Shown: positions 1 to 64,000 of the stretch, in pieces
How the letters are laid out: every line of letters begins with the position of its first letter
How positions within the stretch are numbered: the first letter of the stretch is position 1
From: Blastocatellia bacterium
GTDB lineage: Bacteria; Acidobacteriota; Blastocatellia; RBC074
Assembly: GCA_035652435.1 (NCBI GenBank)
Contig: DASRDU010000081.1
Location: 10,511 to 74,510 of the forward strand
DNA: 64,000 nucleotides
Reading direction: 5' to 3'
Position numbers and translations under genes: made by a program
The notes under the pieces: generated by a model
Seen by the model: the letters and a program-made list of their open reading frames with translations, nothing else
What the model was told of the DNA's origin: nothing
Database searches by the model: none

Positions 1-41
1 GCCGCGAAAGCCTCTGACCCGGAGAACCGAAGGAAACGGGC

Positions 42-1007
42 ATGCGATACCCATACTCGCGGCTGATTCTGACACTCATCCTGTTTCTCTCCATCCCCCT
101 CGTCTCTGACGCTCACCGACAGAAATCCGCCCGGCCTGATCAGCAGCCGAGCTATCTTTTCGCTTACTTCAAAAACAACGGTGAAGACGGATTGCATCTG
201 GCTTACAGCCGCGACGGCTTGAAATGGAAACCACTCAATCAGGACAAGTCGTACCTGATGCCGCAGGTCGGCAGCCAGAAGCTGATGCGTGATCCATGCA
301 TCACACAGGGGCCGGACGGGACGTTTCATCTGGTCTGGACGACGGGGTGGAGGGGGCAGGACATCGGGATCGCGCACTCGAAAGACCTGATCAACTGGTC
401 GGAGCAGAAAGCCATCCCCGTGATGGCGCACGAGCCGACGGCAATGAACTGCTGGGCGCCGGAAATCTTCTATGACCCGGATGAGAGGCGGTACCTGATC
501 TTCTGGGCCACGACTATCCCCGGGCGCTATCCCGAAACCGACGGCTCGGGTAACAACGGACTGAATCACCGCATCTACTTCGTCACCACGAAGGATTTCA
601 CTACGTACAGCAAGACGGCCCTGCTCTACGACGGTGGCTTCAACGTGATAGACGCGACCATCGTCAGGGATGCCCGCCAGTACGTCATGTTTCTCAAGGA
701 CGAGACGGCACAGCCGCCAAAGAAGAACCTGCGGATAGCAGTGAGTGACAGAGCGCAGGGGCCATACGGTGCGGCATCACCGCCTTTTACCATCAGCTGG
801 GTTGAAGGCCCGACCGCGGTCAGGATCAATAACGAATTGGTTGTTTATTACGACATGTACCGGGACGGGCGTTACGGCGCGGTCAAATCCAGAGACCTGA
901 AGAACTGGGAGGTAATTACCGATCAGCTGGATTTCCCCAAAGGTGCGAGGCACGGAACTGTGATTACAGTATCCGATGAGGTTCTGGCCAGGCTGCAAAC
1001 AACCTGA
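42..1007 (+). CDS. Secreted glycoside hydrolase family 43-like beta-propeller protein
   Basis: Signal peptide MRYPYSRLILTLILFLSIPLVSDA. GH43-type motifs: MRDPCITQGPDG, WAPEIFYD, VEGPTAV. Family assigned by motif recall. Confidence 0.75.
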   Translation: MRYPYSRLILTLILFLSIPLVSDAHRQKSARPDQQPSYLFAYFKNNGEDGLHLAYSRDGLKWKPLNQDKSYLMPQVGSQKLMRDPCITQGPDGTFHLVWTTGWRGQDIGIAHSKDLINWSEQKAIPVMAHEPTAMNCWAPEIFYDPDERRYLIFWATTIPGRYPETDGSGNNGLNHRIYFVTTKDFTTYSKTALLYDGGFNVIDATIVRDARQYVMFLKDETAQPPKKNLRIAVSDRAQGPYGAASPPFTISWVEGPTAVRINNELVVYYDMYRDGRYGAVKSRDLKNWEVITDQLDFPKGARHGTVITVSDEVLARLQTT

Positions 1008-1065
1008 GAAAGAGCAGGGAACCGGAAAGAATTTCCTCAGCAGATAAGTGCAGTCACCACTGATG

Positions 1066-1080
1066 GAAGTGATTTGTTGA

Positions 1081-1087
<7 letters not shown>
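1066..1087. terminator. Weak hairpin between convergent genes (8-bp stem GAAGTGAT/ATCACTTC, 6-nt loop)
   Basis: Read directly from the sequence. It overlaps the stop codon of the minus-strand kinase gene. There is no flanking T-run, so terminator function is doubtful. Confidence 0.25.
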
Positions 1088-2664
<1,577 letters not shown>

Positions 2665-2702
2665 AATTTGAACTTACCCCTGACACCGACGAATTATACG
2701 CC

Positions 2703-3656
2703 TCAGACAAAGCTCAGGTTGCGCTTTACGAACTCGGAATTAAAATACCTGACCGCGCGGTCACGGTCGCGCCCGATCTGCGCTTTCAACTCTTCGACGC
2801 CTGAGAACTTTCTTTCCCCGCGCAGCCGGTGCAGCATGCGCACGCGAATCGTCTGACCGTACAGGTCCCTGTCAAAATCAATCAAATGAGTCTCGACCTT
2901 TGATTCCTCGTCGCCGACCAGAGTTGGGCGCCTGCCGATATTCGTCACACTGCGGTGCCAGACGTCCCCGACCAGCGCGAGCGAGACGTACACGCCGTCG
3001 GCCGGAAGCACGCGGTTCTGGATCTCCAGATTAGCGGTCGGGAATGAAATCCGGCGCCCGGCCTTGCGGCCCTCGATGACTCTGCCCTCGACGCCGTAAG
3101 CGCGCCCGAGCATCCGGCGCGCCAGATTAGCGCGCCCGGACTTGAGCAGGCGGCGGACCATCGTCGAACTGACGCGGTGATGGCGCAGGCGGACTTCCGG
3201 CACTTCTTCGGCGCGGAAGTCGAACTGCTGACTGAGCGATTTGAGCAGCTCAATATTACCCTGCCGGTTGCGCCCGAACGCGAAGCCCTTGCCCAAATGC
3301 ACTTCGCGCGCCTCGAGGCCTTCGACGATGAAATGGCGGACAAAATCTTCGGCCGTCATCGCGGCCAGTTCCCGGTCGAAGTTCAAGACGATGACCTGCT
3401 GAATGCCGAGCGATTTCAGACCCTCCATCTTCTGATGGAAGGTTTGCAGCAGTGGCGGCGCGGTTTCGGGCTTCAGCACCTGCCGCGGGTGCGGGTCGAA
3501 GGTGATCAGCGTGGGCGTCGCGTCAACAAGCAGCGCGCGTTCGACCACCGTGCGCACGATCTCCTGATGGCCGAGGTGCAGGCCGTCAAACACGCCGAGC
3601 GTCAGCACCGTCGGGCGGCGAATCCGGGCGTCATCTGTGCCGTGAAAAATGTTCAT
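2703..3656 (-). CDS. ribF: Bifunctional riboflavin kinase / FMN adenylyltransferase
   Basis: N-terminal [11 protein letters not shown] nucleotidyltransferase motif. C-terminal riboflavin kinase motifs [29 protein letters not shown]. Confidence 0.93.
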
Positions 3657-4444
3657 CGTCCGGCCTGCTCCGTCTCCGGCAACTCGATCTCCAGTTCATC
3701 ATAAGCCAGCTCTGTCCCATGAGGCAGATGCTGATTTACTTCCTTGTGTCTGATGTCATGCCCGATGTGCGTGAGGAGCGCGCGGCGCGGTTGCAGTTCG
3801 GCGATGTAGGCGAGCGATTGTTCCAGATGCAGGTGGGTCGGGTGCGGCTTGAGGCGCAGGGCGTCGAGGATCAGCAGGTCGAGCCCGCGCAGCTTCTCCA
3901 GTGATTCGTCCGGGATCGCGTTGCAATCGGTGACGAACGCGACCTCATGTTGCCCGTCGCCGAAGCGGAAGGCGGTGACTTCGCTTCGGCCGTGGATGAC
4001 CGGGATCGGGGTGACGCGCAGGCCGCAGACTTCAAACTCGCCGTCAATCACATGGGGTTCAAGCTGCGGCAACCCGCCCCCGACGTGCTTCGCCTCGAAG
4101 ATGTAATAAAAAACGCGGCGCATCTGCTCCCACGTGCTTTCGCTCGCGTAAACGTCGAGCGGGCCGTGCCGGAAGTTGAGCGGGCGGACGTCGTCGAGGC
4201 CGAAGACGTGATCCGCGTGGCAGTGCGTGATGAGCAGCGCGTCGAGCCGCGTAACCCCGGCGCGCAACGCCTGCTGGCGGAAGTCGGTCGAAACGTCCAC
4301 GATGATCCGCCGCTCGCCGTGTTCGATCAGGAGTCCGGTCCGCAGCCGCCGGTCGCGCGGGTCTTCCGACCGGCACGTTGTACACTCGCAGCCGATCATC
4401 GGTACGCCGACTGAAGTCCCGGTTCCGAGAAAGGTAATCTTCAT
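3653..4444 (-). CDS. MBL-fold metallo-hydrolase (PhnP-like)
   Basis: HxHxDH motif (ITHCHADH) and N-terminus [11 protein letters not shown]. The ORF track opens at a TTG at 4495; the first ATG is at 4444. There is a 4-nt ATGA-type overlap with the ribF start. Confidence 0.85.
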
Positions 4445-4534
4445 AAAGCAGGGGTCAGGAGCTGGTCGGGAGGGGCCGGTGATCTCGCCTTTCAAATTCT
4501 CAAATCACGGATTTCGGCCCTGGATCTGACGCGC

Positions 4535-5008
4535 TTACCTGCGCACTCCCGGCGCCCGGTTACTGAGCGCGACGTACTGCATTTGCAGGTCGCCGAGCAA
4601 CCCTTCGAAGAACTGATCCTCCTCGCGCGTGAGGTTGCCTTTGGTCTTGCTGCGCAGCAGCAGGAGCATGTCAATTGACTGTCTGGCGGCGGGCAGGTTG
4701 ACCTGACGCGTGCCGGTCGCGGGATGCTCCATCATTCCCAGGTAGATGAAACCCGATGAGGCGATCTGCATGAGGAACTCCATGAACTCGTTCATTTCGG
4801 GCATCTCGCCGTCCATCTGTTCGTCGTATTCCGGCGCGGGCGCGGCCTGTGGCTGGGCGGCGGCGCCTGAGGCCTGCGCGGGGGGGGCCTCGGGCGTGGA
4901 AGTGGCGGGGGGCGCTTCGGGCTGGATCGCGTCCTCGCGCAGCGATCCGTCGGGATTGAACATGCGGCGGTCAATGACTTTTATTTCAACGTCCTTGTTC
5001 TCTTCCAT
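4535..5008 (-). CDS. DUF1844 domain protein
   Basis: VIDRRMF N-terminus, Pro/Ala-rich linker and C-terminal LLLLRSKTKGNLTREEDQFFEGLLGDLQMQYV, typical of DUF1844. Confidence 0.8.
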   Translation of the reverse strand: MEENKDVEIKVIDRRMFNPDGSLREDAIQPEAPPATSTPEAPPAQASGAAAQPQAAPAPEYDEQMDGEMPEMNEFMEFLMQIASSGFIYLGMMEHPATGTRQVNLPAARQSIDMLLLLRSKTKGNLTREEDQFFEGLLGDLQMQYVALSNRAPGVRR

Positions 5009-5134
5009 AAAGTTGACTGGCTCCCAGGGTGAATGTGTGGATGAATCGGGATATTAGCATCGCGCCGAAGACCGGGACAAGAAGGGCGGGCCGCCGGGCG
5101 CGCCCGGCGGATGCGGTCGTTTTGAACAAAGTTG

Positions 5135-5163
5135 TTGACAAGCTTATATACTGTCCCTAGAAT
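5135..5163 (+). promoter_or_regulatory. Near-consensus sigma70-type promoter TTGACA-17 nt-TAGAAT
   Basis: TTGACA at 5135-5140, a 17-nt spacer, then TAGAAT at 5158-5163. Lies in the 581-bp divergent intergenic region, about 425 nt upstream of the MCP start. Confidence 0.5.
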
Positions 5164-5444
5164 CCCGCCCGGAATCAGGTGTCAGGATACCCACCTGCGC
5201 TGTGCAGCCCTTCCAGCAGGATCTGATTTCAACTCCCGTCAATAACTTGCTCCAGTCTGAACAATCCACTTCGACAAAAACAGCGCCTCGGTAAATAACG
5301 ACAGGAGAGAAGTATCACTTACCTCCAGCATGCAGTCGCCAGGCCCGTGAAAGATGCCGGGAATCGTTCGGGTCATTTCCCGGCCGAGAGTGCCAGTTCC
5401 GGCCTGCCCGGGTTCTTCAGGCTGCCCCCTCAACACACAGGCAG

Positions 5445-5476
5445 CCCGCGTTGACAACGCCCCGCGTTGACAACGC
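5445..5476. promoter_or_regulatory. Perfect tandem 16-bp duplication CCCGCGTTGACAACGC x2, each with the palindromic core GCGTTGaCAACGC
   Basis: Read directly. The palindromes are at 5448-5460 and 5464-5476, about 115 bp upstream of the MCP ATG. Operator candidate. Confidence 0.45.
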
Positions 5477-5589
5477 AGACTGCCGGGCCATCCGCATCAC
5501 AGGCGACCTGAAGCCGGTCGCGGAAGATTCCTGCTTCTGCATGAAAACAGTCCGATCGTGAGATCTGTCAGGAGTGCGAACCGCAAGCT

Positions 5590-8500
5590 ATGAGCAATTC
5601 TCTGAACTCAACCGCCGCCAGTCAGCCCCCCACGGCCAACAGCCGCTTCGACCTGCTCGTGATGCTCGGGCGGGCGGGCATCCGGACGCTCAAGATGAAG
5701 CTGTTTCTGGTCATCCTCGGGCTGACCGGGCTCTCCATTCTGATCACCTGTCTGGCCGCGCTGTTAGGCTTCAACAAGGCGATTGAGACGGGCGCGGGCC
5801 TGCGTTACGTGGCCGGCTCGAATGCGGAGACCGCCGACCTGCTGATCGCCGAAAACATCCGCTTCGTGCGGACGATTGCCAACGACGAGGTGATCGTCGC
5901 CGCCGCCGAGCGCAGTGCGGTCGAGGCGGAAAAGGCGGGCATCAATCACATCCCTGACGAGACGGAAATCCGCGATCTGGAAGAGCGTTATAAGGCCAGC
6001 CGGGCCCTCAGCACGAACGAGGCCGTCAACGATTTCCTGCGCGACAAGCGCAGCTTCAAAGGCGTCTACGACCGCCTTTTCTTCACCAACCGCTACGGGC
6101 TCAATGTCGGCATGACCTCGATGCCCGAAGACTTCGTACAGAGCGACGAGGGCTGGTGGCAGGAAGCGATGAAGAAGGGCTGGTCCCTCAGCGACGTGAA
6201 ATTCGACCCGCAGACCAAAGCCTTCAGCCTCGAAATCAACATCGCGATCCCGTCGCCGAAAGGCGGCTACAACGGCGTGCTGAAGGCCAAATACAATCTC
6301 CAGGACGTCCAGGATTTCATCGGCAGGTTCCGGCAATATCAGTCGGGTTATGCCTTCGCCGTGAACCGGCAGGGGCAGGTCGTGCTGCACCCCGACGCCG
6401 GGCTGCGCAACCTCGGCATCGGCGAGGCGCTCACGCGACTCGGCTACAGCGAGGCGAAAAACATCGAGTCGCAACTCACCAGCGTCGCCAGCCGGCAGCA
6501 CGACCAGCAGGGCGGGACGATTTACAGCGAGGGGATTAACGGCAAGACCCACCAGGCCGAAGAGCGCATCCTGTCTTTCGAGGTGTCGAAGGGCTTCAGC
6601 GACAAGAGCATTGACTTCCCCGGCTTCGGCTGGGTCTTCGTCGTTGACAACAGCAAGGCCGAAGTCACGGCGCCGGCCAGCCGGATGATCTGGATCATCG
6701 GCGCGATCGGCCTCGCGTCGGCACTGCTGTTCGGGGGGCTGGCCTTCCTGTTCGCCCGCGGGGTCTCGGGCAAGATCGAAAATTTCCTCTCCGTGACCGA
6801 GCAGGTCAGCGCCGGCAGGATGGACGCACAGGTGCGCATCTCGACCGGCGATGAGCTGGAGACGCTCGCCGGGCGCTTCAACACGATGGTCTGGCACCTG
6901 GTGGAATCGGCGCGCGCCGAGAAAGAGCAGCGCGAGGCGATCCGCCAGAGCGAGGCGCGCTACCGCGACATCCTCTCGAGTGTCGAAGACGGGTATTACG
7001 AAGTTGACCTTGCCGACTCGCTGGTCTTCTTCAACGACTCCTTCCTCCGGATCAGCGGGTACTCAGGCGCCGAACTTAAAGGGCTGAAATTCTCCGAGCT
7101 GGCCATCCCCGAGACTTGGGACGGTGTGCGGGAGGCGATGAAAGAGACCCGGCGCACCGGGACTCCCAATCCGAGGGTGGAGTATCAGGTCATGAGGAAG
7201 GATGGGGCGATCCGCTCCATCGAGATTTCGATTGCCCTCATCCGGGACGAACAGGATCAGCCGAAAGGATTCCGCGGCGTCTTCCGCGACGTCACTGACC
7301 GCCTTGAAGCGGAAGCGGAAGTCCGCCGGAACTGGGAGTTCCTGGCGCAGATCCTCAATTCACTCAGGGAGCCGATTTTCGTCAAAAACGAGAAGCACCA
7401 GTGGATCCTCTTGAACGAGGCGTTCTGCGCGCTGGTCGGCCGTACTAAGAAGGAGTTGATGGGCAAAACGGATTACGACTTCTTCCCGAAGGAACAGGCT
7501 GACATCTTCTGGGAGAAGGATAACAAGGTCTTCACCACCGGGGTCAGCGATGAGAATGAAGAGAGCAACACGGATGCTTTCGGCGTCACGCGCACTGTGA
7601 TCACGAGGAAGGCGCTCCTCACGGATTCTTCCGGCCAGCGGGTGCTGGTGGGCGTGATCCGCGACATCACTTCGGACAAGCAGGCAGAGACCGCGCTCCG
7701 CACCAGCCGTGAATTCCTCGAAAACGTGATTGACGCCATGACCGACCCGATTCTGGTCAAGGACGATCAGCTCCGGCTGGTGCTGGTCAACGACGCCGCC
7801 TGCCGGCTCGATGGGAATCCGAAGGAGAAACTGATCGGCAAGACGCTCTACGACCGGAAGTCGAAGGAGGAGGCCGACAAGGGGACGGCCGACGACATGG
7901 AATTCCTCACCACCGGGCGCGGCGCCGAGTTCGAGGAGACGAAATTCAGCCCCGACGGCGAGATGCGCCACATGATCACCCGGAAATCGAGCTTCACGGA
8001 CTCTTCGGGGAAGAGGTTCCTCGTCATCACCCTGCGCGACAACACCGCGCGCAAGCAGGCCGAAGAGGCCGTGCGCCGCAACGAAAACCGCCTGCACCGG
8101 ATCGTCGAATCGCTCGACGAGGTGGCCGTGGAAATTGACTCGAACGGCACCTACGTCAACATCTGGACGAACAACACCCTGCTGCTCGGGCGGCCCCGCG
8201 AGGAGATGCTCGGCCGGCGGATTGATGAACTCAACAGCGCGGAAGCCGCCGCGCACCAGATGGCCGTGATCAGGCGGGTGCTGGAGACCGGGAAGGCCGC
8301 GACGGATGAATACCCGAACAACACCGGGCGCTGGATTATGTCCCGCGTCTCGGCGATCCCGGCGGCCGACGGCGTCTCGCAGAACGTCTGCCTGCTGGGC
8401 CGCGACATCACCGAGCGGCGCGAGGCCGAAGAGGCTCTGCAACACAACCTCGCCGCCTTCCTCGAAGCCGCCTCCGCCGTCTCCGAAGGCGACCTGACGC

Positions 8501-9534
8501 GCCGTGCCAAAGAGGGCGAGGACGTACTGGGTCTGGCGACAAAGGCGGTCAACGTCATGCTCGACAACTTCAGCACCATGCTGGCCGAGGTCAGGCAGAT
8601 CGGACTGTCGGTTTCGAGCAGCGCCACGCAGATTCAGGCCGCCTCCGAGCAGATCGCCACCGGCTCGCAGCGCCAGGCCGATGAGATCACCAACACCTCG
8701 AGCGCCGTCGAAGAGATGGCCGCCTCGATGAAGCAGGTCTCGAAGAACTCCGAGGCCTCGGCCGACGCCGCCCGGCGCGCGTTGCAGATGGCCGAGAACG
8801 GCGACCGCTCGATGCGCCTGACGACCGAGGCGATGAGCCGCATTGAATCGGCGGTTCAGAAGACTTCTGAAAAAATGCGGGTCCTCGGGACGCGCAGTTC
8901 TGAGATCTCGGAGATCATTGACCTGATCAACGAGATCGCGGCGCAGACCAACCTGCTCGCGCTCAACGCCGCGATCGAGGCCGCGCACGCCGGGCAGGCG
9001 GGCCTCGGCTTCAGCGTCGTCGCCGACGAAATCCGCAAGCTCGCCGAGCGGTCGTCGCGCGCCACGAAGGACGTCGGCAACCTGATCAAATCCGTGCAGA
9101 ACGAGATCACCGAAACCGTCGCCGCGATGGAGACCGGCGCGAATGAAGTGCAGGGCGGGACGCGCGTGGCGCAGGAGGCGGGGCAGGCGCTGCAGGAGAT
9201 TTCGAGCGCCGTCCGCCAGTCGGCCGAGCTGATCGAGGAGATTTCGGCGGCTTCGGAAGAGCAGGCCACGATCACCGTCAACCTGGCCGAGGCGATGCAG
9301 ATCATTTCGGGCATCACCATCGAAACCTCGGCGGGCGCGCACGAGACGGCGCAGACGCTCCAGGGAATGGTCGGGCTGTCGGAGCAGCTCAACAAGGCCA
9401 TCTCCCAGTTCAAGGTGAACTCCGAGCCGCCGTCGGCGTCGTTCAGGGTTTCAGCGTCTTCGATCAATCCCGGGCAGTTGCGGGGGACGCGGGAACTGAC
9501 CGGGTATCTCCCCCAGTCTGACCGCCGGGCCTGA
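5590..9534 (+). CDS. Methyl-accepting chemotaxis protein: TM, Cache-like ectodomain, TM, HAMP, 4x PAS, HAMP-like, MA signalling domain
   Basis: Two TM segments (LFLVILGLTGLSILITCLAALLGF and MIWIIGAIGLASALLFGGLAFLFA). HAMP motif DELETLAGRFNTM. MCP hairpin tip EIAAQTNLLALNAAIEAAHAGQAGLGFSVVADEIRKLAERS. An alternative start at an internal Met is possible. Confidence 0.92.
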   Translation: MSNSLNSTAASQPPTANSRFDLLVMLGRAGIRTLKMKLFLVILGLTGLSILITCLAALLGFNKAIETGAGLRYVAGSNAETADLLIAENIRFVRTIANDEVIVAAAERSAVEAEKAGINHIPDETEIRDLEERYKASRALSTNEAVNDFLRDKRSFKGVYDRLFFTNRYGLNVGMTSMPEDFVQSDEGWWQEAMKKGWSLSDVKFDPQTKAFSLEINIAIPSPKGGYNGVLKAKYNLQDVQDFIGRFRQYQSGYAFAVNRQGQVVLHPDAGLRNLGIGEALTRLGYSEAKNIESQLTSVASRQHDQQGGTIYSEGINGKTHQAEERILSFEVSKGFSDKSIDFPGFGWVFVVDNSKAEVTAPASRMIWIIGAIGLASALLFGGLAFLFARGVSGKIENFLSVTEQVSAGRMDAQVRISTGDELETLAGRFNTMVWHLVESARAEKEQREAIRQSEARYRDILSSVEDGYYEVDLADSLVFFNDSFLRISGYSGAELKGLKFSELAIPETWDGVREAMKETRRTGTPNPRVEYQVMRKDGAIRSIEISIALIRDEQDQPKGFRGVFRDVTDRLEAEAEVRRNWEFLAQILNSLREPIFVKNEKHQWILLNEAFCALVGRTKKELMGKTDYDFFPKEQADIFWEKDNKVFTTGVSDENEESNTDAFGVTRTVITRKALLTDSSGQRVLVGVIRDITSDKQAETALRTSREFLENVIDAMTDPILVKDDQLRLVLVNDAACRLDGNPKEKLIGKTLYDRKSKEEADKGTADDMEFLTTGRGAEFEETKFSPDGEMRHMITRKSSFTDSSGKRFLVITLRDNTARKQAEEAVRRNENRLHRIVESLDEVAVEIDSNGTYVNIWTNNTLLLGRPREEMLGRRIDELNSAEAAAHQMAVIRRVLETGKAATDEYPNNTGRWIMSRVSAIPAADGVSQNVCLLGRDITERREAEEALQHNLAAFLEAASAVSEGDLTRRAKEGEDVLGLATKAVNVMLDNFSTMLAEVRQIGLSVSSSATQIQAASEQIATGSQRQADEITNTSSAVEEMAASMKQVSKNSEASADAARRALQMAENGDRSMRLTTEAMSRIESAVQKTSEKMRVLGTRSSEISEIIDLINEIAAQTNLLALNAAIEAAHAGQAGLGFSVVADEIRKLAERSSRATKDVGNLIKSVQNEITETVAAMETGANEVQGGTRVAQEAGQALQEISSAVRQSAELIEEISAASEEQATITVNLAEAMQIISGITIETSAGAHETAQTLQGMVGLSEQLNKAISQFKVNSEPPSASFRVSASSINPGQLRGTRELTGYLPQSDRRA
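6940..8445 (+). other. Array of four consecutive PAS domains inside the MCP
   Basis: Four ~120-aa units, each ending in a ...RD(V/I)T(D/S/E)R... plus coiled linker (RDVTDRLEAE, RDITSDKQAE, RDNTARKQAE, RDITERREAE). Coordinates are approximate. Confidence 0.75.
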
Positions 9535-9578
9535 GTAGTGACCGATTCTTTACCGGGAGAGCGGAAGAAGGACGAGCT

Positions 9579-10082
9579 ATGAGACGACAAGTGATTGTCT
9601 TCAAAGTCGGTGACGGGGAGTTCGCCGTCGACATCATGGCGATCAGGGAGGTCAAGCTGATGCAGGAGATCACGCCCGTCCCCGAGACCCCCGAATACGT
9701 CGAGGGCGTGCTGAACCTGAGGGGCAGTCTCGTCCCGGTTCTCGACCTGCGCAAAAGGATGCGGGCCGGGCGCCGGGCCGTGACCGACCAGACCAGAATC
9801 ATCATCGCCCGGCCGGATGACAAACTGGTCGGGCTGATCGTGGATCACGCGTCGGATTTCATCCGCGTCAATGACGAGGAGGTTGACCGGGCCCCGGAGA
9901 TGCTCTCCGAGATCGGCGCGACTTACGTGACCGGGGTGATCAGGCGGGACCATCGGGTGATCGCGCTGATAGATTTGAAAAAGGCGCTCGGCGAAGCGGT
10001 CTTCGACGAACTGGATGGAGTGATCGAGGCGCTGGCACAAACTGCGGCGGGGGTGATTCCGATGCAGGCTGCCCAGAGGTGA
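9579..10082 (+). CDS. cheW: Chemotaxis coupling protein CheW
   Basis: VFKVGDGEFAVDIMAIREV ... LNLRGSLVPVLDLR ... GLIVD, a CheW-like fold pattern. Confidence 0.92.
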   Translation: MRRQVIVFKVGDGEFAVDIMAIREVKLMQEITPVPETPEYVEGVLNLRGSLVPVLDLRKRMRAGRRAVTDQTRIIIARPDDKLVGLIVDHASDFIRVNDEEVDRAPEMLSEIGATYVTGVIRRDHRVIALIDLKKALGEAVFDELDGVIEALAQTAAGVIPMQAAQR

Positions 10083-10086
10083 TTGT

Positions 10087-10962
10087 ATGAGAGAGTCAGG
10101 ATCAGGTCTTGTTATTCACGCCGGCCCGGGTGCGGGTCAGCTTTCCGAGAGCGAACACCAGCTCTTCAGCGAGCTGATTTATCAAACCTGCGGCATCAGC
10201 TTCGGCAGCGAGAAGAAGACTTTTCTGGAAGCGCGCCTGCGCAAGCGCATGGAGCAGGTCGGCCTGGGCAGCATGGCCGAATATTACCAGCTCGTCAAAA
10301 GCGCCCGGGGCAAGGCCGACGAGATGTACCACCTGCTCGACGCGCTGCTGATCGGCGAGACCTCGTTCTTCCGCAACCCCCCGCAATTCGACCTGTTCAG
10401 CAACGTGGTGCTGCCGGAACTCATCGCCCACAAGGAGAAGCACGGCATCCGCAGCCTCCGCGTCTGGAGCGCCGGCTGCTCGACCGGTCAGGAGCCTTAC
10501 ACCATCGCGATGGCCATCCTCGAAGCGTTCCCGCAGGTGGCCGACTGGCCACTGTTCCGGATCTACGCCTCGGACCTCTCCTTCACGTCGCTCGAACGCG
10601 CCCAGCGTGGCCATTACAGGCCGGAGCAGATGAAGGGCGTCGGCGAGAGCTGTGTGCGGAAGTATTTTCACGAGGAGCATGACCACTACGCGGTCAATGA
10701 CGCCGTCAAGCGGCACGTCGTCTTCGACTATCACAACCTCAAGCACGACAACGGGCTGCTCGCCCTGGACGTGATCTTCTGCCGCAACGTGATGATCTAT
10801 TACTCCCGCGAAGAGCAGCAGCGGCTGGTCAACCGCTTCGCCGACTGTCTGCTGACGGGGGGCTGGCTCTTCATCGGGCACGCGGAAAGCCTCCAGGGGA
10901 TTTCCGACCGCTTCACGATGGTGCATCAGAACAAGGGCATCGCCTGGCGACTCGACAAGTGA
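10087..10962 (+). CDS. cheR: Chemotaxis protein methyltransferase CheR
   Basis: ETSFFRNP and the SAM-binding motif RVWSAGCSTGQEPYTIAM; also IFCRNVMIYY. Confidence 0.93.
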   Translation: MRESGSGLVIHAGPGAGQLSESEHQLFSELIYQTCGISFGSEKKTFLEARLRKRMEQVGLGSMAEYYQLVKSARGKADEMYHLLDALLIGETSFFRNPPQFDLFSNVVLPELIAHKEKHGIRSLRVWSAGCSTGQEPYTIAMAILEAFPQVADWPLFRIYASDLSFTSLERAQRGHYRPEQMKGVGESCVRKYFHEEHDHYAVNDAVKRHVVFDYHNLKHDNGLLALDVIFCRNVMIYYSREEQQRLVNRFADCLLTGGWLFIGHAESLQGISDRFTMVHQNKGIAWRLDK

Positions 10963-11001
10963 GGCGCCCGCGGGTGAGGGCGTCGGGTAATTGCTACTGC
11001 T

Positions 11002-12759
11002 ATGGATGATCTGAGCAGGGAAGAACTGAACCAGTTGATGGCGATGTTTCGGCATCAGTCGCTGGAAATCCTCGACGGGATGAATCAGGACCTGCTGGCG
11101 CTCGAGGCCGGCGGCCTGAACGAGGAGGTCATCTGTCGCGTGCGCCGCGCGGCCCACACCATCAAGGGCGATGCGGCCTGCGTTGACCTGAACGGCGTGA
11201 CCGAAGTCGCGCACAAGATGGAGGACCTCTTCGATCAGGTCCTCTCGGACGTCCGGAAATTCAACCCCGAGATCGTGGACGTGATTCTGGCCGGGCTCGA
11301 CGCGATCAGGGCCGCGCTCGAAGGCGACGAGGTGCGGGACCTCGCGCCCGACGAGGTCGGCCGAATCTGCGCGCGCTTCAACGCGCCCGAGCTGCTCGCG
11401 CCGGAGCAGGGGGAGAACCCCGGAACCGCAGACCCGGAAGTAAGGTGCGGGGTCGTCGTCGAAGACGCGCCCGCGCCCGCCGCCAGTGTCAAAGCAGCAG
11501 CCGCGCGGCAGGATTACGTACGCGTGGACGCCGGGGTGATTGACGCGCTGATGAATCTGGCCGGCGAAATGATCATCGCCAGCTCGGTGATGAATCAGGT
11601 CGGAGTCGAAATCGCGGACGCGCTGCCGAAAAGTGACGTGGCCCGGAACTTCGGCGGCGTGCAGGCGCGCCTCAACAAGCTGATCGCCGAGCTGCAGAAG
11701 AGCGTGCTGGAAATGCGGATGGTCCCGATCAGCCAGCTCTTCCGCCGCTTCAATCGGTCAATGCGCGAGCTGGCCGGCGAGACGGGCAAACAGCTCGAGC
11801 TGGTCACCGCGGGCGAGGAGACGGAACTCGACCGCTCGGTCGTGGACCTGCTCTACGAGCCGCTCCTGCACCTGCTCCGCAACGCCGTGGATCACGGGCT
11901 CGAAACGACCGAGCAGCGCGTTGCCGCCGGCAAACCGGCCGCCGGCACGGTCAGGCTCGCGGCTTACCACGAAGGCAATCAGATCGTCGTCGAAGTCGCC
12001 GACGACGGGCGCGGGATTGACGTCGAGGCGCTCAGGGCGAAGGCGACCGCGACGGGCGAACTGAGCGCGAGCGAAAGTTCGGCGCTCCCTGACGACGAGG
12101 CGATGAACCTGATCTTCCTGCCGGGCCTCTCCACGGCGAAGGAGATCACTTTCGTCTCGGGCCGCGGCGTCGGGATGGCCGCCGTCAAGAGCGCGATCGA
12201 ACACCTGCGCGGCACGATCAACGTCCGGAGCGAGAAGGGCCGGGGCACCACTTTCACGCTGCGCCTGCCGCTCACGCTGGCCGTCATCAGGGCCCTGCTC
12301 TTTACCACGAGCGGGCGGCTCTACGCGCTGCCACTGCTCTCGACGAGCGAAATCTCGCAGACCACCGCCGACGCAATTCAGCACGTTGACGGGGTCGAGA
12401 CCTGGCGGCTGCGCGACCAGTGGGTCTCACTGATCAGGCCGGGCGTCGTGCTGAAACACGAGCGGCGCCGGGGCGGCAAAGGCGCGCGGCTGCGGCCGGC
12501 GGACGAGGCGATTTTCGTCGTCATGCTGAAGTCGGGAAACATGAGATTCGGGGTCATCGCCGACGAGGTACTCGGCGAGCAGGAACTGGTCATCAAGCCG
12601 CTCGACACCGAGTGGCTGCAGAGCGACGTCCTCGCCGGGGCCTCGGTGCTGGGCGACGGGCGGGTCGTCCTCATCCTCGACGCGAACATGCTGATTCGCA
12701 AGGCGGCCAGACACGAGCGCGACCGGGCCGCCGGGATCGGAATTTATACCACGGGCTGA
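11002..12759 (+). CDS. cheA: Chemotaxis histidine kinase CheA (Hpt, dimerisation, HATPase, CheW-like; no evident P2 domain)
   Basis: Hpt phospho-His box AAHTIKGDAA. Also DYVRVDAGVIDALMNLAGE, N-box LLRNAVDHG, G-boxes DDGRGID and GRGVGMAAV, and a C-terminal CheW-like domain. Only a ~50-aa linker separates Hpt from P3. Confidence 0.93.
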   Translation: MDDLSREELNQLMAMFRHQSLEILDGMNQDLLALEAGGLNEEVICRVRRAAHTIKGDAACVDLNGVTEVAHKMEDLFDQVLSDVRKFNPEIVDVILAGLDAIRAALEGDEVRDLAPDEVGRICARFNAPELLAPEQGENPGTADPEVRCGVVVEDAPAPAASVKAAAARQDYVRVDAGVIDALMNLAGEMIIASSVMNQVGVEIADALPKSDVARNFGGVQARLNKLIAELQKSVLEMRMVPISQLFRRFNRSMRELAGETGKQLELVTAGEETELDRSVVDLLYEPLLHLLRNAVDHGLETTEQRVAAGKPAAGTVRLAAYHEGNQIVVEVADDGRGIDVEALRAKATATGELSASESSALPDDEAMNLIFLPGLSTAKEITFVSGRGVGMAAVKSAIEHLRGTINVRSEKGRGTTFTLRLPLTLAVIRALLFTTSGRLYALPLLSTSEISQTTADAIQHVDGVETWRLRDQWVSLIRPGVVLKHERRRGGKGARLRPADEAIFVVMLKSGNMRFGVIADEVLGEQELVIKPLDTEWLQSDVLAGASVLGDGRVVLILDANMLIRKAARHERDRAAGIGIYTTG

Positions 12760-12772
12760 AATCGGGCTGACA

Positions 12773-13873
12773 ATGGCTACAGAGACTGACCAGATGCAGA
12801 CAAATACGAAGCCCATCAGAGTGCTGGTGGTTGATGACTCGGCCGTCATGCGCAAGCTGATCAGCAACCTGCTGGAGAAGGATGACGAGATCACCGTCGT
12901 GGCGACGGCGATGGACGGCATCTTCGCGCTCGCCAAGCTGGAGCAGTTCCGCCCCGACGTCGTCACGCTCGACGTTGATATGCCGAGGGCCGACGGCCTG
13001 AGCATCCTCAGGCAGATTGTCGCCCAGTCGGCCGTGCCGGTCGTGATGCTGAGTTCGCTGACCGCGACCGGCGCGCGGACGGCGATGGAGGCGCTCGAAA
13101 TCGGGGCCGTTGACGTCGTCTGCAAGCCGAAGACCGCCGCCCGGATCGGCGAGGTCGCGAAAGAACTGATCGAGAAGGTCAAGGCCGCCACGCACGGCCG
13201 CATCCGGCAGGGCGAGGGCGTCGCGGTCAGGCCGGGTGAAGGCGCGCGGGCGAGGGCGAGCGGCCGGGAGGTGAAGATCGTCGCCGTCGGCGCTTCCTCC
13301 GGCGGGCCGCATGCGCTGCGGCAGTGGCTGCCGCAGATCCCGGCCGACTTCCCGTGCCCCATCGTTATTGCTCAGCACCTGCCGGAAACCTTCACGACGA
13401 CCTTCGCGAAGTGGCTCGATGAAATCTGTCAGATCGAAGTGCGCGAGGCGAAGGCCGGCGACCCGGTCGTGCCCGGCTGCGCGCTGATCGCGCCCGGCGA
13501 CGCGCATTTAACAGTCAGAAGAAAGGCGGCGGGCGTCGAGGCCGTGCTTGACCGGAGCGGCCTGGTCAACGGCCACATGCCTTCGGTCGAAGTCCTCTTC
13601 CGCTCCGTCGCGGCCGAGTACGGGAGCGAGGCGGTGGCGCTGATTATGACCGGGATGGGCGACGACGGGGCCGAGGGCGTCGGCGAAATCAAGCGCCGCG
13701 GGGGGCACACCATCGCCCAGGATGAAGAGAGTTGCATGATTTTCGGCATGCCCAAAGTGGCAATCAGAAGAGGCTACGTGGATCAGGTCATCCCGCTCAA
13801 CCGGATCGCGGAGTATCTGGTCGCCACAGTCGGACTGACCACCAAAGCGGAGATACGCGGCAATGCAAAATGA
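12773..13873 (+). CDS. cheB: Chemotaxis response regulator protein-glutamate methylesterase CheB
   Basis: Receiver (VLVVDDSAVMR, DVVTLDVDMP) plus esterase motifs GASSGGPHAL, GMGDDGA, AQDEESCMIFGMP. Confidence 0.93.
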   Translation: MATETDQMQTNTKPIRVLVVDDSAVMRKLISNLLEKDDEITVVATAMDGIFALAKLEQFRPDVVTLDVDMPRADGLSILRQIVAQSAVPVVMLSSLTATGARTAMEALEIGAVDVVCKPKTAARIGEVAKELIEKVKAATHGRIRQGEGVAVRPGEGARARASGREVKIVAVGASSGGPHALRQWLPQIPADFPCPIVIAQHLPETFTTTFAKWLDEICQIEVREAKAGDPVVPGCALIAPGDAHLTVRRKAAGVEAVLDRSGLVNGHMPSVEVLFRSVAAEYGSEAVALIMTGMGDDGAEGVGEIKRRGGHTIAQDEESCMIFGMPKVAIRRGYVDQVIPLNRIAEYLVATVGLTTKAEIRGNAK

Positions 13874-14297
13874 AATGAATAACGAAAAAAGCAAACCTGT
13901 GACCGAAACCGGGCCGCTCAATTGTCTGATCGTGGATGATTCGGCCTTCGCCCGCCAGCGGCTGAAAAAACTCATGGAGAAGCTCATGGAGATGCGTGAC
14001 TGCATCGCCAATGAGGCGGCCACGGGGCGCGAAGCGATCCAGGCTTACCAGCGCTTCAAGCCCGATCTGGTGCTGATGGACATCGTCATGCCCGATCTGG
14101 AAGGCGTCGAGGCGGTGCGCCTGATCTGCGAGACGGACCCCGGGGCCCGCGTCATTATGATGAGTTCGCTCAGTTACCAGGACAAGGTGGCCGAAGCGAT
14201 GGCCGCCGGCGCGCGGGATTTCATCCCCAAGCCGGTGACCGGCGATCAGCTGCGCGAGGCCATCAACCGGGTCCTGCAGTTACCGGCTGAAGTCTGA
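13863..14297 (+). CDS. cheY: CheY-like single-domain response regulator
   Basis: CLIVDDSAFAR, DLVLMDIVMPDLEG, MMSSL, FIPKP. Overlaps the cheB stop by 11 nt. Confidence 0.88.
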   Translation: MQNEMNNEKSKPVTETGPLNCLIVDDSAFARQRLKKLMEKLMEMRDCIANEAATGREAIQAYQRFKPDLVLMDIVMPDLEGVEAVRLICETDPGARVIMMSSLSYQDKVAEAMAAGARDFIPKPVTGDQLREAINRVLQLPAEV

Positions 14298-14423
14298 AAC
14301 AGAGGGAGTTCGGCCTCCGGGCGCGCGCGCGATCTGCCGGGTCGCCGGGGCCCTTTCGCCGGCGCTCCCGTCGTTTGCAGGCGCGTGCGATCCGGCAGGT
14401 CGCGCTGCACCTCCGGAGAAGAC

Positions 14424-14888
14424 ATGCGACTGGATTTCGTCAAAATCTACCTTGATTCAATCACCGACATGCTGCGCCAGGTCATTGACCCCGAGGCCGA
14501 AGTGAGCGGGATGCGCATCGAACCCGACCCGGTCACGGGCGGCGAAGTGATGGCCATCATCGGGCTGATGGGCGAGGCCGAGGGCAAAGTGATCTTCGAT
14601 CTGGAGCGACAGACCGCGATCCGCGTGGCCGGCCACATGATGGAAGAGCCGCTCACGGAACTCAACGCCGTGGCCCGCTCGGCTTTGGCCGAACTCGCCT
14701 CGATGGCGACCGGCAAGGCGCTCTCCGACATCAACGACTCGGGCACCCGCCTGCACATGAGCCCGCCGCTCGTGATCAGCGGGAGCAGTCTGGAAAGTTA
14801 CGATCAAAGCCTCGAAACGCTGGTCGTGCCGGTGGACACGGCCTGCGGCGAGATTCGCATCAACATCACCGTCCGGGATCTGAAATGA
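14424..14888 (+). CDS. cheX: CheX/CheC-family CheY-P phosphatase-like protein with non-canonical active-site motif
   Basis: CheC/CheX/FliY signature D/S-x3-E-x2-N-x22-P is present as S-ALA-E-LA-S-x22-P, with Ser in place of Asn. ATG at 14424 is preceded by GGAG. The track ORF opens further upstream at 14385. Confidence 0.7.
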   Translation: MRLDFVKIYLDSITDMLRQVIDPEAEVSGMRIEPDPVTGGEVMAIIGLMGEAEGKVIFDLERQTAIRVAGHMMEEPLTELNAVARSALAELASMATGKALSDINDSGTRLHMSPPLVISGSSLESYDQSLETLVVPVDTACGEIRINITVRDLK

Positions 14889-14900
14889 GGGAAAACAACC

Positions 14901-15719
14901 ATGGCAGGGAAAGCTGAAGACATACTGAGTCAGTCCGCGAAGAGCGAAGAGTTGCAGGAAATGTTCCAGAAGAGCAAGGCCTTCGCGCAGGAGCTGATGG
15001 CCGAAAACCAGCGGCTGCGCTACCGCGTCGTGCAGCTCGAAAAAGAGGGCATGGAGCTGCCCGTCAAGGTGACCGCGGAGACCGGGCAGTTGCGCGAGGA
15101 GAACAAACGCCTCGCCGAGCAGGTGGCCTTTCTCGAGAAGAAGTTCACCGAGATCGAGGAGGAGAACAAGGATTTCGCCATGCGCTTCGTCGAAGTCGAG
15201 GCGCAGAACGAGAACCTGCTGAACCTCTACGTCGCCAGCTTCCAGCTCCACTCGACGCTCGACCAGGCCGAGGTGCTGCAATGCATCAAGGAGATTCTGA
15301 TCAACCTGGTCGGGACCGAGGAGTTCGGCATCTACCTGGTTGACGAGGAGTCGAGTGACCTGCTGCTGCACGGCTTCGAGGGCGAACTCGTGATCGGGCG
15401 CGGGCGCATCACGTGCGGCGAGGGCGTCGAAGGGATGGTGGCCGCCAAGGGCGAGGCGTATTACTCGGACGGCGTCGGCACGGAGGGCGAGGTCTGCGTC
15501 TGCATCCCGCTCAAGATCAAGGAGCATGTCGTCGGCGTCATCGCGATTCACCGGCTGCTCGGGCACAAGGCCACACTGACGGCGCTCGACCACGAGCTGC
15601 TGCAGCTGCTGGCCGGGCAGGCGGCGACGGCGCTCGTGAGTTCGAAACTCTACGCCAGCGCCGACCGCAAGCTGAAAACGATGGAAGGTTTTATCAACCT
15701 CCTGCGCGCCACCAAATGA
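14901..15719 (+). CDS. Coiled-coil plus GAF domain protein
   Basis: About 110 aa of heptad-like sequence (ELMAENQRLRYRVVQLEKE, LREENKRLAEQVAFLEKKFTEIEEENK). It is followed by a GAF-like core (EVLQCIKEILINLVGTEEFGIYLVDEE ... CIPLKIKEHVVGVIAIHRLL ... LLQLLAGQAATAL). Confidence 0.8.
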   Translation: MAGKAEDILSQSAKSEELQEMFQKSKAFAQELMAENQRLRYRVVQLEKEGMELPVKVTAETGQLREENKRLAEQVAFLEKKFTEIEEENKDFAMRFVEVEAQNENLLNLYVASFQLHSTLDQAEVLQCIKEILINLVGTEEFGIYLVDEESSDLLLHGFEGELVIGRGRITCGEGVEGMVAAKGEAYYSDGVGTEGEVCVCIPLKIKEHVVGVIAIHRLLGHKATLTALDHELLQLLAGQAATALVSSKLYASADRKLKTMEGFINLLRATK

Positions 15720-15768
15720 TGACGGGCCCGAGTGGCCCGCCACACTTCCTTTTACAGGAGACACGGGA

Positions 15769-16155
15769 ATGAGTGAGATGTCTTTACTGATCGTTGACGA
15801 TTCCTCGACCTTCAGGCAACTGCTCAGCATGAGTCTGGCCAAACTCGACGGGATCAGTGAGCAGAGCATCGTCCAGGCCGAGAACGGGGCCGAGGCGCTC
15901 GAGAAGGTGCGGACGGGCAACTTCAGCCTCGTCCTGACCGACATCAACATGCCGCAGATGACCGGACTCGAACTGGTTCAGAAAGTCCGCCAGGAGCTGA
16001 ACCGCGCCGACCTGCCGATCATCATCATCAGCACCAAGGGTTCGGAGGCCGAAGTCGAGCGGGGCATGCAGCTCGGCGCGAGCGGGTATTTGTCCAAGCC
16101 GATTTCAGTCAATCAGCTGCGCGACCTGGTGACCGGCTTCCTGAAAGATAAATAG
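15769..16155 (+). CDS. Single-domain response regulator (second CheY-like receiver)
   Basis: LLIVDDSSTFR, LVLTDINMPQMTGLELV, IIIISTKG, YLSKP. Confidence 0.88.
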   Translation: MSEMSLLIVDDSSTFRQLLSMSLAKLDGISEQSIVQAENGAEALEKVRTGNFSLVLTDINMPQMTGLELVQKVRQELNRADLPIIIISTKGSEAEVERGMQLGASGYLSKPISVNQLRDLVTGFLKDK

Positions 16156-16178
16156 CAGCGAAAGACCACAGAGGGGCT

Positions 16179-17264
16179 ATGGATCATCTGTCTGGAAATC
16201 TCAGCGATTTCGCGCTCCCCGACATCCTGCAAATTCTGGCGCTCTGTCAGAAGACTGGCGTCCTGTCGCTCGAAGACACGGATTACGCCGGAAAGATCAT
16301 GGTCGAGCGCGGGCGCATCACTTACGCCTCATCCTCCCGTTGCGAAAGTCTGGCCGACCGCCTCTCGCGCGAGCAGACGGGCCAGAACGGGCATCAGCGC
16401 TTCCCCGGTGCCGCCTCGGCCGCCGGAGTCGGCACGCTGACGGACGTCGAATGGATCGCCGGCCAGCACTTCCGCGCCGTCGTCGCGTGGCTGGTCACGA
16501 GGGAAAAAGGGCGCTTCTGGATTGACGTCAATCAGGAGTCCATCACTTATCCGCCCGGCGAGTTCCGGCTGAAGGACGGTCTGGACATTGCCGAAGTCCT
16601 GCTCGAAGCCGCCAAGGAGTCCGATGAGGAAGACCGCGTAGAGGAGACCGACGAGACCGAGAGCGACGGCGATGAAGTCAATCATCTCTTCGCGCCGGGG
16701 CACGCCGGCGCGGTCACCGAGCCGGTGGACCCGGCCCTGCTCAATCAGGTGCATTCGGACCTGCTCTATTCCTACCTCGCCGAGCTGCGGTCAGTCTCAT
16801 TCGAGGCCGAGGCGAGCCTGCTCGTGATGCGTTTCGCCAGCGAGATCGCGGGCCGCGGCGTGCTGTTCTGGGCGCATGAAAATGAGCTGCGCGGCCTCGG
16901 GCAGTTCGGGTTCAAATCCGAACTGAACCGGAACGTGGACGAGGAGGTGCGCAGCCTGCGGATCGCCATCCCGAATAACAGCATCCTCAGCCAGGTCGTC
17001 ATGACGGGCAAGCCTTACATCGGGCCGATGCTCGAAGACGCGTGGCGCACGACGCTGCTCAACCGCCTGGGCATCGAGATCAGGGACTGCTCCGGCTTCG
17101 TCATTTCGATCAGCTGCGGCGTGCGCGTCAGGTTCATCGTTTACGGCGACGACCATGCCGGGGCGAGGGAGATCACAGGCGTCAATGAATTGATGATCCT
17201 CGCCGACCAGGCCGGTCTGGTGCTGGAAAAACTCAGGCTCGAACAGATGCTCATCAGCCATTAA
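16179..17264 (+). CDS. DUF4388 (PATAN-like) domain protein with acidic linker and GAF-like C-terminal half
   Basis: N-terminal LSGNLSDFALPDILQILALCQKTGVLSL is the DUF4388 signature. The C-terminal half (LLVMRFASEIAGRGVLFWAHENELRGLGQFG) is only loosely GAF-like. Confidence 0.75.
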   Translation: MDHLSGNLSDFALPDILQILALCQKTGVLSLEDTDYAGKIMVERGRITYASSSRCESLADRLSREQTGQNGHQRFPGAASAAGVGTLTDVEWIAGQHFRAVVAWLVTREKGRFWIDVNQESITYPPGEFRLKDGLDIAEVLLEAAKESDEEDRVEETDETESDGDEVNHLFAPGHAGAVTEPVDPALLNQVHSDLLYSYLAELRSVSFEAEASLLVMRFASEIAGRGVLFWAHENELRGLGQFGFKSELNRNVDEEVRSLRIAIPNNSILSQVVMTGKPYIGPMLEDAWRTTLLNRLGIEIRDCSGFVISISCGVRVRFIVYGDDHAGAREITGVNELMILADQAGLVLEKLRLEQMLISH

Positions 17265-17714
17265 CGACCGGGGCGCGGCCGGACGCTGTCCGGCTCATTC
17301 CCGGCCATCGAGACGCTTCAGCCCGACGGGCAGGCTGAGGCAAAATCCCGGCCGCCGATGGAACAACAGAATGAGGGTTGCGGCCTGCGAGTCGCCGTGC
17401 GGCCTCTGCCGTGGAAACTCGCCACCAGGATTCCCTCTCATCTTCGGATTGCCTGGCGCACGCTACCCCTGCTTGAGGAGTATTCAGGCGCAATCATCCC
17501 CACCCGTAACATTCAGGGCGGCAGTCTTATCTCTTCGTCTGCGCCCGGTCAATCTTTCAGTGTCACAGTCAGTAAATGAGTTGCCCGGAAGCCGCGCCTC
17601 CACCATACTGTGCCCGGCGCCGTGAGCGGTGAGTTCCAGACTATCTTCCTGCATCTGATCCGATTCAGATCAATACCACGCAAAGCGTAAGTGTGCCGGA
17701 CAGGCGAACGAGGA

Positions 17715-17768
17715 TTTCGGAAAATTTCGTCGTTTGTTCGTTACTTCGCTGGCAGGCTTCTCTATAGT
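17715..17768 (+). promoter_or_regulatory. Copy 3 of the conserved ~35-bp element (TTTCGGAAAATTTCGTCGTTTGTTCGTTACTTCGC) followed by TATAGT
   Basis: TTCG half-sites start at 17716, 17726, 17737 and 17745 (spacing 10, 11, 8). TTACTT (17741-46), a 16-nt spacer, then TATAGT (17763-68). Lies 82 nt upstream of the giant-protein ATG at 17850. Confidence 0.6.
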
Positions 17769-17849
17769 TTTGCCCGTCACCGAACGAAATCCGATGGAAC
17801 CGATCCACCAGTTCTGCCGGGAGCCACTTTCCCTGAGATGAGAGAGGTC

Positions 17850-20800
17850 ATGAAGAAATATCTGTTTGCCCCCCTTCAGACATTGATTACCGATTCTTTC
17901 TGCCGCTGCCTGATCGTGGCTGCGATTTTGCTCGCGGCAGCCTCATTCAGCCACAGTTCATCTTCCGCCTCGGCGCGCCCGGGCGACAACCCCATCCCGG
18001 TCACGACCGTCTCCGCGGCCAGCTATGAGACCGGGGCCATCGCACCCGGCGCGATTGTCGCCTCGTTCGGCACGCTGCTGGCCACGCGCCTTGAGGTCGC
18101 GAGCAGCCTGCCGCTGCCGACCACGCTGGCGGGGACGACGGTCAGGATTAAAGACAGCGCCGGAGTCGAACGGCCGGCGCCGCTCTTCTTCGTCTCCGCG
18201 GGGCAGATCAACCTGGTGGTTCCAGTGGACACGGCCACCGGCACGGCGACGGTGACCGTGCGATCCGAGGACGGCACGGCCTCGACCGGGACGATGGAAG
18301 TCAAACCGGTCGGGATCTCGGTCTTCACAGCCAACTCGGACGGGCAGGGCGTCCCGGCGGCCTCCGCCCTGCGCATCAAGGCTGATGGCACACAGATTTT
18401 TGAAGAGATCTTGCAGTTTGACGCGACGCTCGGGCGCCGGCGGACGAAAGCGATTGATCTCGGGCCGGAGGCGGAACGCGTCTTCCTGATCCTTTACCTG
18501 ACCGGCATCCGCCGCGCGCCCGACCCGAATGGTGATGGCAACAGTAATGAGTCGGTGCATCTGGTCGTCGGCGGCACTGAACTCGTTCCGGCTTACGCCG
18601 GGGCGCAGGGGATTTTCGCCGGGCTGGATCAGATCAATGCCGAAATCCCGCGCAGCCTGCTCGGGCGCGGGCGAATCAATCTCACCGTCACCGGGCCGGC
18701 TGCGTCCTCCAACCCCACGGAGATCGAGATCGGCCCACCGGCGGGCGGCGCGCGGCCCGTGGTGAGCAGTTTCAGCACCGGGACGGCGCTGGCCGGGCAG
18801 ACGCTCGGCATCAACGGCAGCGGCTTTGCTACGGCGGCGGCCGGCAATCTGGTGCGGATCGGCGGGAACGAGGCGCGCGTGACTGCAGCCGCGGCCACTC
18901 AGCTTTCAGTCATCATCCCCTTCGGCGCGGAGAGCGGCCCGGTCAGCGTGCGGACGGGGCAGGGCGAGGGGATGAGCGCGGGCGCGCTCGCCGTGCGGAC
19001 TTCGATCAGCGGAGTCGTCGAAAATACCGCGCGCCAGCCGATGCCCGGAATCGGGGTGAAAGTGACCGGGACCGCCATCACCGCCACGTCCAATAACGAA
19101 GGCACTTTTATTCTCCCCGACGTTCCGGCGGGGGCCGCCATTGTCGAGATTGACGGGACGAACCTTGGCGTAGTGCCGCCGTACCCGAAGGTCACCCTCA
19201 AGACAATCGTGAATGCTCAGCGCGATAATCCCTTTCAGCGCCCGATTGCGATCCAGCAGGCCATCGGGCCGGGACTCCTCGTGGGATCGCCCGGCGACTC
19301 ACCGGAAAAACCCGGCTCCCCGGAACAGCCTTCACGCGTCGAGGCCACGAGCGGACTCGTGCGGTCCGGCAGCGTCATCTTCGAAGTCCCTGACAATGCT
19401 AAAGCGGTCTTCCCCGGCGGCGCGACCAGCGGCGTTGTGACCCTCACCATCGTCGAGAACAGCCGGACGCCCGCGCCATTACCATCAGGTCAGTTCAGTT
19501 CGACGATTGTCCAGCTCACCCCGTTCGGTGTGAAGCTGACCCCCGGCGGTAAACTGACTTTCCCGAACAGCGACGGCTATCCGGCAGGCACGCAGGCGAA
19601 GCTTTTCCGCTTCGACCAGACTCCCGGCTCGCCGACCATCGGCAGCTTCATTGAAGCCGGGACGGCCGCCGTCTCGGGCGACGGGCAGCGGATTGAAACA
19701 TCCGCCGGGGCGATCACTGAAACCAGCTACTACTTCGCTTCAATCCCGCGCCAGACGACTACCGTGGCGGGGCGCGTCGTGGACAGCGACGGCGCGACGC
19801 CGGTGCGGCTGGCATTCGTGCGCGTGCGCGGGCAGGAGACATTCACCGACGGCAACGGCGGATTCACTCTGCGCAACGTGCCGTTGAATTCGGCGAATGA
19901 GGGCATCACGGTTGAGGCGAGCTTCGTGCGGCCGGGTGGCCGGGTGGACCGCGTCCAGCGGAGCGGCGTCCCGGTCGTCATAAACGGACTGACGAAGGTC
20001 ACGCCCGATCTGGTGCTGACGGCGCCGAGCAGCAACCGCCCGCCCGTCATCCTCGCCCCATCAAGCGCCGTCGTCACGCGGGGCGAGACGCGCGACTTCA
20101 AAATCGTCATTAGTGACCCCGACGGTGATCAGACGGGGCAGGTGACGACGAGTGGCGCATCGTTCGCAGTCGTCAGCAGCGTGGCTCCGTCCGGCACTTA
20201 CAACCTGCGACTCACGCCCGGCGCGAATGACGCGGGCAATTACAACCTGGGCATCAACGTGGCGGACAGCCTCGGCGCGAACACGACGCAATTCATCGCC
20301 GTCAGGGTCAATCGTGCGCCCGTCGCGAGCGCGCAGACAGTGAGCCTTGGCGCGGGCGCGCCCAAAGCGATTACGCTTGCGGCGAGCGACCAGGACGGTG
20401 ACCCGTTGCAATTCATCATCACGGGCAATCCGACAGGCGGCGTTCTGAGTGGCACCGCGCCCAACCTCATCTACACCCCGAACCCAGGTTTCAGCGGCGG
20501 CGACAGCTTCACTTTCAAGGTCAATGACAACGTGATTGACAGCGGCGCGGCGACCGTCACGATCAACGTCACGGCGCCGGGCACGGTGCTGCGCACGCTC
20601 GTCCATCACCAGATCACTTCGTTCGCGGGCAATTTCAACACCGGCACCGGCCAGGCCCCGGTTCTGAGCGCCAACGGCAATCGCGCCGTCTACGCCATGG
20701 CGCCGGGGACGGAGGACCCGGCCAATCCCAACCGCATCTTCGTCATCAACGCCGACGGCACGGGCGTGCAGCAGGTGGACTCCTACACCACGCTCTGCTT

Positions 20801-22817
20801 CTGCGGATCGCAGGTGGACATCAGCGCCGACGGCTCGAAGGTGATCTCCACCGAGGGCCTGCAACTGCGCATCGCCAACGCCGACGGCAGCGGCGCGCTG
20901 GAGTTGATCAGGAACGTGGAGATCGCCACCATCCGCATCGCGGGCGACGGCAGCAAAGTTTTCTTCCTCATCCGGCGCGACAGCGGGCCGAAAGAGCGCG
21001 GCCTGTATGTCATCAACGCTGACGGCAGCGGGCTCAGGCAGATCGTCGGGCCGAATCAGGTCGCGAGCCTGCTCAGTATCCCTGCCGGCGAAGTGTTTCC
21101 GTTCGCCAGCGATCTGGGGAACGACCTCGGAGTTTCCAGCGACGGCTCGCGCATTGTGTTTGCGACCTATTCGCGGGGGCAGCGGATGTTCGGCGTCAAC
21201 CCGGACGGCACGGGGCTGCACCAGATCATCGGCCCGATTGATTTCGTGAGGACGACCGGCATCAGCGCCGACGGCTCGAAGGTGCTTTACAGGCTGAACA
21301 GCTTCGCGACCGGCCTCGACGAAGTCGGCGTCATCAACTTCGATGGCACCGCGCAGCGCAAGCTGGCGGATAACGACATCAACGGCCCGACGCGCTACCT
21401 GGGTGAATCCGGCGACCGGTATTCTCTGAGCGCCGACGGCTCCCGGCTGCTGGCCGGTTCATCAGGCATCGTGTTCGACACGGCGACCGGGGTGATGCTG
21501 CAACTCTCGGCGCGGTTCGGGGGCTTCGGCCTCCTCTACAATTCACTCTACCTCGCGACGATGAACAGCACGGCGACGCGCTTTCTCTTTGCCTTCGGTG
21601 ATGCCAGCGGCATTAACCAGCTGGTGTCGCTCGACGTCAATCCCGCCAGCCTCGGCGCGGCGCCCAGCCTGACGGCGCCCGCGATTGATCCGCTCTTCGT
21701 CCTGACCAATGGCGGGTCGGGGGCCACCGTCACGGCCAGAATGACGACCACCAACACGCTGCTCCTGATGGAATACGTCTTCCTCCGCGGCGGGCTGTTT
21801 GATCGCGACAGCAGCTTCAACGCGCTCTATGACGACGGACTCACGGCCGGGGATGCGAAGTCAGGCGATGGCGTCTTTACGAGCAACACGGTCAGCACCA
21901 ACTGCTGCACCGTCGTCGGCCCGCGCACGGCGCGCCTCAATGCAATGGTGCGGACGGCCGACGGCCGATTGCACGCGACGAGCGTTGATTTCGCGCCGTT
22001 CTTCGTCCTCGCGCAGGCGCCCGGCCCGACGGCGCCCGCGATCACCTCGCTCGCGCCGCCGAACGGCGCGCCGGGCGCGCAGGTCACGATCAACGGCAGC
22101 GGCTTCGACCCGACCGCCGCAGGTAACGTCGTCCTCTTCGGCAACCGCGTGGCACAGGTCGCGAGCGCCAACGCCGGGGGCACTCAGTTAGTGGTGACGG
22201 TCCCGGCTGATGTGGCCGTGGGCACGGTCGCCGTGACTGTTTCGGCAAGCGGGCGGACGAGCAACGCCGTGAATTTCACCGTGCCGAGCTTCAACCTGCT
22301 GCGCAACGGCGACGCCGAGCAAGGGACGCTTTCGACGACCGGCCTTGAGATCGTGCCGATCCCCGGGTGGACGACGACTTCAAATTTCACCGCGCCGGTC
22401 TACGGTCTGGCCGGTTGTATGTCGTCGGCTGAAGGGCTGCGCGTCGGCGGCGGCAGGGGTTATTTCGTGGGCGGCCCCGGCAACACGATGTCAACAGCCA
22501 CGCAGACGGTGGACGTATCGAGCGCCGCTACGCAGATTGATGCGGGGCAGGGAAGCGTTACTCTACAAGGGCAACTGGCCGGCGTGCAGACCGACACTGG
22601 CACGGTGCGGGCCGAATTCCTGAACGGCAACAGCGTCGTCATCGGCTCCTTCTCACTCGGCCCGGTGACCGGCACCGCTCACACTTTCCAGTTTAAGACG
22701 GCGACCAGCGGCGTCCCGGCGGGCACGCGCTCGATTCGCGTGACGCTGATCTCGACGGGCGGCAACAGCAATTACAACGAAGGCTATTTCGAGAATCTGT
22801 TTCTCGGTCTGAATTGA
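17850..22817 (+). CDS. Giant secreted multidomain surface protein G1 (~1655 aa): N-terminal TIGR03437-like module, IPT/TIG, CarboxypepD_reg-like, cadherin/Ig-like, PD40/TolB-like propeller, IPT/TIG, lectin-like C-terminus
   Basis: The track ORF opens at a GTG at 17691. The ATG at 17850 follows GAGAGG and gives the signal peptide MKKYLFAPL...[13 protein letters not shown]. Domain calls are from motif recall (see sub-features). Confidence 0.9.
   Translation: [1655 protein letters not shown]
17997..18698 (+). other. TIGR03437-like module located at the N-terminus of G1
   Basis: [21 protein letters not shown]...[39 protein letters not shown]...[14 protein letters not shown]...[32 protein letters not shown] aligns by eye with the C-terminal modules of G2 and G3. 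Confidence 0.75.
20585..22010 (+). other. PD40/TolB-like propeller plus cap module shared with the N-terminus of G2
   Basis: [97 protein letters not shown] parallels G2 residues [92 protein letters not shown]. Confidence 0.75.
22285..22814 (+). other. C-terminal jelly-roll, lectin-like domain of G1 (resembles the FBA/Fbs1 sugar-binding fold)
   Basis: [11 protein letters not shown]...IPGW...YFVGG...QTVDVS...IDAG...GTRSIRVTL...[10 protein letters not shown] recalls the NLLRNPCGEE...GW...Q.IDL pattern of FBA domains. Assigned by eye only. Confidence 0.4.
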
Positions 22818-22831
22818 GACAAGCCGGTGGT

Positions 22832-25195
22832 TTACCGGTTCGTGATCCGCGCCTTCGCGGCGATCACTTCAGGGATGTCCTGGTCGGCGTCTTTCCAGAT
22901 TTGCAGGAAGCGTTCGTATGCGGCCTGCGCCCTGTCGCGTTCGCCCTTGCGCTCGTAAGCCTGGCCGAGGTGGTACTGCGCCAGTGGATAGTTCGGATTG
23001 AGGCGCAGGATGCGCTCGTATTCGGCGACGGCCTCGTCCGTCCGGCCCAGTTCCAGATACGCATTGGCCAGACAGTCTTCGTACGAGTCAATGTCCCATT
23101 CGACGGGCCGCTCGCGCAACGCCTCGCGGAAATGATTGAGAGCCTCTTCGGCGCGCCCCTGCCTGAGCGACAGATAGCCGCGCTGATAATTCCAGATGCG
23201 CAGAAAGCCGCGTTCCCGAAGGTGGTTGTAACTGGCCGGCATGAAAACTGTCTCGCTCAGTTTTTGCGCGGCGGCTTGGTCGTCGCGCGCGAGGGCGAGG
23301 GTGAGCGAAGTCCATAACGACGATGGAAGGTATTTCACTTCCTGACCGATGGCGGCGGCAGCACGTTGCAGGTCACCCTGCTTCAGCCAGACCCGGGCTA
23401 TGGAGTTGAAGCTGCGGGCGCGCTGATTATTATCACGCGCGATCTGCAGGTAGCGCTGGTACTGCCCGACGGCCGCGCGATAGCGGCCCTGCTGAAAATA
23501 AAGGTTGCCGAGGTGGATGATCGCGATTCTGGATTCAGGGTTGAGCGCGAGGGCCCGGCCATACGCGGCAAGGGCCTGGTCGTATTGCCCCAGCCACTGG
23601 TGGAACAGGGCCAGACTGTCCCAGGCATTCGGGTCGTTGGGCGTCAGTTGAATGTAGCGTTGATAAGCCGCCAGCGCTTCTTCATTGCGCCCGAGGCGCA
23701 TGCAGACGCTGCCGAGCGCGTTGTAGATGTCTTTCGCTTCGGGGTCGGTGACCAGCCCCTGCCGGATCGCCTGTAACGCCTCCTCATTCCTGTCCTGCGC
23801 CTGCAGCATCCAGTTCAGCTGCTGCCAGGCCTCGGTTTCCAGCGGGTAGCGGGCCAGCAGCTCGCGATAAATTTCGCCGGCGCGCGCCGGGTCATGGTCG
23901 GCCTGGGCCCGCCAGGCGACGATGAAGAGCTTGTCCCGTTCATTCAAACGTTCAGACAGCCGGAACGCCTTCTCCAGATATGGGAGGGCCTTTTCGCCCG
24001 AGCCAACCTTCGCGGCGTAAATGTAGCCGACGCGCGCATACGCCATCGCAAACTGCGGGTCGAGGGCGATGGCCTTTTCCAGCAGCGCAATCGCCTCGTC
24101 GAACTGAAACATCTGCGTCTGTTCGAGCGCCAGCGAGTAGTAGCGGTACGCGTCCAGATTGTCCGTCATCGCCGCGGCCAGCCCGCGCTCCTCGTCCCGC
24201 CCCGCGAAGTCCGCGCCCAGGTGCGAGGCCAGTTTGAGCGAGAGTGAATCAATCTCTGTCAGGATCAGCTCCGGGCGCTCGACGACCAGCGCCTCGGCGG
24301 CTTCGATCTGCCCGGTGCGCGCCTCGTGCAGCGTGACGTCAATCCGCACCTCGTGCCCGAGCCGGGCGAAGCGGCCCAGGATCAGCACCTCCGCCTGCGC
24401 GCGCCGCCCCACTTCCAGCCCGTCCTCCAGCCGGAGCTGCGCCGCGTCCCGGTAGCCGATGTGATCGAGCAGCGCCGCCAGCTGCTGCCGACTGAGCAGC
24501 GTCAGGCGCGGCGAGCGCGAGAGGTTGGTGATCAACATATCGGCGAGGCCCTCGCGCAGCCAGTCCAGCTCGCGGTCGCCCGACTGATTCTCGAAATAGA
24601 GTACCGCCACCGCCCGCCTGCCCGGCACGTGCGGCAGGGCGACTTCCGCCGCCGCCGGCCGGCGCCTGCTGAAATGGAAGGCCAGGAGTGCGGTGAGCGC
24701 CACCAGACCGATCCCCAGCACGGCCAGCCACACGAGGGGAGGCCGGCGCCAGGTTCGTCGCGTCGTGAGCGCCGGCGGGGCGGCCGGCTGATCCGGCTGA
24801 TGAAATTCCTCGGTAAACTCGACCTGGACGGAGGTGATCTCCTCGACCTCGTATGCACCGTGCGGCAGAGACTCTTCGACCGGCCCGATGAAACGATAAC
24901 CGGCTTTCGGGACGGTCCTGATGAAGCGCGGCTGGCGCGAATCGTCGCCGAGCAGCCGGCGCAGCTCGACGATGATCTGCACCAGCGCGTCGGGCGTGAC
25001 CGCCGCCCCTCCCCAGACGTTTTCGATCAGTTCCTCTTTCGTGACCAGCTGCCCGCGGCGGTCGAGCAGGTAGAGCAGCACCTGCAGGCTCTTCTGCCGC
25101 AGCGCCAGTTCCTCGCCGTCGCGCCGGAGCGAGCCGCGCGCCGGGTCAACCTCAATGCCCGCGACACGATAAATTGGCCTGTCGAGAATCTGCAT
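22832..25195 (-). CDS. Membrane-anchored ToxR/CadC-like transcriptional regulator R1: wHTH (trans_reg_C), single TM, TolB_N-like domain, TPR array
   Basis: wHTH motifs [29 protein letters not shown]...[12 protein letters not shown]; [24 protein letters not shown]; [28 protein letters not shown]; multiple TPRs. The track ORF opens at a TTG at 25222. The ATG at 25195 matches the N-terminus of the paralog. Confidence 0.88.
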
Positions 25196-25224
25196 GACTC
25201 TGTCCCGGAACGTGGGCGGCAAAG

Positions 25225-25260
25225 TTTCGGAAAAATATCGTGACTTTGTCGTTACTTCCG
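25225..25260 (+). promoter_or_regulatory. Copy 1 of the conserved ~35-bp element (TTTCGGAAAAATATCGTGACTTTGTCGTTACTTCCG)
   Basis: Half-sites TTCG 25226, ATCG 25237, GTCG 25248, TTCC 25256 (spacing 11, 11, 8). Lies 30 nt from the R1 ATG. A TATAGCAC box sits 176 nt further on, at 25436-25443, 27 nt before the small-ORF ATG. Confidence 0.55.
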
Positions 25261-25469
25261 CCCGCCGCCGATGAGAGAAAGGGTCCGTCAGTAACAGCCA
25301 GCATCCGAATGATTGTTTGATCGGAAGGTTTTCGTTTTCCCTTCATTAACTCCAGCCCGCGTTTTGTGCGAGGACAAAACCGGGTCAGGAAAGACCAGTC
25401 GGGATCGAACCGGAGTGCCGCAATCGCGGCGGGAGTATAGCACGGCCGCCGTGCGGAACAGGAGACCGG

Positions 25470-25718
25470 ATGAAGCGAACCCGGAAAGTAACGATCACCA
25501 CCACGCGCCGCCGCACGCTGCGCGTCCAGCCCGCCATCCGCGCGCGCTGCCCGGTCTGTCAGCACGAGGTCGAGACGCTGGCCACTGCTCACGCCGCCGA
25601 AGTTCTGGAAATTGATGCTGAGACACTCAACCGGCTGGTTGCCGCCGGCCGGGTTCACGCCATCGAAACCGTGAGCGGCAGCTTTCGGGTCTGTCAGGAG
25701 TCGCTCTTTTCAAAGTAG
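25470..25718 (+). CDS. Small conserved protein S1 (82 aa): Arg-rich N-terminus, CxxCxH...C motif, excisionase/MerR-like HTH; function unknown
   Basis: By my hand alignment, 53 of 82 positions are identical to the 37617-37865 ORF, and the conserved block differs mainly at synonymous third positions. GGAG lies upstream of the ATG. Its stop is 9 nt before the G2 ATG, and the G2 AGGAGG overlaps S1's stop codon and last sense codon. Confidence 0.65.
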   Translation: MKRTRKVTITTTRRRTLRVQPAIRARCPVCQHEVETLATAHAAEVLEIDAETLNRLVAAGRVHAIETVSGSFRVCQESLFSK

Positions 25719-25727
25719 GAGGTGGAA

Positions 25728-28700
25728 ATGAACGCGCGGAGATTAACCCTTGCCTGCACCCTGCTCATCATCAGTCTCGCAGCGATTCTGCCCCGGTCCC
25801 GGCAGGCCGAGAGTGCTCAGGAACCCCGACGGGCCGCCAATCACCCGGCCGCAGCGGCCGGCAACGGAGCGACGGGTGAACCAGTCCAGGCCCAGGCCGT
25901 CGCGGGCACGATCCTCCGCACGCTGGTCTATCACGAGATCACCTCATTGAACCGGAGCGCCATCGCCGAAATCGCCCAGGGGTTTCCCCTCCTCAGCAAG
26001 AATGGGAATCGCGCGGTCTTCACCATCATCACAGGCGATGGCATGAGGCACATCTTCGTCATTAACTCTGACGGCACCGGGCAGCGCGAAATAGATTCAA
26101 ACGACTCTTTCGCTCCGTTTTTGGACATCAGCGCCGACGGCTCAAAAGTGCTTTACACCAATCGCAACCTCATCCGCATGGCCAACGCTGACGGCACTAA
26201 CCTCCACGACGTCGTGAACATCGGCGGTGGTTTTATCCAGGTCCGCCTCTCCGCCGACGGGACGAAAGTTTTTTTCACCGTTGACCGCGACTTCCCCATT
26301 GGGAGCGAGAATCTGACGAAGGGGCTCTATGTCATCAACGCCGATGGGAGCGGTCGCCGGCAGATCGTCAGTGGCGCGACCCTTGCGACACTGCTCGGCG
26401 CTCCAGCAGGTGGTAACAACTTCGTCAGTACCTCCGGCACATCTTTGGATGCGTCCGCCGATGCCTCGCATATCATCTTCGGCACCAGCATTGATGGAAA
26501 AGGCCAATATCTCCTCGGCGTCAATTTTGACGGCAGCGGGCTGCACCAGATCCTCGGCCCCGTAGATTTCCTGAATCATGCCGTCATCAGCGGCGATGGG
26601 CTGAAGGTGGCCTATGACCTCACTCTTCCGCCCTGCTGCTCCACTCCGAGTGAAGCGGGTGTGATCAATTTCGACGGCACGCAAAAGAAGACCTTAGTGA
26701 CCCAAACGGCCCCTTTCCGCGGCTATCCCGGCTCCGGTACTCCGATCCAGCTCGGCGCCGACGGTTCCAGATTGCTCTTCGGCACGGGCGTCCTCTTTAA
26801 CACGGCGACGGGCGAGGCGCTGCAACTGGCGGCGATTGGCGGTAACTTCTCAAGTGATCCTCAGTTTCTGGTCAATGAAGGAATGCGCGTTGCGACCATG
26901 AACAGCAGCGCGACACGCTTCCTCTATCTCGCGCCCGACCCGAACAACGTGCTGCAACTGGTGACGCTGGACCTTAACCCCACGAGCCTCGGACTCGCGC
27001 CGAGCGTGACCGACCCGAAGCTCGACCCGACCTTCGTCATCACGTCAGGGCGCGGGAGAGCCACCCTCAGCGCCAAGGTGAGTGCTTCGGGCACGCTCGT
27101 GCGCGTGAACAATTCCATCCTCTTCAAGGGGCTCACCAATGCCAACGCCTTCAACGGGCTGACCGACAACAATGTTGACTGGCTGGTCCTGCTCGATGAC
27201 GGCACCCACGGCGACACCACAGTCAACGATGGCATCTTCACTAACAATAGTCTCGGCGCCAATTGCTGCGCTGTCCTCGGTTCGCGCCTGGTACGGGTCA
27301 AAGCCGAAGCACGCGGTACAGACAGTAAACGCCATGCGACCGCCATTGACTTCGAACCCCTCACCGTCACCGACCAGGTGCCCTCGATTGACGTGTCGCA
27401 GACGAGCCTCGATTTCGGCAGCGTCAGCGTCGGGCAGAGCAAAGACCTGACCCTGACGATCCGCAACGTCGGGACGAGTCAGCTCACGGTCAATTCGCTC
27501 AACAGCGATAACACGCAATTCAGCGTGCCTCCGCCGCCTGCTGCGCCTTTCACCATCGCCCCTGGTGGACAGCAAACCATCACCGTACGCTTCACCCCCA
27601 GCGCGGTCGGCCCGCAGGGCGGCCGGCTGACGATCAACAGCACCGACCCGGCGCGTCCGAACATTGACGTGTTCCTCTCCGGCGTCGGGGCCACTTTGAG
27701 CGTCACGGTCAATGACCACCGGACGAGCGGCGGCCCCATCCCTGACAATTGCGCCCCGCCCGCCTTGAAATCCAGCTTCACGCCCGCCGACGCGCAGGTG
27801 TTTCAGTGGACCTTTGTTTCGGGCTTCCAGAATGGCGCGGTCATCCGCTGGGAGTGGGTTCAGCCGAACGGCACGATTTACCGGCAGTTCCAGGCCCCGG
27901 TCAACAACACCAGCCAGTTTGTTTGTTTCTGGGATGCGATAGGCATCGCCGGCCAGCCCGCGGCCTCGCTGCCCGGCACCTGGCAGGTGCGCGTCTTTTA
28001 CAACGGCACGCAGATCGTGACCGACACCTTCACCATCTCCGCCGCCAGCAGTTGCCCGACCGCCGGTGGCATCAACCCAACGAGCGGCGCCGCCGGGACG
28101 AGTGTCATCATTACCGGCGCGAACTTCACCGGCGTGACCGTGGTCAGGTTCGCCAATAACCTCACCGCGAATTTCACCGTCAACAGCGATACGCAAATCA
28201 CCGCGACCGTACCGGGCGGCGCCGTCACCGGCCCGATCACTATCGGCAAGCCCAATTGCCCTGACGTACAGACCTCCACCTTCACCATCTGCACATACTC
28301 CATCTCACCAACCAGCCAGAACTTTGCCGCGGGCGGCGGGACGGGCAGCGTGGGCGTGACGACGCAGTCGGGGTGCGCGTGGACGGCGACGAGCAACGCC
28401 GGATTCATCACAATCACTGCGGGCACGCCGGGCAGCGGCAATGGCACGGTCAATTATTCGGTCGCGGCCAATACGAGCACCAGCGCGCGCAGCGGCACGA
28501 TGACGATTGCCGGCCAGACCTTCACGGTCAATCAGTCGGGCTCGACCACCGGCGCGCCGCTGATCCGCATCGAGCCCGGCGCGCTCAGCTTCAACGTCCC
28601 GCGCGGGCAGTCGTCCGGCCCGGTCTCATCGGCCGCCAGTCAGATCGAACCTCAGCAGTCCACTGCGGCGGCAGCGCAGGACAAAGATGAAATAGAAAAG

Positions 28701-31700
28701 GAGCGCGAGGAAGAGGGCGATCATGTCGAGGAGTATCGTGAGTGGTTTTACGGCCAGCGGCAGTACCCGTTCACTGACATCCCGGCGGGCGCGCGCGAGC
28801 GCGCGATCAGGGAGAAGGAGCGGGCCGCGGAGCGGATGCGGGCCTCTTCGACCGAAGAGGCGAAGGCCGCCGTCTCGCAGTGGACTTCCCTCGGCCCCTC
28901 GATGACCGGCACCGGGCGTTACGGCAACGTCAGCGGGCGCATCACGTCAATCATCGTCAATCCGAATGACCCGAACGTCGTCTATCTGGGCGCGGCGCAG
29001 GGCGGGGTGTGGAAGACCACGAATAACGGCGCGAACTGGATCCCGCTCACCGACGACCAGCCGTCGCTGGCCATCGGCTCGCTCGCCTTCGACCCGAACA
29101 ATCCGAACATCGTCTACGCGGGGACGGGCGAGCAGAATTTTGCGGGCGACAGTTACTACGGCAACGGCGTCCTGAAATCCACCGACGGCGGCGCGTCGTG
29201 GTCCGTACTCGGCGCTTCGGTCTTCGCGCGTCAGACCATCGGGCGGATTGCTATCAATGCCAGTAACACTCAGGTCATCTTCGCCGCGGCGGGCAACGGG
29301 CTGTACCGCACGACCGACGGCGGCGCGACGTGGACCCGCGTCCTGCCGGGCGCGCTGCGCGCGGCGACCGACGTGGTGGTGACCACGACGGCGGTCTACG
29401 CTGGTATCGCGAGCGACGGCGTCTACAAATCAACCGACGGCGGCAGCAACTGGACGAAGCTGACCGCGGGGCTGCCCGCCGGCGGCTTTTTCCGCGTCCA
29501 CCTCTCAAGCTCCGCGGCCAGCCCGAATACACTGGTCGCGCTGCTGGCCACCAATGGCGCTCTGGAGGGCATTTATCGCACCACTGACGGCGGGGCGAAC
29601 TGGGGCAAAACCGCGGACACGCCGACGGGCATTTTCGGCGGCCAGGGGTTCTACGACATCTCGCTCGGCCTGCACCCGACCAACTCAAACATCATCTACT
29701 TCGGCGGGATTGATGTCGGGCGCACGACCGACGGCGGCGCGAGCTGGACGAACCTGACGAAAGGTTATCAGGGCGGCGCCGTCCACACCGATCAGCACGC
29801 GATTGCCTTCAACCCGCAGAACCCTGCGGTCGTCTGGATCGGCAACGACGGCGGCGTCTGGCGCTCGGATAACGGCGGCGACACGTGGGCGAACCTGAAT
29901 CAGGGCCTGGGCATCGCGCAGTTCCAGAACATCGCGCTGCACCCGACGGACAACAACATCAATTACGGCGGGACGCAGGACAACGGCATGCAGAAATACA
30001 CCGGATCGAGCGTCTGGCGCGAGTCGTTCCCCGGCGACGGCGGCCCCGTCATCGTTGACTTCAACACGCCGACCACGGTCTACGGCGAGTACATCCACCT
30101 GCAACTTTTCAAGTCCACAGACTCCGGCAACCCGAACACATGGCCCGCCGCCACCAACGGCATTCCCTTCGTCAAAGGCAACGCCGACGGGCGCTCGGCT
30201 TTCTACGCGCCGGTTGCGATGGACCCGACGAACCCGCTGAAGCTCGCCGCCGCGACCTACCGCGTCTTCTACACGACGGACGGCGCGGGCAACTGGGCGA
30301 GCGTGAGCGGCGACCTGACCGGCGGGCAGGTGATCAATGCGATCACGTTTGCCGCTGGCGGCGCGCGCCTCTGGACGGGCAGCACCGACGCGCAGGTGTG
30401 GCGCGGCGATCTGGTCAACGGCTCGTGGGCCTGGACGAACGTGAATAAGGCGCCATTGCCGAACCGCTTCGTGACGCGAATCGCCGCGCACCCGACCGAC
30501 CCGCAGACGGCTTATATTTCATACTCCGGCTTCGGGACCGACCACGTTTTCAAGACCACCGACGGCGGCACGACGTGGACGAGCGCGAACGGCGGGCTGC
30601 CAGACATCCCCGTCAACGTGGTGCTCGTTGACCCGAACAATCCGGGCACGGTCTATGCCGGGACGGACATCGGCGTCTACCGCTCGACCGATCAGGGGCA
30701 GAACTGGACGCCGTACGGGACGGGGCTGCCGAACGTCGCGGTCTTCGATCTGGCGATCAGGAAGAACGGCAACCTGCTCCGCGTCGGCACGCACGGGCGC
30801 GGGATGTGGGAGATTCAGACGACGGGCGAACAGAGCTTCACCATCTACAATGACGGCGACGCGACGCTGACTGTCACCGGCATTACCAAACAGAACAACT
30901 CCCCGTGGTTTTCATTCACCACGCCTTCGGCGATCCCGTTCGACGTCCCGCCAAAAGGCTCCGTGCCGGTGCGCGTGAGCATCAACGCGACGGGGCTCAA
31001 TGCCGGAGTGTTCACGGACCGTCTGCTCGTGACTTCAAACGACACCGCGCGCAGTCCGTACCCGACCGGCGTCTTTATCAACCTGAACGTGACGGACAGC
31101 GGCGGAGGTGGCGGCTGCACCTTCACGATTTCACCATCGAGTCAGTCATTCAATGCGAGCGGGGGCACCGGCAGCGTCGGCGTGACCGCGCCCGGCGGGT
31201 GTCCGTGGACGGCGGTCGCGAATGATTCGTGGATCACGATCACGTCAGGCGCGAGTGGCAGCGGCAACGGCACGGTCAGTTACGCGGTCGCCGCCAACAC
31301 CGGCGCCAGTTCGCGCGCCGGCACGTTGACAGTCGCCGGGCAGACCTTCACCGTCACGCAATCCGGGGGCAGCAACTGCACGTTCACACTCTCGCCCACC
31401 AGCCAGAACTTCGGCGCGAGCGGTGGCAGCGGCAGCGTGAATGTCACGACACAAGGCGGTTGCAACTGGGCGGCGAAAAGCAATGCCGACTGGATCGTCA
31501 TTACCTCCGGCGCGAGCGGCGCCGGCAACGGCGCCGTCGGCTTCATCGTGGCCGCGAACAACAGCACCAGCACTCGCAGCGGAACAATGACGATAGCCGG
31601 GCAGACATTCACCGTCACGCAGACGGGTGGCAGCGGTTGTGTCTTCACCATCTCACCGGCGAATCAGGTCTTCGCGGCCACCGGCGGCAACGGCAGCACG

Positions 31701-34700
31701 AGCGTCTCAACGCAGTCGGGCTGCAACTGGACGGCGCAGAGCAACGATGACTGGATCGTCATTACCGCGGGCGCGAGCGGCGGCGGCGGCGGCACGGTCA
31801 GTTACGCGGTCGCCGCCAACAACAGCCCCGTCCCGCGCGCCGGAACGATCACTGTCGCCGGCCAGACGTTCGTCGTCGGGGAACTCGGAACCGGCGCGAC
31901 CTGCGGACTCACGCCCATCAGCATCGGGCAGACCGTGAGCGGGGAACTGGCCACTACTGATTGCCGTTCGCCGATTGACGGGACCGATTTTTACGCCGAC
32001 CTGTGGTACTTCACCGCCTCGGCGGGGCAGCAGGTGGCAATCTCGCTCAATTCGGCGGAGTTCGACGCCTTCCTGACGCTGATCGGGCCTGACGGTGCGA
32101 TTGTGGATGATGACGATGACGGCGGCGGCGGGACCAACGCGCGCATCCCGGCGACGAACGGCTTCATCACGCTGCCACTGGATGGGACTTACATCATCGA
32201 AGCCAGCAGCGCGTTCAAGGATGAGACAGGCAAATACACGCTCAGTCTGATTGCGCCCGCGGGCTGCACGTTCTCAATCTCACCGTCCGGCCAGTCGGTC
32301 AGTGCGAACGGGGGCACCGGCAGCGTCAGTGTGACGACGCAGGGCGGCTGTGCCTGGACGGCGACGAGCAACGTTGACTGGATCGTCATCACCTCTGGCA
32401 GCAGTGGCGCCGGCAATGGCGCGGTGAATTACTCGGTCGCAGCGAATGCGAGTTCTTCGCCGCGCACCGGCACACTCACCGTCGCCGGACAGACCTTCAC
32501 CGTTACGCAGCCGGGCGGCAGCAACTGCACGTTCACACTCTCGCCGACCAGCCAGAACTTCGGCGCGAGCGGTGGCGCCGGCAGCGTCAGTGTGACGACG
32601 CAGACGGGCTGCAACTGGGTGGCGCAGAGCAGCGCCGACTGGATCACGATCACTGCGGGCGCGAGCGGCAGCGGCAGCGGCGCGGCGAATTACTCGGTCG
32701 CGGTGAATAACGGCGTCGCGCGCACCGGGACGCTCACGGTCGCCGGACAGACCTTCACCGTCACGCAATCGGCCAGCAGCAATTGCACATTTACGCTCTC
32801 GCCGACCATCCAGTCATTCGATGCGAAGGGCGGTAACGGCAGCGTGGGTGTCAGCACTTCGGCCGGCTGCACGTGGACGGCGGCCTCCAACGTGACGTGG
32901 ATCGCCGTCCTCGCCGGGACTGAAAGCGGCCAGGGCAGCGGCTCGGTCGGCTACTCGGTCGCCGCCAACACCGCCAGCAGTTCGCGGCAGGGCACGATCA
33001 CGATTGCGGGCCAGACGTTCACTGTCACTCAGTCGGGCGGCGGAAGCAGTTCGTGCATTGATGTGGCGATCTCCAACTCGCTCACGGGCAGCGCGGGCGG
33101 CACGCTCACCGTCCCGATCACAGTCTCCGACCTGACGGGCAAAGGCGTTTTGTCATATGACGCCACGATCACGTTCGATCAGAGCGTCCTGCGCCCGCAG
33201 AGCGCGCCCTTCGACCGGACGGGCACGCTCAGCAGCGCGATGACCGTGACCGCGAACACCGCTACCGCGGGACAGGTGCACATCTCCGCCTTCAGTGCGA
33301 GCGCGCTCGTCGGGGCGGGCGCGCTGCTCAATCTGAAGTTCGACGTGATCGGTGCGGCGGGCTCGTGCAGCAGCCTCAACTGGGCGAGCTTCAAATTCAA
33401 CGAGGGCACGCCGTGCGCCACGACGGCGAACGGCAGGGCGTGCGCCGGCGGCGGTTCGATGTCGGGCACGGTCACTTACTGCGTTACGCCGAAGCCCGTG
33501 CCCGGCGTGGTCGTCACGGCGAGCGGCACGCCCGCGGCCTCGAACACGACCAACGGCTTCGGCGTCTTTCAGGTATCGGGCCTGGGCGGCGGCGCTTACA
33601 CGCTGACGCCGGCGAAGACGGGCGACACTAACGGCATCACATCTTTTGATGCCGCGCTGGTGGCGCTGAGCGTGGTCGGCGCGAATACGCTCACGGCGTG
33701 TCAGCAGGTGGCCGGCGACGCGAGCAACAACGGCAGCCTGTCGTCGTTCGACGCGGCGCTCATTGCGCAGTACGTCGTCGGCATCAGCAACCCGTCGAAC
33801 TTCACTGGCACATGGAAATTCACTCCGCCCTCGCGCTCGTACGCGAGTGTGAGCGGCGACCAGACGGGGCAGAATTTTGACGCCGTACTGGTGGGCGACG
33901 TCTCGGGCAACTGGACGCCGGGCGCTGGTATTGCGTCGAATCAATTCGCTCTCTCAACCGATTCGGCGGGCGCGGTGGCGCAGACGACCGTCTCGCTGCC
34001 GTCAATCACCGCGACGTCGGGCACGAGCATCACGATCCCGATCACGGTCGGCGACCTGACCGGCAGGAATGTGATTGCCTATGACTTCGACCTGACCTTC
34101 GATCAGAACCTGTTGCAACCGATGAATCCGGCCTTCGATGCGGCGGGGACGTTGTCCGGCGCGATGACGATCACGCCGAATGCCACGCCGGGCCGGCTGC
34201 GCGTCTCGGCCTTCGGCACGACCGCGCTCGCGGGGTCAGGCACACTGCTCAACCTCAAATTCAACGTCATCGGATCGGGGGCTGCGACGGGACTCACGTG
34301 GCAGAAGTTCCTGCTCAACGAAGAAACGCTCGGCCAGAGCAACCTGACCAGCGGGAGCGTGAACGTCAACCGCCTCGTCACGACCGTGTCGGCCGCGAAT
34401 TACAAGGGTGCCGACCTCGCGGCTGAATCAATCGTCGCCGCTTTCGGGTCCTCGCTGGCGACGAGTATCGCCGCCGCCAGCACCATCCCCCTGCCGACGT
34501 CGCTCGTCGGCACGACGGTGAAAGTGAAGGACAGCGCGGGAATCGAACGGCTCGCCGCCCTCTTTTTCGTCGCGCCGTTGCAGGTCAATTATCAACTCCC
34601 GCCCGGGACCGCACCCGGCCCGGCCGTCATTACCATTACCAGCGGAGACGGGTCGGTTTCATCCGGCGCGATCAACATCGTCAGTGTCGAGCCCAGCCTC

Positions 34701-35093
34701 TTCACCGCCAACTCGGACGGGCAGGGCGCCCCGGCAGCTTACGTGATCCGCGTGAGGGCCGATAACTCGCAGAGCATCGAAGCGGTCGCGCGCTTTGATG
34801 CCGTGCAGAGCAAATTCCTCCCCGCGCCGCTCGACCTCGGCCCCCCGAGCGATCAGATCTTTCTGGTGCTGTTCGGGACCGGCGTTCGGTTCCGCAGTTC
34901 GCTCCCGGCCGTGAGTGCGAAGATCGGCGGGGTTGACGCGCGGGTTGATTACGCGGGGCAGCAGGGCGGATTTGTCGGCCTCGATCAGCTCAACGTATTC
35001 GTGCCGCGTGCTCTGGCCGGGCGCGGCGAAGTGGACATTGCACTGACGGTGGACGGGAGGACTGCCAACACTGTGAAGGTCAATATCAAATGA
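25728..35093 (+). CDS. Giant secreted multidomain protein G2 (~3121 aa): PD40 propeller module, choice-of-anchor-D-like, IPT/TIG, 7 BACON-like repeats, Asp-box (BNR/sortilin-like) propeller, PPC, cohesin-dockerin-cohesin, C-terminal TIGR03437 module
   Basis: ATG at 25728 lies 5 nt after AGGAGG. Signal peptide [22 protein letters not shown]. The track ORF opens 6 nt upstream at a GTG. Domain motifs are listed in the sub-features. Confidence 0.92.
25911..27375 (+). other. PD40/TolB-like propeller plus cap module (paralogous to G1 20585-22010)
   Basis: See the G1 sub-feature. The blocks are collinear and conserved by eye. Confidence 0.75.
27385..27692 (+). other. Choice-of-anchor-D / ASH-like Ig domain
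   Basis: [38 protein letters not shown]...[34 protein letters not shown] second copy is at about 30835-31100. Confidence 0.6.
28290..28545 (+). repeat. BACON-like repeat unit 1 (~84 aa)
   Basis: [84 protein letters not shown]. Confidence 0.75.
28873..30818 (+). other. Asp-box (BNR) sortilin/VPS10-like beta-propeller region
   Basis: I counted 11 S/T-x-D-x-G-x-x-W type motifs, e.g. [50 protein letters not shown]. Confidence 0.8.
31115..31889 (+). repeat. Three tandem BACON-like repeat units (units 2-4)
   Basis: Each unit starts C(T/V)F(T)(I/L)SP..Q.F.A.GG.GS and ends AGQTF(T/V)V. The period is about 255 nt. Confidence 0.8.
31902..32258 (+). other. Pre-peptidase C-terminal (PPC)-like domain
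   Basis: [67 protein letters not shown]...[10 protein letters not shown]. Confidence 0.6.
32265..33040 (+). repeat. Three tandem BACON-like repeat units (units 5-7)
   Basis: Same unit as 31115-31889. Units 3 and 6 share a 51-nt stretch with a single mismatch (31376-31426 versus 32526-32576). Confidence 0.8.
33054..33420 (+). other. Cohesin-like domain 1
   Basis: [48 protein letters not shown]...[31 protein letters not shown]. Confidence 0.65.
33621..33785 (+). other. Dockerin-like duplicated segment
   Basis: Two related segments: [20 protein letters not shown] and [23 protein letters not shown], with Ca-loop-like D/N-rich starts. Confidence 0.6.
33984..34325 (+). other. Cohesin-like domain 2
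   Basis: [46 protein letters not shown]...[30 protein letters not shown]. Confidence 0.65.
34377..35090 (+). other. C-terminal TIGR03437-like module of G2
   Basis: [25 protein letters not shown]...[39 protein letters not shown]...[16 protein letters not shown]...[47 protein letters not shown]. Confidence 0.8.
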
Positions 35094-35147
35094 GTGACCA
35101 GGGGCGTGGCCGCAGGGGTGAACGCAGAACGGATGGCCGTCCCTGAT

Positions 35148-37511
35148 CTATGATGGGTCAGTCAGTCTGGCTTTCGCCGCGATCACTTCCGGGATGTCCG
35201 GATCAGCATCCTGCCAGATTTCGAGGAAGCTGCGGTAAGCGGCCCGCGCCCGCTCGCGCTCACCTTTGCGCTCGTAAGCCTGGCCGAGATGATAGTGGGC
35301 GAGCGGGTAGTTCGGATTGGTTTTCAGGATGCGTTCATATTCGGCGCCGGCTTCGTCCACGCGCCCCAGTTCGAGATACGCATTCGCCAGACAATCCTCA
35401 AACGAATCAATGTTCCATTCGGCGGCGCGGTACTGCAAGGCGGTGCGGAAATGATTGAGCGCGTCCTCCCCGCGCCCCTGCTGCAAGGCCGCCGTGCCCT
35501 GCTGGTACTCCCAAATGCGCAGCTTGCCGCGTTCCTGATAAACCTCATAGGTTGCGGGGGCAAAGACTTCCGCGCTCAGTTTCACCACGGCAGCCTGATC
35601 GCGTTGCCGGAGCGCCAGGGCGAGCGAATTCCATAACGAGCCCGGGTTGTATCTGACTTCCGCCTGCGCCGCGGCGGTGGCGCGAGCCACATCGCCCCGC
35701 TTCAAATACAACCAGGCCAGGCAGTCGAAGCCGCGCGCGCGCGCGCCGTCATCGCGGGCAATCTGGATGAAACGCTGATACTGTTCCGCCGCCGCGCGAT
35801 ACCGCCCCTGCTGAAAGCGCAGATGGCCCAGATGAATGACCGCCACACCCGATTCGGGGTTGAGCGCGAGCGCGCGGTTATAGGCCGCTTCAGCCTCGGC
35901 GTATTGCCCGCTCCAGCGATGGAATTCCGCCAGACTGTCCCACGCATTCGGATCGTTCGGCGCAAGCTGGATGTAATGTTGAAAGGCTGCCAGCGCCTCA
36001 TCATTCCGCCCCAGCCGCATGCAAACTGAGCCGAGCGCGTTGTGCAGGTCTTTCCACTCCGGGTCAGTGAGCAGCCCCTGCCGGATGGCCCGCAAGGCTT
36101 CTTCATTTCGATTCTGCGTCTGCAACACCCAGCTCAGCCGCTGCCAGGCTTCGGTCTCCAGGGGGTAACGCGCAAGCAGGTTACGATATACTTCAATGGC
36201 CCCCGCCGTGTCGCGGGCGGCAGTGGCGAGCCACGCAGCGATAAACAGCTTATCCTTTTCACTCAGACGACCGGCGAGCGTCAGAGCCTTTTCCAGATAC
36301 GGTCGGGCCTTTTCGCCCTGCCCCATGCGCACGGCGTACACATAGCCGATGCGTGCGTGCGCCAGCGCAAACTGCGGGTCGAGCGCCAGAGCTTTTTCGA
36401 GCAGCGCAATGGCTTCGTGAAACTGATACATCTGAGCCTGCTCGAGCGCCAGGGAGTAATAGCGGTACGCATCCAGATTACTCGTCATCACCGCCGCCAG
36501 CCCGCGGTGGGCGTCTGCGTCCGTCAGCGTCGCGCCCAGATGCGTGGCCAGCTTGAGCGAGAGCAAATCAATTTGCGTCAGGATTTGCGCGGGCGTATCC
36601 GCGACCAGCGATTCCGCCGCCTGCAATTGCCCCGTGTGCGCGTCGTGCAGCGTGACATCAATCCGCACCTTGTCGCCGAGCCGCGCAAAGCCGCCGAGGA
36701 TCATCATCTCGGCCTGCGCGCGCCGCGCGATCTCCAGGCCGTCTTCGAGTTTGATTTGTGCGGTATTCTGCCACCCCGTGTGACTGAGCAGGGCGGCCAG
36801 CTGCTGCCGGCTGAGCAGGGTCAGCCGCTGCGAACGCGAGAGGCTGACAATCAGCATGTCCGCTAACCCTTCGCGCAACCAGTCCAACTCGCGGTCGCCC
36901 GCCCGGTTTTCAAAATACAACACGGCCACACCCCTTTTGCCCGGCACGTGCGGCAGGCTGATTTCAGCGCGCGTGGCGCGGCGATAGAGGTAGCCGCCGA
37001 GCGGGACCAGAAGGGCCAGGGCAATCAGGGAAACAAGGAGGCGGGGAGACAAAGAGACGGGGAGGCGAGCCTGTTCTATCTGGCGCCCTGTCACCCCATC
37101 TCCAGATTGTCCCGGCTCGACAACTTCTTCATAGCCGATTTCGACCGATGTGAACTCTTCGACTTCCAGCGCGTGGCCGAGCTTTTCGACCTCGCCGATA
37201 AAACGGTAACCGGCCCTGGGAAAGGTTTTAATAAAGCGCGGCTGCTGGGAATCTTCGCCCAGCGCCTTACGAATCTCAACGATGCACTGTACCAGCGCGT
37301 CGTCTGTGACCGCCGCGCCCTGCCAGATTTGCTCCATCAGTTCTTCTTTGAGAATGAGGCGCGGGCGCTGTTCGATCAGGTAAAGCAGGACCTGGAGGGA
37401 TCTGGGACGCAGGCAAAGCTCGTCGCCGTTCCGCTTGACCTGGCCGCTGAGCGGGTCAAGCTCAGCCCCGGCTAAGCGGTAAATCAGCTTGTCCGCCCCC
37501 TTGTTCATCAC
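35148..37511 (-). CDS. Membrane-anchored ToxR/CadC-like regulator R2 (paralog of R1): wHTH, TM, TolB_N-like domain, TPR array
   Basis: Collinear with R1 along its whole length, e.g. [36 protein letters not shown] versus [36 protein letters not shown]. The first codon at 37511 is GTG; an ATG follows at 37508. Confidence 0.88.
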
Positions 37512-37532
37512 AAATCGTTTGTTCCCGGCAAA

Positions 37533-37590
37533 ATTCGGAGAAATTCGTCGCGCGTTCGTTACTTCCGGCGCGGGTGCGCCGGATTATAGC
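37533..37590 (+). promoter_or_regulatory. Copy 2 of the conserved ~35-bp element (ATTCGGAGAAATTCGTCGCGCGTTCGTTACTTCCG) followed by TATAGCAC
   Basis: Half-sites TTCG 37534, 37544, 37555 and TTCC 37563 (spacing 10, 11, 8). TATAGC at 37585-90 lies 27 nt before the small-ORF ATG. Aligns to copy 3 without gaps, with about 27 of 35 positions identical. Confidence 0.6.
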
Positions 37591-37616
37591 ACCTCGTAAG
37601 GAGAGGACTAAGCCCG

Positions 37617-37865
37617 ATGAAAGTGACGCGCCGTCTGAAAATCACTGTCACCCGGCGCCGCATACTGCGTTCGGCGGTGGCGCCCGTGCGAGCCTTTTGT
37701 CCGGTTTGCGCGCACGCGGTCGAGACGCTCAGCGCGGCGCAGGCCGCCGAGGTGCTGGAAATTGACGGCCAGGCATTGGCCGGCCTGATCGCTGCCGGGC
37801 GCGTGCATGCAATTGCACTGGTGAGCGGCAGCCAGCGGGTCTGTCAGGAATCGTTGTTTGCTTAG
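37617..37865 (+). CDS. Small conserved protein S2 (82 aa), paralog of S1
   Basis: [19 protein letters not shown]...[64 protein letters not shown] lies upstream of the ATG. Confidence 0.65.
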
Positions 37866-37900
37866 CCGAAGTTCAATTCATTCCCCGGAGGAAATCAGTC

Positions 37901-40900
37901 ATGCGCAGAAAATCAATGATGGTCGTGCTGCTGCTGGCGCTCGGCCTGGTCTGGATGCTGCCCATTGAGTGGCGGGCGCTGAGTCTGGGAAAAGCGCAGG
38001 CGTCCACCCTCGGCCGGGCGGCAGCCGGCGCCGGCTGCCAGCAGGGGCAACGCGTCACCGTCCAACTCCGCAGCAGTAGTTATTCGACCAGCATCCAGGG
38101 TAATTCGATTTTCGGCGACGGGGGCTGCCCCACCGGCTCCGCGAGTGGGAGTCCCAACACGCCCACGGTCACTGCGCCTTTCGCTTATGAATGCAAGGAA
38201 GAAAAACTCAGCGGGCAGGCGGTCGTAACTTTTCCCACCGGCGTACTCGCCGGCACGCTGGACGGCAACGGCGACCTCGTCCTCGATACATCCGTGAGAT
38301 TCACCGGCAGAGTCGAGATCACGGGCGAGATCAGCCGCAACATCGGGGGAAGCAACCAGCGCACCCTCGAACTGAGCAGCTTTTACTGTCCTGCGATGCG
38401 CGACAACAAACAAATCTCGCTTGTACCTGCGGTCTGGTCGGCCAGTTACGATTGCAGTCTGAACAAATTGAACCGCCTGTCGAATGGTTCTTATGGCCTC
38501 TCCGGGCTACAGGTCAGGTATTCCGGCGGACGGTTGATCCTGGACTCAGGCATCAGCGCTGAATACGCGCCGGCCAATGCTTCGGGCACGATTACGCTCA
38601 ACTCCACGACGCTCGACTTCAACACCACAATCGGCACCAACCCGGCGGCGAAACCCGTGACGCTCAGCAATACCGGCAGCGGGGCCATGAATTGGCAGGC
38701 GGCGGCCACTACGACGAGCGGCGGCAATTGGCTGACGGTCACGCCGGACTCCGGTTCGCTCAACGCCGGGCAATCAGCGACACTGACGGCGACGGTCAAT
38801 GCGAGTGCGCTGGCGGCGGGGTCCTACAGCGGCTCGGTCACAGTCTCTTCAACCAACGCCAGCAACAGCCCGCGCACGGTGCCAGTCACGCTGACGGTCA
38901 CAGGCTGCGCCGCGGCACTGAGCCTCGGCGCAAACGCGCCGGAAGAACTTCAGGACACGCTCCAAATCGCGGATGCGCAGCCGGGCAATGGCACGCCCAT
39001 TTCAGGCGCGCTGCTCAAGCTCGGCGGCTTGAAAGTCACGGTGCGTTACCTGTTGCAAAGCCGCGACAGCGCCACGCTGGCCGTGCGCCTGTTCGACGAA
39101 GCGGGTAACCAGCGCGGGGACGCGGGCGAGCTTGGCATCGCTCGGCCTATGTCCTGTCCCAATCCGCTGCCCACGCGCGAATTCAACTTTTTGTCCGCCA
39201 GCATTGATTTCACGCCCAACGTCGGCGGTGACGTGCCGACCAGCGTGAAACTCTCGGTGTTGCTGCTCGATCCGGCGACAGGCAGCATTTTCAAACGTGC
39301 CGACCAGACGTACAAAGTCATCCCCGATGTCATCGCCTTTGAAAGCAATCCCACCATCAACGGGAAGGCCGCGCCCGACGCCAGCACGTTCCCTGAAGAT
39401 GGCAGGATCAGGTTCGACTGCGGGCTGCGCTATCACCTGACCAACGACGTGACTGGCAAATTACGGCTGGAAGCCTTTAACTTCACCGGCCAATCCATTG
39501 CGCGCAAGGACTTCGCCGCCACGGTCCCGACCTCCGCACAACCCCTCACGGTGGGCTTCCCGCTCGACTTTGAATTTACGGTGCCGCCCACGGTGTCGCA
39601 GATCACCATTGCGGCGTATTTGCTCGCTGAAAACGGGACGGTACTCAAAATCTCCGTGCCGCTGACCTATCGCAGCAGCGGCTTCGGCATTGCGCTTGGC
39701 ACGGAATCTCCCGCCACGTCACAATTTCTCCCGTTTGGCGACACGCCCACGCTCTCGTCGGGCAGGCCCACAAAAGACAGCTTACCTCTGCCTGGAGGCA
39801 AACGTCTGGCGCTTGGGGTGACGGAGGATTTGGTGAACTTCCCCCCGAATACTTTGGCGGGAATCCTCCTCTCGGCAAGAAGGGTGGATGGCACTTATCT
39901 CAGACAGAACCAGCTATTGGAGAAGCAGGCAGCCGGAAGGCTGCCCCGGCCTTACTATTTCGTCAACCTTCCCATCAAAGTGCCTGACGATGCGGATCAA
40001 TGGGAACTGAAGCTGGTGTTTTTTCCGCCCGGCAAAGACCCGCTCGTTTCAAAACCGCTGCTGCTGAACATAGACCGTGTGCGCATCGTGCCGAACGATT
40101 TCACGCCTGTCCGCAGGACTACTTTGGAGCGCGGCGACAAGCCCAAAACCTTCCGCTACAAGCTTGAATACAACGTCAACCGTCCTGGCGTGAGCAGATT
40201 GTTCGTCGAAATCACTTACAACGCGGTCCTTCCACCCGCTCCCACCAAATTGCTTGAACTGAAGGCGGGCGACCACAGCCCGGCGAATCCGTCCTTCAGA
40301 GAATTTGACGTATCCATTCCTACCAATACCGAGGTGAAATCATTGACTGTGAGTTTTTTTCTGGAGCCAGACCTGAAAGACAGTCTCCGCGCTTTCTCTG
40401 GTGAGAGTATCACATACAGCAACCTTTCCGAGGTAAAGCAAATCTCCGGGGGCGCCACGACAGTTCAGAGCAATCAGGGCGTCACCATGAATGGCGTGCA
40501 AAACCTTGCGGATCGCACATTCACACTGACGCGCCATGCCGCCCAGTTCAAAGGCGCTCTCGACACGTCCAGGCTGTCGCTGACCGAAGCTGAAACAACG
40601 GCTGACGACGCGCCCCATTTCGCATTGCGCTACCCGGAAGCCGCCTCGCTGTTGCGCGATTTCATCGGCGTCAATGCTTACTGGGAATTCAATCCGCCCA
40701 TCCCCGCCGACGGCAGCTTCGCCGCTGACCTGACGTTCAGCTATGACGCCGGAATGCTGCCCGACGATCCGAACTTCAGTGAAGCCGCGCTCAAGGTCGT
40801 CTCTTTCGATTCCGACACCGGGCAACTGGTCAGCTATCCGACTGCGGTCAACCTGGCCGCGAAGACCGCCACGGCGCGCGTCAACTCCCTCGCGCGCTAT

Positions 40901-42970
40901 TACACGCTCGGCGTCTTCGGCCCATTTGCGCAACGCAGCCTGAATTTCCCCGTGCTGCAAAGCAGCGACGATCTCACTACGCGCTTCAACCTGGTGAATG
41001 TGGGCACGGCGGACGCGGCGCTGAGCTTGCGCGCCTACGATGACGCGGGCGCGGATTTGCAGGCGCCCGGCCTGGTCAATCCGCTGCCCGCCACACTGCG
41101 CGCCGTGCGGCTGTTGACAGGTTCGGTCAGCGAGTTGTTCAAATCCACCGCGCCGCTCGCCGGCTGGGTGCAAACGCGCGCCAATCGCAACTTCGTCGCC
41201 GGGTATGAAATGCTCGGCAGCGGCAGCCGGCTCGACGGCCTCAACGCGCCGAGCGGTTACGACAGCGCGCTCATCCTGCCCGAAGCCGTCTGGGACGCGA
41301 CGCAAACGACCGAAGTGCATCTCGCCAACGCCACCAATTTCTCAGGCGTAGTCACGCTCGAATTGCACGACGCCACCGGACGACTGGCGCAGACGGCCGA
41401 AGTCACGCTCGCCCCCAAAGCCCGCTTCGCCGGGCGGCTGCAGGACATCTTCCAGGATCTCGCGCAGCCTTTCACCGGCTACCTGCTGATCCTGAGCGAG
41501 CGCGATCTGGCGGCGGCGGCGGTGCAAGTGTTGGAGAAAGAAATCACGGCACTCAACGCCCAGCCGCTCAACAGCGGCGCGACGAAACTTTTCGCGCCCC
41601 ACTTGCCGCTGGGCGGCCCGATTACGGCGCGGCTCACAGTGGTGAATCCGACGGGACAACCCGCCAGCCTGACGCTGCGGCTGGTAAACGAGCCGGGGGC
41701 GCCCACGACCGCGCCCGTCAATCTCACGCTGGGCGCGGGCCAGCAACTCCAGCGCAACTTCAGCCAGCTTTTCACTCCTGACTCGTCGCCGCTGAGCCGT
41801 TCCACGCTCGTGGTTCAAAGTGACGTGGCAGGGCTGGCGGGCAATGTGACGCTGCTGAATCCATCTGCCGCTATCCCTTTCCGCGCGGCGTTGCCGCTGG
41901 AAAGTGCGCCCGCCAACCTCCTGGTCTTCGCGCATCTCAATACCTCGGTCGGGTTTTTCACGGAACTGGGCATCTTCAATCCGTCGGCGCAACCGGCGCG
42001 CGTGACGCTCGCCTGCTTCAAACCGGACGGCACTGCGTTGGGGCAAACCAGCGTCAACGTACCGGCGGGCACGGTCTTCGGCGACTTCCTGGACAGCCTC
42101 GTGGGCGGCGCGCTCGGGCAAGTCGCAGGCTACTTCACGCTCAGTTCAGATCAACCCATCGTGGCGGGCGCAAGCTTCGGGACAGATGATGGCCAGATGC
42201 TCGCCGCGCTTCCGGGACAGGCTTTCGACCCGGCCGCGTTCACGCGCTCGGCGGTGACGGTTCTGGCGGCAAGTTATAAAGCCGACATCGCGCCCGAAGC
42301 CATCGTCGCCGCGTTCGGCAGCGGGCTGGCGACGAAAGTGGAAGTGGCCGCCGCCGTGCCGCTGCCGACGACGCTGGCGGGCACGACGGTCCGGGTCAGA
42401 GACAGCGCCGGAATCGAACGGCTGGCGCCGTTGTTTTTCGTCTCGGGCGGGCAGGTCAATTACCAGATCCCGCCGGGGACAGCGATCGGAACCGCGACGG
42501 TGACGATCACGAGTGGCGATGGAACTGTCTCGACCGGGGCGATGCAGATTAACGCGGTGGCTCCGGGATTATTCACCGCCGACTCAAGTGGAGGGGGCGT
42601 GGCTGCCGCCTATGCGGTGCGCGTCAAGCCCGGAGGCGCGCAGATTCTTGAGCAGGTCTACCGGTATGACTCGACGCTCAATCCGCCCCGCTTTGTGGCT
42701 GTCCCGCTTGATCCCGGTCCGTCCGGGGAGATAGTGGTGCTGGTGTTGTACGGGACCGGGATTCGCTTCCGCAGTGGTCTCGGGGCGGTGACGGCGATGA
42801 TCGGCGGGGTGAGTACTCAGGTGGATTACGCGGGGCCGGCGCCGGGGTTTGTGGGACTGGATCAGCTCAACCTGATCGTGCCGCGCTCTCTGGCCGGGCG
42901 CGGCGAAGTGGACGTGGTCGTGACCGTTGATGGAAAGGTCGCCAACACGGTCAGGGTGAATATCAGATAG
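37901..42970 (+). CDS. Giant secreted protein G3 (1689 aa): signal peptide, one BACON/Ig-like domain, ~1100 aa without motifs I recognise, C-terminal TIGR03437 module
   Basis: GGAGG lies 9 nt upstream of the ATG. Signal peptide [21 protein letters not shown]. The C-terminal 240 aa are collinear with the G2 C-terminus. Confidence 0.9.
38591..38905 (+). other. BACON/Ig-like domain in G3
   Basis: [97 protein letters not shown]. Confidence 0.55.
42253..42967 (+). other. C-terminal TIGR03437-like module of G3
   Basis: [24 protein letters not shown]...[39 protein letters not shown]...[47 protein letters not shown]. Confidence 0.8.
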
Positions 42971-43113
42971 CTGCCGGGCAGATTCGGCAAGTCGGCATCT
43001 ACAGTTATTGAAGCCCGCAGAAGTATGATCGGCAAAACTGAGAGCGGCCGTTGCGTAAAACCTATGAGGATTTACCTGACCATTGTCACCGACCCTGATC
43101 AGGGGATGGCCGG

Positions 43114-43575
43114 TCAGTTATTCTGCACCGGCTCTTCACCCGGCAATTCCGCAGGAATCGGAGTGATCAGGTGAGCATTGAGCATGATCTGCCCGTTCAG
43201 TTTTTCCACGCGCCCGTAAACTGATGCCCGGCGGACGGGGCTCAGCAGCAGCGCGCGGCGTTGCGCCTTCGGCAATCCGGCGATGGAAACCGTCAGCGCC
43301 TTTTTCGTGCGGGCGTCATACAGGGTGATCCGCTGTCTGACATCAACCGCCACGATTTCTGCGGTCACATTCACGAGTTTGTCCTGATATTCCGCAATCC
43401 GATCGGTGCAGTCTGCTAGTTCCGTTTTCAGATAAGCGGAGCGGTCGTCCGTATGCCGGGCCTTTTCACGGGCCGCCAGGCGAGAGTCTGTAAATTTGCG
43501 AGACGTCTGCGCCGGCGTTAGTGCCGCCAGCGCGCAGAGAGATAAGAGTAAGCAGACGATTTTCATAGTTCTCAT
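43114..43575 (-). CDS. Small secreted hypothetical protein (153 aa)
   Basis: Signal peptide MRTMKIVCLLLSLCALAALTPAQ. No recognisable family. Local GC is lower than in the flanking genes. Confidence 0.55.
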   Translation of the reverse strand: MRTMKIVCLLLSLCALAALTPAQTSRKFTDSRLAAREKARHTDDRSAYLKTELADCTDRIAEYQDKLVNVTAEIVAVDVRQRITLYDARTKKALTVSIAGLPKAQRRALLLSPVRRASVYGRVEKLNGQIMLNAHLITPIPAELPGEEPVQNN

Positions 43576-43787
43576 AATCAGAATTAAAAGGGATGTTCTA
43601 TAAACCAGGATTTATTGCTGCCGCGTGCGGGCAGCGACAAACAAAGCCGCGATACTGGGTCACAATGTTTGCAAAACTGTGATCAGAATGTGGCAGTGGT
43701 CGGATTAATGGAGCCGCTGCGGCCCCGGAAAGGAAGTCCGGAGGTGTCAACGACGGGTTGAAAACTCTGCCGCCTTGTTTCTTCTGA

Positions 43788-45479
<1,692 letters not shown>

Positions 45480-45680
45480 AATCATCTCCCCTGCTTTCGG
45501 TCTGCCTGATCAGCAGCTCACTGCCGACCCGCATTCTGCCTCTCAATCATCCGCTGCGGATAAAGTTTCGGCGGCGCCGTCGTGGGGCCGAAGGTCATCA
45601 TGCCGAGGCACAGCTCGGAAACGAGTAATCCCATGTTGCCCAGTCTGGGGTGTCTCATCGGTTGTTTCCCCGGCAAATCA

Positions 45681-45754
45681 TCCACGAAGGGACACGAAGA
45701 ATCACGAAGGTTTTCTCGCTCTTACTCTCGTGCGGCTTCGTGCCCCTTCGTGGA
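45681..45754. repeat. REP/MITE-like palindromic element in the RND-TolC intercistronic gap
   Basis: Left arm TCCACGAAGGGACACGAAG (45681-99) pairs with right arm CTTCGTGCCCCTTCGTGGA (45736-54) at 18 of 19 positions. CACGAAG occurs three times. Flanked by imperfect direct repeats TTGTTTCCC(C/T)GG at about 45662 and 45756. Confidence 0.6.
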
Positions 45755-45782
45755 TTGTTTCCCTGGATCAGCCCTGACGCAT

Positions 45783-48700
45783 TTATCCGAACAACCCAAG
45801 GAACGACGAAGTCGCCGTTGCCGCTTTCTGCCTCAGCCATTCGCTGGTCCCAGCCAGCCACTCTTTCATCCGCCCCCAGATCGTCGCGTTGATCAGGTCG
45901 TCAAAGAGCGAGTAAGCCACCGGCGTGACGAGCAGCGTCAGCAGCAGGCACAGGCTCTGGCCGCCGATGACCACGACCGACGTGGAGCGGTTGATCCCGG
46001 CGCCCGACCCTTTGCTGATCGCGAGCGGGGCAATCCCTGCGACAAACGCGATCGTCGTCATGAGGATCGGTCGCAGGCGGTCGCGGCTCGCCTGAATGAG
46101 CGCCTCGTGGCGCTCCATGCCTTTTTTGATCAGGCCGTTGGTGTGATCAATCTGGAGGATCGAATTCTTCTTGACCATGCCGAACAGCACGAGCAGCCCG
46201 AGCAGCGTGAACATATTCATTGACTGCTGCGCGACGATCAGCGAAACGAGCGCGAAAGGCAGGCTCAGGGGCAGCGCGAGCAGCACCGTGATCGGGTGCA
46301 GGAACGATTCGAACTGCGCCGCCAGCACGATGTACATAAAAATGAATGAGAGCAGGAACGCGAGCATAAACCCGCGCGCCGTGCGCACCAGCTCCTTGAC
46401 GCTGCCCGCAGGGGCGAGGACGTAGGCCGGCGGCAGTTTCATCTCCTGCATCTCTTTCGTCAGCCGCGCCGTGATGGCGCTCTGCGGCACGCCCGGTCTC
46501 AGGTTGGCGGTGACGAGTACCTGACGCTGGCGCGCGACGCGCTCGATCTGCGTCGGGCCGCTCGCCTCTTCGAGCTTCACCACGCTGTCGAGTCCGACGC
46601 CGCCCAGGCGCGTCGAAGGCACGTTGAGCTGGTTGATGCCGGCCGCCCCGGTGCGGAAGTTTTCCGAGGCGCGCACATGCACTTCGTACTGCTCGCCGCC
46701 CTCGTTGTAAGTCGAGACCTGATCGCCGCCGACGAGCAGGCGCAGGGATTGCGCGACGTCAGAAATGCTGACGCCGAGGTCTGACGCCTTGGCGCGGTCA
46801 ATCCGCGCGCGCAGCTCCGGCTTGCCGACGATCAGCGAAGTGTCGGCGTCCACGATGCCGGGCAGCGCCTTCAGGCGTCTCAACAGCTCCTGCGAATACT
46901 CGTTGAGCTTGTCGAGGTCGGGGCCGCGCAGCTGGTAGGCGATGTCGGTGTTCTGCCGCCCGCCGCCGCTGATGGCCGCGACGACCTGCACCGAGGAGCG
47001 CAGGTCGGGGTATTTCGCGAGGACGCGGTCGCGCGTCATCGTCATGACGTCGAACTGGGTCAGCGTGCGCTCCTCGATCGGCGCGATGCGGACGTAAATC
47101 TTCGCCTCGTTCGTCAGCCGCTGCAGGCTGTCGCCGATGGTCGTGAGCGTGTATTTGACGTGCGGCAACGCGCGGATGCCGGCCGCCACCTTCGCCGCGA
47201 TGTCCCGCGTCGCCTGCACCGAAGTCCCTTCGGGGGCGCGGAACGCGACTTCGTATTCGCTCTGGTCGTCCTTCGGGAAGAAGTCCTTGCCCACTTTCAT
47301 AAAGAGCGGCACGGTCGAGATGAAGACCAGGATCGCCACGACTACAACGACCACGCGGTGGTGCAGTGAGAGCGTGAGCAGCCGCGTGTACCCGCGGTCG
47401 AGCATCCGGAAAAACCATGACTCCTTCGACGAATGCGCGCCCGCGGTCGAGTCCGAACTCAGATCCCACGGGTCTGTGGCTTTCCGCTTCAGTTTGCTGA
47501 ACATCCGCGACGAGAGCATCGGCGTGAGCGTGAAGCTGACGACGAGCGAGACCATGATCGCGAACGCCATCGTCAGCGCCACGCTCTTGAAGAAGCGCCC
47601 CGGGATGCTCTGCATGAAGGCGACCGGCAGGAAGATCACGACGAGCGAGAGCGTCGTCGCCATGACCGCCAGCCCGATCTCGCGCGTCCCCTCGATGGCC
47701 GCCTCGAACGGGCGGTAGCCTTTCTCCTCGATGTAGCGGAAGACGTTTTCCAGCACCACGATCGCGTCGTCAATGACGATGCCCACGGAAAGCGTCAGCC
47801 CCAGCATTGACGGGCCGTTCAGCGTGATCCCGAAATATTCCATGACCGCGAAGGTCGAGATGATCGAAGTCGGGATCGCGATCGCCGAGATGATCGTCGC
47901 GCGCAGGTTGCGCATAAAGAGCAGCACGACTATCGAGGCCAGTATTGACCCAAGGATCAGATGCTCCTTGATCGTATGAAATGAGGCGAGGATGAATTCG
48001 GACTGGTCGCGGACGACTTCGAGCGAGTAGCCGGCGGGGAGCGCCTTCTTCACGTCATTGAGCCGCTCATTGATCGCGTTGATCACGTCAACCGTGTTGG
48101 TGCCCGACTGGCGGCGGATGTTGAGCAGCAGGGCCGGCTTCTCGTTGAGCAGCCCGGCGGTCTCTTCCTCCTCGACGCCGTCCTCGGTGTAGCCGATGTC
48201 GGAGATTTTGATCGGGTAGCCGTTGCGGTTCGAGACGACGATCTGGTTGAACTCTTCCGGGCTTTGCAGCCGCCCGAGCGTACGCAGCGTGAGCGTGCGC
48301 GCGCCCTCTTCGACGCGACCGCCGGGGACTTCCAGATTCTGGGCCTGCAAGGACCGCGACACGTCCGAGACGGTCAGGTTGTAAGCGCGCAGCTTGTTGC
48401 CGTCCAGGTTGACGTTGATCTGGCGCTTGCGCCCGCCGATGATCAGCACCTGGCCGACGCCGTTGACCGACTCGATCTGGCGGCGCAGCACCTTGTCGGC
48501 GTACTCCGACATCTCGCGCACCGAGCGGTTCGACGCGACCGAGAGCGTCATGATCGGCGAGGCGTCGGGGTCGAGTTTCTCGACCGTCGGCAGGTCAATG
48601 TTTTTCGGCAGCAGCGGGATGATCGTGCTGATCTTGTCGCGCACGTCCTGCGCGGCGCTGTCGAGGTTGCGTTCCAGCTCGAAGGTGACGAAGACCAGCG

Positions 48701-48968
48701 AGACGCCTTCGGACGAAGTCGAGCGCAGCTCCTCGATCCCGCTGATCGTGTTGACGCCCTGCTCGATCTTGTCAGTGATTTCAGTCTCGACTTCCGCCGG
48801 GGCCGCGCCGGGCAGCCGCGTCGTGATCGTGACGACCGGGAATTCGACGCGCGGGAAGCGCTCAATCGTCAGCCGGCTGTACGAGAAGAGGCCCAGCACC
48901 ACGAGCGTCATAATCAGCATCGTGGCGAAGACCGGACGGCGGACACAAATCTCAGCTAATTTCTGCAT
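45783..48968 (-). CDS. RND efflux transporter permease (HAE1/AcrB-like)
   Basis: 1061 aa with 12-TM architecture. N-terminus [19 protein letters not shown] and TM4 motif [14 protein letters not shown]. Confidence 0.93.
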
Positions 48969-49048
48969 AACTCAACCCCAACCCGGGAGCGCACGCGGGG
49001 GCGCGTGCCGGTTTTGCGAATGCTCTCAATCACCCTGCTCAGGCCATC

Positions 49049-49090
49049 GCCGGGAGGCAGGCACGCGCCCCCGCGTGCCTGCCTCCCGGC
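49049..49090. repeat. Perfect 19-bp-stem GC-rich hairpin (loop CCCC) 4 nt downstream of the MFP stop
   Basis: GCCGGGAGGCAGGCACGCG-CCCC-CGCGTGCCTGCCTCCCGGC, read directly. A degenerate inverted copy of the core (GCACGCGGGGGCGCGTGCC) is at 48991-49009. There is no U-run, so this is more likely a REP-like stabiliser or attenuator than an intrinsic terminator. Confidence 0.6.
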
Positions 49091-49093
49091 GAG

Positions 49094-50434
49094 TCAGCGG
49101 CCACTCACAACCAGACTGTCCTGCTGCAGCTTGTCAGTATTGCTGATCGCCACCTTCTCGCCCTCTTTGACGCCTTCAGTGATTTCAATCAGGCTGCCGT
49201 CATTCACGCCCGTTTTCACCAGGCGCTCGACCGCCTTGCCGTTTTCGATCACGAAGACTTTGGTGAGTCCGGCGATCCTGACGACGGCGCTCTGCGGGAC
49301 CATGACGCCCGTGCCGTGCCGCTCGGTGATCAGTTCCGACCTCGCGAACATGCCGGGGCGCAGCAGGTTGTTCGGGTTGGCGACTTCGGCTTCGACGGTC
49401 AGCGCGCGCGTCTTTTCGTCGAGCGACGGGCCAATGCGCACGATTCTGCCAGTGAAGGTGCGATCCGGAAGCGCTTCGGTTTTGAGCGTCATCGTCTGCC
49501 CGACGCGCACGGCGGCGGCTGACGCTTCGGGGATGTCGGCGCGCAGCCTGAGCGGGTTGACCCGCACGAGCGTGACGATCTTGTTGCCGACCGCGACGTA
49601 AGCGCCGCGCGCGACATGCTTTTCCTTGACCGCGCCGCTGATGGGCGAACGGACGACCGTATCGGTGAGCGATTTGCGCGCCAGATTGATCGCGGCGCGC
49701 TGCTGTTCGACCACCGCCAGCTGCTGATTGACCGCATCAACCGCCGCCTGGTAACGCGCCCGCGCGGCGTTGTAGTTGGTGACGGCCAGATCGTAGGCCG
49801 AGCGCGAGATGTCGCCCTTTTCGATGAGGGCGGTCGAGCGGTCCAGATCCATCTTCGTCCAGTCAACCTGAGTCTTCGCCACGCGGACGTCGGAGGCCCG
49901 GTCGGGATCGAACTTTTCGCCGTCCTTCATCCCCAGCCGCGCGAGCGTCTGTTTGAGCGTGGCCTCGGCCTGTTCGAGCCTGAGCTGGGCGTCGCGGTTG
50001 TCAATCTGCGCGATGACCTGACCCTGTTGCACGTAGCTGCCGAAATCCACGTTCAATTTGGCAATCTCGCCGGCGATCTGTGAGGAGACGACCACTTCTT
50101 CGTCAGCCGCGAGCGAGCCGACCACCTCGATGCCGCGCGGCATTTCGCGCGAAATCGCGGCGGCGGTCGTCACTTCGACCGGCTGTGGTTTTGCGGCCTC
50201 GGCAGTAGTAGCTGAGCCGGATGCACTGGCCGCAGCTTTTGCCTCCTTTGCGTTCCGCCGCCCGCCGAAGAGGAAGAGACCGACCGCGACGAGCGCCACC
50301 ACCACGAAGAGCAGCAGCGCGATCCGGCCCGCCCGCGGCGACGACCTGCGTTCGTTGATCCCGGTCGTCTCCGGGCGGGAAGGTTGGGTGTTTCTGAGGT
50401 CGTCGGCTTCGATTAGTGTGCTTCGATCTTTCAT
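49094..50434 (-). CDS. RND efflux periplasmic adaptor (membrane fusion protein, HlyD family)
   Basis: N-terminal TM anchor, alpha-hairpin region ([18 protein letters not shown]...) and beta-barrel motifs ([17 protein letters not shown]). Confidence 0.9.
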
Positions 50435-50483
50435 GGTTTCAGGCCACCTGAATGTCAGTCAGTGATGTTGTTCTGCCGGTGAT

Positions 50484-51242
50484 TCAACCAAGCCGCTTTC
50501 TCAGCGCGCGGCGAAAACCACGGCTGCTTCCCCGGAGGTTGGTGAGGCTGCCGAGAAAAAGGTCGGTGAAGCGTTCCGCCGCCTGGCGGTTCGAGATGCG
50601 GAGTTCGTTGGCGGGATGGTCACGTCCATAAAGCTTGTTGGTCTGCGCGTGGTAAATTACCATGCCGAAAAAGGCGCGCGTGGCCGTCAGCGGGTCAACC
50701 CTGCGGAACGCGCCGTCCGCCACCCGCTTCCTGATGTACTCGGCCATGCGGCGATGATGTCGTGAAACCTGATTACGAAAAAAGATGTCCGAGAGTTCGT
50801 GCCCTTCGAGCGCGCTGTAAAAAAGCAGCCGCATGAACGCATCGTCGTGTTCGTGCTTTTCGAGGATGTGAAAAGCGATGGTCTCGAACACCCGGCGGTC
50901 GTCGCCGCGCCGCATCGCCTCCTCGACCTCGACCTCCAGACTCTGCAACTCCTCGGTGCAGGCCTTCTGGTCAATGATCGCCGAATAGAGGTCGTGCTTG
51001 GTCGCGAAGTGGCGGAAGATGATTGCCTCATTCACGCCCGCCGCCAGCGCGATCTCCCGGGTCGTCGTGCCGCGGAAGCCGCGCTGTGAGAAGAGCTGGA
51101 TCGCCACGTCAATGATCTGCTGGCGCCGGTCCTCGCCCGACATGCGCGTGGCGGGCCTGATCTGTTCCTGTCTGGTTGCCATAGTTGATGTTGCCCGGAC
51201 TCCTGTTCCGGTGTTTCCCGCCGGGACTGTTCCGGCGGTCAT
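50484..51242 (-). CDS. TetR/AcrR-family transcriptional regulator
   Basis: HTH region [48 protein letters not shown]. The start is uncertain: ATGs at 51242, 51182 and 51143. Confidence 0.88.
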
Positions 51243-51272
51243 CGGGGAAGTGGAACGTCCGCCGGGTCGTTT

Positions 51273-51292
51273 GTAAGTAAGTGCCTACTTAC
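51273..51292. promoter_or_regulatory. Palindromic operator candidate O1: GTAAGTA-N6-TACTTAC
   Basis: Read directly. Lies just upstream of the tetR start in the tetR / DUF3857 divergent region. Shares TTGTAAGTA...ACTTACCA with O2. Confidence 0.5.
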
Positions 51293-51323
51293 CACAGGGC
51301 GCGGGCCGGACGCAAGGGGACTT

Positions 51324-51339
51324 GTAAGTAGTCACTTAC
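51324..51339. promoter_or_regulatory. Palindromic operator candidate O2: GTAAGT-N4-ACTTAC
   Basis: Read directly. Lies 51 bp from O1 and is followed by a G8 homopolymer tract (51344-51351). Confidence 0.5.
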
Positions 51340-51606
51340 CAGAGGGGGGGGCGCGGGCCCGTTTCCTGATGCGGAGCGAGGGGCCGACCGGCTTCACTTT
51401 ACAGTGACTTAAGGCGTGGTTGCCGGCGCCCGATCCGGCAAAAAAATTGTTGCCTCTGCGGATTCGTCCGGCATAAAATCCGGCCCGTTGATGCCCGAGT
51501 CCGTCGAGTCTGAAACAGCCAGTAGTCGCTCTTCAGCCGGTTCACACAAGCCATCTTCCATTCCGGATCAGTCCCGCACTTGTGATCCGGAGAAAGGTCA
51601 GAACAA

Positions 51607-53586
51607 ATGAAAGTCTCCCGCACCCCAGCCCCACTGCTGATCTCCCTGTTTATCGCCTTCGTGGCCGCCGTGCCGGCGCTCGCCGGTGATGACTGGAAGC
51701 CGATTGACCCGGCCCACCTGGCGATGAAAGCGCCGGTGGTCGAGAAGGACGCCGACGCCGAAGCCATCTTCTGGGAAGTGAGAATCTCCGTCGAGGACGC
51801 GGGGAGCGAATACCGCACGACGTTTTTCCATTACGTCCGGATCAAGGTCTTCACCGAGCGCGGCAAAGAGAAGCAGAGTACGATTGAACTGCCTTATCTG
51901 GACAAGTGGAGGATCAGCGACGTCGTCGGGCGGACGATCAAACCGGACGGCTCGATCGTCGAGCTGAAGAAGGATCAGGTCTTTGACCGCACGGCCATCA
52001 AATTCGGCGGGCGCAAGGTCAAGGTCAAATCCTTCGCCATGCCGGGCGTGGAGCCCGGCGCCATTATCGAATACAGGTGGCGCGAGGCCCGGCCCACGTC
52101 TTATTACACGGAATTGCAGTTCCAGCGCGAGGTCCCGGTGCAGAGCGTCAAATATTACATCAAGACGCTGAGCATTCCCAATCTGGGCCTGAAGGCGATG
52201 CCTTTTCACTGTCAGCCTTCGCCGCTCTACAAGGAGAAGGACGGGTATCAGAGTACCGGCATGGTGAACGTCCCGGCCTTCCGCGAAGAGCCGCGGATGC
52301 CGCCCGAGGATGAAGTGCGCATGTGGATGCTGCTCTATTATTCGAAGGCCGAGAAATACGAGCCGGAAAAGTTCTGGAGGGAGTACGGCAAAAAGCAGTA
52401 TGACGAATACAAGTCGGCGATGAAGGTCAACGATGACGTGCGCAAGGCCGCGGCTGAGGCGGTCGGTGACGCGACCACGCCGGAGCAGAAGCTGGAAAGA
52501 ATCCTCTTCTACTGCCGCACGAAGATCAAAAATATTCAGAGCGACGCGTCGGGCCTGACCGAAGCCGACATCAAAAAGATGAAGGAGAACCGGTCGCCCT
52601 CCGACACGCTCAAGCGCGGCTACGGCGACCTGAAGAACATTGACATGCTCTTTGCCGCGATGGCCGCCGCCAGCGGGCTGGAAGCGCGACCGGTGCGACT
52701 GGGTGATCGCGGCTCTTCGTTTTTTGACCGGAGTTTCCCGGACGAATACTTCATGCGGTACTCGGTGATCGCCGTGAAGGTCGGCAGCGACTGGAAGTTC
52801 TTCGACCCGTCGAGTACCTACACGCCTTACGGCATGCTGCGCTGGGGGCAGGAAGGCATCCCGGCGCTGGTCACGGATTCAAAGGAGCCGGCTTTTGTGG
52901 ACACGCCGCTCTCGCCGCCGGAGAGGTCGGTCGAAAAGACGATCGGTAAATTCAAGCTCAGTGAGGATGGCACGCTCGAAGGCGATGCGCAGATCGAGCT
53001 GACCGGGCACCTCGGCGAGCGCGCCAAGGATGACAACGACGACGACTCGCCGCAGAAGCGCGAAGAGACTTTGCGCAATATCATCAAAAAACGGATGAGT
53101 ACGGCGGAAGTCTCCAACATCCGCATCGAGAATGTCACCGACCCGATCAAGCCGTTCATTTACGCTTTTCACGTCAAGGTCCCGGGTTATGCCACGCGCA
53201 CGGGCAAACGCCTGTTCGTCCAGCCCGCGTTCTTCCAGTTCGGCGAAGGGCCGCTCTTCCCGACGACCGAGCGCAAACACGCGGTCTATTTCGAATACGC
53301 GTGGCTCGAAGACAGCGTCGTCAACATCGAAATGCCCGAAGGCTTCGCGCTCGACAACGCCGAGGCGCCGGAATCCTTCAACGCCAACGACATCGTCAAA
53401 TGCGAAGTCAAACTGGGGATCGGGACGGACAAGAAGTCGCTGGTTTACACCCGCCGTCTGAAGGTGAATGGCATGCTCTTCCCGGTCACCAGCTATCCGA
53501 CGCTCAAGCAGGTCTTCGATTTCCTGCACAAGCAGGATAATCACGCCGTCACGCTCAAACTCACCGCTGCGGCTTCTTCAAACTGA
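51607..53586 (+). CDS. DUF3857/DUF3858 protein with a degenerate transglutaminase-like core (659 aa)
   Basis: Signal peptide. Collinear with the next gene, but its core reads YGDLKN (Leu at the Cys position) and FMRYSVIAVKV (no His at the position aligning with His of FNHCIIAIKV). FFDPSS is retained. Confidence 0.8.
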   Translation: MKVSRTPAPLLISLFIAFVAAVPALAGDDWKPIDPAHLAMKAPVVEKDADAEAIFWEVRISVEDAGSEYRTTFFHYVRIKVFTERGKEKQSTIELPYLDKWRISDVVGRTIKPDGSIVELKKDQVFDRTAIKFGGRKVKVKSFAMPGVEPGAIIEYRWREARPTSYYTELQFQREVPVQSVKYYIKTLSIPNLGLKAMPFHCQPSPLYKEKDGYQSTGMVNVPAFREEPRMPPEDEVRMWMLLYYSKAEKYEPEKFWREYGKKQYDEYKSAMKVNDDVRKAAAEAVGDATTPEQKLERILFYCRTKIKNIQSDASGLTEADIKKMKENRSPSDTLKRGYGDLKNIDMLFAAMAAASGLEARPVRLGDRGSSFFDRSFPDEYFMRYSVIAVKVGSDWKFFDPSSTYTPYGMLRWGQEGIPALVTDSKEPAFVDTPLSPPERSVEKTIGKFKLSEDGTLEGDAQIELTGHLGERAKDDNDDDSPQKREETLRNIIKKRMSTAEVSNIRIENVTDPIKPFIYAFHVKVPGYATRTGKRLFVQPAFFQFGEGPLFPTTERKHAVYFEYAWLEDSVVNIEMPEGFALDNAEAPESFNANDIVKCEVKLGIGTDKKSLVYTRRLKVNGMLFPVTSYPTLKQVFDFLHKQDNHAVTLKLTAAASSN

Positions 53587-53612
53587 AAAGTTCAGAACCC
53601 AGGGAGGGACTC

Positions 53613-55592
53613 ATGCTGCGAAAGATAATTTCTCATACTCCGGCTCTGATACTGCTGGTTCTGATCTGCCTTGTTACGGCCCGGGCCGGTGACGACGTGC
53701 CGGCCTGGTTGCGTCAGGCCGCGGCGAACAACCCCACCGTCACTGACAAGGATGCCAAAGCCGTCGTCCTGCACGATGAAACCAGAGTCACGGTCGGGGA
53801 CGACGGGCGCGTGATGACGGTGACGACTCAGGCCGTGCGGATCCTCTCGCGCGAAGGGCGCGGGGAGGCGGTGGCGGCGACGGTTTACAACACCGAAACC
53901 GAAAAGGTGAAGGAGATGCAGGCCTGGATGATCCGCCCGTCAGGCCAGGTCATCAAATACGGCAAGGACAGGATGGTGGATGCCATCGCCAGCGACGATG
54001 ACATTTACGATGAGGCGCGGCGCCGCGTGATTTCGGGCAGGGACGACGCGGAGCCGGGCTCGGTCTTCGGCTTTGAGATCGTCCAGGAGACTAAGGAAGT
54101 CTTCTCGCAGTTCGACTGGGCTTTCGGCGGCGATCAGCCGGTCGTGGCCTCGCGCATCAGCGTGACCGTCCCCGCGGGCTGGCGTGCCGAAGGGACAGTC
54201 TTCAACCACTCGAAGATCGAGCCGGCCGTCAGCGGTTCGACTTACACCTGGGAGGCGCGCGACCTCGAAGCCATCAGGCATGAACCGGCCAGCCCGAGCG
54301 GCGCGAATCTGGTAGCGCGCATCTCCGTCAGAGTCTTCCCGCCCGCGGGCAGGAGCGCGGGGATGCTGCGGACCTTCGAGACCTGGCCGGACGTCTCACG
54401 CTTCATCAGCGAACTCTCCGACCCGCAGGTTCAACTTGATGACGCGCTGGCCGGCAAAGCCCGTGAGCTGATCGCGGAGGCGAAGACGGAGTTCGAAAAA
54501 ATCCAGGCCATCGGCCGTTACGCGCAAAACATCAAGTATGTCTCGATCCAGATCGGGGTCGGGCGCGGCGGCGGCATTCGCCCTCACTCGTCGCTCGAGG
54601 TCTTCAGGAAGTCTTACGGCGACTGCAAGGACAAAGCCAACCTGATGCGCGCCATGCTCAGGGCCGTCGGGATTACGGCGTATCCGGTCGGCATTTATTC
54701 CGGCGATCCGACCTACGTGCGCGCCGAACTGCCTTCGCCCAATCAGTTCAACCACTGCATCATTGCCATCAAAGTCAGCGACGCCGTGCAGGTGCCGACG
54801 ATCATCACGCACCCGAAGCTGGGGCGGCTGATGATCTTCGACCCGACGGATGTCTACACCCCGGTCGGCGATCTGCCCTGGTACCTGCAGGGAAGCCAGG
54901 CGCTGGTCGTGGCCGGTGCCGATGGCGACCTGTTGAAGATGCCGGTCACCCCGCCCGAAGCGAATCGGCTGGAACGCCAGTCCGAAGTCACGCTGACGCC
55001 TGAAGGCTCGATCACCGCCGTTGTTCATGAGCGCGCCGCCGGCCAGTCTGCTGCCGCCTTCCGGCACGAGTTCCGCCGCAAGTCGCAGCCCGATTACATG
55101 AAGATGATCGAACGCTGGGTGACGAGCGGCGCGACCGGCGCGAAGGTGATCAAGGTCGAACCGAGTGACAATAACGTGGAGGGAAAATTCGGACTCGATG
55201 TGGAATTCACTGTGCCGAACTATGCGCAATCCATGCGCGGGAAACTGCTCGTTTTCAAACCGGCGGTCGTCTTCCGCCGCGAGCAGGTGGTATTGATCGA
55301 GCCGAAGCGCAAATACCCGGTCGTGCTGAAATCGGAAGCCTACTCCGAGACGGTGCGGGTGAAATTGCCGGAGGGCTTCGAGGTGGATGAAATCCCCGAC
55401 GCGACCAGGCTGGACGCGCCGTTCGGCAAATACAGCGCGAGCTGGGAAGTGAAGGAGGGATACCTGATCTTCACCCGCTCCTGCGTGATTCAGGCGACGA
55501 CGATTCCGGCGGAGCAGTACCTGCTGGTGCGCGTCTTCTTCGACCGCATGCGCGGGGCTGAACTCGCCCCCGTGGTGCTGGCGAAGAAATAA
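53613..55592 (+). CDS. DUF3857 / transglutaminase-like cysteine protease-fold / DUF3858 protein (659 aa)
   Basis: Signal peptide. Catalytic-triad-like YGDCKDKANL (Cys codon at 54624-26), FNHCIIAIKV and MIFDPTD. Confidence 0.82.
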   Translation: MLRKIISHTPALILLVLICLVTARAGDDVPAWLRQAAANNPTVTDKDAKAVVLHDETRVTVGDDGRVMTVTTQAVRILSREGRGEAVAATVYNTETEKVKEMQAWMIRPSGQVIKYGKDRMVDAIASDDDIYDEARRRVISGRDDAEPGSVFGFEIVQETKEVFSQFDWAFGGDQPVVASRISVTVPAGWRAEGTVFNHSKIEPAVSGSTYTWEARDLEAIRHEPASPSGANLVARISVRVFPPAGRSAGMLRTFETWPDVSRFISELSDPQVQLDDALAGKARELIAEAKTEFEKIQAIGRYAQNIKYVSIQIGVGRGGGIRPHSSLEVFRKSYGDCKDKANLMRAMLRAVGITAYPVGIYSGDPTYVRAELPSPNQFNHCIIAIKVSDAVQVPTIITHPKLGRLMIFDPTDVYTPVGDLPWYLQGSQALVVAGADGDLLKMPVTPPEANRLERQSEVTLTPEGSITAVVHERAAGQSAAAFRHEFRRKSQPDYMKMIERWVTSGATGAKVIKVEPSDNNVEGKFGLDVEFTVPNYAQSMRGKLLVFKPAVVFRREQVVLIEPKRKYPVVLKSEAYSETVRVKLPEGFEVDEIPDATRLDAPFGKYSASWEVKEGYLIFTRSCVIQATTIPAEQYLLVRVFFDRMRGAELAPVVLAKK

Positions 55593-55616
55593 AACCCGGA
55601 AAGACTGATCGGGAGT

Positions 55617-55669
55617 CGAAAGCGCGGCCGGGAGAACCGAGGAACTCTCCCGGCCGCGCTTTCGCTTTT
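55617..55669 (+). terminator. Rho-independent terminator (19-bp perfect stem, 10-nt loop, T4 tail) between convergent genes
   Basis: CGAAAGCGCGGCCGGGAGA-ACCGAGGAAC-TCTCCCGGCCGCGCTTTCG followed by CTTTTA, read directly. Confidence 0.75.
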
Positions 55670-56615
55670 ATGGCCGGCCGGCGGACAGCTTGAAGACGGT
55701 GACTTCCGGCCTCGCGCAGAATCTGACCCGCGGGGCGTCGCCGCCTTCCATGCCGATCCCTCTGTTCACATAGAGCCAGGTCTCCCCCACGCGATGCAAC
55801 CTTGATTCGTACTTCTTGCCGAAGCGCGAAAACGTGACGAGCGCCCCGTAAAAGGGCAGCGCCACCTGACCGCCATGCGTGTGCCCGGCGCAGTAGAGGT
55901 CAATTTTCCGCCGCGCGATCGCTTCGATCTCGTCGGGGTAGTGGTAGAGGAAAACAGAAAAGGCGCCGGCCGGGATGGCTTCGAGCGTTTCCGCGTTCTG
56001 GAATTCCCCACCCGCGGGCGCCCCCGTAATCCAGAGGCTCATCCCTGCCACGTCAACTTTCACGGCCTCGCCCTTCAGTTCGCGCGCGCCGGTCCCGCCG
56101 AACAGATCCATTTCAGACCAGAAATTCACGTCCCAGTTGCCCCTGACCGCGAAAGTCGGCGCAAGGCCCGCGAGCCGCGTCAGGCACCGCTTCAGGACGG
56201 GCAGGCCCGCGGGCGAGTTGATCGAATCGCCGGTGAAAACGATCAGGTCGGGTCGTTCGGCGGCAATCAGGTCAGGGAGTTTCTCTTCGAGCCGCACCTT
56301 CGGGTCGCAGTGCAGGTCGGAGATGTGAACGAGCCTGATCGGGCGCGACGCGCCCGCGAGCTTGGGGCTCACGAGGCCGACCCTGCTGACCTCGGGCCAG
56401 TAAGGTTCGACGAAGTACCCGTAAGCGAAGCACAGCGCGCCGGCCACCGCGACGCCGAATGCCAGGGCGCTCGTCAGCCACTCGCGGCGGCTGATCGGCT
56501 CCCGGCGCAGGAAGCGCCGGATGAGCAGTCTGACCACGACCCACGCCGCGACCGTGTAAACGATGGCGATGGCCAGGAGAAACAGGAGGACACGGATCAG
56601 TTCGGCAGTCTGCAT
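55668..56615 (-). CDS. Membrane-anchored calcineurin-like metallophosphoesterase
   Basis: Two N-terminal TM helices. Motifs VHISDLH, FTGDSIN, RGNWD, GHTHGG. Confidence 0.88.
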   Translation of the reverse strand: MQTAELIRVLLFLLAIAIVYTVAAWVVVRLLIRRFLRREPISRREWLTSALAFGVAVAGALCFAYGYFVEPYWPEVSRVGLVSPKLAGASRPIRLVHISDLHCDPKVRLEEKLPDLIAAERPDLIVFTGDSINSPAGLPVLKRCLTRLAGLAPTFAVRGNWDVNFWSEMDLFGGTGARELKGEAVKVDVAGMSLWITGAPAGGEFQNAETLEAIPAGAFSVFLYHYPDEIEAIARRKIDLYCAGHTHGGQVALPFYGALVTFSRFGKKYESRLHRVGETWLYVNRGIGMEGGDAPRVRFCARPEVTVFKLSAGRP

Positions 56616-56844
56616 ACGGCCCGAGTCTTCATATCCGGGGCGCGAAAGTCAATTCTGGTTTCACCGATTTTTTCAACCCGGTCACCGCGATCCGGTTGCA
56701 GATGAGCCGACGATCCACATACAATCCGCGCCTGCATTATTCGTGGCGCGCGTCTGCGCGATCGCGCCACAACCCCATCAAACCAACACTGGCGTGGACA
56801 GGCGTGATTTACCGGATCGCGACTTGTTCTCCCGGGAGATGTAT

Positions 56845-57660
56845 ATGCATGGATTCGGTCTGAAGGTTTGCTGCGCGCTGGCCGGCATGCTCGTGCTGGC
56901 GGGTTCAGTCTCAGCGGGCAGTCGCGAAACCGGCTTCCTGAACCGCGCCGTGACTGTCGGGAAGGAAACTTATCGCTATCAGGTCTACGTCCCGGCGGAC
57001 TGGGACAGGAAACAGAAGTGGCCGGTGATCCTCTTCCTGCACGGCGCGGGCGAGCGCGGCGATGACGGCCTGCAGCAGACCGACATCGGCATCGGCACGG
57101 CGATTCGCAAATACCAGAATCGCTTCCCGGCCGTCATCGTCATGCCGCAGTGCCGCAAGGATGTCTGGTGGCTCGACCCGAAGATGGAGGAGATGGCGAT
57201 GAGAACGCTCGAGCTGAGCGTGAAGGAATTCAACGGCGACCCGCAGCGGCTCTACCTGACCGGGCTTTCGATGGGCGGTTATGGCACCTGGGCCGTCGCC
57301 CGCAACCATCCCGGAAAATTCGCCGCGTACGCTGTGATCTGCGGCGGGGTGAGGATCCCCGACCGGCTGCGCAGTTCGGCGAGCGGCGCGGCATTGCCCG
57401 ACGAAGGGATTGACCTGTACGCGCTGACCGCGCAGAAGGTCGGCCGCACGCCGGTCTGGATTTTCCACGGCGACGCCGACCCGGTCGTGCCGGTCGAAGG
57501 CTCGCGGAAGATGAATGAGGCGCTAAAGGCCGTGGGCGGCGACGTGAGATACACCGAATACCCAGGCGTCAAACATGACTCGTGGGTGAAGGCCTATGCC
57601 GAGCCCGAGCTGATGAAGTGGCTGCTCGCGCAGAAGCTCGATGCCGCGAAAAAGAGGTAG
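56845..57660 (+). CDS. Secreted alpha/beta-hydrolase esterase (phospholipase/carboxylesterase or PHB-depolymerase-like)
   Basis: Signal peptide MHGFGLKVCCALAGMLVLAGSVSAG. Nucleophile elbow GLSMGG, plus WPVILFLHGAGERG and HGDADPVVP. The ATG at 56845 lies 7 nt after GGGAG. The track ORF extension back to 56563 overlaps the divergent gene. Confidence 0.82.
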   Translation: MHGFGLKVCCALAGMLVLAGSVSAGSRETGFLNRAVTVGKETYRYQVYVPADWDRKQKWPVILFLHGAGERGDDGLQQTDIGIGTAIRKYQNRFPAVIVMPQCRKDVWWLDPKMEEMAMRTLELSVKEFNGDPQRLYLTGLSMGGYGTWAVARNHPGKFAAYAVICGGVRIPDRLRSSASGAALPDEGIDLYALTAQKVGRTPVWIFHGDADPVVPVEGSRKMNEALKAVGGDVRYTEYPGVKHDSWVKAYAEPELMKWLLAQKLDAAKKR

Positions 57661-57663
57661 CCG

Positions 57664-58200
57664 ATGACGCCAATGACCAGCAAAGTGATTCCGACGATCC
57701 GCCGCGCCACGGTGGCCGACGCGGCGATGCTCACTCGACTCGGCGAGCGGACGTTCCTTGGCGCCTTCACGGGCATCTGCTCGCCGGAAGACATGCAGCT
57801 TTATCTGGACTCGGCCTTCACCGTCGCGCAACTGGCGCGCGAACTCGCCGACCCGCGCGCCGTCTTTCTCGTCGCCGAAATTGAGAGTGAGCCGGCGGGC
57901 TATGCGAAGCTGATGGCGGGCAGCGCGCCGGAGTGTGTGACGGGCGCCGACCCGATTGAACTGGAGCGGTTGTACGCGGACCAGAAATGGCTCGGCCACG
58001 GCGTCGGCCCGGCTCTGATGCAGGCGTGTCTGGACTGCGCCAGTCAGGCCGGGCATCGCTCGATGTTCCTGGGCGTCTGGGAAAACAACTTCCGCGCGCA
58101 GGCTTTCTACCGCAAGTGGGGATTCGCGAAGGTCGGCGACCACATTTTTATGATGGGCGCCGACGCGCAGACGGACTGGTGGATGGAGCGGACACTATGA
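57664..58200 (+). CDS. GNAT-family N-acetyltransferase
   Basis: IRRATVADAAML..., LYADQKWLGHGVGPALM (the Q/R-x-x-G-x-G/A acetyl-CoA motif) and AQAFYRKWGF. Confidence 0.88.
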   Translation: MTPMTSKVIPTIRRATVADAAMLTRLGERTFLGAFTGICSPEDMQLYLDSAFTVAQLARELADPRAVFLVAEIESEPAGYAKLMAGSAPECVTGADPIELERLYADQKWLGHGVGPALMQACLDCASQAGHRSMFLGVWENNFRAQAFYRKWGFAKVGDHIFMMGADAQTDWWMERTL

Positions 58201-58625
58201 ACAATTCTCTCTGGCCCCTCCTGCTGACCATCGGCGGCGGAGTGATCTATCACCTCTCGTCAAAATCCGTCCCGAAGACGCTCGACCCGCTGCTCGCGAT
58301 CATCGCCGCTTACCTGACGGCCCTCGTCGCCTGCCTCTCGGCACTGCTCCTTTTCCCGGTCAGGGATTCCGTCGCGGATTCGGTGAGAGGGATCAACTGG
58401 GCCGTGCCGGGCATCGGCATCGGCGCGGCGGCGATTGAGTTCGGCTTCCTGCTCTCTTACCGCGCGGGCTGGCAGCTCAACGTGACTTCGATCATCGTCA
58501 CCGTCGCGGTCGCCGTGGTGCTGATCCCGGTCGGCTTCGCTTTTCTCAAAGAGCGATTGTCAGGGTGGAATGTGCTGGGGATTGTTTTCTGCCTGGTGGG
58601 ACTGGTGTTGATTTCAAGAAGGTAA
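58197..58625 (+). CDS. Small DMT/EamA-like membrane protein (~142 aa)
   Basis: Starts at the ATG within an ATGA overlap with the GNAT stop. Four hydrophobic segments (LWPLLLTIGGGVIYHL, LLAIIAAYLTALVACL, ..., VLGIVFCLVGLVLI). Confidence 0.7.
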   Translation: MNNSLWPLLLTIGGGVIYHLSSKSVPKTLDPLLAIIAAYLTALVACLSALLLFPVRDSVADSVRGINWAVPGIGIGAAAIEFGFLLSYRAGWQLNVTSIIVTVAVAVVLIPVGFAFLKERLSGWNVLGIVFCLVGLVLISRR

Positions 58626-61211
58626 CTGCGCCGACTCTGCCCTGCTGGTTTGTCGCGGCGGACGTTTCCCGGTGATCCTTTCTGCGAGCAGGTCGAGGGC
58701 CAGAGGGTCATCAATGCCTCTGGGGAAACGGAGGGGTCGTAATTCCTCAAGAAATTTCAAGGCTTCAGGAAGCTGCCTGACTCCCGGCAAAAGGACAGGA
58801 ATCACTTTGTCTCCTTTGAGGCTCACAACGTAGTTAATGTCTTCGGATGCCGAGGCGGTGACTTCGCGCTGACCGATAAAAACAGCGACATGGCTGCTCT
58901 TTGCAATTCCTTCATGATTTTTATCCCTCCATCTTTCCCCGAGGCGGAGTAGTTCTGTGTCAAACCAGACCTTGACGCTGCGAAGCCTTAATTGATCGGC
59001 CACCAATTCGATCTGCTTTAAGTCCGTCAGGTCGTAGTGCAGAAAAACATCAGCCTCATTTACGGTCACGCGGTCTTCGGCTGGAGGAGTACCTGCCACT
59101 GACCGCAGGCTGTCCGCTGGATTCTCAGCAGGTTGATCCCCATTTTCAGCTTTGTCAGATTTTTCAGATTGCCGGGCTGACAGTGTAGTCGCCGCATCAG
59201 GCTCGGTCGTTATTGCCACCGTTCGTGGAACCGGAGGAGACACTTGGAGCAGGCGGCGAATATTCAATCCGGTCAGATCGTACCTGTCCGCGTCTTCAGA
59301 ACGCGTCCCGGGACTGACCGCGGTGCTTTCAATAAAGAGCCCTTTACCGAACAGGCGCATCAGGCCCTGACGTTCGCTCCATCGTTTTGCCAGCGGACCG
59401 GGGCTGGGCAGCCCGTCGGCTTTGGGAAAGGTCAACTGATTTCGATACCAGATTGTCGCATAGCTCTGAAGCTCATTCAGCATTGCCGGATTCTCGTCCA
59501 AGTCATCCAGCAGCAACGGCCATCGCAGACTGATGGCCACGAATTTACTCAGCTTCTCCAGCGTCAGCCGTTGTCCCAGCGGTTCATCGCCGATGATGTC
59601 GAACAAACCGGTTTCATTCGCAATCAGGGTGCGCAATCGGAACAGGTTGATGAATTGTTTGATGCGGCGCGGATTGTTATCCAGCGCGGGCGCGATCATC
59701 AGCGCGATGTTGCGAACACGATCCGAGTCCTTGCTGACGGTCAGCCTGATCGTTTCTCGTCGCTGGCGCTGCGCCTCGGTCAGTTGATTCGCCGCCGGCG
59801 TTTGTGCCGCTGGCAGATTCGCTGACGGTGGCACAGCGACCGGCGTTGGCGCTGCTTCTGTTCCTGTCGCGGGCTGACGACTGACCGGGGTTGGCGCTGG
59901 CTTCTGTCTCGGACCCATGCGGGCAATGCGTTGCCACGATCTGACAATCCAGCCATCAACTTTGGCGGCCTGGGCCGCAGGCTGGTTGATCCGGTCGAGG
60001 AATACTCCCAGATCGAGATTGTCCGGATACGGCATCAGGAAGGGAAGCTGAATGAATTTCTCGATGAAGGTGTAGCCGTATTCCAGCCCCTTCGTCGGAT
60101 CGGCGGCGGGCTTGTCGCCGTTCGGATTCGTGACGGGCGCGGGCGCGAGGTAGGGCAACAGCTTTTCGTATTTCACGGCGAGGCCTGCGGCGACCTTTTC
60201 CCGATCGAGGCCGACGATGAAGATCAGTTGCGGTGAACCGGCAATCATCAGGTTGAGCGCCTGCATCAGGTCGGCGGCCTTCGGCACTTCGCAGCGGTCA
60301 AGATCGTCAATGAACACATAGACCTTGTTGCTGCCGGCGTAAGTCTGCACAATCCGGCTGAAGTCCTGATGAAACTGCTCGATAAAGGCGACGCGGCCCT
60401 GGTAATTCGGCGCGTTGAGGTGTTGCGAGAGATTGATCGCCAGCGGGTTGCCGAAGACGCTTTTGAGTCTGGACAGGAAATAGACTGCGAAGATGGTATA
60501 AGCCGTGATCCCGCCGGTTGTCAGCAGGACTTTGATGATCTCCTGTGGCCCTTTCTCCGCAACCAGAGTCTCCGCGAATGAGTGCTGGCTGCGAAAAACC
60601 TTCAGGGTGGCGAAAGTGATAAAGACGAAGACGGCCAGCGTCGCTGCTGACTGTAAAAGATCAAACCAGCCATCCTGCCATTTGAAGCGCAGCAGCCAGA
60701 GCTTAAGCCACGCCCACACGCGCCGCCGCCACGGCAACTGCCCCGACAGCTTGCGGATGAATTCGAGTGCGAAGGCTGCCCACAAAGCGTCTTCCTTGTC
60801 GTGCCACCACGCGTTGAATTGCACCGTCAGGATTCGCCCGTCGGGCGCTGATGTCTCCCGGCTGCGCAATTCCTTTTCGAGTTGCAGCATGAAGGATGAC
60901 TTGCCGCTGCCCCATGCGCCTTCGATGGAAAGCGTCAGCGGAGGTTGCGTGAGCGGGTTGGTCAGGAAAGCCGCCATTGCCCGGACATAAGGGCCGAAAC
61001 CGAGCAGGTCTTCAGCCGTGGGTTGATCGCCTGTGTGGGAGTCCAGAATGGATTCATCTAGGGGCTGATCCGCAGTCAGTTTTGCCGACTGGGCAGGACT
61101 TCCTGTGTCCGCAGTGGAGCTGGTTCCGTCAGAGGATGACTGACCTGTAGAGGCTGATCCCGACGGATCAGAAGACTCTCCTGACAGAGGTTCTTCCTCT
61201 TCTTCTTCCAT
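58614..61211 (-). CDS. KAP-family P-loop NTPase fused to a C-terminal TIR-like domain (865 aa)
   Basis: Walker A EGAWGSGKSSF (nt 60897-60920). Two TM helices are inserted in the NTPase domain, a KAP hallmark. Walker B VYVFIDDLDRC and NPRRIKQFINLF. C-terminal DVFLHYD...VKVWFD...LRLGERW...HVAVFIG...VIPVLLPG fits a TIR_2-like pattern. Sampled stretches are about 48-57% GC, versus about 65% in one neighbouring stretch sampled. Confidence 0.85.
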   Translation of the reverse strand: MEEEEEEPLSGESSDPSGSASTGQSSSDGTSSTADTGSPAQSAKLTADQPLDESILDSHTGDQPTAEDLLGFGPYVRAMAAFLTNPLTQPPLTLSIEGAWGSGKSSFMLQLEKELRSRETSAPDGRILTVQFNAWWHDKEDALWAAFALEFIRKLSGQLPWRRRVWAWLKLWLLRFKWQDGWFDLLQSAATLAVFVFITFATLKVFRSQHSFAETLVAEKGPQEIIKVLLTTGGITAYTIFAVYFLSRLKSVFGNPLAINLSQHLNAPNYQGRVAFIEQFHQDFSRIVQTYAGSNKVYVFIDDLDRCEVPKAADLMQALNLMIAGSPQLIFIVGLDREKVAAGLAVKYEKLLPYLAPAPVTNPNGDKPAADPTKGLEYGYTFIEKFIQLPFLMPYPDNLDLGVFLDRINQPAAQAAKVDGWIVRSWQRIARMGPRQKPAPTPVSRQPATGTEAAPTPVAVPPSANLPAAQTPAANQLTEAQRQRRETIRLTVSKDSDRVRNIALMIAPALDNNPRRIKQFINLFRLRTLIANETGLFDIIGDEPLGQRLTLEKLSKFVAISLRWPLLLDDLDENPAMLNELQSYATIWYRNQLTFPKADGLPSPGPLAKRWSERQGLMRLFGKGLFIESTAVSPGTRSEDADRYDLTGLNIRRLLQVSPPVPRTVAITTEPDAATTLSARQSEKSDKAENGDQPAENPADSLRSVAGTPPAEDRVTVNEADVFLHYDLTDLKQIELVADQLRLRSVKVWFDTELLRLGERWRDKNHEGIAKSSHVAVFIGQREVTASASEDINYVVSLKGDKVIPVLLPGVRQLPEALKFLEELRPLRFPRGIDDPLALDLLAERITGKRPPRQTSRAESAQLPS
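58677..59057 (-). other. TIR-like domain of the KAP NTPase fusion
   Basis: Residues about 719-845. Has the beta-A DVFLHY motif and an alternating beta/alpha pattern. The candidate catalytic Glu in SASEDINY is uncertain, and the usual Trp is absent. Confidence 0.6.
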
Positions 61212-61362
61212 GACTTGTTCTCCGAACTCTGCGCGTGGAACTCAATCTGCCGCGAATCTTAGCAGATCACCTGCTTCAGGATAAGCCTTCCTGAATCCAT
61301 CGCGTTGCCCGGTTCGTAACGATCACTGTAACAACCGTTCACTGTCCGTCAGGAGGATGCGC

Positions 61363-62097
61363 ATGAATACCCAATCATCACAGGCCAGGACACAATCCAC
61401 GGTCACAGTCAGTCCGTCAGACAAGACTGCCGGGTCAAAGGGCAGACTCAGAAAAATCCTGCTCCCGGTGATTGTCCTGATCATAGCCATTTCCGCCTGG
61501 GCCGCATATGACCTGTTCGGCCCGCGCTCGACGAGCCTGCGACAGTTCGACCCGAACGAGGTCGCGCGGCTCGAAACGGCGATGTGGCGGTCGTATTACG
61601 ACAAGCAGCGCCTCCTGCTCTTCCGCCAGCTCGCCGAGCTGATGCGCACGCAATACCGCCTGCCCTGGTTCAGGTCGAACGCCGTCGCGTATCAGGCCGC
61701 GAAGGCCGCGTTCGTTTTCAAGGACGGGCACGGGCGCGGCGATTACGAAAAGGCGCTGCCCGGTCTGGTGAAGTTTTATGGCGCAATCCACCGGGTCGGC
61801 GACGTGAATTTCGACGTTGACCGGGCGGCAAAGCTGGAGCTGGAGTGGTGGATCATTCACCGCGAGCGCAAAAGACATCCGCGCGAAGACCTCGACCGCG
61901 CACTCGCCGAACTGCCCGCGGAGATTTATCGCATCCCCGCAGGCCGCCTGATGGAACACGCCAGATTGCGGGCCGAAGCGATGCTGATCCGTGATGACAA
62001 GGCCGAGGCCGGCGGCGTTACTGAAGCAGACTGGAAGAGGATTGACGAACTGCTCCACGCCTCGTGGCAGTCGCTGTGGAAAGCAGTGAACTCGTGA
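61363..62097 (+). CDS. Hypothetical single-pass membrane protein
   Basis: TM ILLPVIVLIIAISAWAAYDLF; no recognised family. AGGAGG at 61351-56 favours the ATG at 61363 over 61357. Confidence 0.6.
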   Translation: MNTQSSQARTQSTVTVSPSDKTAGSKGRLRKILLPVIVLIIAISAWAAYDLFGPRSTSLRQFDPNEVARLETAMWRSYYDKQRLLLFRQLAELMRTQYRLPWFRSNAVAYQAAKAAFVFKDGHGRGDYEKALPGLVKFYGAIHRVGDVNFDVDRAAKLELEWWIIHRERKRHPREDLDRALAELPAEIYRIPAGRLMEHARLRAEAMLIRDDKAEAGGVTEADWKRIDELLHASWQSLWKAVNS

Positions 62098-62197
62098 TCA
62101 GGAAAATAGAACACGGATCGGACGGATGCAACCGATCAGTATGGATTGGCCCGTAAGAATCCGCCGCATCCGTCCGATCAGTATTCCATTTCATTTT

Positions 62198-64000
62198 TTA
62201 CTTTGCCGCGACCGTGGGCGTCGGTGATGGCACAGGTGCCGGCGGGGGCAACGGCTTACTCTCGCTCACCCCATTGCCTTCCTTCACGACATACAGCTGG
62301 TTCGCCGCGAGGTCGTTCAGTTTGTCCACCTTCCCGCTCGGCCATTCGATCTCAACCCGCGCGACTTTATCGCTGTGGTTCAACCCGAAAGTCAGCGGCA
62401 GTTCGCTCTGCGAGCAGTAACTGGAGCCGCTATGAACCACCTGCCACTGCTTCGACCCGTCGGGCAGGAAGACCGTGATCTTCGCGCCGATGCCGTCGCG
62501 GTTCGATTTGTCGCCGACGGCTTTGAACCTGACGAAGCGCGCCTGATTGCCGTTATCGTTGCGCAGCAGGTAAGCCGGGCCGCCGTTGGTCGTGACCAGA
62601 ATGTCCAGGTCGCCGTCGTTGTCGAAATCGCCGTAAGCCGCGCCGCGGGCCACAATCGGTTTCTGGAAAGGCTTGCCGGCTTTGGCCGTCACTTCGGTGA
62701 ATTTGCGGCCGCCCTCGTTGCGGAAGAGCTGCGGCTTCATCGCGTAGGTGATCTTCGGCTGCACCTTGTTGATGTCATCGGCGACGTGGCCGTTGGCCAT
62801 AAAGAAATCGGGCCGGCCGTCGAGGTTATAGTCGAAGAAGAACACCCCGAAAGTGAGCGAGAGCATCGTCGCCTGGCCGACGCCGGATGACGGGGCCTCG
62901 TCGCTGAACAGACCCTTCCCCTGATTTCGGAAGACGGCCAGCATGTCGTTTGAGAAGTTGCCGACGATGATGCTCGGATTCCCCGAGCCGTCATAATCGG
63001 CCACGTCAGTGCCCATCCCGCCGCGCGCCCTGCCGTCCTCGCTCACGGCGACGCCCGCGGCCAGAGCCGATTCGGTGAACGTGCCCTTGCCGCCGTTGTT
63101 GTGCCAGAGCTTGTTCGGCTGCGTGTCGTTGGCGACGAAAATATCGGGCCACCCGTCCTTGTCGTAATCAACTATCGCCACGCCGAGCGATTTGCCATTG
63201 GGATCGAGCAGCCCCGCCTTTTCAGTCACGTCCACGAACCTGCCGCCCGTGTTGTGATAGAGCCGCGAACTCTGGCCCGGGTATTTCTCCGGCGTGCAGT
63301 AGCTCTTGTTGACGTTGTCGAGCGCGCAGAAGACATCCTTTTCCGGCGACCATTCGACATAGTTGCACAGGAACAGGTCGAGCTTCCCGTCCTTGTCGTA
63401 ATCAAAGAACGCCGCCGACGAGGAGAAATAACCCGGCGAGGTCAAGCCCACTTTCGCCGTCACGTCAGTGAATTTGCCGTTGCCGCCGTTGCGGAAGAGC
63501 CGACTCTGTCCGAGCGCTGTGACGAAGATGTCAACAAAGCCATCGTTGTCGTAATCGCCGACGGCCACGCCCTGCCCGTACATCGGTTTGGCGAGCCCTG
63601 CCGCCGCAGTGACATCGGTGAAAGTGCCGTTCTGGTTATTGTGATAGAGCGCCATCACCGAACTGGTCTTCTTCGGCGCGTCGGCGAAGCCGGTCGAGTT
63701 GATGAGCAGAATGTCCTGCCAGCCGTCGTTGTCATAATCCAGAAACGCGCAGCCCGACCCGTTCGTTTCCGGCAGGTACTTTTTGCCGAACGCGCCGTTG
63801 TTGTGTTTGAAGCGGATGCCCGCCTGAGCGGTGACATCGGTGAAAGTTACCTCGGCGAATTTCGCCGGGAGCGGCGGCAGCCCGGCGGATGCGACTGGTG
63901 ATGGTGACGCCGAGGCTTCCGATGTCGGGGTTGCGGTTGCTGTCTCGGAAGGTGGCGCCGGCGTGGCACCGGCAGCCCCGGCAGTTGAAGGAGATTTGTT
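62198..64000 (-). CDS. FG-GAP/VCBS-repeat protein with C-terminal ASPIC/UnbV domain (CRTAC1-like); 5' end lies outside the window
   Basis: Repeated DYDNDG(W/F)xD FG-GAP motifs. UnbV/ASPIC tail NRDGIGAKITVF...SGSSYCSQSELPLTFGL. My manual translation shows the frame stays open upstream of the track start (63658) to nt 64000, reading ...FTDVTAQAGIRFKHNNGAFGKKYLPETNGSGCAFLDYDNDGWQDILL. Confidence 0.88.
   Translation of the reverse strand, partial: NKSPSTAGAAGATPAPPSETATATPTSEASASPSPVASAGLPPLPAKFAEVTFTDVTAQAGIRFKHNNGAFGKKYLPETNGSGCAFLDYDNDGWQDILLINSTGFADAPKKTSSVMALYHNNQNGTFTDVTAAAGLAKPMYGQGVAVGDYDNDGFVDIFVTALGQSRLFRNGGNGKFTDVTAKVGLTSPGYFSSSAAFFDYDKDGKLDLFLCNYVEWSPEKDVFCALDNVNKSYCTPEKYPGQSSRLYHNTGGRFVDVTEKAGLLDPNGKSLGVAIVDYDKDGWPDIFVANDTQPNKLWHNNGGKGTFTESALAAGVAVSEDGRARGGMGTDVADYDGSGNPSIIVGNFSNDMLAVFRNQGKGLFSDEAPSSGVGQATMLSLTFGVFFFDYNLDGRPDFFMANGHVADDINKVQPKITYAMKPQLFRNEGGRKFTEVTAKAGKPFQKPIVARGAAYGDFDNDGDLDILVTTNGGPAYLLRNDNGNQARFVRFKAVGDKSNRDGIGAKITVFLPDGSKQWQVVHSGSSYCSQSELPLTFGLNHSDKVARVEIEWPSGKVDKLNDLAANQLYVVKEGNGVSESKPLPPPAPVPSPTPTVAAK

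Follow-up and report, generated by a model that had tools for sequence, protein, structure and literature searches.

A recurrent Acidobacteriota cassette of a predicted CadC/ToxR-like membrane regulator, an operator-like repeat element and a small protein, placed upstream of large secreted proteins

The one-component regulators CadC, ToxR and TcpP carry an N-terminal winged helix-turn-helix (wHTH) of the OmpR family without a receiver domain, a single transmembrane (TM) helix and an extracytoplasmic sensor, and their sites are tandem direct repeats beside the regulated promoter. ToxR and TcpP activate toxT, the gene of a soluble regulator. The pho box of the PhoB/OmpR family, bound by a phosphorylated response regulator, likewise consists of tandem 11-bp direct repeats, with conserved and A/T-rich blocks, that abut or replace the -35 region. 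Periplasmic partners of the ToxS/TcpH/VtrC kind have been described, and a VtrA/VtrC-ToxR/ToxS 'co-component' system is defined by a lipocalin-like periplasmic partner encoded directly downstream in the same operon (10.1101/2022.04.08.487670).

We analysed a 64-kb window (the whole stretch of DNA under study) from a soil Acidobacteriota genome, which encodes two regulators (R1, R2), two small proteins (S1, S2) and three giant proteins (G1 to G3). R shares with CadC, ToxR and TcpP the receiver-less wHTH, the single TM helix and the extracytoplasmic sensor, its topology being predicted, together with a putative site made of tandem direct repeats; the activation of toxT may have its parallel in R and S. 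R differs from them by its phylum, by its giant secreted targets, and by a sensor composed of a CsgG/TolB-like region and ~450 aa of TPRs, the CadC/ToxR periplasmic domain being absent. The cassette also lacks a ToxS/TcpH/VtrC-like periplasmic partner: the partner gene S is divergent from R and encodes an 82-aa protein without hydrophobic segment, predicted to be a cytoplasmic, zinc-type winged helix, which sets the pair apart from co-component systems. Family-model and literature searches found no family model and no published description of this arrangement, in agreement with an earlier sequence-only reading, which knew of no characterised system of this architecture.

Layout of the cassette and its cargo

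All seven open reading frames of the sequence-only reading were recovered in place by an ORF check of the window (Table 1; coordinates of G1, G2 and G3 assume likely ATG starts). Each unit pairs a regulator with divergently oriented targets. The proposed paralogy was borne out, R1 and R2 being 67% identical over 784 aa and S1 and S2 68% identical, and the 787-aa length of R1 is that of the same gene call in public assemblies. G2 starts 10 nt past the S1 stop.

Table 1. Coordinates of genes, element copies and promoter features in the 64-kb window
Feature	Position (nt)	Strand	Description
Element copy 1	17710..17748	+	before G1, without adjacent R or S; nhmmer 33.2 bits, pattern searches
TATAGT -10-like hexamer	17763..17768	+	16 nt past TTACTT of copy 1; read from sequence, tentative assignment
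G1	17850..22817	+	1655 aa, secreted; hydrophobic signal-like N-terminus
R1	22832..25195	-	787 aa; wHTH, TM segment, CsgG/TolB-like domain, TPRs
Element copy 2	25220..25260	+	~27 nt from R1 start codon; 36.7 bits
TATAGCAC conserved -10-like box	25436..25443	+	34 nt before S1 ATG
S1	25470..25718	+	82 aa; basic N-tail, CxxC...H...C winged helix (predicted)
G2	25728..35093	+	3121 aa, secreted; domain and signal-peptide analysis
R2	35148..37508	-	R1 paralogue
Element copy 3	37528..37566	+	20 nt from R2 start codon; 31.7 bits
TATAGCAC -10-like box	37585..37592	+	20 nt past TTACTT, 32 nt before S2 ATG
S2	37617..37865	+	82 aa; S1 paralogue
G3	37901..42970	+	1689 aa, secreted; domain and signal-peptide analysis

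As had been claimed, all three giant proteins carry TIGR03437 (141.1, 134.0 and 146.8 bits for G1, G2 and G3, vs a cutoff of 29.05). The family name (Soli_cterm) notwithstanding, G1 carries the module at its N-terminus (aa 107-347 of its longest ORF; nt 18009-18731); G2 (nt 34386-35090) and G3 (nt 42266-42967) carry it at the C-terminus. G1 further contains Big_9, TIG and CarboxypepD_reg domains, and G2 seven BACON domains, Sortilin/BNR, cohesin and PPC, while G3 has one BACON/Ig-like domain and is otherwise mostly orphan sequence. The BACON, Sortilin/BNR and cohesin assignments of the sequence-only reading were thus recovered, those of PD40 and dockerin were not (Pfam, E<=0.01), and the view that the bodies differ almost wholly was too strong, G1 and G2 sharing a block of ~500 aa at 44% identity beyond TIGR03437. 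To judge from domain names and signal peptides only, the G proteins may be glycan- or matrix-binding and located at the surface.

S and the element are not confined to this locus: the R-element-S layout was met again in soil metagenomes and in MAGs of Acidobacteriota and Blastocatellia, is syntenic across MAGs, and extends to S relatives of only 31-43% identity. In the cross-genome neighbourhood check that the sequence-only reading had proposed, 13 of 15 loci found independently had S next to a divergent R. S followed the element in 14 of the 24 copies with enough downstream sequence. TIGR03437 cargo was typical of close relatives only; in more distant cassettes the cargo is a Peptidase_A4, a sedolisin/Big_1/Calx-beta giant, a crystallin-like protein or a small lipoprotein. 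The gap between S and cargo is 9-70 nt in most loci and ~130-150 nt in two (L013 and L056), and the two genes are predicted to share one operon. Of the three-part cassette first envisaged, R, element and S are supported as a conserved, duplicating unit, in which S is often present but can be missing, as it is from several loci with R and element, and TIGR03437 is not a defining component. What is directly established is which domains the proteins contain, how the element is built of repeats, and that element, R, S and cargo keep a conserved adjacency and orientation.

The repeat element and the regulator R

A common element had been noted before G1, G2 and G3. It was found at all three places, and these are the only copies in the window, where an 11-nt core recovers all three; they agree at 25-28 of 33-35 aligned positions. 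A degenerate pattern, which recovered just two of the three window copies at 3 mismatches, had 0 matches in 100 shuffles. With a profile search the separation was clear, both in the window (32-37 bits for the copies vs ~7 bits for the next-best matches) and across loci (21-43 bits for real copies vs at most 12 bits for chance pattern matches). The element (consensus aaATtTCGGAAaAATTTCGTtttTnttTCGTTACTTc) is made of three tandem 11-bp direct repeats, wTTTCGK followed by A/T, and ends in TTACTT; it begins ~20-27 bp away from the start codon of R, which is read from the other strand. In an alignment of 39 sequences, each unit resolves into a conserved block of ~7 bp and an A/T-rich block of ~4 bp, and this anatomy, with an 11-bp period, is the layout of sites bound by OmpR/PhoB-family winged helices. 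The element thus has the 10-11 bp tandem direct repeats next to a -35 region that define OmpR/PhoB-type operators, and it looks like such an operator. It differs from the pho box by its three wTTTCGK repeats, by a putative binder predicted to be tethered to the membrane, where the pho box has a phosphorylated response regulator, and by a distance to the -10-like box that varies in many copies.

Among 40 distinct copies of the element, 38 had upstream sequence, and 32 of these directly adjoin an R start on the opposite strand, which is not the behaviour of a generic dispersed repeat. Twenty-eight of these copies came from a DNA-only, protein-blind metagenome scan, in which the element lay almost exclusively beside R genes. 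At the distant S/R locus L013, a different 11-bp repeat (TGAGAAC) occupies the same position.

The domain order of R is Trans_reg_C (60.0 bits in R1 and 51.1 in R2, vs a cutoff of 26.2), one hydrophobic segment by Kyte-Doolittle analysis (aa 160-186 in R1, 150-177 in R2), a CsgG-like region and many TPRs, in line with the wHTH, single TM, TolB-like and TPR build that had been proposed; relatives are labelled 'TolB-like' by JGI. The solved structures nearest to the wHTH are the DNA-binding domain of CadC (5ju7, E 3e-15) and ToxR (8b4b, E 3e-9). No receiver domain (Response_reg) was detected in R1 or R2 by domain-model search. The alignment to the CadC model NF007540 is confined to the wHTH region (aa 18-141 in R1, 24-114 in R2), and the C-terminal part matched CsgG-like and TPR models only, with no homology to the periplasmic sensors of ToxR or CadC. 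Residues ~150-640, covering the TM segment, the TolB/CsgG-like region and the first TPRs, align to TIGR04510, a 'putative peptide modification system cyclase' (E 3e-39 and 1.5e-43), with scores of 135 and 149 bits that stay far under the 400 bits of the family cutoff. This alignment points to one sensor module coupled to different outputs, a wHTH in R instead of a cyclase. From these features we infer that R is a CadC/ToxR-like, membrane-tethered one-component regulator of predicted topology, and the adjacency of operator-like repeats makes it their putative ligand.

Downstream of the repeats, nearly every S locus keeps a box gATTATAnC 25-35 nt ahead of S. A strict scan found no canonical sigma-70 promoter in any of the three intergenic regions, so that the TATAGT assignment before G1 is a tentative one. 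The spacing between repeats and gATTATAnC is 16-26 nt in short promoters but 60-480 nt where the promoter is long, too variable for simple class-II activation to apply to every copy. Should the element be mainly an alternative-sigma promoter, or a generic promoter motif of the clade, and not an R-specific operator, the empty sigma-70 scan, the closing -35-like TTACTT and a purine-rich box at a fixed distance downstream would all be accounted for. This is nevertheless very unlikely: the element is restricted to three promoters in 64 kb, the fetched loci have one copy per R/S promoter (the sole exception being L054, with a second copy between S and cargo), the cassette has no sigma factor gene, and a three-fold 11-bp repeat is not the signature of a sigma factor.

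The small protein S

S belongs to an unannotated family of 552 representative clusters (E<=1e-3). The CxxCxH motif first ascribed to it had to be replaced by CxxC...H...C across the family (C27, C30, H63 and C75, the last two invariant and the first two nearly so). In an AlphaFold2 model (mean pLDDT 81), Foldseek gave Xis, BldC, RacA and MerR N-terminal domains as best PDB matches (top matches 4j2n, 6ama and 6amk; probability 1.00, E ~1e-2, 44-46 aligned columns). Over residues ~37-80, the fit to Pukovnik Xis and to BldC (target-normalised TM-scores 0.7-0.77, rmsd 0.9-1.5 Å) places the predicted structure among Xis/BldC/MerR-N-type winged helices. The sequence signal is weak: HTH_17 (PF12728) scored 17.8 bits in S1, below the threshold of 27, did not match S2, and reached E<=0.01 in 18 of 61 family members (best 3.9e-5). 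The CxxC lies on a β-hairpin and, with H63 and C75, suggests a zinc site; we know of none in BldC or Xis. S is thus probably a soluble protein with a zinc-stabilised, Xis/BldC-like winged helix. It further differs from BldC and Xis by an additional arginine-rich N-tail (mean net charge +7), an acidic core (mean -2; 75% of members negative) and the lack of a link to an integrase.

The resemblance to Xis, the weak HTH_17/excisionase similarity and the name 'excisionase family' given to some relatives in databases would fit an excisionase, with the cassette being or deriving from a mobile element and the repeats serving as a recombination or attachment site. We regard this as highly improbable. 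Neither integrase nor transposase was found in the cassette region of the window, and a search of 50,697 phage and 72,556 plasmid records gave no S relative. The element lacks an inverted partner and always points the same way between R and S; the arrangement is, as seen above, syntenic across MAGs.

BldC-like proteins bind direct repeats, and S therefore stays a candidate binder of the element. Cooperative, head-to-tail binding by S would auto-activate the S-cargo operon as well as the elements without adjacent R (the G1 copy, L052, L040 and L046), leaving R to act elsewhere or indirectly. Matches of the S model to BldC-DNA complexes and Xis, and the position of S directly downstream of most copies, agree with this. 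We consider it unlikely, however, as the element is kept beside R where S is missing (L023/L036, L039, L044) and its ~7+4 bp anatomy with 11-bp period is typical of OmpR/PhoB-family sites. Moreover, the predicted recognition helix of R is nearly invariant among R proteins with the shared element, whereas the putative helix of S is variable. It has no conserved basic residues, which, together with the acidic core, weakens a classical DNA-binding role for S.

The contrast between basic tail and acidic core raises another possibility, namely that S targets R or RNA polymerase, not DNA. Its core could bind the R wHTH as a feedback modulator, or its arginine-rich tail could serve a processivity factor for genes of 5-9 kb, RNA-binding like λ N or polymerase-loading like AlpA; AlpA, of the HTH_17 type, is a known antiterminator, and S heads operons that mostly encode very long ORFs. 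For a processivity factor, one would not expect cargos as short as 377 aa (Peptidase_A4) or 333 aa (the crystallin-like protein), nor the absence of terminator-like structures between S and G or in the leader, nor an S1 leader whose folding is not significant (z = -1.09). Such targets for S thus seem improbable.

Proposed regulation and its meaning

On the reading that we favour, with a probability of about 60%, R binds to the three-repeat site, turns on the divergent S-cargo operon and probably controls its own gene as well; any role of S is speculative. An extracytoplasmic signal would be perceived by the ~600-aa CsgG/TolB-like and TPR part of R and relayed through the TM helix to the cytoplasmic winged helix; R would occupy the three repeats head-to-tail, next to TTACTT acting as a -35-like hexamer, and switch on the rightward promoter. 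The resulting transcript would in most cases encode S first, then the large secreted protein. Autoregulation would follow from the position of the site, which lies over the promoter or 5' UTR of R itself. Our preferred guess is that S, co-produced with the cargo, diffuses as a second-tier factor and reinforces the membrane-bound signal or relays it, for instance to R-less copies such as that of G1; S would then come after R much as ToxT comes after ToxR/TcpP. The R-less elements elsewhere, one of which (L052) precedes a TIGR03437 gene, fit regulation of G1 in trans. Since R1, R2 and the G1 promoter all have essentially the same operator, cross-talk between cassettes would be expected unless tethering confers a preference in cis.

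A bolder proposal, which we hold as tentative and rather doubtful, is that S represents a new class of zinc-stabilised, arginine-tailed winged helices, obligate co-transcribed partners of tethered ToxR-like regulators, which pass the signal on to distant promoters or, through RNA polymerase or RNA, allow the genes of giant secreted proteins to be fully expressed. R, operator and S would then form a phylum-wide, duplicating 'plug-in' expression module. If this is true, the module would be the Acidobacteriota counterpart of the ECF sigma/anti-sigma pairs or hybrid two-component systems that serve the polysaccharide utilisation loci of Bacteroidota.

Gene content of the duplicated cassette

The ORF map and translations bore out all seven genes claimed by the sequence-only reading: the paralogous ToxR/CadC-like membrane regulators R1 and R2, the paralogous 82-aa proteins S1 and S2, and the giant secreted proteins G1 to G3. 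R1 and R2 share 67% identity from end to end, S1 and S2 share 68%, and the DNA of the two units is 74% identical across 1.8 kb of R. The two R-S-G units are a tandem duplication.

Features of the window (positions in nucleotides)
Feature	Position	Strand	Detected by
Element copy before G1	17710-17748		Pattern and profile searches
Element copy before S1	25220-25260		Pattern and profile searches
Element copy before S2	37528-37566		Pattern and profile searches
G1	17850-22817 from likely ATG; longest ORF from 17691	+	ORF map, translations
R1	22832-25195	-	ORF map, translations
S1	25470-25718	+	ORF map, translations
G2	25728-35093	+	ORF map, translations
R2	35148-37508	-	ORF map, translations
S2	37617-37865	+	ORF map, translations
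G3	37901-42970	+	ORF map, translations
Chemotaxis-like cluster	5590-17264	+	
497-aa ORF	14457-15950	-	
RND efflux operon and TetR regulator	43788-51242	-	
DUF3857 protein, first	51607-53586	+	
DUF3857 protein, second	53613-55592	+	
KAP-TIR protein	58614-61211	-	

The TIGR03437 module (NCBIfam 'Solibacter uncharacterized C-terminal domain') is present in all three giants as proposed, with scores of 141 (G1), 134 (G2) and 147 bits (G3) against an NCBIfam cutoff of 29, and the G proteins are members of this family. It lies at the N-terminus of G1 and at the C-terminus of G2 and of G3, with pairwise identities of 51-62%. A PDB sequence search with the module gave no match. Its structure model, built from a 3-sequence alignment and of low confidence (pLDDT 63), gave generic filamin-like or Ig-like matches; it supports only the description 'tandem β-sandwich'.

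Outside this module the giants had been described as almost wholly different. The sole similarity found there is a block of ~500 aa common to G1 (aa 964-1444) and G2 (aa 62-554), at 44% identity, and the bodies are therefore not wholly unrelated. Pfam domains are Big_9, TIG and CarboxypepD_reg in G1; seven BACON, Sortilin/BNR, HYDIN-type Ig, cohesin and PPC in G2; and one BACON/Ig-like domain with little else in G3. PD40 and dockerin, also announced for the giants, were not detected (Pfam, E≤0.01). Each G protein begins with a hydrophobic, signal-like segment, and export is predicted.

A chemotaxis-like cluster ends ~450 nt before the G1 element. Its genes encode a 1314-aa MCP (dCache, HAMP, multiple PAS domains) and, after it, CheW, CheR, CheA, CheB, two receiver proteins, a GAP-free GAF protein and a DUF4388 protein. 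The 497-aa minus-strand ORF has no Pfam match and overlaps GAF and receiver genes of the plus strand; it is unlikely to be a true gene. On the other side, the cassette region is bounded by an RND efflux operon (OEP, AcrB-like, HlyD-like) with its TetR regulator. Further downstream lie tandem 659-aa paralogues with DUF3857, the second of which adds a transglutaminase core, and an 865-aa protein pairing a KAP-family P-loop NTPase with a TIR domain at its C-terminus, a combination suggestive of anti-phage defence.

The regulator R and the three-repeat element

Both R proteins match Trans_reg_C and many TPR models in Pfam, a CsgG-like region being borderline (23.4 and 20.7 bits against a cutoff of 20.8). 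The nearest solved structures to the winged helix-turn-helix are the CadC DNA-binding domain (5ju7, E 3e-15) and ToxR (8b4b, E 3e-9). Each protein has one hydrophobic segment (aa 160-186 in R1, 150-177 in R2), and from this single TM segment the sensor is predicted to be extracytoplasmic. R has the architecture of ToxR/CadC-type regulators, but its sensor domain is unlike theirs, and a periplasmic partner of the ToxS/VtrC kind, as that family is defined in 10.1101/2022.04.08.487670, is absent. The stretch from the TM segment to the TPRs is similar to the sensor portion of TIGR04510, with scores well under the cutoff of that family. Annotated relatives of R come mostly from Acidobacteriota and Blastocatellia MAGs, under the generic public names 'winged helix-turn-helix domain-containing protein', 'TolB-like protein' or 'tetratricopeptide repeat protein'.

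As read earlier from the sequence, the same cis element precedes G1, S1/G2 and S2/G3, and these three copies are the only ones in the 64-kb window. They scored 32-37 bits in a profile search of the window, the next-best site reaching ~7 bits. The 11-nt core of the element matches all three copies; a degenerate pattern, with 0.00 matches expected in shuffles, found two of the three at 3 mismatches. The consensus drawn from 39 distinct aligned copies (window and other loci) is aaATtTCGGAAaAATTTCGTtttTnttTCGTTACTTc. It is made of three tandem 11-bp units, wTTTCGK plus ~4 bases that are mostly A or T, and its third unit continues into TTACTT. Its start lies ~20-27 nt from the start codon of R, on the opposite strand.

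The loci used for comparison are mostly short metagenomic contigs. With the DNA-only pattern TCGGRRRN{1,2}WWTCGTN7TCGTTACTT, 37 metagenome contigs were matched. Seven of them (four distinct sequences) were discarded as chance matches, with profile scores ≤12 bits and no R; the others carry real copies. The pooled set comprises 40 distinct copies, 38 with upstream sequence, and in 32 of these 38 an R start is immediately adjacent on the other strand. The six copies with no adjacent R gene are the G1 copy and those of L026, L040, L046, L052 and L054b, the L052 element lying directly before a TIGR03437 gene. The element is not a generic dispersed repeat, one of the outcomes that would have refuted the sequence-only reading: it is a promoter-proximal site linked to R gene starts.

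Downstream, an S gene follows 14 of the 24 DNA-ascertained copies having enough sequence on that side, and R with the element but no S was found at L023/L036, L039 and L044. Locus L054, oriented with the element on the plus strand, has two copies (1926 and 2326): one separates R from S, the other separates S from the secreted-protein gene that comes next. At L013, a distant S/R pair has another 11-bp repeat, TGAGAAC, in 3-4 copies (~180-250), in place of TTTCGK.

A -10-like gATTATAnC is located 25-35 nt 5' of the S start codon. Its distance from TTACTT is 16-20 nt in short promoters (G1, S2, L007, L008, L049) and 60-480 nt in long ones, where a purine-rich box, tGAGAnAA or GGAGAGA, occurs ~13 nt past TTACTTC. 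None of the three element regions yielded a promoter in a strict sigma-70 scan, and promoter assignment is uncertain; a rival reading is that the element is itself a promoter used by an alternative sigma factor. The tandem 11-bp anatomy is among the features that speak for a regulator site instead. An RNA element in the leaders was rejected: the window had no Rfam match at gathering thresholds and no tRNA, and the S1 leader folded no better than shuffled sequences (z = -1.09). A scan for canonical terminators in the three element regions gave none that was significant. By eye, the leaders of five lower-GC relatives (L035, L039, L044, L050, L052) share a conserved GATTGCAA ~15 nt 3' of the -10-like ATTATAAC.

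The S family and its genomic context

No Pfam or NCBIfam family matched S at threshold, the closest being HTH_17 (17.8 bits against 27) and a weak BldC match. A word-indexed search returned 3 relatives, and an exhaustive profile search 552 representative clusters (50% identity) at E≤1e-3, 135 of them at E≤1e-10. Nearly all members are stand-alone proteins of 80-110 aa, and none of the clusters looked up for taxon came from a cultured organism. Close metagenomic relatives are found at L001-L003; more distant members share 31-43% identity with S1. A scan of genomes with a 4-sequence S alignment matched 5 genomes; the five MAG loci L004-L008 belong to GTDB representative genomes, all Acidobacteriota or Blastocatellia.

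The expectation that S would co-occur with R held at 13 of the 15 distinct S loci with upstream information, where a divergent Trans_reg_C/TPR regulator lies directly upstream; in the two others (L014, L056) S comes after a large gene of its own strand, the contigs being short. Locus L006, on the 9.5-Mb chromosome OY969418.1, repeats the order of the window, a G1-like gene with N-terminal TIGR03437 being followed by R, S and G. The secreted-protein gene after S, its cargo, is a TIGR03437 giant at L004, L006, L007, L008 and L019, and a fragmented G2-like gene at L010. Elsewhere it consists of two Peptidase_A4 genes (L013), a sedolisin/Big_1/Invasin/Calx-beta giant (P0246 locus), a Big_1/CarboxypepD_reg protein (L055) or a 333-aa crystallin-like protein (P0240 locus). 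At L008 a frameshifted S remnant recognised by eye (2434-2740; CPVC...AAVILEVE...CESAAIRSF) separates the promoter from the first giant gene, after which an intact S is found (8295-8531). The three-part cassette proposed by the sequence-only reading is real, with two amendments: S is an optional part, and TIGR03437 cargo is the usual one in closer relatives only.

Across 61 aligned members of the S family, H63 and C75 are invariant and C27, C30, T10, L46, S78 and L79 nearly so, which suggests a CxxC...H...C metal site. The AlphaFold2 model (pLDDT 81) has a β-hairpin bearing the CxxC, then a helix-turn-helix, a wing and a C-terminal helix. Its best PDB matches (probability 1.0, E ~1e-2, 44-46 aligned columns) are mycobacteriophage Pukovnik Xis, BldC-DNA complexes, RacA and MerR N-terminal domains. 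S lies below the HTH_17 threshold, yet is predicted to have the fold, which argues for a nucleic-acid-binding protein of Xis/BldC type. Among PDB sequences the S profile gave only weak matches, to ribosomal protein bS20 (E 0.002-0.3), and these were judged compositional. An excisionase or mobile-element remnant is effectively excluded by the conserved synteny and by the failure to find relatives in phage and plasmid collections.

The N-terminal ~25 residues of S have a mean net charge of +7, and the family tail carries a conserved KITxTRRR motif (alignment A2). The structured core, by contrast, averages -2, with 75% of members negative; such acidity is unusual in a DNA-binding helix-turn-helix. 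No basic residue is conserved on the putative recognition helix, and S has no hydrophobic segment. To judge by these charges, either nucleic acid is touched by the basic tail and not by the helix-turn-helix, or the core is a protein-binding surface.

Proposed regulation and its significance

R is likely the protein that binds the element, with a probability of roughly 0.6, because of the tandem-repeat anatomy, the keeping of the site where S is absent, and the parallel near-invariance of the 15-residue recognition-helix region of R across element-sharing loci. All three agree with established knowledge of winged helices of the OmpR/PhoB family, CadC and ToxR included. R would then activate the divergent S-cargo transcript, and probably also autoregulate, since the site must overlap R's own promoter or 5' UTR.

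The S gene is real, conserved and predicted to be co-transcribed. We favour S as a soluble relay or co-regulator, by analogy with ToxR/TcpP acting through ToxT. Two rival readings give it another role. S itself could bind the repeats, as its Xis/BldC-like fold might allow; the acidic core and the loci that keep the element without S speak against this reading. Alternatively, S may modulate R or RNA polymerase, a role to which a protein-binding core would be suited.

We found no family model or paper on the R-element-S arrangement, in agreement with the earlier statement that no characterised system is known to have this architecture. Literature searches returned no paper mentioning TIGR03437 and none combining Acidobacteria, ToxR-like and TPR, and the Solibacter genome paper treats paralogue expansion in general terms only. 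A membrane-tethered one-component regulator is of an already known kind; what is new here is its sensor, a defined candidate operator and a partner family.

Acidobacteriota rank with the most abundant bacteria of soils. To our knowledge, almost nothing is known of their gene regulation or of how they build large secreted proteins. The cassette supplies a concrete regulator, a 33-bp candidate operator and an unannotated partner family, all directly open to experiment design. One operator shared by paralogous cassettes raises a question of specificity for membrane-tethered regulators, between cis-tethering and cross-talk. Finally, the catalogue of small regulatory proteins gains, with S, an uncharacterised family of considerable size (552 clusters).

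Follow-up and report, generated by a model that had tools for sequence, protein, structure and literature searches.

Two short open reading frames, S1 and S2, stand in front of genes for very large secreted proteins in a 64,000-nucleotide stretch of DNA from a Blastocatellia bacterium (referred to throughout as the window), which raises the question of what an 82-residue protein does at the head of such a transcription unit. The original prediction held that S is a zinc-binding, nucleic-acid-binding co-factor made together with each giant transcript, acting either as a co-activator with the neighboring regulator R or as an RNA-binding processivity or antitermination factor for long genes. The features of the window that bear on this question are collected in Table 1.

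Table 1. Genes, promoter elements and the proposed docking motif in the window (position 1 is the first nucleotide of the window)
Feature	Position	Strand	Description
Third box promoter	17714–17768	+	ATTTCGGAAAA TTTCGTCGTTT GTTCGTTACTT; boxes 17714–17749, 17 nt, TATAGT 17763–17768; precedes G1
G1	17850–22817	+	Secreted large protein; Big_9, TIG, CarboxypepD_reg; no S gene
R1	22832–25195	-	Transmembrane transcription regulator; wHTH 1–110, acidic motif 115–130, TM 153–177, CsgG-like, TPRs
R1 acidic linker motif, codons 115–130	24806–24853	-	Proposed S-tail docking site; disordered in the AF2 model
Box promoter of S1-G2 (predicted)	25225–25282	+	11-bp-spaced TTTCGGAAAAA TATCGTGACTT TGTCGTTACTT; -35-like GTTACT overlapped; weak -10-like element about 17 nt on
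Extended -10 toward R1 (predicted)	25432–25443	-	+ strand GGAGTATAGCAC, - strand GTGCTATACTCC (TGnTATACT); 27 nt upstream of the S1 ATG
S1	25470–25718	+	82 aa; basic tail 1–22, CxxC 27–30, wHTH 33–80, H63, C75
G2	25728–35093	+	Secreted giant protein; BACON, sortilin-like, ASH/Ig, cohesin; first cargo after S1
R2	35148–37508	-	R1 paralogue
Box promoter of S2-G3 (predicted)	37532–37564	+	AATTCGGAGAA ATTCGTCGCGC GTTCGTTACTT
Extended -10 toward R2 (predicted)	37581–37592	-	GGATTATAGCAC, - strand GTGCTATAATCC
S2	37617–37865	+	82 aa; S1 paralogue
G3	37901–42970	+	Secreted large protein; BACON_2, Ig-like; cargo after S2

S1 and S2 belong to a large, unannotated protein family

Both S reading frames were recovered, at 82 amino acids apiece, exactly where they had been proposed when the sequence was read again. 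BLASTP aligned the two proteins with 56/83 identities (E 4e-36), and a MAFFT-based codon comparison gave 55 identical positions, so that the paralogy proposed from a hand alignment holds and only its count of 53 identities needs correction. The basic N-termini and the segments CPVCxHxVETL and RVCQESLF occur in S1 and in S2 as described. Different codons are used at 28 of the 55 identical residues, and the synonymous differences that had been singled out in the block AAEVLEID (GAA/GAG, GTT/GTG and GAT/GAC) are present. The Nei-Gojobori method (NG86) yielded dN 0.30 and dS 1.37 for S1 and S2, a ratio of 0.22, and the ratio ranged from 0.16 to 0.47 for eight further S pairs from related loci. Together with the size of the family, these values bear out the purifying selection that had been claimed, indicating that S is a real protein and not a chance frame in DNA of 63% G+C. 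No third S copy was detected in the window by tblastn with S1 and S2 as queries. Neither S1 nor S2 has a hydrophobic (transmembrane) segment. The stretch TRRRTLR is similar to the Tat consensus (S/T)RRxFLK, yet no hydrophobic h-region follows it in S1 or S2, and a Tat signal was therefore rejected.

A word-indexed protein search with S1 alone returned just two relatives, and an exhaustive profile search was required to uncover the family. This search took in 1.84 billion representatives and detected 552 clusters (50% identity) at E ≤ 1e-3, 135 of them at E ≤ 1e-10, with members that are nearly all 80–110 amino acids long and align end to end. Homologs of S beyond this locus are thus plentiful. 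A second indexed search, with the S family profile, gave 91 proteins, nearly all unnamed or 'hypothetical', a few of them labeled as excisionase-family; the few relatives with taxon names are from Blastocatellia or Pyrinomonadaceae, and the genome matches are without exception metagenome-assembled genomes of Acidobacteriota/Blastocatellia. S thus defines a large unannotated family, so far known only from Acidobacteriota, for which the signature MKRxxKhKITxxRRR...CxxC...H...C..SLF can serve in annotation.

Searches of Pfam and NCBIfam found no curated family spanning the whole protein. S1 matched HTH_17 (PF12728) below threshold (17.8 bits against a cut-off of 27, E 0.004) and S2 did not match it; the TIGR01764 excisionase domain scored 15.2 bits against a cut-off of 28.8 (E 0.021), the BldC model NF033787 scored 16.2 bits against 77 (E 0.007), and phmmer comparison with BldC chains gave E 0.28. 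Within the family, HTH_17 was matched by 21 of 83 members at E ≤ 0.01, at best with E 1.7e-6. By sequence, S is accordingly a divergent relative of HTH_17 and the excisionases, not a threshold member. A likeness to ribosomal protein bS20 (E 0.012, profile search of PDB sequences) was dismissed as compositional, as bS20 is all-helical and S a winged helix.

The predicted fold is an excisionase-type winged helix with a candidate zinc site

The AlphaFold2 (AF2) model of S, built from an alignment of 83 sequences (mean pLDDT 78), has the topology b-b-a-a-b-b-a, with strands at residues 23–26 and 33–38, helices at 39–45 and 50–58, wing strands at 64–66 and 72–75 and a last helix at 76–80. Residues 1–22 were modeled with low confidence, and this N-terminal tail is probably disordered. 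The best match to the model among PDB structures in Foldseek was mycobacteriophage Pukovnik Xis (4j2n; TM 0.80 on target, rmsd 0.9 Å, 46 columns), followed by BldC–DNA complexes (6ama/6amk), RacA and N-domains of the MerR family; the Foldseek probability was 1.00 for 4j2n, 6ama and 5i44, with TM values of 0.55–0.80 on target. Among predicted viral structures (BFVD), the matches were phage excisionase/HTH_17 proteins, in which the 46-residue core alone aligns. The excisionase/MerR-type HTH that had been suspected in S thus agrees with the modeled topology and with both sets of structural matches. As modeled, S is a winged helix of the excisionase/BldC/MerR type, to which the N-terminal strand, the CxxC knuckle and the tail are additions. 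The chain ends seven residues after C75, where a five-residue C-terminal helix is the sole one in the model, and the classical MerR features, a coiled-coil dimerization helix and an effector-binding domain, are absent from both the sequence and the model.

C30, H63 and C75 are present in 83/83 aligned members and C27 in 82/83; E33-V34-E35, A42, L46, G70 and S78-L79-F80 are also near-invariant. Of the three-Cys-one-His set originally read from CxxCxH...C, the cysteines stand, but the histidine has to be exchanged: H32 is common to S1 and S2 but is Arg in 71/83 members, and the invariant histidine is H63. Because of this pattern of conservation, C27, C30, H63 and C75 are the likely zinc ligands. 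In the model, the CxxC turn precedes strand 33–38, H63 precedes strand 64–66 and C75 ends strand 72–75, and since these three points share one edge of the sheet, a single metal site comprising all four residues is geometrically plausible. The most likely arrangement is that CxxC, H63 and C75 strap the N-terminal hairpin to the wing via one predicted Zn(II), where zinc is our default guess for the metal, with iron or a redox-active disulfide as alternatives. With this predicted zinc, S represents a new zinc-strapped, tail-bearing variant of the excisionase/BldC winged helix.

In the excisionase/BldC winged-helix fold, helix 2 is the DNA-reading helix. In S, the helix-2 segment has a net charge of -1.5 ± 1.1, and its exposed positions 49–52, 54 and 55 are the most variable of the protein (2.6–3.4 bits); ordinary sequence-specific DNA reading by helix 2 therefore appears doubtful. 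Over the 83 members, the net charge is +7.0 ± 1.2 in the tail and -3.1 ± 1.7 in the folded domain, and over the 38 residues aligned by HMMER it is +6 in BldC vs -2 in S1. Basic residues are conserved in and near the wing (R61, R73 and K/R76), which, considered together with the basic tail, makes contact of S with DNA via the wing and the tail possible.

S is linked to a ToxR-like membrane regulator

The way in which membrane-anchored (ToxR-like) regulators govern promoters is as yet poorly understood. They are reported to be comparatively abundant in Acidobacteriae, a class of the phylum, and ToxR/ToxS, TcpP/TcpH and the CadC-type transmembrane regulators with accessory proteins form the background here (PMC10269533). 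R combines an OmpR/CadC-type winged helix (Trans_reg_C) with one transmembrane helix, a CsgG-like domain and about eight TPRs, and the AF2 model of R1 residues 1–200 has a winged helix at a pLDDT of about 94 and a helix at 153–177, implying that R is a transmembrane transcription regulator of the ToxR/CadC type. R1 and R2 are 72% identical in the C-terminal part and 62% in the N-terminal domain. The likely start of R1 is the ATG at 25195, and the open frame runs on to 25222.

We gathered 35 related S loci, where narrower alignments had yielded 5 genome and 13 metagenome loci. Counting duplicates once, including the two window copies and requiring an upstream stretch of roughly 150 nt or more gave 26 independent S genes, and every one of them (26/26) has an R homolog upstream on the opposite strand. 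The proposed tie of S to R therefore extends to the whole set, and partnership with a ToxR-like membrane regulator is the defining genomic property of the family: hundreds of clusters, nearly all 'hypothetical', turn out to be the obligate genomic partner of one regulator class. A search with the N-terminal 200 residues of R gave 14 matches, mostly fragments. Confidence in the identity of S, its fold class and its linkage to R is high. The hosts of the S–R module are abundant and little-studied soil bacteria.

R and S are immediate neighbors in most loci, separated by a spacer of 105–480 nt. In three loci the two genes are parted by an insertion: L009 has a 107-aa ORF, L018 a 538-aa ORF, and L008 a frameshifted S pseudogene with an 1839-aa gene, after which the intact S follows.

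The R–S spacer contains two predicted facing promoters, and R is the probable reader of the boxes

Two features are conserved across all R–S spacers, a box array near the R start and an ATTATA core near S. In the array, which lies beside the R start codon, a direct repeat of TTCG type (consensus TTTCGGAAGAA TTTCGTCnTTT TGTCGTTACTT) recurs three or four times at 11-bp intervals. Its final copy overlaps with a -35-like GTTACT, and about 17 nt further on comes a -10-like TGnGA(T/G)AA, which is weak. Direct repeats of 11 bp over a -35 element are the classic layout for winged-helix regulators of the OmpR/PhoB family. We infer that the boxes form a predicted activator-dependent promoter directed toward S and its cargo. 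The ATTATA core, usually GGATTATAGCAC, is found about 20–30 nt before the S start. On the R strand it reads as a -10 element (over 20 loci, TATAAT in 15, TATACT in 4 and TATGAT in 1), with a TGn extension in about 15 of the 21 elements examined; on the S strand, the expected -7 T position is never T. Considering that the invariant positions make sense solely on the R strand, the element is taken as R's own predicted promoter, which would face the box promoter across the spacer. These promoter calls use the sigma-70 consensus, for a phylum whose promoters have been poorly mapped, and a generic scan requiring both hexamers found no full -35/-10 promoter. Boxes and -10 elements together account for every conserved motif of the spacer. 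In the R2-facing element, GATTAT on the + strand sits 18 nt past GTTACT.

A co-variation between boxes and R bears on which protein reads the array. In two loci, L013 and L028, the box cores change from TCGT to TAAT, and the recognition helix of R changes from DDALVQxIxE to DNALLQCIFD (AVTDNALLQCIFD); helix 2 of S differs between the two loci. Since the box change tracks the R helix, this supports the prediction that R, via its winged helix, reads the boxes; L013 and L028 are related, so that the co-variation amounts to one evolutionary event and carries no statistic. S as the reader of the TTCG boxes is disfavored, as its helix 2 is acidic and variable and the boxes co-vary with R.

S heads transcription units for secreted proteins of widely differing size

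Across 16 loci, the next gene on the same strand begins -17 to +61 nt from the S stop, and all 16 genes encode signal-peptide-like N-termini. In the window, 9 nt separate the S1 stop TAG (25716–25718) from the G2 ATG (25728), with the Shine-Dalgarno sequence AGGAGG (25717–25722) overlapping the stop codon, and 35 nt separate the S2 stop (37863–37865) from the G3 ATG (37901); both junctions are as first described. The 9-nt gap with TAGGAGG is found in both W1 and L016, and L021 has a 4-nt overlap. The tight coupling noted at these junctions is thus general, and S is predicted to be co-transcribed with the next gene and often translationally coupled to it.

The association with giant genes, in contrast, is a feature of the window and not of the family: the genes after S range from 115 to 3123 amino acids in the 16 loci, and G1 (1.65 kaa; likely start MKKYLF at ATG 17850, followed by a signal peptide) has no S. 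Neither S nor R is attached to the box promoter of G1. Within the window, this 5-kb gene of the apparently same box regulon thus does without S in cis. What emerges is a set of probable operator boxes, a layout of the promoters and a regulon of surface proteins that are secreted and often of giant size.

A proposed partnership of S with R

The reading that we prefer, tentatively and at a little short of an even chance for the whole, is that S is R's dedicated soluble accessory subunit, which docks through its tail on the R linker and acts in positive feedback. S would be a small cytoplasmic protein consisting of a basic tail, a CxxC knuckle completed by H63 and C75, and a winged helix. The R winged helix would read the three or four TTCG boxes at the -35 of a weak promoter, from which S would be transcribed first and then one or more genes for secreted proteins. 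If the box promoter is R-dependent with S as its first gene, the S level would climb only while R is active, and S would then feed back on the switch. Its basic tail would pair with the acidic, alternating linker of R (residues ~115–130), setting the S domain beside R on the promoter, where the DNA-bound state of R would be stabilized or de-repressed. The outcome would be positive feedback at the promoter opposite R's own TGnTATAAT promoter. The identity of the protein, its fold class and conserved ligands, the linkage to R, the place in the operon, the boxes and the charge patterns are observed, and metal binding, box reading by R, the tail–linker contact and the sign of the feedback are all steps that we infer; among the roles originally offered for S, co-activator with R seems the most plausible.

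The proposed docking draws on the opposite charges of the two segments, their conservation, their low model confidence and motif-free controls. The R linker, between the winged helix and the membrane helix, carries the motif (V/I)E(V/I)EE(I/V)T(S/T)VE(V/I)E(Y/F)EE and a net charge of -5 to -11, and the S tail carries (R/K)(V/L)KIT(T)xRRR(T)(L)R, in short (R/K)(V/L)KITTxRRR, with +6 to +10 net charges. Each segment is conserved and yet modeled with low confidence in single-chain AF2 predictions, a combination typical of segments that fold on binding. The acidic motif is absent from the two motif-negative controls (n = 2), a neighboring PD40-type transmembrane regulator in L021 that itself has no S, and an R-like protein in L036, where neither boxes nor S occur in the 310 nt of sequence covered. 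From locus to locus, the net charges of the S tail and the R linker vary without correlation (r = 0.04, n = 11), and docking is the least secure step of the model. G1 speaks against a need for S in cis, as it has boxes without S, and S may be dispensable for activation altogether. The docking and positive-feedback mechanism itself thus stays a tentative proposal, to which we give somewhat less than an even chance. If true, the tail–linker contact would be a new way of coupling a soluble factor to a transmembrane transcription factor, and one regulator, one 82-aa partner and one spacer of 105–270 bp make for a compact, testable system.

A more far-reaching version, rather unlikely as a whole, is that S and R form an undescribed two-protein, membrane-tethered switch, in which an excisionase fold, having lost ordinary DNA reading, was turned into the soluble subunit of a ToxR-like regulator and is recruited by a charge-complementary beta-zipper, formed by its basic tail and the acidic juxtamembrane linker of R. 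The pair of facing promoters, box promoter against R promoter, would thereby be tipped into a self-reinforcing ON state for operons of secreted proteins. Within Blastocatellia, the S–R module would have undergone many duplications, its cargo being interchangeable.

In the main rival to the accessory-subunit reading, S works alone, as a DNA-binding or architectural switch in the style of P2 Cox, 186 Apl or BldC: its wing and tail would bind the spacer, leave R untouched and shut or modulate the facing R promoter or S's own promoter. The best fold matches, DNA-bound Xis and BldC, point this way, as do the two predicted facing promoters, one arm of which opens with S as in the P2 and 186 switches, the conserved wing residues and the strongly basic tail. 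On the other hand, helix 2 is net acidic and hypervariable while the spacer motifs are highly conserved, the region aligned with BldC has the opposite net charge in S1, and once the boxes and -10 elements are assigned no conserved motif remains for S to bind; we consider this role unlikely.

Quite unlikely, in our estimate, is the possibility that S is an anti-activator, which would bind R at the linker or at its DNA-binding face, with the acidic domain as a mimic of DNA or of sigma region 4, turn R off and exert negative feedback on the cargo. It differs from the preferred reading solely in sign and can call on the same R–S linkage and charge data, in addition to the acidic folded domain and a faint similarity to sigma region 4 and PhyR sigma-like sequences (E 0.03–0.1 for S1 and S2, 8e-5 in one member). 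These sigma-like matches are, however, far under threshold, the sign of the effect is not fixed by sequence, and an inhibitor coupled to its own cargo would limit output everywhere, which is possible but less economical.

The originally suggested role as an RNA-binding processivity or antitermination factor, with the Arg-rich tail on the leader RNA of long genes, we regard as very improbable. It would suit the composition of the tail and the fact that, in this window, S leads operons of great length. Against it, there is no conserved hairpin at the sole conserved leader element: a hairpin with the conserved AUUAUAGC loop was considered as the target of the tail and rejected, as the inverted repeats around it scored no better than with flanks exchanged between loci, which reached the observed sum in 522/2000 cases. 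Terminator-like sites are not in excess (11 vs 11.0 expected, positions 24900–38200), cargo genes can be as short as 115–277 aa, and G1 (about 5 kb) has the promoter without S; furthermore, AlpA and Q, the factors already known, are folded differently and are larger (PMC9371919).

That S serves a mobile element as its recombination directionality factor (excisionase), to which the fold, the weak HTH_17/TIGR01764 similarity and a few database entries named 'excisionase family' might point, is an almost negligible prospect, as no integrase or recombinase lies consistently beside S in annotated loci, none occurs among the scanned window genes beside the modules (a Che-like cluster and an outer-membrane efflux gene), R is the constant neighbor, and the two copies are 12 kb apart in a chromosomal setting.

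Comparison with known systems

Pukovnik Xis (4j2n, HTH_17) and S share the core b-a-a-b-b and the pattern LTxxEAAxxL...G...(wing). In contrast to Xis and HTH_17, S has an extra N-terminal strand, the CxxC knuckle, H63 and C75 and a 22-residue basic tail, its helix 2 is acidic and variable, and it has no recombinase partner. BldC of Streptomyces, which is MerR-like and 68 aa long, binds to direct repeats in a head-to-tail manner (PMC5859096). Both BldC and S are small stand-alone MerR-type winged helices without effector or coiled-coil domains, and in both cases tandem direct repeats adjoin the gene; the repeats beside S, however, co-vary with R and not with S, and BldC has neither a zinc site nor a dedicated membrane partner.

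[quoted passage not shown] What AlpA/Q and S have in common is a positive regulator, as S would be, that is encoded near its target and joins an HTH for DNA binding to an N-terminal segment with another use (PMC7969949, PMC9371919). S differs in its size and fold (82 aa, winged helix), and the region of the window that was scanned shows no evident terminators.

P2 Cox and 186 Apl are small winged-helix excisionase-repressors at the face-to-face promoter switches of phages with an integrase. The likeness lies in a small Xis-like protein as the first gene of one of two facing promoter arms; in the S module, unlike the lysis–lysogeny switches of P2 and 186, a membrane sensor-regulator is the product of the second arm, and secreted proteins are the cargo. 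Neither Cox nor Apl is among the top Foldseek matches to S.

R resembles ToxR and CadC in its cytoplasmic OmpR-type winged helix, single transmembrane helix and periplasmic sensor, and in being accompanied by a dedicated gene for a small partner. The partners ToxS and TcpH are membrane/periplasmic proteins, with genes that follow the regulator gene in the same transcript. In contrast to ToxS and TcpH, S lacks a transmembrane segment and would be cytoplasmic, has a predicted DNA-binding fold, and is encoded divergently from R at the head of the target operon.

Module duplication and probable promoter arrangement

Both S genes, which encode paralogous excisionase/BldC-type winged-helix proteins, are preceded by a conserved element that also occurs in 20 related loci. 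The opposite strand of this element reads GTGCTATAATCC, which, judged by sequence, would be an extended -10 directed toward R, the ToxR/CadC-like transmembrane regulator gene upstream of S; the R promoter and the box promoter, with its TTCG direct repeats in the R-S spacer, therefore seem to be placed face-to-face, with 105–270 bp apparently separating them. In the spacers of loci L013 and L028, the box core TCGT is replaced by TAAT, and the recognition helix of R is also altered (DNALLQCIFD). The charge pattern of the acidic motif in the R1 linker is the mirror of that of the S tail, and the motif alone is predicted to be disordered.

Features of the window
Feature	Position	Strand	Description
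Box set of G1	17714-17768		third TTCG set, 11-bp spacing, then 17 nt, then TATAGT; precedes G1
G1	17850-22817		large secreted protein
Conserved element	25432-25443, 37581-37592		GGATTATAGCAC, precedes S
Acidic linker motif	24806-24853	-	conserved, alternating; R1 residues 115-130, cytoplasmic linker of R
Duplicated module	22832-37865		R1-S1-G2, then R2-S2-G3
Signalling cluster	5590-17264		chemotaxis-like, immediately upstream of the G1 promoter
Antisense ORF	25152-25658	-	168 aa, overlaps S1

The module of R, S and a secreted-protein gene is duplicated in tandem, with 62–72% identity between the R paralogues and 67% between the S paralogues. The 3' end of R1 is convergent with G1, which has a box promoter of its own with no S or R gene attached. 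The ORF finder placed the G1 start at a GTG (17691), giving a frame that runs across this promoter; the true start is likely the ATG at 17850. The signalling cluster comprises a PAS-rich MCP, CheW, CheR, CheA, CheB, a GAF protein, a CheY-like receiver and a DUF4388 protein. Because selection acts on the S frame, the antisense ORF over S1 is most likely a by-product of high G+C.

Unusual S copies in related loci

In locus L008, a frameshifted S pseudogene (2497-2740), in which remnants of CPVC and VCRDSLF are still readable, lies directly after R and is followed by a giant gene and then by an intact S (8295-8570), after which there is no gene on the same strand. The S matches in L032 (3350-3508) and L033 (234-392) are confined to residues 1-51, beyond which the frame diverges. 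A frameshift is probable here and would mark either a pseudogene or a mistake in the assembly. The position expected for the secreted-protein gene, on the downstream side of a distant S copy, is occupied by an RVT_1 reverse-transcriptase gene (L018, 8986-10461; L019, 1489-2967), possibly from a group II intron.

Follow-up and report, generated by a model that had tools for sequence, protein, structure and literature searches.

DNA-binding domains of the OmpR/PhoB family recognise direct repeats, about 11 bp each, that lie over the -35 region. In the Pho box and the class II sites of PhoB, OmpR and PhoP such repeats stand in tandem on one face of the helix, the proximal repeat overlaps or replaces a poor -35, and the -10 follows. 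ToxR/CadC-like regulators combine an N-terminal wHTH with one membrane helix and an extracytoplasmic sensor; their operators (Cad1/Cad2 of cadBA; TNAAA-N5-TNAAA for ToxR) are A/T-rich direct repeats beside the regulated promoter, and their targets are envelope or secreted-protein genes. E. coli CadC itself is not a textbook binder of tandem direct repeats. The Acidobacteriota are abundant in soil, and their genomes are rich in membrane-anchored wHTH-TPR regulators and in giant secreted proteins whose role is obscure; we know of almost no experimental work on gene regulation in this phylum. In a survey, ToxR/CadC-like transmembrane regulators were somewhat enriched in Acidobacteriae (PMC10269533). 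In the SARPs (AfsR, ActII-ORF4) an OmpR-type domain acts on 11-bp direct repeats overlapping the -35, and AfsR carries TPR repeats (PMC10936776). BldC forms head-to-tail multimers on AATTxxxxC direct repeats (PMC5859096).

The window described here, the whole 64-kb stretch of Blastocatellia DNA that was analysed, contains three copies of an intergenic element that is very probably a functional cis-regulatory DNA element tied to one family of predicted membrane-anchored regulators (R1 and R2; Table 1). The first-pass annotation had proposed this element as the operator of the adjoining wHTH regulators. The conservation of R-S intergenic regions, the linkage to R, the concerted change of the repeats and a correlation with the recognition helix, all set out below, support that proposal. 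R is likely to be the direct binder, and with moderate confidence we favour an operator-promoter that would be bound in tandem by the CadC-like R and would drive the S-G operons (small proteins S1 and S2, giant secreted proteins G2 and G3) and G1. The kind of element is well known; the motif, the regulator family and the predicted regulon are new.

The sequences and positions of the three copies were confirmed exactly. All lie between genes on the + strand, in the orientation of the giant genes. A search with the 32-nt consensus, allowing up to three mismatches, detects two copies in the window against 0.00 expected (100 shuffles). With a scoring matrix trained solely on copies from outside the window, the next-best match in the 64 kb after the three copies scores 8.6 bits and the shuffle maximum is 14.2 bits (20 shuffles). 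The three copies far exceed chance.

Table 1. Features of the window that bear on the element.
Feature	Position	Strand	Remarks
DUF4388 gene	16179-17264	+	First in the gene order, before the G1 element copy
Element copy upstream of G1	17715-17749	+	41.6 bits; TCG cores 17717, 17727, 17738; TTACTT 17741-17746
TATAGT, -10-like hexamer, predicted G1 promoter	17763-17768	+	Read from sequence; position agrees with the family-wide -10
G1, secreted protein, 1655 aa	17850-22817	+	TIGR03437 domain near the N-terminus
R1, 787 aa	22832-25195	-	OmpR/CadC-type wHTH, one hydrophobic segment, CsgG/TolB-N-like region, TPR repeats
Element copy between R1 and S1 (type B, long intergenic)	25225-25260	+	36.9 bits; TCG cores 25227, 25238, 25249; TTACTT 25252-25257
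TGaGAGAAA, TG-extended -10-like hexamer at S1	25272-25280	+	17 nt past TTACTT; the conserved 'TGAGAAAAAG' box of type B loci
S1-proximal box GGAGTATAGCAC	25432-25443		26 nt before the S1 ATG; minus strand TGCTATACT, extended -10
S1, 82 aa	25470-25718	+	Basic N-terminus, invariant CPxC...H...C, predicted Xis/BldC-like wHTH fold
G2, secreted protein, 3123 aa	25722-35093	+	BACON, sortilin-like, cohesin; C-terminal TIGR03437
R2, R1 paralogue	35148-37508	-	67% identity to R1, same architecture
Element copy between R2 and S2 (type A, short intergenic)	37533-37567	+	33.3 bits; TCG cores 37535, 37545, 37556; TTACTT 37559-37564
S2 box GGATTATAGCAC	37581-37592		+ strand GATTAT, predicted S2 -10; minus strand TGCTATAAT, predicted R2 extended -10
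S2, S1 paralogue	37617-37865	+	67% identity to S1
G3, secreted protein, 1689 aa	37901-42970	+	C-terminal TIGR03437 domain

The order along the window is DUF4388, G1 copy, G1, R1 (minus strand), S1 copy, S1, G2, R2 (minus strand), S2 copy, S2 and G3, with G2 starting 4 nt past the stop codon of S1 and G3 35 nt past that of S2. The short distance from the element to the divergent regulator genes noted in the first pass was verified, at 24 nt to the start codon of R2 and 29 nt to that of R1. The G1 copy stands alone, with neither an R nor an S gene adjoining and no divergent regulator, and tblastn of R1 and R2 against positions 17200-17760 found no remnant of an R gene upstream of it. No account of these regulators or of TIGR03437 regulation was found in the searchable literature, and a search covering acidobacterial wHTH-TPR regulators, the 9-mer TCGTTACTT and TIGR03437 returned nothing on this motif.

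An alignment of 62 non-redundant copies gives the repeat unit AATTTCGK three times over. The step from repeat 2 to repeat 3 is 11 bp in all 62 copies. That from repeat 1 to repeat 2 is 11 bp in 51, the S1 copy with its one extra base among them, and 10 bp in the remaining 11, which belong to one clade and include the G1 and S2 copies. The TCG cores are the most conserved positions (98-100%) and exceed the A/T tracts, in an alignment where positions set by the search pattern are necessarily conserved and the unconstrained ones are informative. The third repeat continues into the invariant TCGTTACTT, which contains the -35-like TTACTT and is followed by about 17 nt of variable sequence. Four half-sites spaced by 10-11, 11 and 8 bp had been described in the first pass. 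The first two spacings hold across the related copies but the 8-bp step does not: three half-sites are conserved, and the supposed fourth (TTCC/TTCG, 8 bp on) is part of the invariant TCGTTACTT, TTACTT(C). Operators of the OmpR/PhoB type have at least two direct repeats spaced about 10-11 bp apart, and three are present here.

The dinucleotide preceding TCG is identical in repeats 1 and 2 in 44 of the 62 copies (permutation p < 5e-5), with five matching states (TT/TT, TA/TA, AT/AT, TC/TC and AG/AG). Such concerted change would follow from recognition of both repeats by a single protein species. No inverted-repeat partner of the element was found. An interspersed repeat or mobile-element end was also considered and rejected, as the copies are intergenic and keep one orientation relative to the downstream gene, chance-like matches in ORFs aside.

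Both R1 and R2 match Trans_reg_C, which places a candidate cognate OmpR-family wHTH beside the element. The Pfam match of R1 has an E-value of 2.4e-16, and R1 also matches TPR and a CadC N-terminal profile. The wHTH spans residues 27-102, and the closest solved structure to this DNA-binding domain is that of E. coli CadC (5ju7, E 1e-16), followed by ToxR. An Arg-flanked hydrophobic stretch was read from the translation at about residues 150-176, and the whole has the make-up of a ToxR/CadC-like transmembrane regulator with a predicted membrane topology. The S proteins have no family assignment above threshold in Pfam or NCBIfam, where the sub-threshold matches were PhyR sigma-like, HTH_17 and a spurious S20. 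Their CPxC...H...C motif probably binds metal. The S family is restricted to Acidobacteriota, and its members include proteins of metagenome-assembled Blastocatellia genomes.

Loci with S homologues were collected without use of the motif. Alignment of S against genome contigs supplied six of them, and most of the comparative power came from exact-protein look-ups and from a motif scan of metagenomes. The element is present in 13 of 13 distinct divergent R-S intergenic regions obtained through S homology, in the same orientation and with diverged flanks. The sole S gene without it (L003) lies directly after a giant gene and has no R alongside.

The motif-only scan of metagenome contigs (TCGGAR-N4-5-TCGK-N7-TCGTTACTT) found 71 loci with 61 distinct instances; 58 were assessable, the upstream sequence being too short in three. 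A divergent R-like N-terminus begins within 120 nt upstream in 33 of the 58, the neighbour being a wHTH protein with one membrane helix and TPR. Twenty of these 33 also have S, eight have too short a downstream sequence, and five have no S for at least 900 nt; in these five lineages lipoprotein or signal-peptide genes lie directly downstream. Eight of the 61 instances, on unrelated contigs, fall within long ORFs and resemble chance matches. Two are S-like without an adjacent R: a second copy in a locus that also has R (L030) and a marginal S match (L040). The remaining 15 have neither R nor S as a neighbour and are mostly intergenic, most of them 100-250 nt before a + strand gene whose product has a signal peptide or lipoprotein signal. 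Stand-alone copies 100-250 nt before + strand genes for secreted or giant proteins include, besides the G1 copy of the window, those of L087 (before a giant TIGR03437-type gene), L012:17281 (which keeps a 40-codon relic of R), L065, L067 and L077. In one recurrent group of seven contigs (L021 type) an R-like gene lies at a distance, convergent and downstream. Random scatter, named in the first pass as a result that would count against an operator, was not seen in the metagenome scan; gene context and orientation are fixed.

These surveys make R the constant partner of the element and leave the combination of S without R essentially absent. The first-pass annotation had left the binder open between R1/R2 and S1/S2, or both; R is the better candidate of the two, as the element occurs with R in lineages where S is missing. 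Variation in the DNA-binding domain of R points the same way. Where the recognition helix of R has ALVQ-I/L, repeat 3 always has GTCG (15 of 15); where it has ALVQ-S/C, repeat 3 has TTCG or CTCG, and the residue after ALVQ aligns with the recognition helix of CadC. This correlation and the concert of the repeats are suggestive, being confounded by shared ancestry in that types A and B of the site (below) are clades. R and S are inseparable by covariation, because both proteins and the site types track the same clades.

The alternative that S is the main binder, polymerising head-to-tail on the AATT direct repeats while R acts elsewhere or through S, appears unlikely. It draws on the S model (pLDDT 76), for which the best Foldseek matches are mycobacteriophage Pukovnik Xis (4j2n) and Streptomyces BldC (6ama). 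The predicted small winged-helix fold is shared with those filament-forming proteins, every repeat of the element begins with AATT, a sequence that the BldC repeats contain, and in most loci S is the gene immediately downstream of the element. The Foldseek probability is 1.0 and the target TM-score 0.7-0.78, but the E-values are weak (about 0.02). The period of the BldC repeats is about 9 bp (four per 36-mer, inferred from PMC5859096) against 10-11 bp here, the rest of the repeat differs, and S adds CPxC...H...C and a basic N-terminal tail. The distribution of the genes also weighs against S, with five lineages that have the element and an adjacent R and no S within 900-1500 nt, although S could be encoded elsewhere in genomes that seem to lack it. 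Just two cases run the other way, the duplicated element in an R-bearing locus and the marginal S noted above. From its predicted fold, S is a real candidate for a co-binder or an alternative binder.

Downstream of the repeats, the arrangement expected of a rightward promoter recurs at all three copies. The reading of the G1 copy as TTACTT, 16 nt and TATAGT was confirmed directly on the sequence, and from the predicted promoter the leader to the G1 ATG would be about 75 nt long. At S2 the hexamer in register, 17 nt past TTACTT on the + strand, is GATTAT (37582-37587), the predicted -10 in place of TATAGC. Among the 62 copies, a TG at +23/+24 precedes the -10-like hexamer in 35-48%, and position 2 of the hexamer, which corresponds to the -11 A of sigma-70 promoters 17 nt past TTACTT, is A in 73%. 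The third TCG core lies about 23 bp from this hexamer. Several of the -10-like hexamers are weak, for example GAGAAA.

TTACTT matches TTGACA at two of six positions, and a promoter and terminator scan found no canonical sigma-70 promoter in the three window regions. The lack of a canonical promoter together with the poor TTACTT are marks of an activator-dependent promoter. The earlier suggestion of such a promoter with a weak -35 gains support from the fixed spacing of 16-17 nt between TTACTT and the -10-like hexamer; as far as sequence can tell, the proximal repeat abuts or replaces a weak -35, and a -10-like hexamer follows at a suitable distance.

A second conserved feature lies between the element and S. 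The first-pass annotation had noted a TATAGCAC box after the S2 element and before S1, and its places were borne out (20 nt past TTACTT at S2, 26 nt before the S1 ATG), but it is better read on the opposite strand, as an extended -10 (TGCTATAAT) facing R. Two layouts occur. Type A loci, with a short intergenic region (S2, L001, L002, L007b, L009, L012, L013 and L015), have the element, a gap of constant length and variable sequence, GGAkTATAGCAC and then S. Type B loci (S1, L004-L006, L007a, L017, L018 and most metagenome matches) have the element, a TGAGAAAAAG-type -10, a variable insert of 10-350 nt and then a box of the GGAkTATAGCAC type; the start predicted for type B would give S a leader of about 180 nt, in which this second box lies. 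The box follows the pattern ATTATAnC with the variants AGTATA, ATGATA and ATTGTA, and is conserved even beside S proteins only 35-50% identical to S2. Its + strand offers GATTAT or TATAGC only, whereas its minus strand gives a near-perfect extended -10, TGCTATAAT or TGCTATACT. The minus-strand reading is favoured because the constant A after TAT is meaningful only there, as the -12 T. We read the box as being, in part at least, the promoter from which the divergent R gene is transcribed; in the short type A regions it would overlap the rightward -10, giving a possible bidirectional core.

The box beside S reads as a better promoter on the opposite strand, and the element might act mainly on transcription of R. 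As a full account of the element, an autoregulatory operator or roadblock in the promoter or 5' leader of R with little effect on S and G is distinctly unlikely. It would fit the 33 independent instances in which the element lies about 20-95 nt from an R-like start codon, as well as the R-strand reading of the box. Perfect stand-alone elements before secreted or giant genes without R (G1, L087, L065, L067 and L077) speak against it, and the conserved 17-nt spacing to the rightward -10-like hexamer is left unexplained. The distance from the box to the S ATG is also kept at 24-30 nt, whereas that to the R ATG varies. Regulation of R is nevertheless compatible with the favoured operator-promoter and probably forms part of it. 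The autoregulation that the first pass had raised as a caveat stands: R probably regulates itself via the element, and self-repression is likely because the element is 24-29 nt from the R start codons and TGCTATAAT, the sole good leftward -10, is on the far side of the element.

In the operator-promoter that we favour, membrane-anchored R1 and R2 would bind the three repeats head-to-tail, one helical turn apart. The third repeat would run into TTACTT as a poor -35, followed by a 16-17-nt spacer and the -10-like sequences TATAGT (G1), TGaGAGAAA (S1) and GATTAT (S2). This would put the repeats at about -40, -51 and -62, where class II activators of the OmpR/PhoB type classically bind. Once bound, R would recruit RNA polymerase for rightward transcription of G1, S1-G2 and S2-G3, and R transcription, starting in the occupied element or reading through it, would be self-repressed. 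Binding by R, the sign and direction of the regulation and the transcription starts are predictions of this scheme. Against it count the poor match of TTACTT to TTGACA, the weakness of several -10 hexamers, the long S leader of type B loci, the better opposite-strand reading of the box beside S, the fold predicted for S and the atypical binding of E. coli CadC.

A more elaborate arrangement, which we hold to be quite improbable, would have R and a metal-binding Xis/BldC-like S co-assemble on the phased repeats of the bidirectional core. Such an assembly might tether the giant-protein genes to the membrane and couple transcription, translation and export ('transertion'), with S as a feed-forward or architectural layer. 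If true, co-assembly would constitute a dedicated expression system for giant surface proteins (1,600-3,100 residues) in Acidobacteriota.

A promoter that needs no factor, with the phased A/T tracts as an UP element or curved DNA, or an alternative-sigma promoter, is very unlikely. The element is A/T-rich in a host genome of 63% G+C, its 10-11-bp phasing falls at about -40 to -65 from the -10-like hexamer, and the regions have no canonical -35, all of which would suit such a promoter. Conservation, however, peaks at the G/C-containing TCG cores and not at the A/T tracts, and neither the concert of repeats 1 and 2 nor the linkage to one regulator family is expected of a generic UP element. Both sigma-54 (GG-N10-GC) and ECF (AAC-N16-CGT) promoters were rejected by inspection, their patterns being absent on either strand. 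It is scarcely credible that the element acts as RNA in the leader of the S/G or R mRNA or is a relic of duplication of the R-S-G module, for although it would lie inside the R leader if the leftward box is the R promoter and R1/R2 and S1/S2 are paralogous, no structured cis-regulatory RNA was detected (no Rfam match in the whole window; four leader candidates folding no better than shuffles, z -1.1 to +0.3; no consensus structure, at 0 kcal/mol on either strand, by RNAalifold of 51 copies) and a passive relic is excluded by conservation in about 60 diverged contigs with unalignable flanks.

Set beside the described systems, the element shares with the Pho box and OmpR class II sites the tandem repeats of about 11 bp on one helix face, the proximal repeat at a poor -35 with a -10 after it, and an OmpR-family winged helix as the binder, here a predicted one. 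R differs from PhoB, OmpR and PhoP in having no receiver domain, so it is not a response regulator, and in being membrane-anchored with a large TPR ectodomain. AATTTCGK is unrelated in sequence to the pho box, which has two repeats against three here, and one clade has the 10-bp spacing between repeats 1 and 2. With ToxR/CadC-like regulators R shares its N-terminal wHTH, single membrane helix and extracytoplasmic sensor, A/T-rich direct repeats beside the regulated promoter, and envelope or secreted-protein genes as predicted targets. Its sensor, by contrast, consists of a CsgG/TolB-N-like region and about 400 aa of TPR, the operator sequence differs, the R gene is divergent and abuts the operator, a small Xis/BldC-like protein often accompanies R, and the predicted targets are giant TIGR03437 proteins.

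The likeness to SARP boxes consists in the 11-bp direct repeats over the -35, the OmpR-type binding domain and the TPR of AfsR. SARPs are cytoplasmic and carry BTAD directly after the DNA-binding domain, where R has its membrane helix; in SARP sites the 3' repeat lies 8 bp from the -10, against about 23 bp from the last TCG core here. Identity with a SARP box was rejected on these three points. The one BTAD match in R is weak and falls at residues 682-766, inside the C-terminal TPR region.

The analysis yields a conserved DNA motif and a candidate regulator-operator pair with specificity determinants. The predicted regulon comprises TIGR03437 giant proteins, lipoproteins and small secreted proteins, and targets of this regulator family can now be predicted in metagenomes. 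Within the window, the G1 copy resembles the site of R2 in two respects, a 10-bp step from repeat 1 to repeat 2 and TTCG as the third site, so G1 would be expected to answer to R2 and not to its convergent neighbour R1.

The gene for the giant secreted protein G1 is preceded by a copy of the 35-bp putative operator-promoter (three TCG-core direct repeats plus a -35-like TTACTT) without an adjacent R gene, which would encode a predicted membrane-anchored CadC/ToxR-like wHTH-TPR regulator, or an adjacent S gene. In this copy and in the one adjoining R2, repeats 1 and 2 are spaced 10 bp apart and the third site is TTCG; neither feature is found in the copy beside R1, the convergent neighbour of G1. 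R2 is therefore predicted to be the controller of G1. The TIGR03437 'Solibacter C-terminal' domain lies near the N-terminus of G1 (residues 54-294), whereas it is C-terminal in the giant proteins G2 and G3.

Coordinates of features in the window and at locus L012
Feature	Location	Coordinates	Strand	Size
Element, G1 copy	window	17715-17749
G1 gene	window	17850-22817
Element, copy beside R1	window	25225-25260
GGAkTATAGCAC box	window	25432-25443
S1	window	25470-25718		82 aa
Element, copy adjoining R2	window	37533-37567
S2 spacer palindrome	window	37565-37584
GGAkTATAGCAC box	window	37581-37592
S2	window	37617-37865		82 aa
Relic of R N-terminus	L012	17118-17240	-	40 codons

Stand-alone elements also occur outside the window. 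At L012 a relic of the R N-terminus (…YHIVGLEVDPARNCLPRAG…) adjoins one such element upstream of a giant gene and shows that the element is retained where R genes are lost. A variant element, ATTTCGGAGTTTTTTCGTCGCTCTTTCGTTACTTG, is common to seven contigs (L021, L028, L035, L061, L068, L078 and L089), in which a gene for a small secreted protein with the motif GYDPVAYFTDGKP follows about 110 nt after it, and a distant R-like TolB-N/TPR gene is found downstream in convergent orientation. These contigs look like a different regulon with the same type of operator.

A GGAkTATAGCAC box is located 24-30 nt upstream of nearly every S start codon in the window, in L001-L019 and at many metagenome loci. 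On the opposite strand the sequence is TGCTATAAT or TGCTATACT and corresponds to an extended -10, which suggests that the box is a leftward R promoter or a bidirectional promoter core. The S2 spacer from TTACTT to the -10 is filled by a perfect hairpin-forming palindrome, CCGGCGC-GGGT-GCGCCGG, which is not conserved in orthologous loci.

Long intergenic regions between the divergent R and S genes (L018 3110-3380, L019, L022, L025 and L046) include an inserted palindrome whose arms read, for example, GGTACGGTACAGGGAGC...GCTCCCTGTACCGTACC. This insert is found again in contigs that are unrelated, and it resembles a small mobile or REP-like element that has been inserted with the operator on one side and the S box on the other. 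At L030 the whole element occurs twice in near-identical form, 965 nt apart; one copy adjoins R and the other S, with about 1 kb between, which suggests that the control region was duplicated by an insertion.

The paralogues S1 and S2 have a basic N-terminal tail, and S proteins, which are covered by no Pfam or NCBIfam family, have invariant C28-P-x-C31, H64 and C76 residues that probably form a metal site. The folds nearest to the predicted S structure are those of Pukovnik Xis and BldC. Some databases label S homologues 'ribosomal protein S20'.
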